A model generated the notes under the pieces. It saw nothing but the letters and a program-made list of their open reading frames with translations, did no database searches and was not told the DNA's origin. A stretch of 63,840 nucleotides of DNA, the filler included, from Octopus bimaculoides (taxonomy: Eukaryota), in NCBI RefSeq assembly GCF_001194135.2. It is 4 parts of 3 records of this genome, joined end to end, with 100 filler letters (N's around TTAATTAATTAA, not from the genome) between each part and the next. Parts side by side here need not be neighbours in the genome. Positions count along the whole stretch, not along the records: positions 1 to 18,250 come from NC_068984.1; positions 18,351 to 49,057 come from NC_069001.1; positions 49,158 to 62,015 come from NC_068984.1; 1 more part is not named here. The stretch is one strand, 5' to 3'. Positions 1 through 63,840 of this stretch are shown here, in pieces; position 1 is the stretch's first letter, and every line of letters begins with the position of its first letter. A program made the position numbers and the translations under genes.

Positions 1-54
<54 letters not shown>

Positions 55-175
55 TACACATATATATATACATATACATATATATACTGTATTTTGAAAT
101 AATAGCATGAAATTCAATATCAAAAAAATTTTCTCACAAAGATATATATGTCTAAAATAGTATTGTATTAAAAAT

Positions 176-595
176 GTGGCTGTGTGGTAAGTAGCTTGCT
201 TACGAACCACATGGTTCCGGGTTCAGTCCAACTGCGTGGCACCTTGGATAAGTGTCTTCTACTATAGCCTCGGGCCGGCCAAAGCCTTGTGAACGGATTT
301 GGTAGACGGAAACTGAAAGAAGCTTGTCGTATATATGTATATATATATATGTGTGTGTGTGTGTGTTTGTGTGTATATGTTTGTGTGTCTGGGTTTTTCC
401 CCCCAATATCGCTTGACAACCGCTACTGGTGTGTTTATGTCACCGTAACTTAGCAGTTCGGCAAAACAGACCGATAGAATAAGTACTAGGCTTACAATGA
501 ATAAGTTCTGGGGTTGATTTGATCGACTAAAGGCGGTGCTCCAGCATGGCCGCAGTCAAAGGACTGAAACAAATAAAAGAGTAAAAGAGTAAATA
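176..595 (+). mobile_element. tRNA-derived composite SINE (family A)
   Basis: A-box TGGCTGTGTGG, B-box GGTTCAGTCC, internal (TA)/(TG)n tract, GTAAAAGA tandem tail. Further copies at ~1190-1530(+), 1560-1790(-), 3703-3862(-), 5440-5815(-), 14140-14430(+). Confidence 0.85.
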
Positions 596-733
596 TATGA
601 AACACGACAGCTCAAAAATTTGCTAATTAATGCATTAATTCTGGACAAAACTTTATATTGTTTTAAATGCAGGTAGATTTTCATTATTGTTAATTATATT
701 GCCATCATCTCATTCAAATCCAGCATAAGGATT

Positions 734-825
<92 letters not shown>

Positions 826-849
826 TATACGCGAAAAGCACTATTAAAG

Positions 850-1075
850 CACGGTCGATGCCAGCATCGCCTGTCTGGCCCTCATGCCGGTTGGCATGTA
901 AAAAGCACCCACAACACTTTTGGAGTGGTTGATGTTAGGAAGGGCATCCAGCTGTAGAAACCTTGCCAGATCAGATTGGAACCTGGAGCAGCCTTCTGGC
1001 TTGCCAGCCCTCAGTCAAACCATCCAACCCATGCCAGCATGGAAAGCAGGCGTTAAAATACAATGACGGCGATTA
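850..1075 (+). mobile_element. RTE-type 3' module fragment
   Basis: GTTAGGAAGGGCATCCAGCTGTAGAAACC...AACCCATGCCAGCATGG, shared with the RTE 3' ends in this window. A further minus-strand copy lies at ~5890-6290. Confidence 0.65.
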
Positions 1076-1879
1076 TTATTTGATTGAACACCACGCATCC
1101 ATTTCCAAGTAAGTTTACTTACTTACTTATTTACAAGAATGCATGTATGCATGCATGTATACAAACATACACACATGCGCACACACATGAGGCATGGCTG
1201 TATGGCTCAGATGTTTGCTTTGAAACCATGTGCTTTAGTGTATAGTCTTACTGTGCAGCATCTTGGATGTGTCTTCTACTATAGACCAGGGCTGACCAAT
1301 ATCTTCTGTGTGAATTAGCAAGATAGAAACCTATCATATATAAGTGTAAGTGTGTGTATGTGGGTGTGCCTTCGGGTTGGTGCTAGCACACCCCTTCTGC
1401 ATTACCACTTGACAACTGCTGTTGATTTGTTTACATTTGCATAACTTAGTACTTTGGCAAAAGGCACTGACAGAATAAAGATCAGACTGAATAATAAGTA
1501 ATGAGGTTAATTAGTTTGGCTAAACAATTGCTAGCAGTATTACCTCCCTTTACATCTGTATCTCTTTTACTCTTTTACTTGTTTCAGTCATTTGACTGTG
1601 GCCATGCTGGAGTACCGCCTTTAGTTGAGCAAATTGACCCCAGGACTTATTCTTTGTAAGTCTAGTACTTATTCTATCGGTCTCTTTTGCCGAATTGCTA
1701 AGTTATGGGGACGCAAACACACCAGCATCGGTTGCCAGGCGATGTTGGAAGGATAAACACAGACACGCAAACATATGCACACACATACATACATACATAT
1801 ATATATATATATATTTATGTGGAGAATGGAGCAACAAATACAAAAAGAAGCAATTCTGTTGGGCTAGTTAGCCATTGTT

Positions 1880-3660
1880 TTATTATGTGGAGGTTATATA
1901 ATGAGTCATTGTGGAGGTTATGTAATTAGTCATTTACGCACGTTTCAATCTGGCCAATGGTTTGGCAGATCTCTTCAGAATGTTGAGGAGTATGTTAAGA
2001 GTTCATGGTGTGAGAGATGTAGGAGGAGTGATTAGTGGATATATTAATGTATATGGTGGTATAATAATAGCGTTAGGTAAAGAAAGCCTTACGTTTTAGT
2101 TGAAGTTGTGCTGGTCTTCTTGTAAGGGGATGTAGGATGGGTGCTATTTAAGCTCATTATTCCGATTTTAATCGAATGCATCTCCACGTGATTTTATGAT
2201 TAAGGGATGCGTCGTATATTTATAGCACCGGCAGTGTTAGTACAGGGAAGCAACCCTAAATTTATGTGAAAAGGGGCTAACTCTGGTCTTATTCGTAATT
2301 AATTATAATTAATTATACTTAGAAGGAAAATTCTTTTATGCATATTTAGTTTTACTTAGGAAGTGTAATGTATTATATATTTAATTATACTTAGAGAATG
2401 AGTATTTAGTAGCGTGAAGACAGATTAGGCTAGATTCATATCTCCTGTTTAATAGGTCATTTTTAGCTGTTAGGATCTCGAGGCGCTCAGTTAAATAGAG
2501 TTGACAGCGTCTGTTAGTTGGGTTATAGGAATTAGCTACTTTTAGTATGTGCCACTTTAGTTTATATTCTATCTTATTGTCGTTTAGTTCCCAGATGTAC
2601 CTACTAAGTTCTGTTGAATTTGCCTTATTTCTATTTTTAAAGCTGGATAGGTGCTTATTATATCTAAGTCGTACTTGGTTTTTCGTCCCACCAATATAAG
2701 ATCTAGTGTGGCAGTTTGTTTGTACGTCACATTGGTAAACTATATTTTCGGTCTTGCATCTATTGGAGAAATTACATTTATTCCTATCTCTACAGCCACA
2801 TAGGTTGTAAGGGGGTGTCTATGTCTGTGTGTTGTTGTGTGGCCCTATTGTTTTTTTGGTGTGCGTCCCTCCTAGTGAGGGGTGTTGGATTAGGGTTGGA
2901 GTTAGTTCTATTATTTGGAGGGTTGTTGATTTGGTTGTTCGTGGTGTTTCTAGATGTATAGAATGCGTCTAATTTCTTATTATTAATAGATGCTATTATG
3001 GTAGCTAAGTTGCATGTCAGGCTGTGGCCTATTCTTATTTTGTTCTTAAATATTTCTGCGTATTTATTGTTTACATTGAGGTGTTTATTTATTATGTTCA
3101 TTAGTGAGCGGACTATGTTAGATTTGAGGTTCATGTTATAAGGAATGATTAGCCAGATCGTATCCTTATTGTTCTTGTTGCTNNNNNNNNNNNNNNNNNN
3201 NNNNNNNNNNNNNNNNNNNNNNNNNNNNNNNNNNNNNNNNNNNNNNNNNNNNNTAACTGGGAAGGCTGGTGAATTTTTCTTTACGGCTATCTAATTTATT
3301 TCTATAGTTAGGTTTATTTTTGATATGTGCCTTTTCATTTTTTTCCTTGTTAGTATTGTTAGGTATTTGTGGGCCCGATATATGGTTTCTTTTAGACTGC
3401 AGGGTCTCCCTGTTATTTATGCTAAACTTAATATTGGTTTTGTTCAGGTGGCTATTGTATTTCTGCTTCGTCTTGTTATTAGCCTTAATTGTCCTATTAA
3501 TATTGTTGGTATTGGTGTTTACACTGTTGTTGGTATTTTTGGTGTTATGTGGTTTGGCTTTTGGACCTTTTGTATTTCTATTACATGTGTTATGTTTATC
3601 TGTGTCATTCATATCGTTAGTGTGGTTTGCAGCGGTGTTTGGTGTGTTAATAGTGTATAT
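1880..3660 (-). mobile_element. Penelope-like retroelement, 3' part (RT thumb, Cys linker, GIY-YIG endonuclease, 3' UTR with hammerhead)
   Basis: Minus-strand translation gives TIWLIIPYNMNLKSNIVRSLMNIINKHL (PLE thumb region). A second frame is open from 2818 to 2381: CGCRDRNKCNFSNRCKTENIVYQC...SYIGGTKNQVRLRYNKHLSSF...STELSRYIWEL...CQLYLTERLEIL...LLNRRYE..ICLH. Confidence 0.9.
1931..1982 (-). ncRNA. Minimal type I hammerhead ribozyme
   Basis: Minus strand reads CATT-CTGAAGA-GATCTGCCAAACCATTGGCCAGATT-GAAA-C-GTGC-GTA-AATG. Complete core, 10-bp stem II with one bulge, short stem III, GUA cleavage triplet, stem I CATT/AATG. Confidence 0.85.
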
Positions 3661-4045
3661 ATATATATATACATACACACACACACATATATATATATAT
3701 ATATGCGACGGGCTTCTTTCAGTTTCCGTCTACCAAATCCACTCACATGGCTTTGGTCGGCCTGAGGCTATAGTAGAAGACACTTGCTCAAGGTGCCATG
3801 CAGTGGGACTGAACCCAGAACCATGTGGTTGGTAAGCAAGCTACTTACCACACAGCCTACCTAGTCTCATTCAATATGGAGACTGATTACCAACATTTTG
3901 AACTGGAATAATTGAAAGATTGCAGAACCTCTCACATGAAACTATTGGTAGTGTTGTTAATCCATAAATAAAGAATATATTTGTCCATCAATTGTGGTAT
4001 TGAGCACTCATACTCACTGTATGTTTTTATATATCCATATGTATA

Positions 4046-5418
4046 AGAGGAGGTACCCAAAAGAAACCGGAATTTTGCAATATTATTTTATTCACTTAGT
4101 TTTACATGATTACACATTTATCGCTTTCAAAGTATTCTCCATTTAAAGCAATGCTCCAGTCCAGAAGTGTTTTCCACTGTTTGAAGTAGTCCTGGAACTC
4201 TTGTGAAATGATGCCTTTTAATGCCTCTGTTGTTTTTTCTTCACCTCTTCCACATCTGCAAAACGTTTGCCTTTAAAGGACTTTTTATATTCAGGGGAGC
4301 AAAAACAAGTTGCAGGAAGCAAGATCAGGTGAAAAGGGAGGTTGGGTAAGTGGGGTCATGCCATTTTTGGTCAAAAACTGTTTCACACTCAAGGCAGTGT
4401 GCAGGGGTGAATTATTGTGATGAAACCACCACTCTCCACTTTGTCACTGGCAGGGATGTTTTCATCTTACCATGTCTTGCAAACGCTTCAGAACTGCCNN
4501 NNNNNNNNNNNNNNNNNNNNNNNNNNNNNNNNNNNNNNNNNNNNNNNNNNNNNNNNNNNNNNNNNNNNNNNNNNNNNNNNNNNNNNNNNNNNNNNNNNNN
4601 NNNNATCTGTGTGGACAATTCCTTTCACATCGATAAAACAAATCAGCATTGTCTTGACATTGGACTTCACTTGATGCATTTTTTGGGGGGGAGGGGTGAC
4701 ATTGAATGCTTCCATTGACTTGATTGCTGCTTTGTTTCTGGGTTGTAGCCATAGCACCAGCTTTCATCACCAGTGATGATCTTCGAAAAAAGATTCCGAT
4801 CAACTTCCAAGTGTTCTTTCAGTTCATGACATGCATTTAGTTGTGATTACTTTTGACCTTCCATTAGCAAGTGAGGTACAAATTTTGCTGTAACTCTTTT
4901 CATTTGCAATTCCTTGCTCAAAATTCATTGGCAGGAACTCCAGGACACACCAGTCACATGAACAAGTTTGTCAATTGTTCAGCTGACAGTCCTCCAAGAT
5001 CAGTTCATGAATTTTCATGATATTTTCGTTTGTTTGGGAGGTTACAGTTGCCCTAAACAAAGTTGGTCCTCAAGCGACAAGTGATCATTCCTAAAATGTG
5101 AAAACCACTTGTAAACTTCTGTTTTGCGCATGGCAGCATCCTTATAAGCTGCTTAAAGCATGACAACTATTTTGGCTGCCGTTTTCCCCCAGCAGAAAAC
5201 AGATAGGGAGCATGTCTCTTCCTTTCAGTCATCACAAAAATCGACAAACAGGGTAGAAGCACTGTCAAACAAAGATGCACCCTGTGGTAATATGACCTCA
5301 ATAGATGCCACAGGTTGGCAGATTGATGCCTGAAGGTTGGTTGCATCAAGAGGCTTCTAGCAGTGGAAGCCCGATCTACCACAGAGAACGTTTCCGGTTA
5401 CTTTTAGGCACCCCCTCG
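4046..5418 (-). mobile_element. Mariner DNA transposon, near full length, decayed, contains a gap
   Basis: TIRs AGAGGAGGTACCCAAAAGAAACCGGAA at the left end and TTCCGGTTACTTTTAGGCACCCCCTCG at the right end, both flanked by TA. Transposase remnants include VKSNVKTMLICFIDVKGIVH. Confidence 0.88.
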
Positions 5419-6295
5419 TATATCTATTTTATATGTCTATCTTTTGTTTCAGTCGTTGGACTATGGCCATGCTGGGACATAACCATGAAAGATTTAGTCA
5501 AATGAATAAAACCCAGTAATTATTTTAAAGTCCAGTACTTATCCTATTGGTCTTTTTGCCTGATTTACTAAGTCATGGGGATATAAACAAACCACACCAG
5601 TTGTCAAGTCGTGGTAGGAGATAAATGTAACATAAAGACACACACACACACACAAGGTGGAAACCCACTTCAGTTTCTGTTGACCACATCTACTCACGAA
5701 GCTTTGGTTATCCCAGAGCTATAGGAGAAACACTTGCTCAAGATACTGTGCAATGGAGCTGAACCCAAGACGACATGGTTGGGAAGTAAGTGTCTCAACC
5801 ACAGAGCCATGCCTGCCTATTCATATATAAATAGGCACATATATATAATATATATATAATGCTCATATATACAACACACATATATATTATATGTCATCAT
5901 CATCATTGTTTAAGGTCCATTTTCCTTGCTGGCACAGACTGCATGCTTTGACAGGGCCATAAAAATAAAAGGACTGTGCCAAGCTGTAATGGTTTCTATG
6001 GCTATGTCTTTCCTAATGCCAACAGCTTCACAGTGTGTACTGGGTACTTTATATGTGATATTGGCACTAGTGAGGTCACAAAGTAACTTATAAGACAAGA
6101 GTGTTCAACTGATGGGTGTGTAGTACTGAAGGAGGTGGCTTCATGTCAAGTGATATGTCAAATTATGATAGAGGGACAGAAAGCAGTAGAGAGGAGATAT
6201 GACGACTCCAGTTGGAAAAAGAAAGAAGATGACGATGAAGAGGTGTTAGGGTATACCCTCAAGTTACAGGAAGGTGAATATCAGAGGGGTAGGTA

Positions 6296-7566
6296 TGAGG
6301 GGATGTTTATTAAAGATTTCCCCTGACCCACTTCCAGTTATTGCAAGAAACAGAACTTGTACAGCTATAATCATACATGTCACATTGTAAATTGCAGCTT
6401 TCCACTAGTATTTGTTTGTCTTTTATGGCTGCTGAAGTGAACTAAGGTGTTATAATGGAGGTAGTTGAATGCAGATCAGTGATCAGGTTTTATACTTGAA
6501 AGGTTGTACACCAAAAGAGACTTTCGATGAGATGAAAGTTTATGGTGATGATGCACCATCATATGATGTAGTCAAGCACTGACATTACTAGTTCAAATGT
6601 GGTTGGACAGCAGTGGTAACTTTTCCTATTCCTGGATGACCACATTCTGCCATTGATGACAACACCATTCAAAAAGTGGAAGCCACCATTTTGGAGGATC
6701 ATCACATAAATATTTGCAACTAGCCCAAGAAGTGAAGATAAGTACAGGGTCCATGGAAAAAAATCATCCATGACCATTTGCATATGTGGAAGTCTGTATG
6801 ATGGATTCCCTGGATGCTCACACCTTTTCAGAAGCAGGACCGAATCAATTGCTCCCAGATGCTTTTGTCAATGTGCCAAGAAAACGAGGACTTTTTTGGC
6901 AGACTTATCACACAAGATGAGACATGGGTCCATCACCATGATCCTGAGACTAAAGTCCAGTCAAAGCAATAGAAGCAGGATAAGTCACCACCTCCAAAGA
7001 AGACTTGTGTCCAACCCTCAATAAGCAAGATGATGCTCACAGTCTTTGGGACCAGCGTGGAGTAGTAATGATGGATTATCTGGTAAAGAGTACCACAATT
7101 AATGGGACATATGCTTTTCTGCTGCAGAAATTGCAGGATGCCATCAAAGCAGAGAGGCGTGGCATACTGACCAAAGGAGCCAGCCTTCTCCAAGACAACA
7201 CCCCAGTTCACAATGCATATGTTGCCCAGATCAAAGCACACACCTGTGGCTATGAAATCCTTCCACATCCCCCTTAATCTCCTGACCTCACACTATCTGA
7301 CTTCCACCTCTTTCCAACCATGAAGCCTTTTTTGAAGGGGAAGCGCTTTTCAGATGATGATGAACTTATTTCCGAGGTAAAGCCTTGGCTCCTGACACAA
7401 CCTACCGACTTCTACAGATGAGGTCTTGACAGCTGCATAAAGCAATGTGAGAAGTGTGTCACCTTTGGTGGTGGCTATGCAGAGGAGGACTAATAATTGT
7501 GTCAAATTTTGTTTATCTCAGTCCTTGAAAAGTGGGTCAGGGGAAATCTTTAATGAACACCCCTTG
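6296..7566 (+). mobile_element. Mariner (DD34D) DNA transposon, full length, inactivated
   Basis: TIRs sharing TTAAAGATTTCCCCTGACCCACTT at both ends, TA flanks. DETWVHHHDPETK and QDNTPVH...SPDLTLSDFHLF give 34-residue D-D spacing. Stops and frameshifts present. Confidence 0.92.
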
Positions 7567-8369
7567 TAAGTTTGCAAGAATATGAAAAGAGAGTGGCAGA
7601 TAAGGTTGAACTTCAGAAGTTGAGATGCATACTTGCAGCAGTATGATGTAACTAGTTTAATGAATCATCAGAAAGCAGATTGTTGGCATTTCAATAATTT
7701 CATTACAATAATTTCAGTGGTCGATATTCAATAATCAATAATTAGTACATATTATCTCAATAATACGGTTTATAGTAGGAATTTTACTCACACATCAACA
7801 TGAATCAACTAATGGCAGGAAGATAAAATGAAGTTATATAACAAAAACGCATGAAACTAAAGATATAAACAACTGTCCAAAAGAATGTATCACCATTTAA
7901 GCTATGAGAGAGCTCAAGAAGTGAAAGTGACGTACATGAGATAGGTCATAGGAATAAACTCTGGATTAAACAAAAAATAAAAAAGGTTAAACCAATAAAG
8001 GACAAAAAATAAGCAGCACAGAACATATAAAGGGCTGTAAAACAAAAAAATTAAAATACGTGTGCATTGTGCATAGGGGAGATCAGAGAACAGGTCAGAA
8101 GTATAACTAGTTATAGTGTCGCTTCATCAATAAGGTTGTATGGAGCTGAAGGACATGACATCCAAAACAACTACATACACACACATGACATATAAACACA
8201 CACACACACAAATACATATACACATATGCATATGGAAACAAAAAACCAAATAATAATTCAAATAATAATGCAATAATACCAAATTGCTAGCAACAACAAT
8301 AATGCTAATATGACTAATTTCCAGATGCTGAAAACATTCCTCCTCAACCTCTTTTCTAATCTTCCCATG

Positions 8370-9650
8370 TCCACAAACTAAGAGCTGCCACAATCAATGT
8401 TGGCACAACGAAAGGTAGGTCTGGTGAGATTGTTGAAATACTTGAGTGGAGGCACGTAGATGTGTGCTGTGTGCAAGAAGTACAATGGAGGGGAGCCTCA
8501 GCTTGACTGCTTACAGGCAAGAGTCATAGATACAAGAGCCTTAAGATTAACTTAACAAAGACTAAGGTTTTAGAAAGTAAGGAAACACACAAAACATTAC
8601 CTTCATCAGGTAAATGGCCCTGCTTGATATGTAGGAAAGGTGTAGGCAGGAACTCCATATGGTGTACCCAGTGTACGCTAACAGAATGTGTTTGTTTGTG
8701 GAAGATGCACAGGAACCATAAAAGCTACAAATATTCAGGCAATAGATTCTCTCAAATGCCCCAAGAAGCTCTCTAGAGGTAGTGTACAATTTCTGTTAAC
8801 TAAGGGACCAAATTAGTAGTGGGAGGTGGATGTATGGAAAGTATAATTGCTAGAATAAGAATATGATGGAGAAAATTCAGAGCTTTTACCTCTGCTGGCA
8901 ACCAAAGGTCTCTCTCTGTGAGTGAAAGAAAGATTGTATGATGCATGTATAAGAAAAGCAATACTAAATGGTAATGAGGTGTTGGCCCCGAGCTCAGAAG
9001 ACATGCAAAGACTAGAGAGGACTTAAGGTAGTATGCAGTACATGTACAACAGAGTGCTAGAGTACTGAGTGAAAAGTTAGGTACAAGAAGAATTAGATGT
9101 AGTATGTAAGAAAGAAGACTGTGATGAGAATGGATGTAGACAGCTGTATAAAGAAGTGCCAATCACTTAAAGTGGATGGAACTAGTAGAAGATTGAGACC
9201 CAGGAAGACATGGGACAAAGTACCGAAGGCTGATATCAGGACACTGAGCCTTACGAAGGAGATGACAAAGGACCAAGATATTTGGTGCCTTGCTGTACTC
9301 AAGAAGACCCACCTACCACAGCAGAATTATTAATGCTCCCCTCCCAGCTGAAGAAATTTTTGCTTTGAAAAGCCCTCATGCTGGTTCACATAAAAAGCAC
9401 CTATGCTGGTCCATATAAAAAGCACCTGTATCAGTCCAAGTAAAAGAGAACCATGTGGGTCAACATAAAAAGCACCCATGCTGGTGCTACATAAAAAGCA
9501 TCTAGCACACCCTGTAAAGTGGTTGGTGTTAGGAAGCGCATCCAGCTCTCCAACTTGTCAGCTTTAATCAAACCATCAAACCCATGCCAACATGGGTTTG
9601 GTGGTCTGATTAAATTATGATGATGATGATGATGATGATGATAATGGTTT
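8370..9650 (+). mobile_element. RTE-clade LINE derivative, internally deleted
   Basis: APE start (LRAATINVGTTKGRSGEIVEILEWRHVDVCCVQEV) is joined to the post-RT region (KINLTKTKVL...PCLICRKGVGRNSIWCTQC...RPRKTW). 3' UTR ends in a (TGA)n tail. Confidence 0.8.
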
Positions 9651-10965
9651 CACATTTTGACACAAGGGCAGCAATTTTAGGATAGTTTATTACATTGACA
9701 ATAGCACTTGACTGGTACTTTATTTTATCAACACCAAAGCAATGAAAGGCAAAATCAACTTCGGTGGGATTTGAACTCAGAAAGTAAAGGGATAGAAGAA
9801 ATAATGCTAAACATTCTGTCCAATGCGCTAACAATTCTACCAACTCATCTCCTTAATAATTGTAATAATTAACAACTGTAATAATATTAAAAATAATGGT
9901 AGTGATAATTCTAATTTTGGCACAAGACCAACAATTTTGAAGGGAGGGGTATGTTGATTACATTGATGCCAGTACTCAACTGGCACTTATTTTATCAACT
10001 CTGAAAGGATGAAAGGCAAAGCTGACTTTGGCAAGACTTGAATTCAAAACATAAAGCCAGAAGAAATGCTGCTAATTATTTTGTCTGGTGTGCTGACAAT
10101 TCTGCCAGCTTATAGCCTTAATAATAATCATAATAATAATAATGATGGACTCTCCCATCAAAGACAACACATGAATGTTCAGCTTTTACTGAACGACCAG
10201 CACAAATGATTTGTTTATAGTGATCAAATGCATGTATTGTACATTAGCTCACTCTCTCAATCAAATCAATGTTGTCTGAACATGTACATGGTATTCTACA
10301 TGTCAAGTGCCAAAGTGATCAATGTGAAATGAAGTGATTTGGTCAAGAATACAACAAACCACCTGGTCTAGGAATTGAAACCAAGAGTGAGTGCAACACC
10401 CTAACCACTAGGCCATGATAATATTAATAATAATAATGGCTTCAAATTTTTGCCACAAGGGCAGGTTGGGGGAGGGAATTAAGTGACTTACATTGACCCC
10501 ATTGCGTAACTGATATTCATTTAATTGAGCCCGAAAGGATGAAAGGCAAAGTTGACCTCGGCGGAATTTGAACTCAGAACATAGTAGCAGACGAAATGCT
10601 GCTAAGCATTTTGCCTGACATGCTAAAGGTTCTGCTAGCTCACTGCCTTAATAATAATAATAATAATCCTTTCTACTGTAGGAACAAGTCCTGAAATTAG
10701 TGGGGAAAGGGCAAGTTGATTTCATCAACCTTAATACTTGACCGGTACTTATTTTATTGACCCTGAAAGGATCTGCCTTTAATAACAATTCTAAGTTTTT
10801 GTACAGAGCCAGCATTTTAATTGCTCAACTGGTACCTATTTTATTAATCCCCAAAGGATGAAAGCCAAAGTCAACCTTGGTGGAATCTGAACTCAGAATA
10901 TAAAACCAGAAGAAATGTTGCTAGGTATTTAGTCTGGTATGCTAACGATTCTGGTCATCACCTAA
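9640..10965 (-). mobile_element. Head-to-tail cluster of about five (ATT)n-tailed tRNA-derived SINEs (family B)
   Basis: Repeated GAAAGGCAAAGTCGACCTCGGCGGAATTTGAACTCAG units (B-box GAGTTCAAATTCC on minus) separated by (AAT)n. Other copies at ~18765-18975, 20250-20450, 22030-22530, 25545-25900, 37750-38020, 50790-50985 and 60830-61080. Confidence 0.85.
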
Positions 10966-11619
10966 ATAATAATGATGATGATGATAATACTAATGATAAA
11001 CTAATGAAAAAAACAAGAATAGTTATAATAATCACAAGCAAATTAACAAAAAAATAAAAGTAATAATGATAACAACAACAAAAGTATCAAGTGCAAAACG
11101 TCAATAAAACAAAAAAGAGAATATGCAAAATAGAGATAAGTGGATTGGTATGTGGTTATATATAATATAGTTAATCATGATGATTTAAGAATTGGGTATT
11201 ACTTAAAAAATTGTTATGGACAGAAAGACAGAAGTGTACTAGAAAATAGTACCTATTCATAAAGATTACTTATTAACATACTCTCTCATCAAAATCTACT
11301 GAAAGAGACAGAAATCATATTAAGAAGAGAAGTTATTAATAAGCATTTTAATCAATATCTACAACTAACGATCAATTCATTCTGCTTATTAAGTAGGTGT
11401 TGGCTATTAGTTGTATCAATGGTCGATAACATATTCTACAGCCACATCCAACCCCATAATAGAGAGGTCAGAATCGACAATGGACCCACTGAAGTATAAA
11501 TTTCACCCTTTTTAACTTTGGTTGCAGAACCTATCAGGTTGAGTAAAAGGTAAGCAATGTTTTGAACTATGAAGAATTTGTACCGGATTTTTGCATTAAA
11601 ACTTTTTTTTCTGTAACCA

Positions 11620-12297
11620 GACCGATCCATTTCTCAATTGTATTGTAACTTGTGATGAAAAGTGGATTTTATACAATAATAAAAAACATTCTTCGCAGTG
11701 GTTAGATCAAAATGAAGCACCGAAAACCTTCCCTAAACCCAATCTCTTTAAAAAGAAGATTATGGTGACTGTTTGGCAGTGTACTGTTGGACTCATCCAC
11801 TATAACTTAAAACCTGGAAAAACTATTACTGCAGAAACATATTGCCATGAAATTACCAAAATGAATGAAAATCTGCTACTCCACCATCCCAGACTGGTCA
11901 ACAGAAGAGGGTCAATCATTTTTCATGACAATGCTCGACCACATGTTTCACTAATGACGATCCAGAAGTTGAGGGAACTTGGCTATGAAGTTCTTTCCCA
12001 CCAAGCTTATTCTCCAGACCTTTCTCCTACTGACTACCACTTTTTCAAGTACCTTGATGGTTTCCTGTGAGAGCAGGAGTTAAAAAATCAAACTGATGTT
12101 GAAAGTGTGTTCGAAGAGTTTATCAGCTCCAGAACTCCAGATTTTTATGTTAACAGAATAAACAAACTTGAAACTCATTGGCAAAAATGTGTTGATTGTA
12201 ATGGTGCTTACTTTGACGAATAAAATTTCTGCATTGTTGAAATATATTGTGATGAATTTCAAGTTTCAAAACGTTGCTTACTTTTTACTAATATATA
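11620..12297 (+). mobile_element. Mariner (DD34D) transposase 3' half
   Basis: IVTCDEKWILYNN, HDNARPH...YSPDLSPTDYHFF, HWQKCVDCNGAYFDE. Confidence 0.88.
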
Positions 12298-12771
12298 ATG
12301 TTTTAAAGTGTCATGAGTTTCTACAGTGCATTTATAAACCACATTTTTCATCACACATGTGAGTATAACATATAGCCTATCACTGTTGGTAATGCATCAG
12401 CCCTGGACACACCACCACTAACTTAGGAAATGATTTTCCTATTCCTAGTTCGTAGAGAAGGTATAATCTCACTAAGTCTGTTACTTGCACAGGGTCTGAA
12501 AAATCCATGGTAATAGCAAAATGAATCTTATTCAAGGATTTTTCTGTCCACAATCCATCCTGGAAGAAAATTCAGATATTTCTAGTAGTATCTAAAGCAT
12601 CTATTTTCACCTAAAAGATCGTAGTAATTTTTCAAGAGAAAAAATGAGAAAGACATGACTTTATTTAAAAGGATGGAAGAGATAAATGAGTAATAGTTAT
12701 CAATATCAAACATGATATTTCTTTTATCTAACTTAATAAAACAACTAATGACATCACCAGAGTTGTCTTAG

Positions 12772-12992
12772 CCCTTTAGCATTTAAACCAGCCACATCCT
12801 GCCCAAACGTTTCTACCTATTTTATGTTAAAACTGACCAGATTTGGCCCCTCACACCTACCTAACAATGTCATTGTAAAAATTTGTAATTACATCAGTGA
12901 AATCTCAAAATTACAAGATAATGCATGATTAATTCAAATCAATGTAAATAAATAAGCATTATATTTGATAGAGTAATCTGAATGCTAAAGGG
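12772..12992. mobile_element. piggyBac-like MITE
   Basis: Perfect TIRs CCCTTTAGCATT / AATGCTAAAGGG. Flanks TTAG and CTAG resemble a degenerate TTAA target. No ORF. Confidence 0.7.
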
Positions 12993-13760
12993 CTAGTTTA
13001 ACATAATTCCTTGAAGACCAGTACTCCGTTTTCTTTCTTCTTACCAAAGGTAGATTCACATTGATATATATTGGTAAAATTGCTTTGATAAACTATCTAT
13101 AATACATTAAAAGTCAGTTTCAATCTTGGTTGTTTGCTTGCAATGTTACCCAGGCAAACCAGCACATAATGGGAAAATACTATGAATTAAGTTTACCCTG
13201 AAATGTTAATAGGAACAGAATGAAACAAGTTTTGCATAAGTTGGAGCAGTAGTTATTCAGATATTCGGGGTTTGGGGTAGAAATACTCAAAACTGTGCTT
13301 AATGTGAAAATGTTCCGAATTTAACTTTGTCCTTAAAGGGAAGAAACTCTAACTTTTTGATTAGACTGATTTGACAACAAAAAAATATGATTTGTTTTTT
13401 TTACAGTAAATATATATACATACAACCTTCGACAGAGTAACAGTCATATATACAACTTAAACAGACACACATATCAGTATATAAACATACGTTTACATAT
13501 ACATGCACATATACACACACACAGACACGTCTATACACTTACATATGTAAATGCTCACATACATACACACATGCATACATATATGCGTATATGCATATAT
13601 ACATGCATACGCACATAGATACATGCAGATATACATACATGCATGCATATATACATGCATGCATACATACATAAACACATATCATGAACTTCATAACCTT
13701 GGTGTGAAATACTATTTTTCCCTAGGTTTTTTCAAGTGCATTCAATGTTATCTCACCTCC

Positions 13761-13880
13761 AAAGATTTGACTGCTATTTTTAACACACCCTGCCACTACG
13801 TTAACAGCTATTTGCAATAAAGGATCTGACATACCTGTTACATGGTAGCAGGGTGTGCAAGAAATAGCAGCCAAATCTTT
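13761..13880. repeat. Fold-back of a dispersed MITE-type terminal motif
   Basis: ~46-bp imperfect inverted arms (13761-13807 / 13835-13880). The AGATTTGGCTGCTATTT motif recurs near 22820, 42370 and 45415. Confidence 0.65.
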
Positions 13881-14479
13881 CCTTTTCTTGGGGGAAAGGA
13901 GCCATTTATGCATGATTTCGATGTCACATTCATTGAAAGCATGCAAAATAACCTGAAAAAGAAAAGACCCATAAATAAAACTCCGTTGTTGGGAAACTGA
14001 GTTTCCCAGCAACCCAACAGGTCACAGGTAGTCTAGTATTTCAACATATTTGATGAGGTAGTTGATTATCAATATAATATATACTAATTATATATAAATA
14101 TATGATGACGATGATGATATATATATATATTTATATATACATATGGCTGTGTAATTAAGAAGCTTGCTTTCCAGCCATTAAGTCTTAGGTCAAGTCTCAT
14201 GCATGGCACCTTGGTGGGCAAGCGTTCTCTACTATAAGCCTTAGGCAGACTAAAGCCACATGAATGGATATGGTTGGTGGAAACTGAAAGAAGCTTGTCA
14301 TATTTAAATATATATCTGTGTGTTTCTCCTCCATCACTGCTTGACAACCAATGTTGGTTTGTTTATGTCTGTAACTTAGTGATTTGGCAAAAGCGACCAA
14401 GTGGTAGATGGAAACTGAAAGAGTGTGTATAATTTTTGATTTATCCTCATGTTTGCATGTGTGTGTGAGTGTATAAAAT

Positions 14480-15860
14480 CATCATCACCATTCAATGCCA
14501 TGCTGGTAAGCTGGAGGGCAGCATCAGGCTCCAATTGTCTGTTTTGGCATGGTTTTCTATAGCTGGATGCCCTTTTGCAATGCCAACCACTTTACTGAGT
14601 GCACTAGGTGGTTTTATGTGGAACCAGCACGGGTGCTTTTTATGTGGCACCAGCACAGGTGTTTTTTATGCAGCATCAGCATCAGTGGGATTGACAAGTA
14701 GCTTGCAAGACAAAGACTTCTCAGTGGAGAGAGGAAGCGGAACCAAGGGAAGTGGCTGTGTTTCAGGCAAGAGGTTAGAGTACAATAGAGGGACAGAGAT
14801 AGTTGTCTTACTATAGAGGAGATATTGGCTACCCCAGTAGGACAAGGAAAGCGAGGAAGGTGTTGGGGAATAAGAGGGAAAGATAGAGAGATAGAGTGTG
14901 TGTGTGTGTATGAGAGAGAGAGAGAGAAATAGATGGTGTTAGAGATGTTTTGGGGCCTACCCACAGGGAACAGTGGGAAGTGTATAAGTGGTACAGAGGG
15001 GATAGAGGGGGAAGTTCCATAAGAGTGTGAGGGGAGATGTTTAGAGATGAGAAAGACATGACTGTAGCAAGTGATGGTGGGAGAAATTGGAGTGGCAGGA
15101 GGGAGTATGGTAGATATGTAAGGGCACTGAGAGTGTGTGGGTAAGCACATGAAGGAGAGTGGAGGGGCCTACAGCAAGTGGGATACAATGGAAGAGAGGG
15201 GCCTGCAGTGGGTGGTGTGAGTGTTGTGAAGATGAGTTGTTGGGGAGTTTTGACAGAAGACAAATTATGTGTGTGCATGTGTGATGTGGAGAGTATGGCT
15301 ATAAAGGACATGCTTGTATTATGGGTGGCCATGATTTTACTTAGCTTGATGTGTCCTTTCAAGCATAGCAACTCTCTGTGAGGCTCAACATCTGAAGATC
15401 ATTTCACACCACATCTTCCTGGGTGTACCTCTTCCACAGGTTCCCTCAACAATTATAAATTGGCACATCTTCGTGCAGTTGTTCTCATACTAGTGCAGTC
15501 TTCTCTTTTCCACACTGCATCTGATGACTCGTTTACCCATTTTTCTCTTCAATCACTTACACTCTAGTATATATATATTGACATTACCCATCCAGCAGAA
15601 CATGCTGGCTTCATTTCTTTCAAGTCTTTGTATGTCCTCTGCAGTTATAGCTCATATTTCTCTGCCATGTAGCATAGCTGTTCATACACAGGCATTATAC
15701 AATCTGCATTTCACTCTGAGAGAGAGTCCATTTCTTAACAACAAATATAGTTCTTGTTCAAACAACTATGCTTTCAGAGAATCCTCTTCCACTACTAACT
15801 TGGTCACCTAGACAATGGAAGCTATCAACTACTTCTAAGGATCCTGCTGGACATTTTCTC
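14480..15860 (-). mobile_element. RTE-clade LINE, 5'-truncated, long 3' UTR
   Basis: Decayed RTE C-terminal coding sequence at 15860-15340, followed by the shared GGAAGGGCATCCAGC-type 3' module. Confidence 0.72.
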
Positions 15861-15995
15861 TGTTAACCTCCCTGTGATACTGCTACACCCCTTATGTGTC
15901 TGTAGCTTGCACTGGGTATACTGTGTGGTATTTCTACCCATCCGTCTGTCCATCCATCTATCTATACACACACACACACACACACATAAAATATA

Positions 15996-16790
15996 CAGAG
16001 TGCAATGGGTAAACTCACCATTTTATACTATCAATTTTGCACATGCACATAGTCTGTTTTTGATTTTGTTGACCACACAGTATAGTAGGGTCCATTGGGC
16101 ACTGTCTGTAAGAAAAACAGCACTGTAACACAATTCAATCTGCCAGAAATTTGGAAATGACATGCTGTACTGCTTGGCATTTGAGCGAGAAGCTTCAATA
16201 TGAACATCTCAGAGTGTTTGGAGTCATTACTAGTGATGGTGACATTATGCCTCCATTGATCTTCCCACACAGCCTCAGACTCAACATGGAGGCTTACATC
16301 AAATGCCTGGAGGAGGTAGTGCTACCCTGGGTCAAGAATGTGGCTGCTGGAAGATCCTATGTCTGGCAACAAGATTCTGCACCATGCCACACAAGTAGGA
16401 GAACCCAGTCATGGCTGTTTAGACAATTTCTGCGACCACATCACCCCTAACATTTGACCACCTAACTCCCCCACACTGCAACCCCTTTGATTATTATGTG
16501 TGGCACACAGTTGAGCGAGAGAGCAACAAATCTCCTTGTAACATCGAAGATGTACTGAAGGCAAAGATTATGGTGGTATTCACCAACTTAAACAAGGAGA
16601 CCATCCAGAAGATTTGCAGGAGATCCCGAAGTTGTCTGGAGGCCGTGGTTGAAGTCAATGGCAATTTTATTGAATATATTTACTCTTTAATATTTCAAGA
16701 TATTTTTATATAATTTTGGTAAATATATCTGATAAAATGAGATGTCAGTGTTATTTTCATTTTTGCATAATTTAGACGACAATATGTATA
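15996..16790 (+). mobile_element. maT-type (DD37D) Tc1/mariner transposon, internally deleted
   Basis: TA|CAGAGTGCAATGGGTAAA 5' end. QQDSAPCH...NPFDYYVW motifs. Closely similar to the 46450-47590 copy. Confidence 0.82.
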
Positions 16791-16849
16791 GATGTATGTA
16801 TGTATGTATGTATGTATGTATGTATGTATGAATGTATGCATATATATAT

Positions 16850-17850
16850 CATCATCATCATCATTTAACGTTTGTTTTCCATACTGGCATGGGTTGGACA
16901 GTTCGACTGGGGTCTTGGAAGCCAGGAGACTGCACCAGGCCCCAATATGATCTGGCAGTGTTTCTACAGCTGGATGCCCTTCCTAATGCCAACCACTCTG
17001 AGAGTGTAGTGGATGCTTTTTACATGCCATCGGCACAGGGGCCAGAGGAGCTGGCATTGACCACAATCGGATGGTGCTTTATGTGCCACTGGCATGGCAG
17101 CCAGTCAAAGCAGCACTGGCATTGGCCATGTTTGGATGGTGCTTTTTACGTGCTACTGGTACAGGGGATCACAACTACAATTTCCATTTGATTTGATTTT
17201 GATATTGACGTTGATGTACTTGACTCAATAGGTCTCCTCAAGTATGGCATGTCACCCTATGATCCAAGGTACTTTTGAGTGGGCTGGTTATGCGACATTG
17301 GTGTAGGTTACAGCTGTGAACTCACTTTATTTGCCAGGTCTTCTCAGTCACAGCATACCTTCAGAGGTCTCAGTCTTTTGTCATTGCCCCTGTGAGGCCC
17401 AGCGTTTGAAGGTCATGCTTCACCACCTCATCCCATGTCTTCCTGGGTCTCCCTCTACCCTGGATTCCTTCCACTGTTTGGTAGTGGCACTTCTTCACAC
17501 AGCTCTCCTTGTCCATCCATAGTATATGACCACACCAACGCAAACATCTCTCTTGCACACCACATCCAATGCTTCTTATATCTAACATTTCTCTCACATA
17601 CACTCTGTCGTGTGTGCACACTGACATTACACATCCAGCGGATCATTCTAGCTTCATTTCTTTCGAGCCTACGAATGTCTTCAGCAGTCACATCCCATGT
17701 TTCACTGCTGTAAAGCATGGCAGTTCGCACACACGCATCATACAATCTACCTTTCATTCTGAGCGAGAGGCCCTTTGTCACCAGTAGGGGAAGAAGCTTT
17801 TTGAACTTTGCCCAGGCTAGTGGTAACACTCTCTGAGCTAGTTTTCATAA
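16850..17850 (-). mobile_element. RTE-clade LINE, 5'-truncated
   Basis: AWAKFKKLLPLLVTKGLSLRMKGRLYDACVRTAMLYSSETW...RLRW.GH...GRGRPRKTWDEVV, then the 3' module and a (TGA)n tail. Confidence 0.88.
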
Positions 17851-18218
17851 GCCATTTAAACTCACCCCTCAAAATATAATTTTATCTCTCATGTAATTTC
17901 TTTAAGATAATTACTCGTTTCTTGGTCCGTTTAATTTCCTTATTATTACCATTATTTTCGTTCCTCGTACCATGTCTCCAAACTAAATTTTGTTTGTTCG
18001 TGGTGCGACCACCCTCTCCCAACCCCACCACCAATACTGGATATCTCTATCTTCCCACCATCTACACCGGATATCTCTCTGTCCTCCCACCACCATTACC
18101 TGATGTCACTTCTTTCAACCCTTCCTCCTCACTGGGCTCTTCTCTATATATTATCTGCACTCTTTCTCTCTCTCCTGGGACAAATGCAACTAGCCCAGCT
18201 GCCCACCTACTTAACTGG

Positions 18219-18250
<32 letters not shown>

Positions 18251-19019
18251 NNNNNNNNNNNNNNNNNNNNNNNNNNNNNNNNNNNNNNNNNNNNTTAATT
18301 AATTAANNNNNNNNNNNNNNNNNNNNNNNNNNNNNNNNNNNNNNNNNNNNTATATATATATATATAAAACAAACAAACACATAAGTAAGATGACTTACTT
18401 AGATTGGCGGTGGAAGGCCACACAAGAATGTTCAACAGTAGAATCCTCTGAAACCAGTGACGCTGAGCAACGGAGAAACTGAATAGAAATAATTCAATGG
18501 TAATATTTATTAAACCTTGAGGTAGAGGAGTAGCCTTCGGCAATGTGATATTGTTCTGTTGGTATGGATATTAATATATCTGAGATCCTGTTAGATAAAT
18601 AGCATGTATATTTTGAATGTATAATATTTGGTCTCTGTGGAGGTATTGGGAACTCATGAGTACTATCTACTTTTGCGATCTTCTTTTTTCTCTTGTAGGT
18701 AGCGTTGTTTCAATATAAATATACATTATATATATTGTTGTTGTTGTTGTTGTTGTTGTTGTTAAGGCAGCGAACTGGCAGAATCGTTACTAGACCGGAT
18801 AAAATACTTAGCGGCATTTCATCCGGTTTTACCTTCTGAGTTCATATGCCGCCGTCGTCAGTTTTGCCTTTCATCCACTCGGGATCACTAAAATAAGTGC
18901 CAGTTTAGAACTGGCGTCGATGTAAACGACCTACCCACTTTCCCTAAATTACTGGCCTTGTGTCAAAATTTGAAATCATTATTATTATGGTTGTCGTTAA
19001 GAGCTTTTCTCCTTTCAAT

Positions 19020-20240
19020 TATTTTTCCATTTCTTGCCAAGTGTCTTCCCGACAACTAAAGTACAAAAACCTCACTGTATACATTGATAGGCTCCTGAAA
19101 TATACGCACAAAATTGTTCATTTACAAAATCAAGTTGTGTAAAGTAAAGTAAAAAGTAAGAATGAACGTAAAATAGAAAAATTTATATGGTTTGTAATCT
19201 TTCTCACAGCGACAATGTTCTTCTCAATACGTATGATGTACCAGTTAAAACATTCTTTTGCACTTCTAGTATGGATGGTAAGCCAGGAATAATTCTCAAA
19301 TAATTTTCAATTCTATATTTGATTATTCCAAGTGTTCCTACAATCGTTAGTATTGTAACCGTCTTGAGATGCCACGTTTATTCGATCTCAAATCTTTATA
19401 CTTTCTGAGTTTGTCAAGTTCTTTTTTGCCAAGATATTACAATCACAAGCAATATTTATGTCGATCAGTAAATAGACTTTATTGTTTTGGTCTTTTACAA
19501 CAATATCCGGTTCATTGTCTTTGATGGTTCAGTCTGTACATACTGGAAAGTCCAAAGAATTTTTTTCCTTCATTTATAGCTTCAGGATGGTGATTATACC
19601 ACTTATATTAACCAGTACAGATATTGGCCAACTCTGTCATGTCTTGATTTATACTCAGCTGGTGTATAAATCAAATCTCTGGACTTTACATCCAGCGATT
19701 AGGTGGTCCACCGTTTCAATCACATCATTGCAGAATTGGCATTTTGCATCTACTCTATTTTTCATCAATAACCTTTAATCTTCAACATTTATGATAAAAC
19801 TTTCGCTCTCTGCCTTTAGCCCCGAGCTCTGTAGCCACTGATGGGTGTGCTTCTGCTCTACATCAGCTTATTTGCTACGGGACACATATTTGCCAGGCAG
19901 AAGTTTCTGCTCCCACCTGTCAGCCAATTGTTCATCCACTTTTCCCTTTTCCATTAATTTCACCTTCTTCGCAAGAACTTCCATCATGCCGTTCAGCTTG
20001 GGTAAAATTTTTTGCTCTCCTTTATAACAGAATGAAGTTTCTTACGCCTATGGCGACTTTCAACGAGTTTTAGCGTGCAGTCGTCAGAGGTTTCAAGATA
20101 TTTGGCCAGTCCAATTGTGATGGTTTTGGTAGAGGGTTCAAATTTGATCAAGCCTAGATCTCCTTGGGCCCTGGGAAGTTAAAGGCGATCCATGTCTGTC
20201 CTTGGGTGGTGTATCTTATTACAAATCAGCAGTTTACATA
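19020..20240 (-). mobile_element. R4/Dong-like LINE fragment (restriction-like endonuclease)
   Basis: Minus-strand PDIVVKDQNNKVYLLID...KELDKLRKYKDL motif and upstream C-terminal RT-region remnants. Confidence 0.78.
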
Positions 20241-20469
20241 TTTTATCAACTGGCAGAACCGTTAGTAACGCCGGACAAAATGCTTAGTTGCATTTCTTCG
20301 GGCTTTATGCTCTGAGTTCAAATTTCGTCGAGGTCGACTTTCATCTTTTCGGGAACGATACAATCATTGCTAGTTGAAAACCGGGGTTGATGTAATCGAC
20401 TGAACCTCTCCCAACTAATTGCTGAGCTTGTGCCAAAATTTGTAACTATCATCACCATCATCATTATGC

Positions 20470-21950
20470 TCTGTTCACAGAATTGTCTCTATCGCTATCT
20501 CATTTGATTTCATTGTTAGCGCCTTAAGTGTTTGCATTAAATATTTTAACCAGAAGTTTAACCAAATTTAATCCTGTTCTGGATAAGTTTCCAAACATTT
20601 GATTCTTGTGAAGCTCTTCATAAAATTGTTTTAGTTTTTAAGTCAACCTATTTATTTTTATTTTAAAAAATGTTTCCTTGAAATTTTACGACAATTTCCT
20701 GTTGCAGAAATTTTTTGACATCGTTTATATATTTATTGCCTTCTTTTCTTACCGTAATTATATGTATGTAGTCATTGTCTCTTTTCCTCGTTTTTTCAGT
20801 TGTTTTTTCATTGATTTCATGAAGGACCGAGAGATATTTTCTCGTATTTTCTATTATTTTCTGTATATTTGTTTTCCATCTTGTTTTCTCATTGATATTC
20901 CTATTTGATCAGTCCTAAGGGAATACACGCTTTTCTGATAACTACTGTGACCTAGTGTACATTTTTGCAATTAACCTGGTGATATTGATGCTTGTGTCTG
21001 TTTTAAGTCTGAGGTGTCCAGGTTCGCGTTCCTGTTTTTCGTAATCCTTAAGTTATTGTCACCTTTAAGTTACCATGGCCAGTTTAAACTTTCTTATTCT
21101 TAAATCTATTTCATCATATCTGTTACTATTTATATTATTTAGTGTTGTTTTGGTTCGGTTTTTGTTGGTCATCATTCTCTAGTCGTTGTAGTATTTGAAT
21201 TTACACCAAACGGGTCCGTTCTATCTTCGTGGTTTTGGTTCTTAGTACTTTCAATGTTGTTGGTTCATTGCTCATGTTTTCTTTATGTATTCTTTCTTTT
21301 CATTGCGGTATTTTACTTATTTTTTTGTCTTGAGTTAAGTTTGAGATTTCAGGCAAACAACGGGATTTCAGATAAATCTGAGCCTACTGGAGTCCAGCGA
21401 CACGTTTTGATTCGGGTTATTTTCCCAACATATTTCACATGAATTCATTATCGTAATTTAGTTTTATAAAGAGAATGCTACAACAGTCATGTAGATTGGA
21501 AATACGTTTCCCTCGAAACCGTTTATGCTATTTTCTTATTTTTATTTGCGAGACTTGAGGAGCAAAATCCGGATCTGAATTTAGACGATCAAAGCCCAGC
21601 CCTTATTTAGATTGTCGTCATTTTCGTCGGGTACCGGTTTATTTGCTTCGTCTTGTGCTAAGTATCACACTCGTAATTTTTCGTACTTTCTATGCAAAAA
21701 AATACAAGTTACACATCCGCCTAAGGTGGAGCCGGGTGATACTCTGATAGTTTGCTTACACTCAATATAAGAACTCCGTTTACTATGAACATTTGTTATA
21801 CATCAATTATACTTAATATAATTTCACACGGTATTACTTACATTTATTCTTCAACATTTTCCTTATTTTATTTTTTCCGGTTTGATTTATGTTTATTTAA
21901 TCGTTATTAATGGAGTATTTTTTCGAAGTCTTCAATCAGCGTTCACTCAT
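20470..21950 (-). mobile_element. Probable decayed Penelope-like N-terminal fragment
   Basis: Strand composition and short peptide resemblance (EIDLRIRKFKLAM) to the 23500-24900 element. No catalytic motif seen. Confidence 0.4.
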
Positions 21951-23049
21951 GTGTGACATCCCTCGGAGTGTTCCCTGTTAGACGTCATTACGGGAGTGGG
22001 GGGGGGTCTCCTTAAGTCAGAGCGTCGCAATAAATGTTTTGCAGCATTTCTTCCAGTCCTTAACATTCTGAGTTTAAGTCTCGCCGAAGTCAGCTCCACT
22101 TTTCATCCTTCCAGGGTCAATAAAATAAAGTATCAGTCAAGTACCGGGGCCAACTCCTTCAGAACTGCTAACCTTGTACCGAAGTTTGAAACAATTGTTA
22201 TTATTACTGTTGTTGATGTCAGCGGGTCGTTTAGCTTAAGGGTAGAATACTGATCCGGTAACTGATAGGCACGTGTTCGACTCCTATAGCCGATTGCTGG
22301 CAACATTTAAAAAGGCGATTAGCTGGTAGAATCGTTAGCAGGCCGGGCAAAATGCTTCGCGGCATTTCGTCCGTTTTTACGTGCTGAGTTCAAATTCCGC
22401 CGAAGTCGACTTTGCCTTCCATCTTTTCGGGGTCGATAAATTAAGTACCGTTTGAGTACTAGGGTCGATGTAATCCACTTATCCCCTCCCCAAAAATCTC
22501 AGGGCTGTGCCTTTAGTAGAAAGAGTTATTACCGTTGTTGTTATTTAGACCCAAGTCAGTCCTTAGTCGAGAAGACGTACGATTAAAGACATTCCAAGCG
22601 TAACCATCCCATCTTAATGTCTGTATGTAGATCTGCAGATGTGTGTTTAGCAGCGTGTAATGAATCCTTTTAAATGTCTACTTATTTTTATGATCTTTGC
22701 TTTCTATCAAGAACCTTCCAACTGTAACCATTCCATCTTTTTGACACAGTATCAGTACAGGACTGCTTTATCCAAGAAGTTCTTTCTCTCTTTCTGAAGT
22801 AGCAAAGTACGATTTAGCTGCCATTTTTCGCAGGTTGTGTGACAGTTAAGAGACCCTGTTCCTAGCTTACGTTTGTTGAAGTAAGGAGAAGAGAGCATTG
22901 TGATCGGAGAAGGAAGGCGTTTAAGAGATGCTGGAATGTGAAATATGTTTGTGAAATATGGATTTTACTGTTAAAGTGACTACAAAAGACATGTACTATA
23001 TATAAAGACACGGCAGCTGGCTGGCTGGCTGGTATGTTTCATACCAAAT

Positions 23050-23147
<98 letters not shown>

Positions 23148-23312
23148 AGACACACACATACACACAAATACACACAAACACACACACAAGTGTACAGAAT
23201 CACACGGACTTACAAACAAGTACACGCTTTCTCACACATTACATTGATAATAGCAAGATCCCGAAGATCGTGGGGCACTACTCCTACATAGACACATATT
23301 CACACACACACA

Positions 23313-23354
<42 letters not shown>

Positions 23355-23499
23355 AACACACACACACACACATATATGAGAGAGGTATTGGTATCCAGAA
23401 GGTAAGGCAGGTAAGGCTATGTAAGTGCTATGGAAGGACTGTAGTTAAATTCTCGGTTCGATAATAATACGAGTGAGGAGACAAATATGGCTCTTGTAT

Positions 23500-24900
23500 G
23501 AGCATGTTAAACATATATATATATATATTAATGTGTGTCAAAAGATGTATTATAATACTATTCCACATACAAAAACAGCCATACCAACAATCCAATATAC
23601 CTCCATCATCAGTTGCCCCATTTTGTTCTTACCTTTTGAAGGGGTGTAGTTACTTCTATTTCGGACTAACGATTCGTCCTCGTTGTATTTGTCGTATAGT
23701 TCCTCAGCGAATCGTAATTTTCTACAGAATTCCGCGACCTCTTCTTTCATTTAGTTGTAGATGGGGCATTGAGGGGTGGGTATAAACTTGAGCCCTTTGG
23801 AGAGTATGTTGATTTGGTTTGCTGTTAGTTCTTTGTAAATTACATTGATGATTTTTATCACTTTTGTTTCCTCCTGTCTGTGTCTGGTGCTATCTCGTGT
23901 CTCTGTGTTTGCGTATTGGGTCTAAAAAATGATTGAGATGATTGGGACGGAAAGTGTTATGTAGCTGTTCCCTGTTGTTGTGAAGTACCATGTTGTGATT
24001 TATGGTGCAGGTTCTTGGAAGGGTATTGAAAGGTGTGTCCCTATACTCCATGTTCGGATGTGGTGTTTAAGGGGCCGTCGTTGGTAATAATTACGTGTGG
24101 TACGGGTTTGTTGTGCGTGGTTGTTTAGTAGATTGTTGGAACGAAAGTTTCGTTGGTAATTCCTTATGGAGGGGATGGAGTTGCAATGTCTATCCTGCGG
24201 GTAGTGATTTTTCATTTCTCTGTTTGATGCTGAGGTACTCCTGATGTTGTTTCATTGGTTTGGCCTTGTATTCTTTTTTTGGTAGGGGTGATGGTTCCGT
24301 TTTTATATGGGTGTGAATCTGTGTTTGAGTATTGCTTTGATTTTCTTATTTTTAGGAAAGGGTTGTTGGAAACGTATTCTGTTTGGAAAACAGTTTCATA
24401 GTTTGAGAACCAAGTGGAGCTTTTGGAGATCTTTGAGTCATTTTGTTAATTTCTTGGTTGATCTCTTCATCGATGGATTTTACTTTATCTTCATTCGTCT
24501 GAGCCCTCAATTTTAGAAGTTCTATTTCCATCTTCATTTTTTCCAGTGCCATTCATTCCCTGGGGCATCTTTGTGCCTCAGGTTAATCTATAATGGCTTT
24601 GATCTGGAGTTTGCGTGGGAGAATTAACGGTGTCAGATTGAGCTATTTTTCGTATATATCCGTTTTGTTGTTGTTTTGGATCATCTTCCAAAAGGCGAAC
24701 TTTCTATCTCTGAGCGATTTGTTCCATGGTACTATGTGGTGTTTCATTTAGTACGTTGTTAGTGTATTGATCCCATATGCTGCCTCGTTCGGAGATCCTC
24801 GGTTCGTGTTATTTGAGAAAAATGTTCAAATTGTTTCGCATAAGTTTCCGAGGTTTTCGACGATTTCGGAGGTTGTATTTTTGTATCGAATATATATATA
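23500..24900 (-). mobile_element. Penelope-like element, N-terminal/pre-RT fragment
   Basis: RKFAFWKMIQ...PRKLQIKAI, MEIELLKLRA and EFCRKLRFAE...NEDESLVRNRSNYTPSKG, typical of the PLE pre-RT region. Confidence 0.7.
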
Positions 24901-26571
24901 TATATATATATATATTTCATATGCAGGTACACTCACACACATATATTCATATACTTATACATATATATGTATATACGTGTATGTACATACATATGTATAT
25001 AATATGTATATATACATATGTATGTACATACTGCACCGGTTTCGTTGATGAGTATTTCAGTTGTTCGCTCAACTTAATTCCCTACCCATGAATTATGCTG
25101 TGGATGAGTATTTTACAAATCCATCTACATCTTAAAATATACTTCCGTGAGATCCAAGTGCAACACTAATAGAACAGCCATACAATCCACAGTTTCATAT
25201 TATACCAAAACCTGGACATTATCTCAGAGCCGGAGGAAGACAGTTCATACTTCCCTGGTGAAGCACTTCACCCTATCGTTAATCATGAAACTCTCGTGGA
25301 GCGGTATGGTTCCCAACAGTGAGACACTAATGCAGAGGATCTTTACACTGATAGCAGCACCCACTTCGAGGCATTGTAAGTTCAGAAGAAGGTGATGAAT
25401 GTGAAGGGGAACGGTGGGATGCTGGGTATGGGTCGATATTTTCCTTAGAAGTATAATATTGATTTCAAATCTTAGCCCGAGGCCAGCAATTTCATGGGAG
25501 GAGTAAGTCAATTACATCAACCCCAGTACCTATTTTATCTTTTTCTACGCTAGGCATAAGGCCCGAAATTTTGGAGGAGGGGACCAGTCGATTAGATCGA
25601 CCCCAGTACGCAACTGGTACTTATTTTATGGACCCCCGAAAGGAATGAAAGACAAAGTCGATATTGGCGTAATTTGAACTCAGAACGTAAATACGGATGA
25701 AACGTCACTAAGCATCTTATCCGGCGTGCTAACGATTCTGCCAGCTCGTCGCCTTAATAATGATAATAATGGTTTCAAATTTTGGAACAATGCCTGCGAG
25801 TTCGAGGAGGGGGTAAGTGGATTACATAACTCCAGTACTCAAATGGGGCTTCTTTTATGAACTCCGAAAGGATGAAGGGCAATTTGAACTCAGAACATAA
25901 NNNNNNNNNNNNNNNNNNNNNNNNNNNNNNNNNNNNNNNNNNNNNNNNNNNNNNNNNNNNNNNNNNNNNNNNNNNNNNNNNNNNNNNNNNNNNNNNNNNN
26001 NNNNNNNNNNNNNNNNNNNNNNNNNNNNNNNNNNNNNNNNNNNNNNNNNNNNNNNNNNNNNNNNNNNNNNNNNNNNNNNNNNNNNNNNNNNNNNTATATA
26101 AGAAATGATGCATTCGACCAACTAAATGTCTGTAAAGACGTATGTTTGATTGGCAAAAAAAAAGGAAAACAAGGCTAATAAAGAACGTGAAAAAATAGCT
26201 GCTGTTTTGGATAAGATCTTTTATTTTTAAAATTTGATGAACTGTTTATAAATCGCCATCCAGTAAAAGAAAACAAAACTAATGCATTGGGTAGTGCATC
26301 TTACTAACATGTCATCTAAAACAAACTAGTCAGTAGATTGTTGTATCAACAATTGGTCTGTCTTATTTCCGCTGTAACGAAATCATGAATAGGAATTTGG
26401 ACAATGAAAACAAAAGAAGGAAACACAGAGACAATAAAGGAAATATAATCTTAATATGATAGATGTGTACAAGGTTGCTGGCAGTGTGACGGTTAACTAT
26501 AGCTAAGAAGGTAGTCAACATAGTCTAGATCGCTAGTAACCGACATATATATATATAGTTATAAACATACA

Positions 26572-26979
26572 TGTGGCTGTGTAGTAAGAAATTGCTTCTG
26601 AACCACATAGACCCAAGTTCAGTCCCACCACGTGACACCTTCTCAAAATATCTTCTTTTGTAGCTTCGGGCCGACCAAAACTTTAGGAGTGGATTTGGTA
26701 GACGGAAATTGAAAGAAGCCCCTCGCATATGTGTGTGTGTGTGTGTGCGTGTGTGTGTGTGTGTGCGTGTGTGTGTGTGTGTCCACCACCGCTTGTAAAC
26801 GGATACTGGTGTGTGTTTACGCACCCATAATTTAATAGTTCGGCAAAAGAAACCGATACAATACGTAGCAATTAGAGAAAAATTAGTACTGGGGTCGATT
26901 CATTCGACTCAAAATGCTCGAAAGTGGTGCCTCAGCATGGCAACAGTCTGATGACTGGAATAAGTAAAAGATAAAAGAT

Positions 26980-26980
<1 letters not shown>
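26572..26980 (+). mobile_element. SINE family A copy
   Basis: Same head, (TG)n tract and tail as 176-595. Confidence 0.82.
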
Positions 26981-27029
<49 letters not shown>

Positions 27030-28402
27030 CAAATAATATGTGAGTATATGCATATATAAGTACATGTATGAACATACCTACATCTACATGTATATATAGA
27101 TGCATATCTGGGTACAGGACATCACAAGGAAACGTGGACAAAATGAAAAACGAGAACATAAACAGAGCAGGGAAACAAACTTTTTTCGGACAACGGTAGG
27201 AACACACAGGAATACAGACAAACCACATAGAGAACATTTCCTTCATTAGCTGCCCCTATTCTAAACTAAGCGTTTCGAAGAGTTAGGGCAGGACGCATTG
27301 TTAGAATAGCTCTTCCCGCAAAGAAAATTAAATAAAATTTGTGATGCGGAGGAATTAAGTGGCAAACAAAAAACACGACAAAGAAAAGAACATCGAGGGC
27401 TGTTTGGCCAGACGAGAAAAATACATATATANNNNNNNNNNNNNNNNNNNNNNNNNNNNNNNNNNNNNNNNNNNNNNNNNNNNNNNNNNNNNNNNNNNNN
27501 NNNNNNNNNNNNNNNNNNNNNNNNNNNNNNNNNNNNNNNNNNNNNNNNNNNNNNNNNNNNNNNNNNNNNNNNNNNNNNNNNNNNNNNNNNNNNNNNNNNN
27601 NNNNNNNNNNNNNNNNNNNNNNNNNNNNNNNNNNNNNNNNNNNNNNNNNNNNNNNNNNNNNNNNNNTATATATATATATATATATATATTCGTTTATATT
27701 TATATAAAGGGCATTATTACAGAAAAATAATAACGCCACACAGTGGACTTCTCAAAATAACCACATTTAGTACCTAATGCGATGAAAAAACAACCAACAG
27801 AAGACGACCAACTTTCTTTTAAAGAAACAATGGTGGTTGGATAATGTCTTGAAGCTGCAGAATTTTATTCATAGATTGAGTGATGGATGGTTGGACAGGC
27901 AGATAAATTCATTAGTTGGTTTGTTTCTCTGAGGAATTCCACTACATTATAGTGGAGTATCCATAGGTTCAAAGATGGATCTTAATTCTGCCAATTTGAT
28001 GGTTACCTTCAAGCTCAAAATTTAATTCGCTTCACCCACAGCTAACTAATTACTACATCGGTGTCTGTGTCGTCGAAGAGTTCCATCTGTGTTCCCTTCT
28101 TTGCCACAACCACTTTGAACTGGTTTTAGTTACCATGCCTAGCTCCCTGGCGGACTTTTCTTCAGTTGTTTGGCTTTGAAACCAATCTTCTGCAAAAAAC
28201 AGCCCACTGATTTTGCTGAGAAACCTCATCGGTCGACTTCAGGTATGCAGTTTCAGATATTTTGAATGTCATTAGCAAGAATCCTGCAAACCGAATATAA
28301 AAAATCATAGTTATATTTGGGGATAGTCATTTTTTTATTTCTCAGTTAACCACAAACAGTATATACTTGGACATCACTTCAGTTTTATTATTATTATTAT
28401 TA

Positions 28403-29322
28403 TTCAGTAGTTTTATTTTTATAACGTGCTTTCACTTCACTACCGAGCGCAGCTCTGTGCGCCTTGGGTATGTGCTGTGGTTTGCTGTGGTGCTCTTATG
28501 GTTACTGTATTGAAAGTGTTTTGCGTAGGATGTGTGCAGTGCCCAGTAGTGCAATTTTCTGTGTTATATATATTTGTAAGTCCTGATGTTTTTGTTATGT
28601 ATTTGTCTGAATATTTTTTATTATACCTAAGGTACCTACTATGATAGGAATTGTTTCTGTTTTTAGGTTCCACGTTCGAGTTACCTCTATTTCCAGGTCT
28701 TTGTATTTTGCAAAGTTTCTCCATTTCTTTTAGGGAAACGTTGTCATCTGCTGGTATTGATACATCAATTATAAAGCATTTTTTTCTTCATGATCTTTGA
28801 CAACTATATCTGGTCTATTGGCCTTCATTTCTCTATCTGTGTGTATTGGCATATCCCAGAGTATGGTTGCTTTCTCATTTTCTGTGACCTTTTCTGGCGT
28901 GTGTTTATACAATCTTTTTTCTGTTGTTATTCCATAGTGTTGGCATAGCTTCCAGTCCCAGTTCTGTCGTGTCTGTGAATATATTCCTTCTTAGCCAGGA
29001 CTGGGCAGCCAGAGATAATATGATTTATTGTTTCTTGTCCATCTCCACATATTCTACAGTTACTTGTTATGTTTCTTTTCATTATATGTTTTTGGTATTT
29101 TCTGGTGGGGAGGCTTTGGTCTTGTGCAGCAATTAAAAATGCTTCAGAGTCTGCTTTGAATCCTGAGCTTCTCGACCACTGCTGGGATTTTTCTCTGTCT
29201 ATTTCTTTTGCATTTAGTTTAGCCCAGTATTTACCATGTAGGGGCTTTTCTTGCCATCGTTTTATCATGGTCCGTTGCTGTTCTAGTTTTAGTTTGGATT
29301 TCATTTGTTTTATAGCTTTTGT
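28403..29322 (-). mobile_element. R4/Dong-like LINE, young 5'-truncated copy inside a (TAA)n tract
   Basis: LIAAQDQSLPTR...CRICGDGQETINHIISGCPVLAKKEYIHRHD (CCHC knuckle), ILWD...NRPDIVVKD (REL domain), 3' UTR, (TAA)n on both sides. Confidence 0.92.
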
Positions 29323-29424
29323 TTCTTCTTCTTCTTCTTCTTCTTCTTCTTCTTCTTCTTCTTCTTCTTCTTCTTCTTCTTCTTCTTCTTCTTCTTCGTA
29401 TTTATTATTATTATTATTATTATT
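29323..29424 (+). repeat. (TTC)n followed by (TTA)n microsatellite
   Basis: Direct reading. Lies at the 5' junction of the 28403-29322 LINE. Confidence 0.95.
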
Positions 29425-29533
29425 TTACTGTCCTTTCTCTGAAATCTCTCGTCACACGTCCTGTGACCTTTTCAGCGACTCTCGAACTCATGCGTCTTCT
29501 CCTCTCCTGTTTAGTCCATTCACAAATGAAATC

Positions 29534-29593
29534 ATTTAGGGTTTCAATTTTCAATTTAGGGTTTCAATTTTCAATTTAGGGTTTCAATTTTCA
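29534..29593 (+). repeat. Three perfect copies of the 20-mer ATTTAGGGTTTCAATTTTCA
   Basis: Direct reading. Confidence 0.95.
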
Positions 29594-29857
29594 ATTTTGT
29601 AGGCGAAATTTCACTCACGCATGTTAAATTCCTACCCTTAATATAGAGCCACAGTCGCTTGCAGTGAGAGCTTTCTAGCACTACAGGCAGTAAACGTGTT
29701 AGTTTAGTGATGTCTGCGAACCGCTTTCGATATTGACGGCATAGTTAAGCTATCAAATACCAGTAGAGAGGCATGAGTGTCTAAGCTTCTCATAAGTCTG
29801 ACAATGTAGTTTTCTTTAAATCTGAAGATCGAAACCAGTGTTGGAACTAAAATAACT

Positions 29858-29921
<64 letters not shown>

Positions 29922-30010
29922 GCGATTTATGTACGATATATTACAACCAGCTGTTGACAGAGTTACTTAATTCATAATACACCCGTGCTCATAAATTCCT
30001 GTATATATAC

Positions 30011-30068
<58 letters not shown>

Positions 30069-30210
30069 ACATATAAACACACACACAAATATATGCCTGT
30101 ATACAACACAGGGACATACACAGACAGACAGTAATCTATTTCTCGCCGCCCTTTTCACTCTTGCCATTCGCTCTCTCGCTCTCTCTCACTTCCCCTCTCT
30201 CTCTTTATAC

Positions 30211-30268
<58 letters not shown>

Positions 30269-31969
30269 ACACCCATGTATATACACATGCACACACACTC
30301 ACTCACACATACACAGACACTCACATATATATGTATGTATATACATGTATGTATGTATAGATATAAGTGTGTGTGTGAGTGTGTGTATGCAAATGCATAC
30401 ACACATAAAACCCCACTCATTATATGCACACACGTCAGACGCTCGCTCAATCTCTGCCAAAGACACCAACATCTGTCTAGGACTCCCTTCATTGCCATCT
30501 CCACTATCAACACCTACTCCATGCAAAAGATCCACACAACTTTTACACACACACACCCTCACACACACACACACACACACACCCTCACACACCGTCACAC
30601 ACACACATACACACGCGCACACACACATATGTATACATACATATATAATTATATATATATATATACATACATATATAATTATATATATATATACATACAT
30701 ATTTATATNNNNNNNNNNNNNNNNNNNNNNNNNNNNNNNNNNNNNNNNNNNNNNNNNNNNNNNNNNNNNNNNNNNNNNNNNNNNNNNNNNNNNNNNNNNN
30801 NNNNNNNNNNNNNNNNNNNNNNNNNNNNNNNNNNNNNNNNNNNNNNNNNNNNNNNNNNNNNNNNNNNNNNNNNNNNNNNNNNNNNNNNNNNNNNNNNNNN
30901 NNNNNNNNNNNNNNNNNNNNNNNNNNNNNNNNNNNNNNNNNNNNNNNNNNNNNNNNNNNNNNNNNNNNNNNNNNNNNNNNNNNNNNNNNNNNNNNNNNNN
31001 NNNNNNNNNNNNNNNNNNNNNNNNNNNNNNNNNNNNNNNNNNNNNNNNNNNNNNNNNNNNNNNNNNNNNNNNNNNNNNNNNNNNNNNNNNNNNNNNNNNN
31101 NNNNNNNNNNNNNNNNNNNNNNNNNNNNNNNNNNNNNNNNNNNNNNNNNNNNNNNNNNNNNNNNNNNNNNNNNNNNNNNNNNNNNNNNNNNNNNNNNNNN
31201 NNNNNNNNNNNNNNNNNNNNNNNNNNNNNNNNNNNNNNNNNNNNNNNNNNNNNNNNNNNNNNNNNNNNNNNNNNNNNNNNNNNNNNNNNNNNNNNNNNNN
31301 NNNNNNNNNNNNNNNNNNNNNNNNNNNNNNNNNNNNNNNNNNNNNNNNNNNNNNNNNNNNNNNNNNNNNNNNNNNNNNNNNNNNNNNNNNNNNNNNNNNN
31401 NNNNNNNNNNNNNNNNNNNNNNNNNNNNNNNNNNNNNNNNNNNNNNNNNNNNNNNNNNNNNNNNNNNNNNNNNNNNNNNNNNNNNNNNNNNNNNNNNNNN
31501 NNNNNNNNNNNNNNNNNNNNNNNNNNNNNNNNNNNNNNNNNNNNNNNNNNNNNNNNNNNNNNNNNNNNNNNNNNNNNNTCTCTCTCTCTCTCTCTCTCTC
31601 TCTCGGCTTCGACATTTCTCTCTCAGGTATGTATGTCATGTCTATAGTTCACTATTCTCCGTTTACCATCCCAAATCGCAAACCACAACTCTTCATTTTG
31701 TCCGACACGCCAACAAATCTACCCCCTCCGTTATTTTCCCCTAATTCATCATTGACTTTCTCACAATCCATGTTTTCTCGTTACCCTGAATGGAGATGCT
31801 ACAAAACTTGGGTGGTACCCTCTCACTTCTGTCTCACAAACAAAAACGAAAAAGTAATGTTTTTTGCTTCAGTTTTTAGAAGAATGAAATATTTGACAAA
31901 GCTTTGTTTTGTTAGCTTCTTACCTCCATTTTTATGAAGAGTGACAAATCACAGCGAGTTCCGGTTTAT

Positions 31970-32968
31970 GACTAAAACAATGTCATTAGCGACATTGATG
32001 CCAAAACAATGTTGAAAATTCTCACTCCGTCGTCGTTGTCAGCATCATCGTCGTCATCATAGTGCATCACCACCACCACCATCAACAACAATAACAACAA
32101 AACTAACACCATAATCATCGTCCACTCCTCGTCATCATCATAACCACTACTACCACCATCATTACCACAATCACCAGCAAAAACAATTAAAAACAAAACG
32201 TCATCCTCTTCGTCATCCTCATCATCATCATCACCACCACCACCACCACCACAACCGCCACAATCATCATCATCATCGCCATTACAATGATGGCTGTCGC
32301 TGCAAATAACACTACCATCCTCATCATCATTACCAATAACAACACCGTCGTCATCATCATCATCGTCATCATCATCATCGTCATCATCATCATCGTCATC
32401 ATCGTCATCATCATCATCATCACTGTTACTACCATCGTCACCATCACCACTACAACACTTCAATCGAAAATGGCGAAACGATCACTCCCCGCCTCCGCCC
32501 CCGCCACCACCACCNNNNNNNNNNNNNNNNNNNNNNNNNNNNNNNNNNNNNNNNNNNNNNNNNNNNNNNNNNNNNNNNNNNNNNNNNNNNNNNNNNNNNN
32601 NNNNNNNNNNNNNNNNNNNNNNNNNNNNNNNNNNNNNNNNNNNNNNNNNNNNNNNNNNNNNNNNNNNNNNNNNNNNNNNNNNNNNNNNNNNNNNNNNNNN
32701 NNNNNNNNNNNNNNNNNNNNNNNNNNNNNNNNNNNNNNNNNNNNNNNNNNNNNNNNNNNNNNNNNNNNNNNNNNNNNNNNNNNNNNNNNNNNNNNNNNNN
32801 NNNNNNNNNNNNNNNNNNNNNNNNNNNNNNNNNNNNNNNNNNNNNNNNNNNNNNNNNNNNNNNNNNNNNNNNNNNNNNNNNNNNNNNNNNNNNNNNNNNN
32901 NNNNNNNNTATTGTAAACTTTCGTGAAATCAACTAAAATTACTGTAATAATCATCATTAAAGCCATCG

Positions 32969-33000
<32 letters not shown>

Positions 33001-33460
33001 TCCATCACCAACACATGCTGTCACGATCACTATCTACTTCATCATCGATTTAATGTTGTTGTTGTTTATTGCTGCTGTTTTCTTCTTTTCCATCGTTTCC
33101 TTCTCCTTCTCCTTCTCCTCCCCTTTCTTCTATTCTTCTCCTTTTCTTTCTTATTTCTTCTTCATCTCCTCCTCTTTCTCCTCCTTTTTCTTCTTCTCCC
33201 TTCTCACATATACACATCTGTTCAAAGCCCCATACAGACTTACACATAAACCACCATCATCATCACCGTTATCAGCACCACCACCACCACCACCAACGTT
33301 ATCATCATCATCATCATCGTCATCGTCGTCGTCATCCTCATCCTCCCTATCCCATTCTTCTATTACTCCTCCGCCCCTACTTCTCCGGCTTACCCCACTG
33401 CCACCCCATCCCCTAACAACCACCTCGCCTCCGCTAACCACCCTTTCCCAATATTAATGG
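31970..33460. repeat. (CAT)/(CAC)/(CTT) low-complexity tract with gap
   Basis: Direct reading. Source of the spurious poly-D/H/I ORFs. Confidence 0.9.
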
Positions 33461-34785
33461 AAGTCAATTTGAAGAAGAATGTAAATGGAACCTAGCCCTC
33501 CCTCTCCTAAACTTGAACATACATTCACAAACACACATGCATAAACATACACACGCGCGCGCGTTNNNNNNNNNNNNNNNNNNNNNNNNNNNNNNNNNNN
33601 NNNNNNNNNNNNNNNNNNNNNNNNNNNNNNNNNNNNNNNNNNNNNNNNNNNNNNNNNNNNNNNNNNNNNNNNNNNNNNNNNNNNNNNNNNNNNNNNNNNN
33701 NNNNNNNNNNNNNNNNNNNNNNNNNNNNNNNNNNNNNNNNNNNNNNNNNNNNNNNNNNNNNNNNNNNNNNNNNNNNNNNNNNNNNNNNNNNNNNNNNNNN
33801 NNNNNNNNNNNNNNNNNNNNNNNNNNNGGAGAGAGAGGGAGGGAGGGAGAAAGAGAGGAAGAGAGAGAGGGAGAGAGAGAGGGGGGTTTCTTTTCAAAAT
33901 GATATGGTCAACTCTGAAATTTCATTACAAAGCGTTTTTCTTTTTCTCTTTTTCTCTTCCTCCTCTTTCCCTTCTTATTGTATACCATTCAACGTATTTG
34001 TAAATAAACACATTTTCTCAGAAGGGCTGGTGACCTTTCAATATGTCAATTTTAGGAAGTAGGGAAGGAAAGATAAGAAAAGAGAGGAGGATGCGGTCAT
34101 CAATGAAAAATGAAAAAAAAGTTCAAAGTCCAATGGAAATGTATATTACTTTACACTTGTATTGTCAAATCCCATATTCTGTGTAATTCCATGGTTTGCA
34201 CGAACAAACATTAAATATTCATAAATTAGGAAAATCAAGTCAGAATATAAAAAAAATTATTTGAGTTCGGTACTGTTTAAAATTCAATCTATTCTCTATG
34301 TACATATAATCAAATATCATAAATGAGTTTTGTAATAACATGTATATTGCATATTTAGCTGGAAGCCACTGTGTAGAATATAAATTATATAACAAAGCAG
34401 AGCCTACTTACATAGATTTTTGGGTATCTTTCATCGTTTTGTAGGGTTTATTTTCTTGCTTGCTTGGATAAAATAATTCAAAAGAGATCTTTTTCACGAA
34501 TTACTTTCCCAAGTAGCTACATTAGATACCTTTCCTAATCAGTGGTAAAATGGTTCTAGTGTTCCTTCTTGGGTATATGTAAGTTCTAACAGTTGTCAAA
34601 ATCCCAATGCTATATATATATATCTGATCAATTATAGAGATGAGTATCACATTATGAACATTTGAGCCACATTCAGAAACAACAGTAGCAGTGTAATGTA
34701 AATGTTTTCTCTTCATCCATCATCATTACTATTATCATTATTATTATTAATAATAATAATAATAATAATTATTATAATTTCTTTT

Positions 34786-35479
34786 ATTTACCACCAGGGC
34801 GAAGGATGGGGGTGACAATACAAAGACAAACATAAAGTGCTGGGATCTGCATACAATGGAATGATTAAAAAAAAAATAAAGAGAAAAGTATACACGGAAT
34901 AACAATAGTATACGACAGTAAGGGAGAGGAGAAAAAAGATGATAGTGATGTGGCCCTCCTGTTATAGGAGTACTTCTAGGGATAATCTTGGAACCCCACC
35001 GTCCAAGAACCTCCCTGAATACCAAGGGCAAGTGCCCTCTCCAAATTCTTTCCTCCGACTCACAGGTCAACACTTAGAGCAGTACCATACACTCTTACCG
35101 TTCTCGCAACTTTCACTTACCTTTTTATAAATTCACTCGAGGAACACACTTCCCTTTCGACCCTCACCTTCCTTTTCAAGTGAAACATGAAAAAGTCAAT
35201 GAGACCTCTCCCAAAGAGGAATGTATCTGTCCTCATGCTCTTCAGCTTTGTCCACCAGACAACCCCTTTCTCTACAGCCACTGAGCAAAGGAAAGCTGTT
35301 TTTCCTGCCCAATTAAAGGAGGGTAGCGGGGCAATCACCACAATGGACTCGGCCGACAGACGGATCCATCCCATACGCCACAACAGCTATTCGACATAAC
35401 TCCACAAGTCAACAATGCCCGGATACAGATCGATTTCATGCAGAACAATTTCATCACTTTGTGAACACGTCGGGACAAG
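34786..35479 (-). mobile_element. L1/Tx1-clade LINE 3' fragment
   Basis: C-terminal zinc-knuckle remnant (C)SQSDEIVLHE...IVDLWSYVE followed by WRMGWIRLSAESIVVIAP...FHLKRKVRVER. AT-rich trinucleotide tail. Confidence 0.7.
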
Positions 35480-36133
35480 NNNNNNNNNNNNNNNNNNNNN
35501 NNNNNNNNNNNNNNNNNNNNNNNNNNNNNNNNNNNNNNNNNNNNNNNNNNNNNNNNNNNNNNNNNNNNNNNNNNNNNNNNNNNNNNNNNNNNNNNNNNNN
35601 NNNNNNNNNNNNNNNNNNNNNNNNNNNNNNNNNNNNNNNNNNNNNNNNNNNNNNNNNNNNNNNNNNNNNNNNNNNNNNNNNNNNNNNNNNNNNNNNNNNN
35701 NNNNNNNNNNNNNNNNNNNNNNNNNNNNNNNNNNNNNNNNNNNNNNNNNNNNNNNNNNNNNNNNNNNNNNNNNNNNNNNNNNNNNNNNNNNNNNNNNNNN
35801 NNNNNNNNNNNNNNNNNNNNNNNNNNNNNNNNNNNNNNNNNNNNNNNNNNNNNNNNNNNNNNNNNNNNNNNNNNNNNNNNNNNNNNNNNNNNNNNNNNNN
35901 NNNNNNNNNNNNNNNNNNNNNNNNNNNNNNNNNNNNNNNNNNNNNNNNNNNNNNNNNNNNNNNNNNNNNNNNNNNNNNNNNNNNNNNNNNNNNNNNNNNN
36001 NNNNNNNNNNNNNNNNNNNNNNNNNNNNNNNNNNNNNNNNNNNNNNNNNNNNNNNNNNNNNNNNNNNNNNNNNNNNNNNNNNNNNNNNNNNNNNNNNNNN
36101 NNNNNNNNNNNNNNNNNNNNNNNNNNNNNNNNN

Positions 36134-36227
36134 NGAAGAAGAAGAAGAAGAAGAAGAAGAAGAAGAAGAAGAAGAAGAAGAAGAAGAAGAAGAAGAAGAA
36201 TAAGAAGAAGAAGAAGAAGAAGAAGAA
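36134..36227 (+). repeat. (GAA)n microsatellite
   Basis: Direct reading. Lies at the 5' junction of the 36230-37730 LINE. Confidence 0.95.
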
Positions 36228-36229
36228 TA

Positions 36230-37730
36230 TTCATAGACGACCTGAAGCTATTCGCAAAAACTGAGGCAGAACTGGACAGCCAGTGATATTAAGATGGAGT
36301 TTGAACTCTCAAAATGTACTGCGATGGTGATGCGACAAGGAAAGCTTGCCAGGACAGAAGGCATATCATTTTCAAGTGGTGAATCTCAGTCCAGCTATAA
36401 ATACCTGGGAATACTTGAGACAGATGGAATGAAAACACCACGACATGAAGGAAAAGACAAAAAGAGAGTACCTGCGGCGAGTGAGAAAAATATTGGCTTC
36501 AAAGGTAAATGCCAGAAACATAATTTCGGCAACAAACTCGCTCGCAGTCGCAGTTGTTCGATATGGCGCTGAAATCCTGAAGTGGACAGAAGAGGAGCTA
36601 AATGAGATGGGCAGGAAGTCAAGAAAGCTCCAAACAATGCATGGAGCCCATCATCTAAGTGCAAGCGCTGATCACCTATACATGAAGAAAGCAGATGGAG
36701 GAAGGAAACTGATAAGTGTGGAAGACTGCGCGTGTATCCAATTCGAGAGCTTAATGAGATACCAAGCCCAAAGTAAGGAAACTTCACTAGTGACAGTTAG
36801 GAACGAGGGAGCATTAAGAGCAGAGAAAAGTGGATAAACAAAGGAAGAAGTACAAAAATGGCATGAAGAAGATTTACGCAAGAAGGGACTACACAATCAA
36901 TTCCATGTAACCACAACAGAAGTTGCTGGGAAAAATAGATGGGATTGGCTGATGAAAGAAACCTTAAAAAAGAGAGCACTATACTGGCAGCACAAGACCA
37001 AGAATTGGTGGGTCGATCTGAGGAATGAGCAAGTGTCTCCGCTGTGCTGCATCTGCAATAGAGTGGATGAAACCATTGCCCACATCACGAACGAATGCCC
37101 TAGACTTGACCAAACCCACTACAAGTTCTGGTGATATGACCAGGTAACGAAAGTGCTACATTGGAAACTGGGATAAGTGGATGTTAGCGAGAGACAAGAC
37201 GTGGTATGAGCACAAACCGCAGAGAGTGACGGAGTCAGAGACTAGAAAATTCCTCTGGGATTTCCCAATCCAAACAGCTCAGGTGCTACAGCATAACAGA
37301 CCGGACCTAGTGGTGGTGGACAAGATGCACCACATATGATATAGAGTTCCTGTTGCATGCCCCTTTAACCCACGAATAGTCAAGAAGGAAGGTGAAAAGA
37401 TAGATTGATACAACCCTCTTAAGTACGAAATAGCCCGCCTATGGAAAATAATAAAAAGGTGAAGATAGTGCCAATTATTGTTGGGTCTTTGGAAAAAGTA
37501 TCAGAGGGCAACAAGAGGAATATAAAGGAAATTAGAATAGAGTGCTCAGTAGAACTGTTACAAAAGATTTGCCGCCTTGGCACGGTCAGTATAATCAGGA
37601 AAGTATTAGCTGAAAAGAACGAATAGCATGGTATCGTAGGCTGCAGGTAGTAAGCCAGTCACACATGCAAGACTCCAGGAGCTCCGACAAAACCTGTGAT
37701 AAAGAGAACATAATAATCATAATAATAATA
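36230..37730 (+). mobile_element. R4/Dong-like LINE, 5'-truncated at the RT catalytic motif, decayed
   Basis: Starts FIDDLKLFAK. Later CCICNRVDETIAHITNECP, FLWDFPIQT..HNRPDLVVVD, VKIVPIIVGSL. (TAA)n tail. Confidence 0.88.
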
Positions 37731-38636
37731 TTAAATGATTATTATTATTATTTCCATTATAGGTACAAGGCCTGAAATTTGAGGGAGGAGACTAGTCGAT
37801 TATATCGACACTAGTGCGTAAATGGTAGTTAATTTATCGACCCCGAAAGGATGAAAGGTAAAGTCGACCCCGACAGAATTTGAACTCGAAACGTAAAGAC
37901 GGATGAAATGCTGTTAAGCATGTTGTCCAATAATTTTGACAAGTACTTTTATTGACCCACGGAAGGATGAAAGGGACAAAGTTGACTTTGGTGGAGTTTG
38001 AACCCATCTTTTGCCGACGCTCTAATGATAAGGAGGAGGAGGAGGAGGAGGAGGAGGATTTCTTTTATCGGCCACGCTGGCCCAAGACATTGAGTTCAGT
38101 GTAAAAGGACGAAAACAACGATGACACTAACAGCAGGGTATATAACAAGAACAGCAACGATAGCAACAAGAACAACAACAACAATAATAACGACAGCAGC
38201 AGCAATATCAACAATAGCAACTGCAGCAACGGCCATGATGACGACGACGATGACGATGACCAAGGCGACGTGAATAAGATTAGCAGGTGAAGGAGCCGCA
38301 ATGTCAACAGCTGCACCAACAATAGTAGTAGCAGCAGCACTTGTATGGCATTATGTGCAGCAGCAGCAACAACAGAAGCAGCAACTGTAGTATTAATGTA
38401 GCAACAGCAGCAACACCAACAGCAGCATCTACAATGCAGTATCAGCTGCAAATATAGTGTGTTAAAAACAGCAGCGAAAAGCTCTGCGTTGACAGCAACA
38501 CCAGCAGCAACAGAAGCAACACTCGTAGTATTAATATACTTGACGTAGTGGTTCGATTCCTGGACAGAAGCACTCTATATCACGTTGCACCAACCTACAC
38601 AGCTTTAATTAGAACCACTCCTTGCTGGGGCAGCCT

Positions 38637-38694
<58 letters not shown>

Positions 38695-38834
38695 TCTCTC
38701 TCTCCGATATCCCATCCTTGATCAAGTTGTCGCATCCTCGATATCCCGCAGAAACCGAGAGGGCTGAGAGTATGTCTATATCTGCTGGCGACTCCACAAC
38801 AGTTAACAAAAGTATGTTATACCATAGGCGCAGG

Positions 38835-39175
38835 TAAGGATGAAACTTGCTTCACAACCACATGGTTCCGGGTTCAGTCCCACTGCGTGGCATCTTGGCA
38901 AGTGTCTTCTACTTTAGCCTCGGACTGACCAAAGCCTTATGGTTGGATTTGGTAGATGTAAACTAAAAGAAACCCGACAAATATATGTGTGCGTGTCTGT
39001 GTCCCCCACCACCGCTTCACCGTAACTTAGCGGTTCAGCAAAGGAGGTTGGTAGAATAAGTATCAGGCTTTTAAAAAGTACTTGGATCGATTCGTTCGAT
39101 TGAAAATTCTTTAAGGTGGTGCCTCAGCATGACCGCGGTTTAATGACTGAAACAAGTAAAGAATAAAGAATAAAA
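38835..39175 (+). mobile_element. SINE family A copy
   Basis: GGTTCCGGGTTCAGTCCCACTGCGTGGC head and TAAAGAA tail. Confidence 0.82.
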
Positions 39176-40199
39176 TATATATGCTACTAAATCATACCGG
39201 TTCGAGAGTGACGGCTATGGGTTGGTTTATTTATTTATGAAGGAATGACGGTACAATGTCAGTGGTAATTTTTGGGCTCACGATCACGAGGTCGTGGGTT
39301 CGATTACTGGACATACAGTGTCTTTGAGCACGAAACTTCATTTCACGTTGTTTCGATCTACTTCGCCGTAGATGAATAACAGCCAAATGCTGGTGCTTCA
39401 CTTTCCACATCTTCGATGCTCCACTGAGTCAAGGTTGAGACAGCTGATGTCTAAGTGTGACCACAGCCACTCAGGCGCCTAAAACAATTAGTGAATGCAT
39501 GTTACATATTTATTTATTTAATTAACTAGTTAATTTATTATGGGTAGTGTATTGATAGTCATTAGAAATGAAGGCTAAATACCTTCTGCTAATTATTTCT
39601 TGTTCTGAGTTCAAATCACGCCGAAGTCTACTTTCAATTCTTCCCGGGTCGATAAATAAAGTATCGGATTGGTGGAAACGTTAGAGATGTCGGGCGGGTT
39701 GTGCTGTACAATTAGCTTCGGCATCTTTCGTTCTGCTTTCAATTCCGGCAGAGGTTAGCTTTTATCTTTCCGTGGATGAGAAGCAAAGAATCATTCTCCG
39801 ATAGTGAACTGTCGGGGTGGAGGGGTGGAGGGGTATACCTAGTGATATTTGTTCCGGTTCCTTTCATTCTGATTTCAGTTCTCATTGACGTAAAAGTTTT
39901 GCCTTTCATTCTCCTATAGACGATAAAAAGTGTCAATTTAGGACAGGGAACTGGCAAAATTGTGAGAGCGTCGGGCAGAAGTACCTTGTTACTATTCCTT
40001 TTAGCAAATCCCAACATCGCCTGCTTGGGTGATAAACTTCATATGTCACCCGGTTGTACGTCAGCACCATCGCTACATGGCATCTGAGGTGTCTTTTGTA
40101 GTGTCCATTCTGCTGGAACAGAAAAGGGTCACCCCACACCACGTAATGGAAAAATAAAATGTAATTCAATAACAGCAGCAATAGAGGTTACACTTATCG

Positions 40200-40372
40200 T
40201 TTATCTTTTACTTGCTTCAGTTATTGGATTAAGGTCATGCTGGAGCACCGGTTTGAAGGGCTTTTAGCCGAACAAATCGAGCCCTGTACTTGTTTTTCAA
40301 GTCTTTTATCTATTCCATCGCTGTCTGTTGCTGAACCGCTAATTTATGGGGTCGTAAACGAAAAAAAAAAAG

Positions 40373-40406
<34 letters not shown>

Positions 40407-40413
40407 TATATTA

Positions 40414-40480
<67 letters not shown>

Positions 40481-40710
40481 CATATATATATTATATTATA
40501 TTATATATATATACATAGATACATAATACATACATACATATATACATACATACATGACAGGCGTACACACAGTCTCCATCATATTCACTCACAAAGCATT
40601 AGTCGACCCGGGGCTTTTGTAGGAGACACTCCCTTAAGGTGCCACGCAGTGGGACTGAACCCGAAATCGCGTGCTTGCAAAGCGAGCTTCTTAACCACAC
40701 AGCCATGCCG
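40200..40710 (-). mobile_element. SINE family A copy with expanded internal microsatellite
   Basis: Reverse complement of the family A head and tail around a (CA)/(TA)n tract. Confidence 0.8.
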
Positions 40711-41589
40711 AAAATTTATTGCAGTAACTGTGTCAATAATAGCTGCTACAACGACTCTAGAGTTATAAGCAGCACTTGTAGTATCAAGGCAACAGCAGCA
40801 ACCGCATCAGCGGCAATAGAAACTGCATCTATGTTGCATCTAACAGCAGCAGCAGCAGCGGCGGCAGCAGAAGCATAATGCTGCATTGAAAACAGCAGCA
40901 TTTATGGAGGTATCAGCTATATGGCATTTAATACAACTGCAAATGAGCAGCACCGGAAGCAGCTATATGGTATTTAATTCAGCAGAAGCGAAAATAGCTG
41001 CAGCAGCTACAACAGCAGCAATAATGGATGCAACACTTATAGTGGTTAGTGCAGCAGCGACATGGAGGCAATAACAGAAGCAGCAGCAGCAGCAGCAGCA
41101 GTAATAGTAGCAGTAGCTGTAGTATTAATCAAGAAACAGCAGCAGAAATGACTGTAAGAGCTGTTTCTGATTTTGGCACAAGGGGTAGTAATTTTAAGGG
41201 CGAGGTTTAATGGATTACATCAACCCCAGTACGAGACTGGTACTTTATCAATCTTGGTTGGTTGAAGCTTATACACACACATCTATACGTATGTGTATAT
41301 GTAACTATATGCATTCATGCGTATGCATATATGTATGTATATGTATATGCATATATATGTATCTGTATGTATATGTATATATATGTGTGTATGTTATGTA
41401 TGAATATTGATTTATATGTAGGCATATGTGTATATATGCATGTATGTATGTATGTATGTATGTATGTATATATATGTATACTTATGCGCGCGCGCGAGTG
41501 TGTGTGGAGTGACTTTGTCAACTTATGGTTCATTTTGTTTAATCACAGTTTCAATTTAACCCGGGCGTCTAAGGGTAAAAACCAATTTA

Positions 41590-42250
41590 ACCGTGACGAT
41601 TCTTGATCTTTTGTGGCATAGTATATCTAGGACAACGTTGTCTAACATCTCCCTTTTCTCAGTCAGCAAGGATAGTTGACAGCTATTTTCATAAAATTGA
41701 GTGACTGCATAGAGTAGGTGTTTCAAATTGTTTCTTTCGGTGTACCTCTTTGTCATACATATCAAGCAATGTTGCAGTACCTCTTATAAAGAATAAATTG
41801 TAAAATGATCGGCTACCATAAAACAAAGGATCTTTTTGTTGAGAACATAAAACAATGGATAATTCGTTATTAATTAGTAAAGTAATTAGTAAAGTGGAAA
41901 TCGCCGCAAAATTTTGTCTCAGGAAAACTTCTCATACAGACTTATGTATTAAAACCCAAGGCTTCACTCAGAACGCCGGTGCAATAATAGATGCAGGGTA
42001 TCGATCTGATTCGGTTTCTTCAGTGACGAATACCTCGGGCATCTTTTGTTTACCGACTTCTACATTGGAACAACTACTCTTAGCTTTGCTCAGAGCGCCA
42101 AGGATATTCATTACTGAGGAGACCAAATAGGTCGAAACATCGTGTCTGGCGGATCTACCGATATTATGAGCGAAGCCTTGTTTCTCTTCTTTCTTTTTTT
42201 CACACTCTTCTCTGTGAGCAAATTCTTTTTAACAAAATATCACAGCTATT
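41590..42250 (-). mobile_element. Probable Penelope-like N-terminal relic carrying the plus-strand hammerhead
   Basis: The QRCPR / CTAGGACAACGT segment is shared with the 24560-24620 region and with a further relic at ~43850-44170. Confidence 0.4.
42105..42154 (+). ncRNA. Minimal type I hammerhead ribozyme
   Basis: TATTCATTA-CTGAGGA-GACC-AAATA-GGTC-GAAA-CA-TCG-TG-TC-TGGCGGAT. Complete core, 4-bp stem II, 3-bp stem III, GUC triplet, wobble-rich stem I. Confidence 0.75.
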
Positions 42251-42638
42251 GCTGTTCCACATTTTGTATGCATGTTAAAAATGATATACACACCGGTGTT
42301 TTGATTTAAGGCTGTCACAAATGTGTATATTAAATTAATTATTGGTTATGTATAATTTGCTGTTAAATATAGCAGCTAAATCTCTCTCAAACATCATACA
42401 TAATATCCGAAAAAAAAAAGACTTTGGTTGATGAGGTCCTGAATTCTTGCTCATAAGGAAAGCAGGATGGCCATAGTTAGAATGCCTTTGATCATTGTCT
42501 CCTCTAAATCAGTTCTGACTTCCAAACAACAAATTTGACGATTTCTTTTTTTTTTTTTGATAAATCCTGTTTATTAACTCTGAGGCTGAACCGTTGAAAA
42601 GTAGTTGGTTGTGATTTGCTTCAATATTTCAGTATATA

Positions 42639-43521
42639 CGAGGGGCTACTCAAAAGTAGCCGGAAGCATTTTGTGGGACAAGCCTGTTGTAGTTCAAGCT
42701 TCTGTCGCTAGTAGTCACTTGATGCGACCCTCATGAACTAGTCTGCAGACCGGCGTCGATTAGAATCGTACTGCCACGTAGTGTGTCTTTGTTTTGCAGT
42801 GCTTCTCTCCTGTTCGTCAATTTTTGCGATGGCTGAAACGGAGAAACAGCATACTTTCGTGAAATTCTGTTTTCTGCTGAGAAAAATGGCGGCGGAGACA
42901 GTTGTCATGCTTCAAACAGCTTACAAGGACGCTGCCATGAGCAAAACACAAGTTTACAAGTGGTTTCCATGCTTTTGGAATGGTCACTTGTCGTTTGAAG
43001 ACCAACCTCGTTCAGGACGACCGTCGACCTCTCAAACGTCATAAAAATTGATGAACTGATCATCGAGGACCGTCACCGAACAATTAACGAACTTGATATG
43101 ACTGGTATGTCCTGGAGCCCCTGCTAATTAATTCTGAGCGAGGAATTGCGAATGAAAAGAGTTGCAGCAAAAGTTGTGCCATGCCTGCTCAAGGAAGATC
43201 AAAAGCAGTCAGGGCTGAATGCCTGTCGTGAACTGAAAGAACAGTTGGACGTTGACTCGGAACTTTTTTCGAAGGTCATCATTGGTGATGAAAGATGGTG
43301 CTACGGAATTTGCAGATGTGGAAGAGGCGAAGGAAAAAACGGTGGAGGCGTTAAAAGGCATCACTTCGCAAGAGTTCCAGCTTCGAATAGTGGAAAACAC
43401 ATCTAGGCTGATGCATTGCTTTAAATAGAGAATACTTTGAAGGGGATAAAAGTGTAAACTTGTAAAACTAAGTGGATAAAATGATATTGTAAAATTCCGG
43501 TTTCACTTGGGTACCTCTTTG
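42639..43521 (+). mobile_element. Mariner transposon, internally deleted, same family as 4046-5418
   Basis: TA|CGAGGGGCTACTCAAAAGTAGCCGGAA ... TTCCGGTTTCACTTGGGTACCTCTTTG|TA. N-terminal transposase (VKFCFLLRKMAAETVVMLQTAY...VYKWF...EDQPRSGRPST) and IIGDERW. Confidence 0.87.
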
Positions 43522-43544
43522 TATATGCTGGCTAGCACTTTGTT

Positions 43545-43848
43545 GGTTATGGCGTTGAGGGTTCCAGTTGATCCGATCAAACAGAACAACCTGCTCGTGA
43601 AATTAACGTGCAAGTGGCTGAGCACTCCACAGAACTGTACCGTTAACGTAGTTCTCGAGGGGATTCAGCGTAACACCGAGTATGACAATTCTGGCTCTTT
43701 GAGATACAAGTACTACTAATTTTTGCTAGCTGAGTGGACTGGAGTAACGTGAAATAAAGTGTCTTGCTCAAGGACACAACGCGTCGCCGGGAATTGAACT
43801 CACGACTTTACGACAGTGAGCCAAAGTCTCTAACTACTAAACTATGTG
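43545..43848 (-). mobile_element. tRNA-derived SINE sharing the family C tail but with a different head
   Basis: Tail GTTGATCCGATCAA...CTCGTGAAATTAACGTGCAAGTGGCTGAGCACTCCACAG. Head GTGAGTTCAATTCCCGGCGACGCG. Confidence 0.75.
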
Positions 43849-44329
43849 CCTTCACATATTTCAGTATATACCTGTAATTTTTCTTGCATACCGCTAAGCG
43901 TATCCTTACCTCGGTTTCAGTTCTCCGGACGAAGTTTTCTTCTCTTCTCATGACGCGTCTTGTTAGTGTTGTTGTTGGCGTTTCTGTTCCTGTGCAACCC
44001 AAGGACAACCCAGCTCGAGCAGACTTCTGATAAAAAAAAGATATTCAGCCATAACTATCCCATACGAATACCTAGGACAACGTGTTATAATGAGTCTTTA
44101 CCCTCCACCAACTCACTAGGGTATTATTTGAGGAAAAAATTGGCTTTTATCTTATACAGGTCGAGATACCACTTACAGGCTCCTGATGCGGCTCCTGATG
44201 CGGCTGCTGTTGTGGCTGGCCCTGATGCTGCTGTATTTGCTGTTGTTGATGCTGTTATCAAGGCCACAAAAGCTGTTTCCACTGCCGCTGTTGCTGTCAT
44301 TATTATTTCTTGCTGCATTATTAGTTCTA

Positions 44330-44414
44330 GCTACTACTACTACTATTACTACTACCACCACCACCACCACCACTACTACTACTACTGCTAATACCACCAC
44401 CACCATCGCTACTC

Positions 44415-44478
<64 letters not shown>

Positions 44479-44572
44479 CACCACCACCATCATCACCACT
44501 ACTACCAATATCACCACCACCACCACCATCACCACTACTACAACTACTACTACTACTACTACCACCACCGCC

Positions 44573-44614
<42 letters not shown>

Positions 44615-45365
44615 GCTAATACCACCACCACCACCACTACTCCTACTACTACTACTACCACCACNNNNNNNNNNNNNNNNNNNNNNNNNNNNNNNNNNNN
44701 NNNNNNNNNNNNNNNNNNNNNNNNNNNNNNNNNNNNNNNNNNNNNNNNNNNNNNNNNNNNNNNNNNNNNNNNNNNNNNNNNNNNNNNNNNNNNNNNNNNN
44801 NNNNNNNNNNNNNNNNNNNNNNNNNNNNNNNNNNNNNNNNNNNNNNNNNNNNNNNNNNNNNNNNNNNNNNNNNNNNNNNNNNNNNNNNNNNNNNNNNNNN
44901 NNNNNNNNNNNNNNNNNNNNNNNNNNNNNNNNNNNNNNNNNNNNNNNNNNNNNNNNNNNNNNNNNNNNNNNNNNNNNNNNNNNNNNNNNNNNNNNNNNNN
45001 NNNNNNNNNNNNNNNNNNNNNNNNNNNNNNNNNNNNNNNNNNNNNNNNNNNNNNNNNNNNNNNNNNNNNNNNNNNNNNNNNNNNNNNNNNNNNNNNNNNN
45101 NNNNNNNNNNNNNNNNNNNNNNNNNNNNNNNNNNNNNNNNNNNNNNNNNNNNNNNNNNNNNNNNNNNNNNNNNNNNNNNNNNNNNNNNNNNNNNNNNNNN
45201 NNNNNNNNNNNNNNNNNNNNNNNNNNNNNNNNNNNNNNNNNNNNNNNNNNNNNNNNNNNNACTACTACTACTACTACTACCACCACCGCCACCACCACCA
45301 CTACTACCACCAGCATCACTACAACGACACCATTGCCACCCCCATCCACTATCACTATCACCATC
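44330..45365. repeat. (ACT)/(ACC)n low-complexity tract with gap
   Basis: Direct reading. Source of the spurious poly-T/V ORFs. Confidence 0.9.
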
Positions 45366-46087
45366 CCAACGATCATCGGAGCCTCTAAATGATCAGTCAA
45401 TATGGTAGAAATAGTAGCTAAATCTCCCTCAAGTCACACGTTAGCGTTGCATAATATAGTCCTTTGTTCCATAAACAAAATACATAAACGAGATGGTCAC
45501 AATTGGAACGTCTTTCATTGTGAGTCTCTCCAATCCCGATTGAACTGGGCCTGAACTACGACAACAAAAAAATGCTAACACCACAACCAGGACAACAACC
45601 TGAGTCACCTCTGCCATCACCACCACCACCACCACCAAGCCAAATGAAAACACCGCTACCACTAGCACCACCACCACAACAATAACTAATGTTACTATCT
45701 CTATCGCCATCATCAGCACTAGCGCTACCAACGGGCGAAGGAACCTCTGCAGAGACTTTGGAGCTGCTAGAAATATTTATCAAATCGCCCTCAATTCTCA
45801 CTCCAGACTGTCATCAAATAGAAAATACTGAAAATAAGAATATCTTGTGTAAAAATAGAGTTTTAAAAAGTTTCTCTCCCTCTTTCTTTCTCTCTCTCTC
45901 TTTCTCTTTCTCCACACACACTCACACACACACACGCACACACGCACACACATACACACACCCGTGTATTCTTAAATAAGTATTTACATGTTCATATGTT
46001 TGTATATGTATTTATATATACATGATGTTGTATGTATGTATGTATGTACGCATGTGCTTGTGTCTCTACATACATGCAAATATACAT

Positions 46088-46118
<31 letters not shown>

Positions 46119-46449
46119 CATACATACACATATATATATATATATATATATATATNNNNNNNNNNNNNNNNNNNNNNNNNNNNNNNNNNNNNNNNNNNNN
46201 NNNNNNNNNNNNNNNNNNNNNNNNNNNNNNNNNNNNNNNNNNNNNNNNNNNNNNNNNNNNNNNNNNNNNNNNNNNNNNNNNNNNNNNNNNNNNNNNNNNN
46301 NNNNNNNNNNNNNNNNNNNNNNNNNNNNNNNNNNNNNNNNNNNNNNNNNNNNNNNNNNNNNNNNNNNNNNNNNNNNNNNNNNNNNNNNNNNNNNNNNNNN
46401 NNNNNNNNNNNNNNNNNNNNNNNNNNNNNNNNNNNNNNNNNNNNNNNNG

Positions 46450-47590
46450 ACATCTCATTTTAACATATATTTATCAAAATTACATGAAAGTATCTTGAAA
46501 TACTAAAGAGTAAATTTATTCAACAAAATCGCCATTGGCTTCAACCTCAGCTTCCAGACGACTTCGGAATCTCCTGCAACTCTTCCGGACGGTCTCCTTG
46601 TTTTGTTTAAGTTGGTGAATGCTACCATAATCCTTGCCTTCAGTTCATCTTTGGTATTACAAGGAGCTTTGTTGGTCTTTCGCTCAACTGCGCTCCACAC
46701 ATAATAATCAAGGGGGTTGCAGTCTGGGGAGTTAAGTGGCCAGATGTTAGGGGTGATGTGGTCGCAGAAATGGTCTGAAAGCCATGACAGGGCTCTCCTG
46801 CCTCTGTAGCATGGTGCAGAGTCCTTTTGCCAGAGATGGGGTCTTCCAGCAGCCACCCTCTTGATCCAGGGCAGTACTACCTCCTCCAGGCACTTGATGT
46901 AGGCCTCTGTCTTCAGTCTCAGGCCGCGTGGGAAGGTGAATGGAGGCATAAAGTCGTCATCACTAGTGATCACTCCAAACAACATGATGTTGCCTGGATG
47001 TTTGATTTTTATCACTCTCGGTGCATGTTTTGGGGACACGGCAAGCCAGCGGTTGTTCTGTGTATTCACCATTTGACCCTGGCAGAAACTTTTCTCGTCT
47101 GAGAAAAACCAAACCATGTTTGGTTGGAGTGGATGCTTGGGTTTGCTGAAAAGTGTGGTCTTTCCTCTTGTCCTTGATGGTTTGGGATAAAAAAATTGGT
47201 CCTTTCTCATATTCTATGCGGAATACCGAATGTCTTCATGCACTATCTGCCTGATAATAAACTCAGACGCTCTCATGTCTCTGCGATGAACCTGATTGAC
47301 TTGGAGGGATCGTTGTCAATCATGCCCTGGGTCTCACCAACAAACTCAGGAATTCTTTTCTCATCAGGAAGAGCACAGTGAGTTTTCTGAGCTGCCTTCT
47401 TAGCAGCCTCCATTTTGTAGCCATTCATACATCCGTGCATTGTGTCATCCATTATAACGGTAAAAACCGATTCCCGAGGAGAGACATTTCTTTTGACAGT
47501 AGTATGTGCAAACCTCAGCACCAATAAACGGTTCTATGGTGAAATCACAATCTTTATAAAATTATAATATTTTACAAATTGTTTTGAGTT
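46450..47590 (-). mobile_element. maT-type (DD37D) Tc1/mariner transposon
   Basis: ORF 47210-46503 carries FSDEK and KDSAPC...SPDCNPLDYYVW (37 residues between the second and third D). The N-terminal HTH piece (IDNDPSKSIR) lies in ORF 47524-47273. Confidence 0.9.
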
Positions 47591-47619
47591 TTGTATTCCT
47601 GTTTCTTATACGCTTTTCT

Positions 47620-48170
47620 CTCTCTCCTAGCACCCGCCCCACCCTCACCCGCCTCCAGTTTCCCCCTCACCTACCACCCCTCCACCCTACCTCTCCAGCA
47701 GACCATTCTCCGAGCCTTCCGCTGACTCCAGTCCCACCCATCCACCTTACACATCTTCCCTAACCCATCCCTTCTCTCCTTCAAACGAGCCCACAACCTG
47801 CGTGACCTCTTGGTCCACATTTTCTTCCCTACCCTTGCCTCCCAACCTAGATCCTTCCCCTGTTATCGCCCACGATGTCGCACTTGCCCCTACCTCTCCA
47901 ACGCCACTACCCTCACTGGCACCCAGCACCGTCCTTATCACACCACCGACTCCTTTACATATACTTCCAGCAATGCTATCTACTGGTTCGCTAAGCACTT
48001 CCGAGACATAAGATTTGTCAAAGACACCTCGGTCTTGCGCCACTTCCGCTCCACCGGTCATTTGCTACATCTGTCTGTGTTCGGACTATCTCTGCACAGG
48101 GGCCACCCGGATTCCCGCCTTCGTCGTGAACAGAAATTAATCTTCTTCCCTCATTCCTTTGCTCCTTAAG
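47620..48170 (+). mobile_element. Penelope-like (Neptune-type) 3' fragment with deleted GIY-YIG core
   Basis: LPLTYHP...SFKRAHNLRDLLVH, then PCYRPRCRTCPYL...FTYTSSNAIY, then SVLRHFRSTGH...RLRREQKLIF. Confidence 0.8.
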
Positions 48171-48641
48171 ATCTTAATTCACCACCTCTCTTCATCTAAC
48201 ACCAACACCACACAGATTACCACACAATTCCCACATTCAACTGCCCTCCCCTCCACCCACACACCTGCACACCACCTACCTCGGTACCCTCACTACACAC
48301 ACACTACTACACACACACTACTACACAAACGCCAATGCACACCGTTCAACTCATTACTCACATCACACACCATTACACACACACCCACAAACACCTCACT
48401 TCATATACACTAGCACCCAACACCTCTCAGTACCCACACCACACACCCACACACTCTCCAATATCCTCACCACATACACCACTATACGAGCAACCCTAAA
48501 CACTGCTCAACTCAGTACACACACCGTTATGCACACTCCCTCACCCCACACACTCAAATGCACATGCATTCACGCACACCCTACCTTTTCACACATACTA
48601 GCATCCCATATCTGCCAACCCCAACTCTCTTTAATAAATAT

Positions 48642-48963
48642 AGATGTTATTAAACCATTTATATTTTCATATCTCCTACACATGTTTCGATGGGTGCATC
48701 CAAAATACATACGGCAGGATGAATAACGGTCAGCTATGTATCAATCACTTCGGGGGCGATATAGATAACAGTACTCATCAATTAGACATTTTAACAGATA
48801 TATGACGCCCCAGAAATGTGACGTATATATATGCAAATACGCGAACATATGCACATAAACGCAACATGTATTTGACCATTATTCAGCCTGTCGGACGTAT
48901 TTTGAATGCATCCATCGAAACATATGTAGGATATATGACGATATAAATGATTTAATAGCATCT
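48642..48963. mobile_element. MITE-like element with ~95-bp imperfect terminal inverted repeats
   Basis: AGATGTTATTAAACCATTTATAT...ATGTTTCGATGGGTGCATCCAAAATAC is matched in reverse by GTATTTTGAATGCATCCATCGAAACAT...ATATAAATGATTTAATAGCATCT. Confidence 0.75.
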
Positions 48964-49157
48964 TAAACGTATGTCCCCTTTTTCTATTTTTCCTATTTTT
49001 CTCCTAGATATATATATACATATGTATATGTATATGTTTATTTATATATATATATATNNNNNNNNNNNNNNNNNNNNNNNNNNNNNNNNNNNNNNNNNNN
49101 NTTAATTAATTAANNNNNNNNNNNNNNNNNNNNNNNNNNNNNNNNNNNNNNNNNNNN

Positions 49158-49195
<38 letters not shown>

Positions 49196-49326
49196 TGTAA
49201 GTTATACAACATAAATGTGTATAGACGTATAACGCATATCTACACACAAATGTTCATGCAAGACATGTTCGCTAAGTGGAGACTAATATTTGTGCGTGTG
49301 TATGTGATTGTTTGTTGCTTTTTGTT

Positions 49327-49352
49327 TTTATTTTTTATTATATTTATTTATT
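49327..49352 (-). promoter_or_regulatory. Cluster of AATAAA polyadenylation signals of the USP gene
   Basis: Several tttatt hexamers on the + strand (AATAAA on minus) about 70-95 nt downstream of the USP stop codon. Confidence 0.5.
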
Positions 49353-49419
49353 TGTTCGGAAAAGGAAGTTTGTTAGAGAAACAAAGATTAGTGGGTAGTT
49401 AAATAGGGTAATTTAGAAT

Positions 49420-49704
49420 TTAGTCAGGGTGCCCCTTTTTAGACTTGCTCTTTCTGCTCCACCTTCTGTCTTTCTTTTCGTCATCACCGTCTTTGTCTTT
49501 TTCCTTGTCCTCTCCACTTTTGCACACTAACACTGGTACTGTGGCGTGGTGGACTATGTAATCGCTGACACTACCAAGGAATGCTCTTTTCAGCTTCCCC
49601 AATCCACGAGTCCCAGTAATTATCACGGTGGCACATTCCTCTTCGGCGGCTTTACAGATGGCTTCACCTGGTTTGCCGGAGATCTGACGTATGGTAGCGT
49701 CCAC
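49420..49704 (-). CDS. Universal stress protein (USP/UspA-domain) gene, terminal coding exon
   Basis: Acceptor ctgttcttttcttcag|GTG, phase 0, stop TAA at 49422-49420. Translates VDATIRQISGKPGEAICKAAEEECATVIITGTRGLGKLKRAFLGSVSDYIVHHATVPVLVCK..., which contains the USP signature G-2x-G-9x-GS and the C-terminal PVLV strand. Confidence 0.93.
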   Translation of the reverse strand: MDATIRQISGKPGEAICKAAEEECATVIITGTRGLGKLKRAFLGSVSDYIVHHATVPVLVCKSGEDKEKDKDGDDEKKDRRWSRKSKSKKGHPD

Positions 49705-52301
49705 CTGAAGAAAAGAACAGAGACAAAGTCTTTGATAAAGCTAGATTGGAGCAAATTAATCAAAGAGATGAAAACATAAAATAAAAAAGTTATGAGAACA
49801 GCAAGAAAAATTATCAATGGTAGAAGTTATCAACATTCATATTGTGAGATACTTTCTCATTATCTGAGAGAGATTCGTTTATTAATACAGTTAATTAATT
49901 TCCTCTGTAACAAGCGCTGTTTTTTTATGGAATAAGATACATAATAGATTGGAACGACTATTAATAGATCTTTAATCATCTCAATAACATAATGTGTTTC
50001 ATGCAAGAATAGGCTTTGACAAATTTTAATAGTTTGTATTCCTGGTTTGCTTGTACGAGTTTTGCCCGTCGCACTGCCTCACCCATCTTTCCACAGTAAA
50101 TTAACGAAAAGTTAAGACAACGTAGTTCGCATTTTCACAGAACATTCACAGAGCGAAAGAAAAAGAGTAACAAAAGAAAACACTACATAGTCATATGATC
50201 GGCACAGTCTGTATCTGCACCAACTTCCAGCAATCTTTGCTTTTACATGTAGAATCACAATTCCTGCTATTACATATATAATCATTCTCAAACAAGCAAA
50301 CACACTGACAACACTTCAAGAGCCTTACTTGAGATTTCTAGAGCATCAGCAACTGATCAGAGCTGAATTTTNNNNNNNNNNCAGAGACAAGAATCTGCAT
50401 GTCTCTAAGGCAGTCATTGTATCCTGTTTGCAAGTATTATGTTAATTAACCTAAGGGTCTTACTTTTAATGTAGTTTACAGCATTTTTGTGTGTAGAAAC
50501 AGTACTGTCTAAGATATGTGAGCAGTACCTCGATGTGAGCCTTACTTGAGATTTCTAGAGCATCAGCAACTGATCAGAGCTGAATTTTTTCTAAGCCTTA
50601 AAATGAAGCCTAAACTTTTAGGATACAGAATTTTGACGTTGTTATATATGCGAGGTTGTACTGAAAGATCAACAAGGGTTGCTAGCCCTAGAGTTTGTGG
50701 TGATTTCAGTATTTTAAGTTGTTTTTATTGCTCCGAAGTACATATGGGTGAATGCAAGTCTGTTTCCTTGAGGTGTGTGATAACTCTTTCAAATATAGAC
50801 ACAAGGCCTGAAATTTTGAGGGAGAGGGCTGGTCGATTACATCAACCCCAGTACTTGACTGGTACTTATTTCATCGATCCTTAACGGATCAAAAAGCAAG
50901 GTCAACCTGGTGGAATTAGAACTCAGAATGTAAAGCCGTTAAACATTTTGTCCGGCGTTCTAACGATTTTGCAAACACGTCACCTTCTTGATATGTGTAA
51001 TGATGGAGTTTGTTTGTTCTTTGTCATAACTCTATTAAAGGATTTTTCTAAAGTTTCTGTTCATTGTGATCACACAAACGTAAGATATGTATGTAGAGAG
51101 CAAGGGAAGGAAAATAGAAATATTTTCTGGTTAGATCTAATAAATGGGTCACTAAAGAAGAGAAGAAAACTGTGACAGAATATACTAAGATACAAATATG
51201 TTGATAGATTATGGATCAGACCAGCCCGCCAGTCATAATGCAACAGAGCATTGGAATCCATAAGAGTTTATCTTAGTTTTGGATGTTGTCAGGTCAGACA
51301 CAATCAAATAAATGTTTTATGTATGTCAAGGCAACAACAGAGAAAAGGGAAAAGAGAATGATTCAAAGTAACACAGTAGGCGACTATTTATGAGCATCTT
51401 TATCTCAGTGTTCGAAATTAGAATAATCGATCAAAGGATCAATAGTTGGCAGAGACAGAAAAGTTAACTCTTTAAAGAATGGACAAATTGTACTGTGTTT
51501 CTATACATTTCTGCAGATATAGAAGGTTTGAAGAGTTCTTTTTAAGATAAGAGTAATCTTTGGCTTACACTACTTCAGAATAATAATAAGTACATCATCA
51601 GTTCTGTTAGCCTTGGGCTAAAGTGGTCGAAGCAGGTTTTGCAGTTATCTTTGTTTTGTTTTATGGTTTCCATTTTGCGAACAATGCTATTATTATTTAC
51701 GAGTTTCCAAATAACAAATCATTGGTTCCCAATATTTCCAATGGTGACAGAGACAAGGGAACATCGTGCGAAATAAATACCAGAAACATTCTTGCTCGAA
51801 TGTACCAATTTATCGGTTTTCTCGCTGACCTGTACATTTTTTTACTAATATACATCAATGGAACATATAAACGTGTGGTGGGGTGGACAAATGGCTGGCT
51901 TCCCCAATTTTCTTTTCATTAAGGTTTATTCACAAGAAACTAGGCAAGTCAAGTCAATTGACTAAAATATTAGCCTAAGGGGCTATGAGATTGAACCCTG
52001 AACTGTATGGGGTCGGGAGAGGAGAAGTAAAATTTTTGTAGGATGTGTGCAGCCTTTAGTTGTCAAGATAAAAACGGGCAACAAATATAGGCCCCTTTAT
52101 CATTGGAAGTATTACTTGCATAGACATACTAAAAGAGCGGCAACTAGGTGAATTCTACAAAGTTAACAGGTACACTCTTAGCAAGATACCAGAATTAAAG
52201 CTCTGTTTAAAACATTATTCCAGCCAGAAGATATGTAACCAAAGAAAATTCTTCATGAAAAATCAAGAAATATTCTGTGAAGTCAAAATTGAACAACTTA
52301 C

Positions 52302-52387
52302 TCCAAATGTAGACATTTTATCAATAAATCCTTTCTCCAGTTCAAGCATCTGTTCTTCTCTTCCAAGCCTCACAGAAGCATCAGAAG
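52302..52387 (-). CDS. USP gene internal exon (86 nt, phase 1 to 0)
   Basis: ttttttttatcag|CT TCT GAT...TTT GGA|gtaagt. Encodes (T)SDASVRLGREEQMLELEKGFIDKMSTFG and joins the terminal exon in frame. Not in the ORF track. Confidence 0.8.
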
Positions 52388-53285
52388 CTGATAAAAAAAA
52401 GTTATATTCGTATTTCAAATTTCAGAAACAATGCAAAAATAGTTTGAATATTTTATAAGAAATAGTTCAAAGTGTATCATTAATATACATTTTATGTTGT
52501 GCCTGACTGATTCAATCTACAATAAGATTTTAATCAATTTTATTCTAATTATTATCGAAAGTATAAATAAAATACAAGGAAAGAATCGATAAGATTGATT
52601 ACACAGAGAACACGACTGATTATGAAATGTAAAGGACTGAAATTTATGTATCGTATTATTTATTTGAAACACACGCAACGCCCTTGTGATGATCGTTGAT
52701 ATAACGGGAGGTAACAATCTCCTCACAGCGTGAGGCGAAATTAGAAATTTGAATTTGAAATCAAGAAATTTACTTCATTATTCTTATCTAAAAGAGAAAA
52801 AAATTATTTTACCTTCATTAGGTTGAAGAACTTGCACTTCTGCTCTACCCTAACAAATAATTTATTATGAAGAAACAATTGTCTATTGTCACAGACATTT
52901 CTTTGAAAGACTTCGAAGCGATTTTTGCAAACAATCATCAGCCTTGCTGTTCAATTAGTAGTATGTTATATCTCAAAATTGTAAGCAATCTCAATATACC
53001 TCCAGCCAAAATTTTTATTCATTTTAATTGTGTTTGTGCGTGAATAGACCACTGAGAATAGAATGTATAGGAAACAGATGGCCAGCAGCCAGTAAAAGCA
53101 AAAACAAAAAAAAAAACAAGCAAAGAGTACTGCTTTAAAAAAGGAAAGAGAACAGAAATATTATTGAAAAACAGAATAGTTGGGATGGTTGCGACTAAAA
53201 TGGCTTTGATCAAAGTTCTGGTCGATCAGAGCAAAAACAATGAGGACTGTTATATAATGCTATATAGTAATGTATGTATACTTAC

Positions 53286-53354
53286 TATCTGATGAATCCA
53301 TGCAGTGGACAAGTATGACTTCATTTCCAGCTCGGTGGATGTGCTGACAATACC
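53286..53354 (-). CDS. USP gene internal exon (69 nt, phase 1 to 1)
   Basis: tcttgttttaatacag|GG TAT TGT...GAT A|gtaagt. Encodes (W)YCQHIHRAGNEVILVHCMDSSD, matching the animal USP segment W-Y...H-R-x-G-x-E-V-I-L-V-H. In frame with the next exon. Confidence 0.88.
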
Positions 53355-54003
53355 CTGTATTAAAACAAGATGAAACATAAAATTATAAGGAGAATTCATG
53401 AAACGTATATATGTGTATGTGTGTGCGTGTGTAGTGGTAGTGGTAGAAGAAGAAGAAGAAGAAGAAGAAGAAGAAGAAGAAGAAGAAGAAGAAGAAGAAG
53501 AAGAAGAAAATGGTAGGTTTTTTTTGTTTGTTTTATACGCAAAAGAGAAAGATCACAGAAGAAAATTGATAAATTTCCATCAAAGTACAATAACAGCCAA
53601 ATCATTCTCAAATCATACTCTACCATATTAAAATTGAGAGAGCACGTAGCGTAACGTAGTCCTAAATACGTAATGGTTGAAAAAAAAAAGGAGGGTCTGA
53701 TCATGTTTGTGATAAATTTGTTCGTAAGAATACTTCCTCAGAGCTGCCCTGTTCTATAATCAACAACAACAAAAACTTATACAAATCAGAATTACAATTG
53801 CCTCTCAGTAATCGCGTACACACATACACACTCACATAAACATTACAACAAAATGCTCAAGTTTGGAGAATATAAGCGCAAACATAAATATGCGTGTGCA
53901 CTCTCACAAAATCACACACATTCACACACACACATACTCACACACACACACACACACCCTATCTCTTCCGCTCTCTTTCTCTCTCCCTCTCTCTCTCTCT
54001 CTT

Positions 54004-54036
<33 letters not shown>

Positions 54037-54512
54037 TTCACTCTCTCTCTCACACACACACATACACACACACACACAGGATTTTCAAAAGTAGGGCAAA
54101 GACTAGACACACACGTGAAATTCCTTGGTCAGAACAAGACAGAAAATGAAGGACAGCGTAGTCAGGGCAATACGTTTTCTATTGATATATTTGATACTTT
54201 TGTAAATATGTAAATGATTTAATGGGTCCCCCAAAAGAGAAATCGAAGAAGCTACTATCACTACTGATTACTTTTTCATATTTGTTGTACCGGTGATGAG
54301 GTTTTTATTTGTATCTTTCATGCTTTTGTCCAAAATATAACTATTCCTCAGTCCAGGGGTTAGCTTCTCTTATAATACTATCATTGTTATAAACAGTTCT
54401 CACCTACTTTAACTTCTTCAGCTCCACAAAGTTTCCTTCGGTAACTGAAAAGGTTAGAAATCCACAATAACAAAAGGTTACTGACATTCAATAAGAAGTT
54501 GATTTGACATAT

Positions 54513-55000
54513 GTTCAAGTATCCTTGAATGAAATTGAGATTCAAAGTGTTATTTTCGAAGAAGATAAATATTCGCCGCTTCTATATGTTATCGTTTATA
54601 TCGCTGTCTTTTCGTATTATGAAAGTGAAAAATCAAGGAACCAAAATAATGAAAGAATCAATCATTCATGGACAATTTCATAATTTATTTTAGAAGCAAC
54701 AAAAGGATCGATTCTTAGATACAGTTTGATATAGAATAGTGCCGTGAAACATTTCATTATCAAATGCACAATATCTTTTTTTACAAAGAGAAGGAAAAGG
54801 TGAAGAAGACTGACATCTGAGCGTACATCAGATTGATAGAATAAAGTAGATGTAAATGAAAAAAACCGAAGAGGAATACAAGATGACGGTCAGGAAGATC
54901 ATACGAACAAAACAACAAGGAGGGAAAAATATTAAAAGACTGGGCACCTGAGCGATGCCATTATTGATATATTCTTCAGCTTTTCTTTTGTAAATAGAAA
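54513..55000 (+). mobile_element. Highly decayed R4/Dong-like RT relic
   Basis: IQSVIFEEDKYSPLLYVI resembles the GIFQGDSLSPLLF RT motif. A similar relic lies at ~56330-56800 (GGLKRETD). Confidence 0.4.
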
Positions 55001-55129
55001 AACAAACTCTATGAAGTGAAAAGATATCAAAAACAAGCTATTAATAATGCATCACAGATTGTACCTATACAGCGACGTCAGCAAATTATATATAAGGTTA
55101 CTGACATTCAATAAGAAGTTGATTTGACA

Positions 55130-55150
55130 TATATATATATATATATATAC

Positions 55151-55213
<63 letters not shown>

Positions 55214-55310
55214 CAGACATACATACATACATACATACATACATACATACATACATACATACATACATACATACATAAATACATACATACATACATACAT
55301 ACATACCCCT
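55130..55310. repeat. Compound microsatellite (TA)n(GATA)n(GACA)(CATA)n
   Basis: Direct reading. Many other (TA)n, (CA)n, (GA)n and (TAA)n tracts occur across the window. Confidence 0.9.
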
Positions 55311-55376
55311 CGCACGCACACATACACACACACACATACACATGCGCAAATATAATTATTTTTAAAATGAGAATAA

Positions 55377-55428
55377 TATTGACAGTGACTTCGAAGAATT
55401 GGCCGAAACTTCGAAGTCGCTGTCAATA
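55377..55428. repeat. 20-bp inverted repeat with 12-nt spacer
   Basis: TATTGACAGTGACTTCGAAG / CTTCGAAGTCGCTGTCAATA, with one G-T position. Confidence 0.9.
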
Positions 55429-55674
55429 ATTTTGTTTAACAATAATTTGTACTCTACAAAAGTATAGAGTAACTTCAAATTAATGTAAAATTGTTTTTAC
55501 CATAACTGAACATAAAAACAAACATTAACATATGCGTCTGTTGATCTGTCTGTGTGTATATAGGGAGGAGTGTGTGTGTATATAGGGAGGAGTGTGTGTG
55601 TGTATAGGGAGGAGTGTGTGTGTATGCGTGTATAAACATATGTACATATGTCATATGTGTGTGTGTGTTGTTGT

Positions 55675-56054
55675 TGGCACTCCGTCGGTTGCGACGACGA
55701 GGGTTCCAGTTGATCCGATCAACGGAACAGCCTGCTCGTGAAATTAACGTACAAGTGGCTGAGCACTCCACAGACACATGTACCCTTAACGTAGTTCTCG
55801 GGGATATTCAGCGTGACACAGTGTGACAAGGCTGACCCTTTTGAATTACAGGCACAACAGAAACAGGAAGTAAGAGTGAGAGAAAGTTGTGATGAAAGAG
55901 TACAGCAGGGTTCGCCACCATCCCCTGCCGGAGCCTCGTGGAGCTTTAGGTGTTTTCGCTCAATAAACACTCATAACACCCGGTATGGGAATCGAAACCG
56001 CGATCCTATGACTGCGAGTCCGCTGCCCTAACCACTGGGTCATTGCGCCTCCAC
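55675..56054 (-). mobile_element. tRNA-derived SINE (family C), full length
   Basis: Head GTGGAGGCGCAATGACCCAGTGGTTAGGGCAGCGGACTCGC...GGTTTCGATTCCC. Further copies at 59653-59997 and 61088-61212 (head only). Confidence 0.87.
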
Positions 56055-56119
56055 AATGTGTATATATATGTGAATACACACAGTGTGTGTGTATACACAT
56101 ATATATACGCGTGTATGCA

Positions 56120-56156
<37 letters not shown>

Positions 56157-56885
56157 GTAATACATTCATATATATGCACATGTATATAGTATAACCTACA
56201 TACATACATACATACATACATACATACATGCATGCATGCATGCATGCATCAAAGGGATAGGCATATACAGTGTAAAGGACACAGTACACTTGAGAATAGT
56301 TGTATGACTAGAGATAGTTTTCAAGAAAGGAGAGGGAAAGCTTTCATGAGTTGCAACACAAAGATCAATCACGAAAACGAAGACACAGAAAAGAAAATTA
56401 CCGAAAAAATAATAACTTAGACAACTGAACTACAAAGGAAATGTATTACACGGGCTTCTTGCCAAGCAAATAGAAGACATAACAGGAGTTCACAAGGGGC
56501 TTAGATGAAATATGGAGGACTGAAGAGAGAAACAGATACCGTTATCATGCCAATGATTATGGAACTTAACAAATTACTGTTTCGGATGTGTAGCAATTAC
56601 GAGAGTCAATAATGTAATCGGTAAATATATAATGATCGCACAAAGAATTATATAAAAGAATACACGGTGGTATATGGTAAGCGATACTTTGTGACGTTAC
56701 TAGAAAATGTGAATCAAAGTAGAAGCGGAATGAAATGGTATTAGACGGTAGTTGTTATTGAAAAATTAGTATTACGGGGTCATTTGTTTTTCTTGGATTT
56801 CTCAGTGCAAACTGATCATGTTATTGTGGTAAGGAAACTAAATGTATCTAAAATATAGAGCACAAAAACTATGTAAATTCAAACA

Positions 56886-57044
56886 GGCATGGCTGTGCGG
56901 TTAAAAAGCTCTCTTTGCAACTTCTTGGTTTCGGGTTCAGTCCCACTGCGGGGAACCTTGAGCAAGCCTCTGCTAATATAGCCACGAGGCGACCAATGCC
57001 TTGTGTGTAAATTTGGTAAACGGAAACTGTGTGGAAGCCGTCGG

Positions 57045-57085
<41 letters not shown>

Positions 57086-57310
57086 TATGTGTGTGTACCT
57101 GTGTGTATGTGTGTGTGTTTGTCCCCTACTGCTTAACAACTGGTGCTGGTTTATTTACATCTTTGTAGCATAGCGGTTCCGCAAAATGGAAAGATAGAAT
57201 AAGTATCAGATTGAAAAAAAGAAAACAAGTGTTCGACTACACTCCTCAAGGCGGTGCCCTAGCATGGCCGCAGTCCAATGATGGGAGCAATTGAAATATA
57301 AAAGATAAAA
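56886..57310 (+). mobile_element. SINE family A copy
   Basis: GGCATGGCTGTGCGG...GGGTTCAGTCCCACTGCG head and TAAAAGA tail. Confidence 0.82.
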
Positions 57311-57389
57311 GATGTAAATTCAAACCAAAGTTGTCCGCATTCCGGACATTCAGTATTATCAAAACATAATGTATGTGTGTGTATGTGTA

Positions 57390-57502
<113 letters not shown>

Positions 57503-57849
57503 ACATTATCAAGGTAGAAAATTACCATGCAGAGCTGAAGGAAACGGCACCCGGTAAATATTGTGAAGTGTCAACACCAGACAAGTTGAGAAATTTCAAA
57601 TAATGAGACCGAAAGTGGTTTCTGTCGTCATGGTAACACTGGGAACCACACCAAAAAGAATCAACTGATTGAGAGACAGTCCAACGGAGATGCGAATGTA
57701 AGAGTTACAGATATTGTGTGTCATGCTCTATGTGAAAATGGCCTTGAATATAGAGGAAATAATTTTTTATTTTTGGGGTAAATATAAAAGATGAAGGCAA
57801 GGCTATGGTGATTTTATAAACGTGAAACTTTGATACGTTTAAAAATAAT

Positions 57850-59129
57850 TGATGTTGATAATGATGATCAGGATGATCGTGATGGTGGTGGTAATCATTA
57901 TGGTGGTCGTCGTGAGGATGATGAAGATGATGATGATGATGATGATGATGATGATAATGAGAAGTGGGAGGAGGATAGTGGTAGTGATGCTGCTGATGAT
58001 GATGAGGAGGAGGAGGAAGAAGAAGTGGAAGAAGAGGAGGAAGAAGAGGAGGAGGAGGAGGAGGAGGAAGAGGAGGAGGAAGAAGTAGAAGAGGAGGAGG
58101 AAGAAGAAGAGGAGGAAGAAGAAGTGGAGGAAGAAGTGGAGGAAGAAGAGGAGGAGGAAGAANNNNNNNNNNNNNNNNNNNNNNNNNNNNNNNNNNNNNN
58201 NNNNNNNNNNNNNNNNNNNNNNNNNNNNNNNNNNNNNNNNNNNNNNNNNNNNNNNNNNNNNNNNNNNNNNNNNNNNNNNNNNNNNNNNNNNNNNNNNNNN
58301 NNNNNNNNNNNNNNNNNNNNNNNNNNNNNNNNNNNNNNNNNNNNNNNNNNNNNNNNNNNNNNNNNNNNNNNNNNNNNNNNNNNNNNNNNNNNNNNNNNNN
58401 NNNNNNNNNNNNNNNNNNNNNNNNNNNNNNNNNNNNNNNNNNNNNNNNNNNNNNNNNNNNNNNNNNNNNNNNNNNNNNNNNNNNNNNNNNNNNNNNNNNN
58501 NNNNNNNNNNNNNNNNNNNNNNNNNNNNTGGAAGAAGAGGAGGAAGAAGAGGAGGAGGAGGAGGAGGAGGAAGAGGAGGAGGAAGAAGTAGAAGAGGAGG
58601 AGGAAGAAGAAGAGGAGGAAGAAGAAGTGGAGGAAGAAGTGGAGGAAGAAGAGGAGGAGGAAGAAGTAGAGGAGGAAGAAGAAGAGGAGGAAGAAGGGGA
58701 GGAAGAAGAAGGGGAAGAAGAGGAGGAAGAGGAGGGAGAAAAGGAGGAGGAAGAAGAGGAGGAGGAGGAAGAAGAGGAAGAAGAAGAGGAGGAAGAAGAG
58801 GAAGAAGAGNNNNNNNNNNNNNNNNNNNNNNNNNNNNNNNNNNNNNNNNNNNNNNNNNNNNNNNNNNNNNNNNNNNNNNNNNNNNNNAGAAGAAGGGGAA
58901 GAAGAGGAGGAAGAGGAGGGAGAAAAGGAGGAGGAAGAAGAGGAGGAGGAGGAAGAAGAGGAAGAAGAAGAGGAGGAAGAAGAGGAAGAAGAGGGGGAGG
59001 AAGAAGAGGTGGAAGAAGAGGAGGAAGAAGAGGAGGAAGAAGAGGAGGAAGAAGAGGAGGAAGAAGAAGAGGAGGACATTGGTGGTGATGGCGTTGGTGG
59101 TGATGATGATAATGAGGAGGGGGGATGGC

Positions 59130-59161
<32 letters not shown>

Positions 59162-59165
59162 GGAT
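57850..59165. repeat. (GAT)n and (GAG/GAA)n low-complexity tract with gaps
   Basis: Direct reading. Blocks are repeated across the gaps. Confidence 0.9.
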
Positions 59166-59652
59166 GTGAAGCTGCAAATGAGTAGACTAGAAATAACATT
59201 TCTGCAAAAGAAGCAAGCTTTCGCTGTCTTTGGAATGTATCAACGAAAAGGAAATGTCAGCCGGCTGTAGTGCCACATACATTACAGAAGTGGAGAGAGA
59301 ACGCTTAAGTAAATAGCAATGCAATATGACATTGCACTGAAGAAACAACTCTTATCAGTTTACTCAACGTGTACTAATGTGTTTAGTCAAAGATTACCAG
59401 AATCTGCCAAACATTTCTTCTATTCTTCAGTTGGGACATTACAATAACTTGACAATCGAGAGGAAGACAGTTCGGCTGGCATACCAGCAGCTTCGAAACT
59501 ACTGGTGAATAATAACTCTTTCTAATTTTGGTACAAGGTCAGCAGTTTTGAGGGGAAGAGTAAGTTAGTTACATCAACCCAAGTGCGTGAAGGTAGTTTA
59601 TTTTATCGACCCGAATGGATGAAAGTGAATTCGTGTAGCTGGCCTAGTGGTT

Positions 59653-59997
59653 GCCACTCCGTCGCTTACGACGTCGAGGGTCCCAGCTGATCCGATCAAC
59701 GGAACAGCCTACTCGTGAAATTAACGTGCAAATGGCTGAGCACTCCACAGATACGTGTACTTTTAACGTAGTTCTCGGAGATATTCAGCGTGACACAGTG
59801 TGACAAGGCTGACCCTTTGAAATACAGGCACAACAGAAACAGGAAGTAAGGATGAGAGAAAGTTGTGGTGAAAGAGTACAGCAGGGTTCACCACCATCTC
59901 CTGCCGGAGCCTCGTGGAGCTTTAGGTGTTTTCACTCAAACCGCGATCCTATGACCGCGAGTCCGCTGCCCTAACCACTAGGCCATTGCGTCTCCAC
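59653..59997 (-). mobile_element. SINE family C copy inserted into another SINE head
   Basis: Flanked by a TGGCCTAGTGGTT direct repeat (59640-59652 and 60002-60014). Confidence 0.82.
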
Positions 59998-60119
59998 TGT
60001 GTGGCCTAGTGGTTAGGATGTAACATTCATGATTGCGAGATCGTAGTTTTAAATTCCCAGATCGGGCGGTGCGTTGTGTTCTCGAGCAAAGTGAATAATA
60101 TCAATGCTTATTTTTATTA

Positions 60120-60400
60120 AGAAAAGCATCGATAGGCGAACTTTTGCATAACCAGTCTTTCAGATCTCTGGAACATAAACGTATGCGTGGAGATTTATTA
60201 AGTGTGTAGAAGTGTATTGTGTTAAGGGTGTACAAAAGAAAGTGTTGTAATAGTACGGAAAAAAAACCTGTCAATATATCAAACCATCACAAATATTTTT
60301 CAGTTCTAAAGAAACGTGAAACTTAGGCTTTGTAGTTTATATTTATGCCCTGAACTCAATATCCAATATTAAATAAATCGGATTATGCATCACGACATAA
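60120..60400 (+). mobile_element. Possible CR1/L2-type LINE 3' relic
   Basis: LEHKRMRGDLLSV resembles the LExRRLRGDLI motif. Confidence 0.4.
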
Positions 60401-61489
60401 TCACGTTGGCCAATAATTTTCATACACAGTACGCAAAGACACAAACAAAAATCAATACTGAAAGAGAGAAATATGCTCCAAAGCCTGTGATAAACCATGA
60501 CTAGCATATCATGATTACTGATAGAATTACCGGTGACAATACGCTTGATATTGTGCTTGAATTTCTAGTAATAATTACCTACTATAGATATTAAAAGTCA
60601 CTATACAATCAGATATTAATCTTGCATACATACAAATTGAAAAAATAAACAAATACAAAGAGTTTTAGCTGGATGTATTAACAATGTGATGATGGAGAAC
60701 AAAAGTAATCTCACTTTTATACAGAGTCTTGGTAATTCTGAGCTAGGAATTATGAACAAGATGCAACTTTATAATCCCCGCAGGTTCCCTGAGTACATCC
60801 CATACAATATGGAAACTACTAATATTGATATCAAATTTTAGCACAAGGCCAGAAATTTTGGTTGAGAGGTTAAGTCGATTACATCCACCCCAATGCTGAA
60901 CTGGTACGTCTTTTATCAACACAGAAAGAATGAAAGGTAAAGTCGACCTCGGCGGAATTTGAACTCAGAACGTGAAACATTTTGCTAGTTTGCCGCCTTG
61001 GACATGACTAATACTGGTTTCAAATTTTGGCACAAAACAAGTAATTTTGAGGAGGGGAATAGTCGACTGGTACTTAATTTATCGACCGGAGCCTCGTGGA
61101 GCTTTAGGTGTTTTCGCTCAATAAACACTCACAACGCCCGGTCTGGGAATCGAAACCGCGATCCCATGACCGCGAGTCCGCTGCCCTAACCACTTGGCCA
61201 TTGCGCCTCCACACACACACACACACACACNNNNNNNNNNNNNNNNNNNNNNNNNNNNNNNNNNNNNNNNNNNNNNNNNNNNNNNNNNNNNNNNNNNNNN
61301 NNNNNNNNNNNNNNNNNNNNNNNNNNNNNNNNNNNNNNNNNNNNNNNNNNNNNNNNNNNNNNNNNNNNNNNNNNNNNNNNNNNNNNNNNNNNNNNNNNNN
61401 NNNNNNNNNNNNNNNNNNNNNNNNNNNNNNNNNNNNNNNNNNNNNNNNNNNNNATATATATATATATATATATACAAATAATAACAACA

Positions 61490-61625
61490 GACGAGGACAG
61501 GTGGTGTAAATAACAAAAGGATATATTAGTATGACGCTCGGGAATACGGAAAGTCTTTGACGTTTCGAGCTACGCTCTTCAACAGAAAGAATACGGAGAC
61601 AAGGAGAAAAACATGATAAAAACAA
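61490..61625 (-). mobile_element. Short non-coding pLTR-like element containing the hammerhead variant
   Basis: No ORF. Contains the CUGUUGA/GAAAC-GUC motif and abuts a (TA)n tract. Confidence 0.45.
61554..61590 (-). ncRNA. Minimal hammerhead-like motif with A6U core variant
   Basis: Minus strand reads TCTTT-CTGTTGA-A-GAGC-GTA-GCTC-GAAA-C-GTC-AAAGA. Perfect 5-bp stem I, 4-bp stem II and ACGT palindrome as stem III, but CUGUUGA replaces CUGANGA. Confidence 0.55.
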
Positions 61626-61960
61626 AAACATGAAATGAAATAGATATATAAAGATTAATTGATGTAGTACTTCATTTACGACTATGCAATGCATTCCTAA
61701 CAAGATATTTCTCCTCCCTTGCAGATAAAATAAACAATAAAAACGATACATTCGTACTATGTATGTATGTATGTATGTATGGGATGTATGATGAATGAAT
61801 TAATAGGCTATGTTGCATAAATTGAATAGCTTTGTGTTCGCGTCTGCTCATATAAATGCTTATGTATTTGCGTCAGTAAAATAACAAAATAAGAGAATAA
61901 AACTACTTACACACTCTTTTACACATAGCTACATGGGCACACGTATACACATGGGTGTAT

Positions 61961-62015
<55 letters not shown>

Positions 62016-62352
62016 NNNNNNNNNNNNNNNNNNNNNNNNNNNNNNNNNNNNNNNNNNNNTTAATTAATTAANNNNNNNNNNNNNNNNNNNNNNNNNNNNN
62101 NNNNNNNNNNNNNNNCATATCCTACGTAAAATACTGTCTATGTGATCTCAAATTTTAAAGCAAACACATAATTTTCTTATGGTTTCTTAAACATTCACTT
62201 GAACAAAACTGTACAAATCCAAATATATGGTACCCTAGGCATAACACCTACATGAACCTCTAACTTGTTGTCTCTTGAGGTCTCTGGGTGAGACTTGGAT
62301 CCAACTTGTACAAATGCAAAACTAAAGTCAAACATAAAATAATAATAATAAC

Positions 62353-62421
<69 letters not shown>

Positions 62422-62449
62422 TATTATTATTATTATTATTATTGTTACT

Positions 62450-62800
62450 ATTATTGAGTGAAAGAGCAGTGCATGCCATCTTAGTGACACTGGAGTAAAA
62501 TATAGGAAGCCTAGTATACCCATCGTGACCATCCGACTTATAAGGTTACACCAGGTACATGCATCACAACCATATGTGCGCGACATGATGATCTCCTATC
62601 AAGATTAAAAGCGCATGACCTTGCAGGTGAGGCCGAGTTAGAATTTTCTTCAGGTGAAGCAGCCCATCCTGTCTCTAGAGGTGAATTATCCAAACCCCAA
62701 AGAATTCCACTCAACACTACTACTTTCGCTCGTGATCAGAGGTGCACATGTCGTCAGCCACCAAATGAATGGTTAAGGTAAAATAACTGACAAGTAAATC
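62450..62800 (-). mobile_element. (AAT)n-tailed retroposon 3' fragment
   Basis: Non-coding GC-balanced block ending at an (AAT)n tract, tail to tail with a plus-strand LINE-type 3' end at ~62180-62340. Confidence 0.45.
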
Positions 62801-62905
62801 TGTTGTATTGAGCAGAATATTTGCTATAGCCTATCTTTTATACCAAGACAAAACAATGTACATGATAACACTTCCAATCAGTTCGGATCAGTTCAAATCA
62901 GTTCA

Positions 62906-62968
62906 GAATAGAGTGCCCAATAAAGCTGTGACAAACATTTTACTACAGCTTTATTGGGCACTCTATTC
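62906..62968. repeat. Perfect 24-bp inverted repeat with 15-nt spacer
   Basis: GAATAGAGTGCCCAATAAAGCTGT / ACAGCTTTATTGGGCACTCTATTC. Confidence 0.95.
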
Positions 62969-62974
62969 ACATTT

Positions 62975-63650
62975 CTTTTATACTCCTCTTGATGCCTTCT
63001 GATACTGTTTCAAATGACTCAACGATAAGTGACACAATCCATACCTACTTCATTTACAACTGTCGAGCTATCTCATATTTAAGATTGTATATATCTATAT
63101 GTTCTCCCTCATACATAAATACTCGTAGGACAAAGGGGAACACAGCATCAATTACAGAGCACACTAGGCCCGACTTCTTATGCTCAAGCAACTGATCTGA
63201 TTGCATGCAGAATCCCAGAGGAATTTCAGGTCTCTGACTCCACCACTCTCTGAGGCTTGTGTTCATACTACATGTCACGACCATTTTTCACAAACTTTCC
63301 GATGCAGCATTTTCACCACTACGTGAATTGGTTTCGGGCATGTAGAAGGCATTTACTCACAATATAGGCAATAGTTTCGTCAACTCTATTGCAGATTCAT
63401 CACAAGGAGACACTTGCTTACTCTCAAGGCTGATCCACCAATTTGTAGCCAGAGCTTGGTCCTGCGCTGTCAGTATAGTGGTCTCAGACTCTTTTTCAGT
63501 GTTTCTTTCTTCAACCAGTCCCACCTATGTTCTCTAGTGACTTTACTTGTGGCTACATGTGATTGATTGAATAGTGCTTTGCTTCGTAGAGCTTCTTCAT
63601 GTCCTTCCTGTACTTTATGCTTTGTTCCTTTTTTCCTACTTTCAATAGAA
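62975..63650 (-). mobile_element. R4/Dong-like LINE fragment related to 36230-37730
   Basis: ESETTILTAQDQALATNW and HKPQRVVESE..KFLWD remnants. Nucleotide similarity to 37140-37560. Confidence 0.8.
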
Positions 63651-63670
63651 TTATTATCATTATTATTAAA

Positions 63671-63760
<90 letters not shown>

Positions 63761-63761
63761 G

Positions 63762-63840
63762 TTCAGTAGTTTTATTTTTATAACGTGCTTTCACTTCACT
63801 ACCGAGCGCAGCTCTGTGCGCCTTGGGTATGTGCTGTGGT
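63762..63840 (-). mobile_element. 3' end of a young R4/Dong-like LINE, running off the window
   Basis: 79/79 nt identical to 28403-28481 and abuts (TAA)n. Confidence 0.9.

Follow-up and report, generated by a model that had tools for sequence, protein, structure and literature searches.

Three type I hammerhead motifs in an Octopus bimaculoides window, one of them a U6 variant in a high-copy repeat

Hammerhead motifs in the window

The window, 63,840 nucleotides of Octopus bimaculoides DNA with filler between its joined parts, carries three hammerhead motifs (HH1 to HH3), remnants of Penelope-like elements (PLEs) and one copy of an abundant non-coding repeat:

1814..2380, minus strand: putative 3′ untranslated end of the HH1 element, read from the sequence, with a presumed boundary
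1931..1982, minus strand: HH1, minimal type I hammerhead (descriptor match)
2381..3612, minus strand: 3′ part of a broken gene of a Hydra-clade PLE (homology, motif tallies)
11331..12764, minus strand: second Hydra-type remnant, with RT pieces, linker and endonuclease end (tblastn, profile)
41891..42038, minus strand: decayed inverted partner of the HH2 region (alignment, nhmmer E 3e-5)
42108..42154, plus strand: HH2, canonical-like type I hammerhead (Rfam RF00163, descriptor)
47726..48169, plus strand: probable remnant of a PLE endonuclease region, linker CX4CXXC (motif only)
61476..61613, minus strand: window copy of the high-copy non-coding HH3 repeat (read depth, loose ends)
61554..61590, minus strand: HH3, minimal type I hammerhead-like motif with U6 (descriptor with position 6 relaxed)

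Both strands were scanned with a type I descriptor (core CUGNNGA, stem II of at least 3 pairs, GAAA, UH, stem I of at least 3 pairs, minimal stem III with a loop of 0–4 nt). Exactly three sites were found, with C3 at 1978 (minus), 42114 (plus) and 61585 (minus); the scan places HH3 on the minus strand, not the plus strand. In 300 dinucleotide shuffles, built in 500-nt pieces, the mean number of matches was 0.04, with at least one match in 12 shuffles and two or more in none, odds that are somewhat flattering as the descriptor was composed after the motifs were known. Under a strict A6 descriptor the window holds two sites, while five of the 300 shuffles had one and none had two. These counts bear out as real, and as more than chance would give, the three type I motifs noticed by a sequence-only reading.

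The same reading had called all three motifs minimal and of shared topology. All are type I, but HH2 has a canonical build and aligns with Rfam Hammerhead_1 (RF00163) along its full 45 positions (31 bits; window-wide E 0.0011), and the core of HH3 has U at position 6. The core C3 U4 G5 A6 N7 G8 A9, G12 A13 A14, A15.1-U16.1, H17 is present in HH1 and HH2. Traits of minimal PLE hammerheads are seen in HH3 (extra base and palindromic helix III) and HH1 (near-palindromic helix III), and HH2 lacks the extra base.

We judge it next to impossible that low-complexity AT-rich DNA produced these motifs by chance. Such a reading could draw on the score of HH2, which is below the RF00163 gathering score of 34, on the lack of any Rfam match for HH1 and for HH3, and on predicted folding, in which the active shape is not the lowest-energy monomer fold for any of the three motifs. 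It is already largely refuted by the shuffles, by the position of HH1 where Hydra elements carry hammerheads, and by the retention of HH3 across a large repeat family; HH2, too, has a homologous inverted partner that keeps its first core box. Separately, Rfam microRNA matches in the window were set aside as microsatellite artefacts below their gathering scores. A candidate fourth hammerhead at a 90-bp inverted repeat (48642-48732/48873-48963) was also rejected, having GAAA and a palindromic helix-III-like stretch without a core box or stem II.

HH1 and the Penelope-like remnants

HH1 has the core CUGAAGA, a 6-pair stem II with extra pairing within its loop, and a near-palindromic helix III that can self-pair over 8 bp (−8.8 kcal/mol). 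The predicted cut falls after the A at 1935, and HH1 is predicted to cut only as a dimer, via its self-complementary helix III. Variants and dimers of PLE hammerheads were reportedly a subject of Lunse et al.

The motif lies 403 nt past the stop codon of the PLE gene at 2381..3612, and a (TA)n run ~120 nt past the cut site probably ends the element. The gene (tblastn E 5e-32; E values of 0.001 or lower for 4,588 relatives) comprises an Asn-rich stretch, a thumb-end region, a CxCX5C linker and a GIY-YIG endonuclease without CCHH. It has one frameshift near 2790-2860 and an assembly gap at 3183-3255, and its 5′ end is cut off by another repeat near 3650-3857. A sister copy, P0001, is 79–89% identical. 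The linker precedes the endonuclease in the window translation and in 96 of 150 relatives, and a CxxC between the two boxes of the endonuclease is found neither in the window copy nor in any of the 150. The CxH near the endonuclease end is present in the window copy, and the endonuclease CxxC around the conserved E/N, intact in 136/150 relatives, there reads CxxY. The window copy is missing its RT part; long relatives carry DKT (3/4) and RW[KQRI] (3/3).

The linker and endonuclease features are those of the Hydra clade, which includes Hydra-1_Obim of Octopus bimaculoides. Shared with the clade, as given in the accessible parts of Craig et al. (2021, PMC8557442), are the GIY-YIG endonuclease without CCHH, the CxCX5C linker and the terminal CxH, together with a 3′-end hammerhead whose near-palindromic helix III has 3–4 pairs and (TA)n insertion; the build of HH1 is that of the Hydra-clade motifs in File S2 of that paper, and (TA)n is the target it lists for Hydra elements. 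The 1814-3612 element shows the clade trait of a hammerhead near the 3′ end combined with (TA)n insertion. HH1 is likely the 3′ ribozyme of the broken Hydra-type PLE behind which it sits; a Nematis-like label was dropped on the clade definitions. Compared by eye with the accessible alignment rows, the linker and endonuclease are clearly unlike Hydra-1_Obim, the element has long Asn-rich stretches, is broken and lacks the RT part, and the HH1 letters do not occur in the accessible supplement of PMC8557442; it represents another family. A search of viral contigs with one full-length relative confirmed none of three candidates.

The second Hydra-type remnant (11331..12764; tblastn E 1.6e-5 and 0.01, profile E 5e-4 and 6e-3) is far more decayed than the 2381..3612 gene and is split by a mariner-type transposon at ~11600-12070 (Pfam Transposase_1); the descriptor found no intact hammerhead behind it. 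The stretch at 47726..48169 is probably a Neptune- or Naiad-like endonuclease-region remnant, judged by motif only, because its CX4CXXC fits the CX2-5CxxC linker given in the accessible text of PMC8557442. For the 47726-48166 frame, relatives were confirmed in 0/253 and 0/10 candidates, there was no Atlas match and no Pfam family, and profile comparison with the Hydra-type alignment gave 0.1%. A short stretch at ~41585-41620 (plus) resembles the end of a Penelope/Poseidon endonuclease, but no search backed this likeness and we give it no assignment.

Where at least three well-supported and two probable PLE fragments had been counted, we find two that homology supports, each of Hydra type, and one more judged from its motif only; all protein queries were Hydra-type, and remnants of other PLE clades could be missed. 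PLE-linked minimal hammerheads are present in the window, as had been suggested. Detectable PLE coding sequence adjoins HH1 only (Hydra-type queries), not two motifs, and ribozyme carriage is shown here for one PLE lineage, Hydra, rather than several. PLE hammerheads are near-universal in some clades and absent from Naiads. As to cataloguing, Octopus bimaculoides is already on record with a hammerhead-bearing Hydra PLE (listed in the accessible part of PMC8557442), of another family than the HH1 element; giant squid has 235 Hammerhead_1 loci listed. PLE hammerheads in a cephalopod genome are expected and already published, and the window only adds new family members.

HH2 and its inverted partner

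HH2 has the core CUGAGGA, a 4-pair stem II without an extra base before it, loop II AAAUA and a partly decayed stem I with only 3 uninterrupted pairs. The plus arm around it (42098-42263) pairs with the inverted partner at 41891..42038, 101 of 141 aligned bases being identical (score 58; the best of 500 shuffles reached 41). In the partner, with C3 at ~42023, CUGAAGA is kept and GAAA now reads GAUA. Opposite-strand hammerhead pairs 100–700 bp apart are described in the accessible parts of PMC4209133, and the canonical build of HH2 is typical of non-LTR retrozymes in the portions available of the papers describing them.

No PLE gene was detected near HH2 with the Hydra-type queries, which are blind to Penelope/Poseidon and Neptune genes. 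We see in HH2 the likely remains of a short repeat that carried a canonical hammerhead. An HH2-type pattern matched at least 126 stretches in collection contigs (125 loci analysed), with a type I motif in 34 of 136 matches; among the matches listed none had HH2's flanks and none matched Hydra-type proteins, a result uninformative on HH2's own family.

The HH3 repeat and its spread

HH3 has a 5-pair stem I, an extra base before its 4-pair stem II, a palindromic helix III (ACGU) and the core CUGUUGA, in which A6 is replaced by U. At position 61582 (core 6) no letter but U reached 4% in any of four runs under the same species label (one DNA contig run, two RNA read runs with ~2,000 reads each at this position, and one RNA-contig run). 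Because U6 is found in the window copy and in the sampled family, we regard HH3 as a variant and not a consensus hammerhead.

With the minimal hammerheads of PLE pseudo-LTRs (Cervera and de la Pena 2014, PMC4209133, accessible parts) HH3 shares the extra base between 9 and 10.1, G10.1-C11.1, the palindromic ACGU helix III and a U-rich 5′ flank, and by eye it resembles the Acropora Neptune motif of Fig. S3. The Fig. S3 motifs compared all have A6 (the core variant listed being U3-A8), whereas the HH3 family has U6 throughout the sample; cephalopods are absent among the Fig. S3 rows compared. A natural change at position 6 is also known from the phage Bcep176 hammerhead (Perreault et al. 2011, PMC3088659; Naghdi et al. 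2020, PMC7151607, both in part), which has C rather than U and occupies a single phage locus, whereas HH3 belongs to a high-copy animal repeat. Scans of metagenome, viral and prokaryote contigs yielded no HH3 motif, in line with its being an animal repeat.

Position 6 is normally invariant, and changes there lower hammerhead activity; weak self-cleavage or none is thus predicted for HH3, and is likely. The activity evidence concerns A6C, while the HH3 change is A6U: in the accessible results, the A6C hammerhead had a k_obs under 0.1 per min (PMC3088659), and its cleavage was strongly reduced in Mg2+ (PMC7151607) and better in Mn2+, measurements set here beside a prediction for HH3. The HH3 helix III self-duplex is predicted at only −1.7 kcal/mol, with an open junction probability of 0.005 in the monomer ensemble. 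A specific role of U6 in trapping the core as a hairpin is made less likely, as an A6 control also misfolds in its lowest-energy structure.

The HH3 repeat is ~140–170 nt long, non-coding, and ends in (TA)n, in keeping with the earlier suggestion of a short non-coding element, resembling a non-autonomous passenger, around the third motif. The family runs beyond the window copy by ~20 nt at the 5′ end and ~18 nt at the 3′ end, where it abuts (TA)n; 3′ loose ends are (TA)n with an optional ~18 nt extension. There are at least thousands of copies: 8,952 DNA contigs from one run fall on 138 bases, with a summed depth of ~3.3 million compared to 40–75 in the flank. In each RNA run the depth beyond 61615 drops from more than 1,000 reads to fewer than 10; in the DNA run it drops from millions to 40–75.

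Variable positions (at least 4% in any run) were fewer in the HH3 motif (4/37) than in the 3′ flank (17/64; one-sided p 0.049). In the DNA run alone the counts were 1/37 and 9/64 (p 0.06), and other thresholds gave p 0.11–0.14. The one common DNA variant within the motif is a tolerated C/U at the cut site. Together these observations could mean that the HH3 ribozyme is still under selection. Stems I and II show no compensatory change at 4% or above in the family, and three rarer changes would break the motif.

The repeat is transcribed, at ~220 per million RNA-seq records. About 80% of HH3 RNA reads continue into unrelated sequence, from which we infer that most HH3 RNA is read-through from copies embedded in other transcripts. 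Neither RNA run shows a read-end pile-up at the cut site, weak evidence because the libraries are of fragmented, seemingly unstranded cDNA. Head-to-tail joints (61608 or 61613 back to 61476) occur in 6/2,856 and 6/2,640 RNA reads (~0.2%), and none are listed in the two contig sets; for the DNA contigs this is uninformative because contigs drop rare forms. In standard cDNA libraries circles are indistinguishable from tandem DNA and may be lost.

These joints, the high RNA abundance and the modestly constrained motif would suit an active non-LTR retrozyme, whose tandem transcripts are cut as dimers despite U6 and then circularise, and the unit length is near the low end of the 170–400 nt circles described in the accessible part of PMC7229834. 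HH3 also shares with non-LTR retrozymes (Cervera and de la Pena 2020, PMC7229834; Li, Clavereau and Pollet 2026 preprint 10.64898/2026.07.22.740005; both in part) the form of a short non-coding hammerhead repeat thought to be moved by PLEs, and in those papers dispersed monomers are common. We nevertheless consider an active retrozyme improbable. The joints are unlike each other, with differing linker letters, as separate genomic tandem pairs would be; the read-through and the weak predicted helix III and junction speak against it, as does the absence of any 150–400 nt tandem unit from the window; and coral retrozymes are described with canonical, not minimal, motifs. By the definitions accessible in these sources, retrozymes have tandem units (~150–450 bp), each with a complete hammerhead, and circular RNA; HH2 and HH3 are classed here without either, and the HH3 motif, unlike theirs, is minimal and core-altered. 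The retrozyme-like tandem or circular unit of the sequence-only reading finds no backing here.

The repeat might instead represent the 3′ terminus of an autonomous PLE (Neptune- or Hydra-type) that itself has U6 and whose insertions are nearly always severely 5′-truncated. Over 61576-61615 DNA depth steps down 5′-ward (2.6, 1.9, 1.0 and 0.36 million), and there are loose ends at 61589, 61599 and 61613; most animal minimal hammerheads are single and are read as truncated PLEs (accessible parts of PMC4209133); and in the O. vulgaris assembly 190 PLE families account for 6.83% of the sequence (supplement of PMC13282606, in part). Past 61613, however, the 5′ loose-end consensus is shared by the four runs for only ~20 nt, after which the DNA run, the two RNA runs and the RNA-contig run differ; the window's own 5′ flank has a depth of only 40–75; and no PLE reading frame was found 5′ of HH3, nor any autonomous partner of the repeat, with Hydra-type queries in the window. 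We regard a truncated autonomous element as rather unlikely.

Copying in trans by a PLE protein is likely for the HH3 repeat. A (TA)n-targeting PLE endonuclease would nick the TA microsatellite and the PLE reverse transcriptase would copy RNA from near its 3′ end, steps established for PLEs and presumed here. The PLE-like 3′ end of the repeat would be what the protein recognises, and the repeat would travel as a passenger that hardly cleaves itself, if at all. In the only in vitro PLE system, that of Poseidon, the hammerhead is dispensable for insertion, on which cleavage-dead mutants had no effect, and no RNA-seq ends were found at the hammerhead cut site (PMC11167929). We tentatively suggest, as one possible account, a ~160-nt PLE passenger that first fixed A6U and then multiplied to thousands or tens of thousands of copies, its fold kept as a handle for the PLE protein and its catalysis lost or retuned.

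The three motif regions have no match to one another, against the single window-wide system once proposed. The window as a whole is probably best explained by three unrelated repeats, with HH1, HH2 and HH3 each in the role given above. Overall the biology is known, apart from a U6 variant family that may be undescribed. A very successful repeat with a fixed change at position 6 allows one to ask directly whether spreading needs cleavage. If our account is true, the A6U passenger would be a natural genome-scale test, indicating that PLE hammerheads are kept for something besides fast self-cleavage; alternatively, HH3 would be the first abundant working U6 hammerhead.

Hammerhead motifs and their setting in the window

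The type I hammerhead descriptor, composed after the motifs had already been seen, matched exactly three sites on the two strands of the window, with C3 at 1978 (-), 42114 (+) and 61585 (-):

1931-1982, minus strand, hammerhead HH1
42108-42154, plus strand, hammerhead HH2
61554-61590, minus strand (not plus), hammerhead HH3

Shuffled controls gave a mean of 0.04 matches (at least one in 12/300, at least two in 0/300), and the expected excess over shuffled sequence was found. HH3 passes the descriptor only with position 6 left free, as its core (CUGUUGA) carries U in place of A6 (U6); the count of three type I hammerheads holds for the descriptor sites but not for a strict HH3 core. Rfam matches HH2 only (Hammerhead_1, 31 bits versus a gathering score of 34). 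Because single-sequence nhmmer searches with the surroundings of each motif found no match among the three regions, HH1, HH2 and HH3 are not tied into the one window-wide, retrozyme-like hammerhead/Penelope system proposed in the sequence-only reading. Its observation is partly confirmed and its interpretation partly supported.

The animal DNA of the window is AT-rich (38% GC, 4,617 N), with abundant microsatellites and transposon pieces:

9640-10980, 18760-18990, 20250-20460, 22030-22530, 25450-25880, 37760-38000, 50770-50990, 59500-59620 and 60800-61060, short interspersed repeat, more than 12 copies, about 70-80% alike (window self-matches)
near 174-573, 1190-1760, 3705-3857, 5440-5815, 14145-14400, 26570-26960, 38840-39155, 40210-40710 and 56885-57280, second interspersed repeat family (window self-matches)
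28440-29424 (minus), 36246-37571 (plus) and 62932-63831 (minus), non-LTR retrotransposon remnants (Pfam zf-RVT; self-matches), which we take from their translation to be of the restriction-like endonuclease type
4042-5423, 11600-12070, 16215-16746, 42634-43525 and 46449-47213, mariner/Tc1-type DNA transposon remnants (Pfam Transposase_1 and HTH_48; paired self-matches)

HH1, HH2 and Penelope-like remnants

HH1 lies on the same strand as a GIY-YIG-type frame (2384-2818), 403 nt past its stop, and a (TA)n run begins about 120 nt after the motif. At an E cut-off of 0.001 the frame has 4,588 relatives, the best 150 of which include full-length RT-endonuclease proteins. From a sister copy (P0001, 79-89% identical) it is evident that the pieces further upstream, as far as 3612, are parts of one gene with this frame; the gene as found in the window carries a frameshift and a gap and is truncated before the RT. 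Features of the window copy are a CxCX5C linker, a terminal CxH and GIY and YIG boxes that have no CxxC between them; the linker occurs in 96 and the inner CxxC in none of the 150 best relatives, and long relatives carry DKT (3/4) and RW[KQRI] (3/3). The Hydra clade of Penelope-like elements (PLEs) is defined by CxCX5C, no inner CxxC, terminal CxH, DKT and RW[KQRI] (PMC8557442). The supplement of that paper includes Hydra-1_Obim, an O. bimaculoides element that sits in (TA)n and has a hammerhead built in the same way as HH1. As the dimer model requires, helix III of one HH1 copy is predicted to form 8 bp with that of another (-8.8 kcal/mol). Judged from sequence, the Hydra-clade marks, the Hydra-1_Obim hammerhead and the helix III self-pairing together argue that HH1 is an additional member of an already published type.

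Long Asn-rich low-complexity stretches precede the thumb-end motif and the linker in the Hydra-type protein (2793-3612, minus strand). P0001 has the same stretches; in another relative, P0084, the insert at the first of these sites is shorter.

A second PLE remnant, a probable third and a possibly related repeat lie elsewhere in the window:

11331-12764, minus strand, second, older Hydra-type remnant
47726-48166, plus strand, Neptune-like frame with a CX4CXXC linker (motif)
48642-48732 and 48873-48963, 91-bp inverted repeat behind the Neptune-like frame, arms 86% alike

The descriptor, run on both strands, found no intact hammerhead motif behind the older Hydra-type remnant, and homologue searches recovered no relative of the Neptune-like frame. 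In each arm of the inverted repeat GAAA precedes a palindromic stretch and then UA, and hammerhead core box and stem II are both missing; the repeat may be a foldback element or the end of a PLE in inverted orientation.

The HH2 alignment spans the entire canonical Rfam model. Its stem II has 4 pairs without an extra base before it, and loop II is AAAUA versus CAAAUA in the model, a build like canonical type I motifs and unlike PLE minimal hammerheads as described in PMC4209133. The region has a decayed inverted partner:

42038 to 41891, minus strand, 101/141 aligned bases identical to the HH2 region

The partner alignment scores 58 (maximum among 500 shuffles, 41), and the partner keeps the first core box and has lost GAAA. 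Opposite-strand hammerhead pairs are known for PLE-type insertions (PMC4209133); Hydra-type queries, whose scope is that one clade, gave no protein match near HH2. Judging by its sequence, HH2 is probably what remains of an old, short repeat that carried a canonical hammerhead.

Among the matches listed for an HH2-type pattern, metagenome loci L004, L016, L020, L026, L050, L056, L057, L076, L094, L097 and L101 form one canonical type I hammerhead family with flanks unrelated to the window, a 6-pair stem I, a palindromic helix III and a stem II resembling that of HH2.

Extent, abundance and transcription of the HH3 repeat

HH3 is carried by a short non-coding repeat, sharply bounded at 61476-61613. 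Four data sets were mapped to 61476-61757 at 80% likeness: two runs of raw RNA reads, a set of DNA contigs and a contig set that is probably RNA. In the DNA run, 8,952 contigs fall on the repeat, with a summed depth (itself no copy number) of about 3.3 million versus 40-75 on the flank; rough bounds, which allow for up to 31-fold overcounting from overlapping short contigs, give about 1,400 to 80,000 copies. About 20 bases past 61613 are shared at the 5' end. The 3' loose ends carry (TA)n and, optionally, about 18 nt more, an extension that recalls the optional 30-40 bp tail described for PLEs. The main rival explanation, that the repeat represents the 3' terminus of an autonomous PLE, appears to us rather unlikely.

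The HH3 repeat is transcribed, with 2,856/12,895,792 and 2,640/11,974,664 RNA records on it (about 221 per million). Most of these (81% and 79%) continue into unrelated sequence, and first mates split about equally between strands. It lies upstream, on the same strand, of exons of a universal stress protein gene, whose first exon was not found in the window, and may be intronic:

49423-49704, minus strand, last exon, with charged tail (Pfam Usp, E 1.6e-18)
about 53290-53350, minus strand, probable earlier exon (motif only)

RNA ends had been anticipated at the predicted cleavage site, and in the two RNA runs read ends pile up nowhere. The head-to-tail junctions also anticipated appear in 6 reads per RNA run, at two different places with differing linker letters, and none is listed for either contig set. 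That the repeat is an active circular retrozyme we consider very improbable.

Core variation and proposed mobility of the HH3 repeat

No letter besides U reaches 4% at position 6 (61582) in any of the four runs, so U6 characterises the family as sampled at 80% likeness. Both C and U occur at the cut site (U 33% in DNA). The motif would be broken by three less frequent changes: U4 (3-6%), and changes in a helix III pair and at position 11.1 (9-13% in RNA, <1% in DNA). The motif is marginally less variable than its 3' flank (p 0.049 to 0.14 by threshold). Stem covariation among family copies did not emerge, with no compensatory pair in those sampled. Folding predictions give the monomer an open three-way junction probability of 0.005 and the helix III self-duplex -1.7 kcal/mol; an A6 control likewise misfolds.

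PLE insertion is described as endonuclease nicking and primed reverse transcription, and (TA)n is favoured by Hydra and Naiad elements (PMC8557442). Minimal hammerheads are described as cleaving slowly and only as dimers. An A6C hammerhead is slow in Mg2+ (PMC3088659, PMC7151607). Insertion of a Poseidon element in vitro is unimpaired by dead hammerhead mutants (PMC11167929). We propose that a (TA)n-targeting PLE would copy the HH3 repeat in trans, and that the repeat would cleave little or not at all.

Hammerheads are general in PLEs (PMC4209133), and retrozymes and their PLE origin have been described (PMC7229834; preprint 10.64898/2026.07.22.740005). Giant squid has 235 Hammerhead_1 loci (PMC6962438), and PLEs amount to 6.83% of the O. 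vulgaris assembly, in 190 families (PMC13282606); the passages and supplement text of the latter mention neither hammerhead nor ribozyme. Motif searches of the supplements of PMC8557442 and PMC13282606, in which line breaks in sequence files could mask matches, found neither a U6 hammerhead family nor the HH3 repeat. The literature searched held no report of a U6 hammerhead family or of the HH3 repeat; the Lunse et al. survey, the preprint supplements, Repbase and Dfam lie outside that search and may list the family. Overall, the PLE hammerheads here are known biology, and the HH3 repeat, with U6 fixed in its core, amounts to a modest variant that can be tested.
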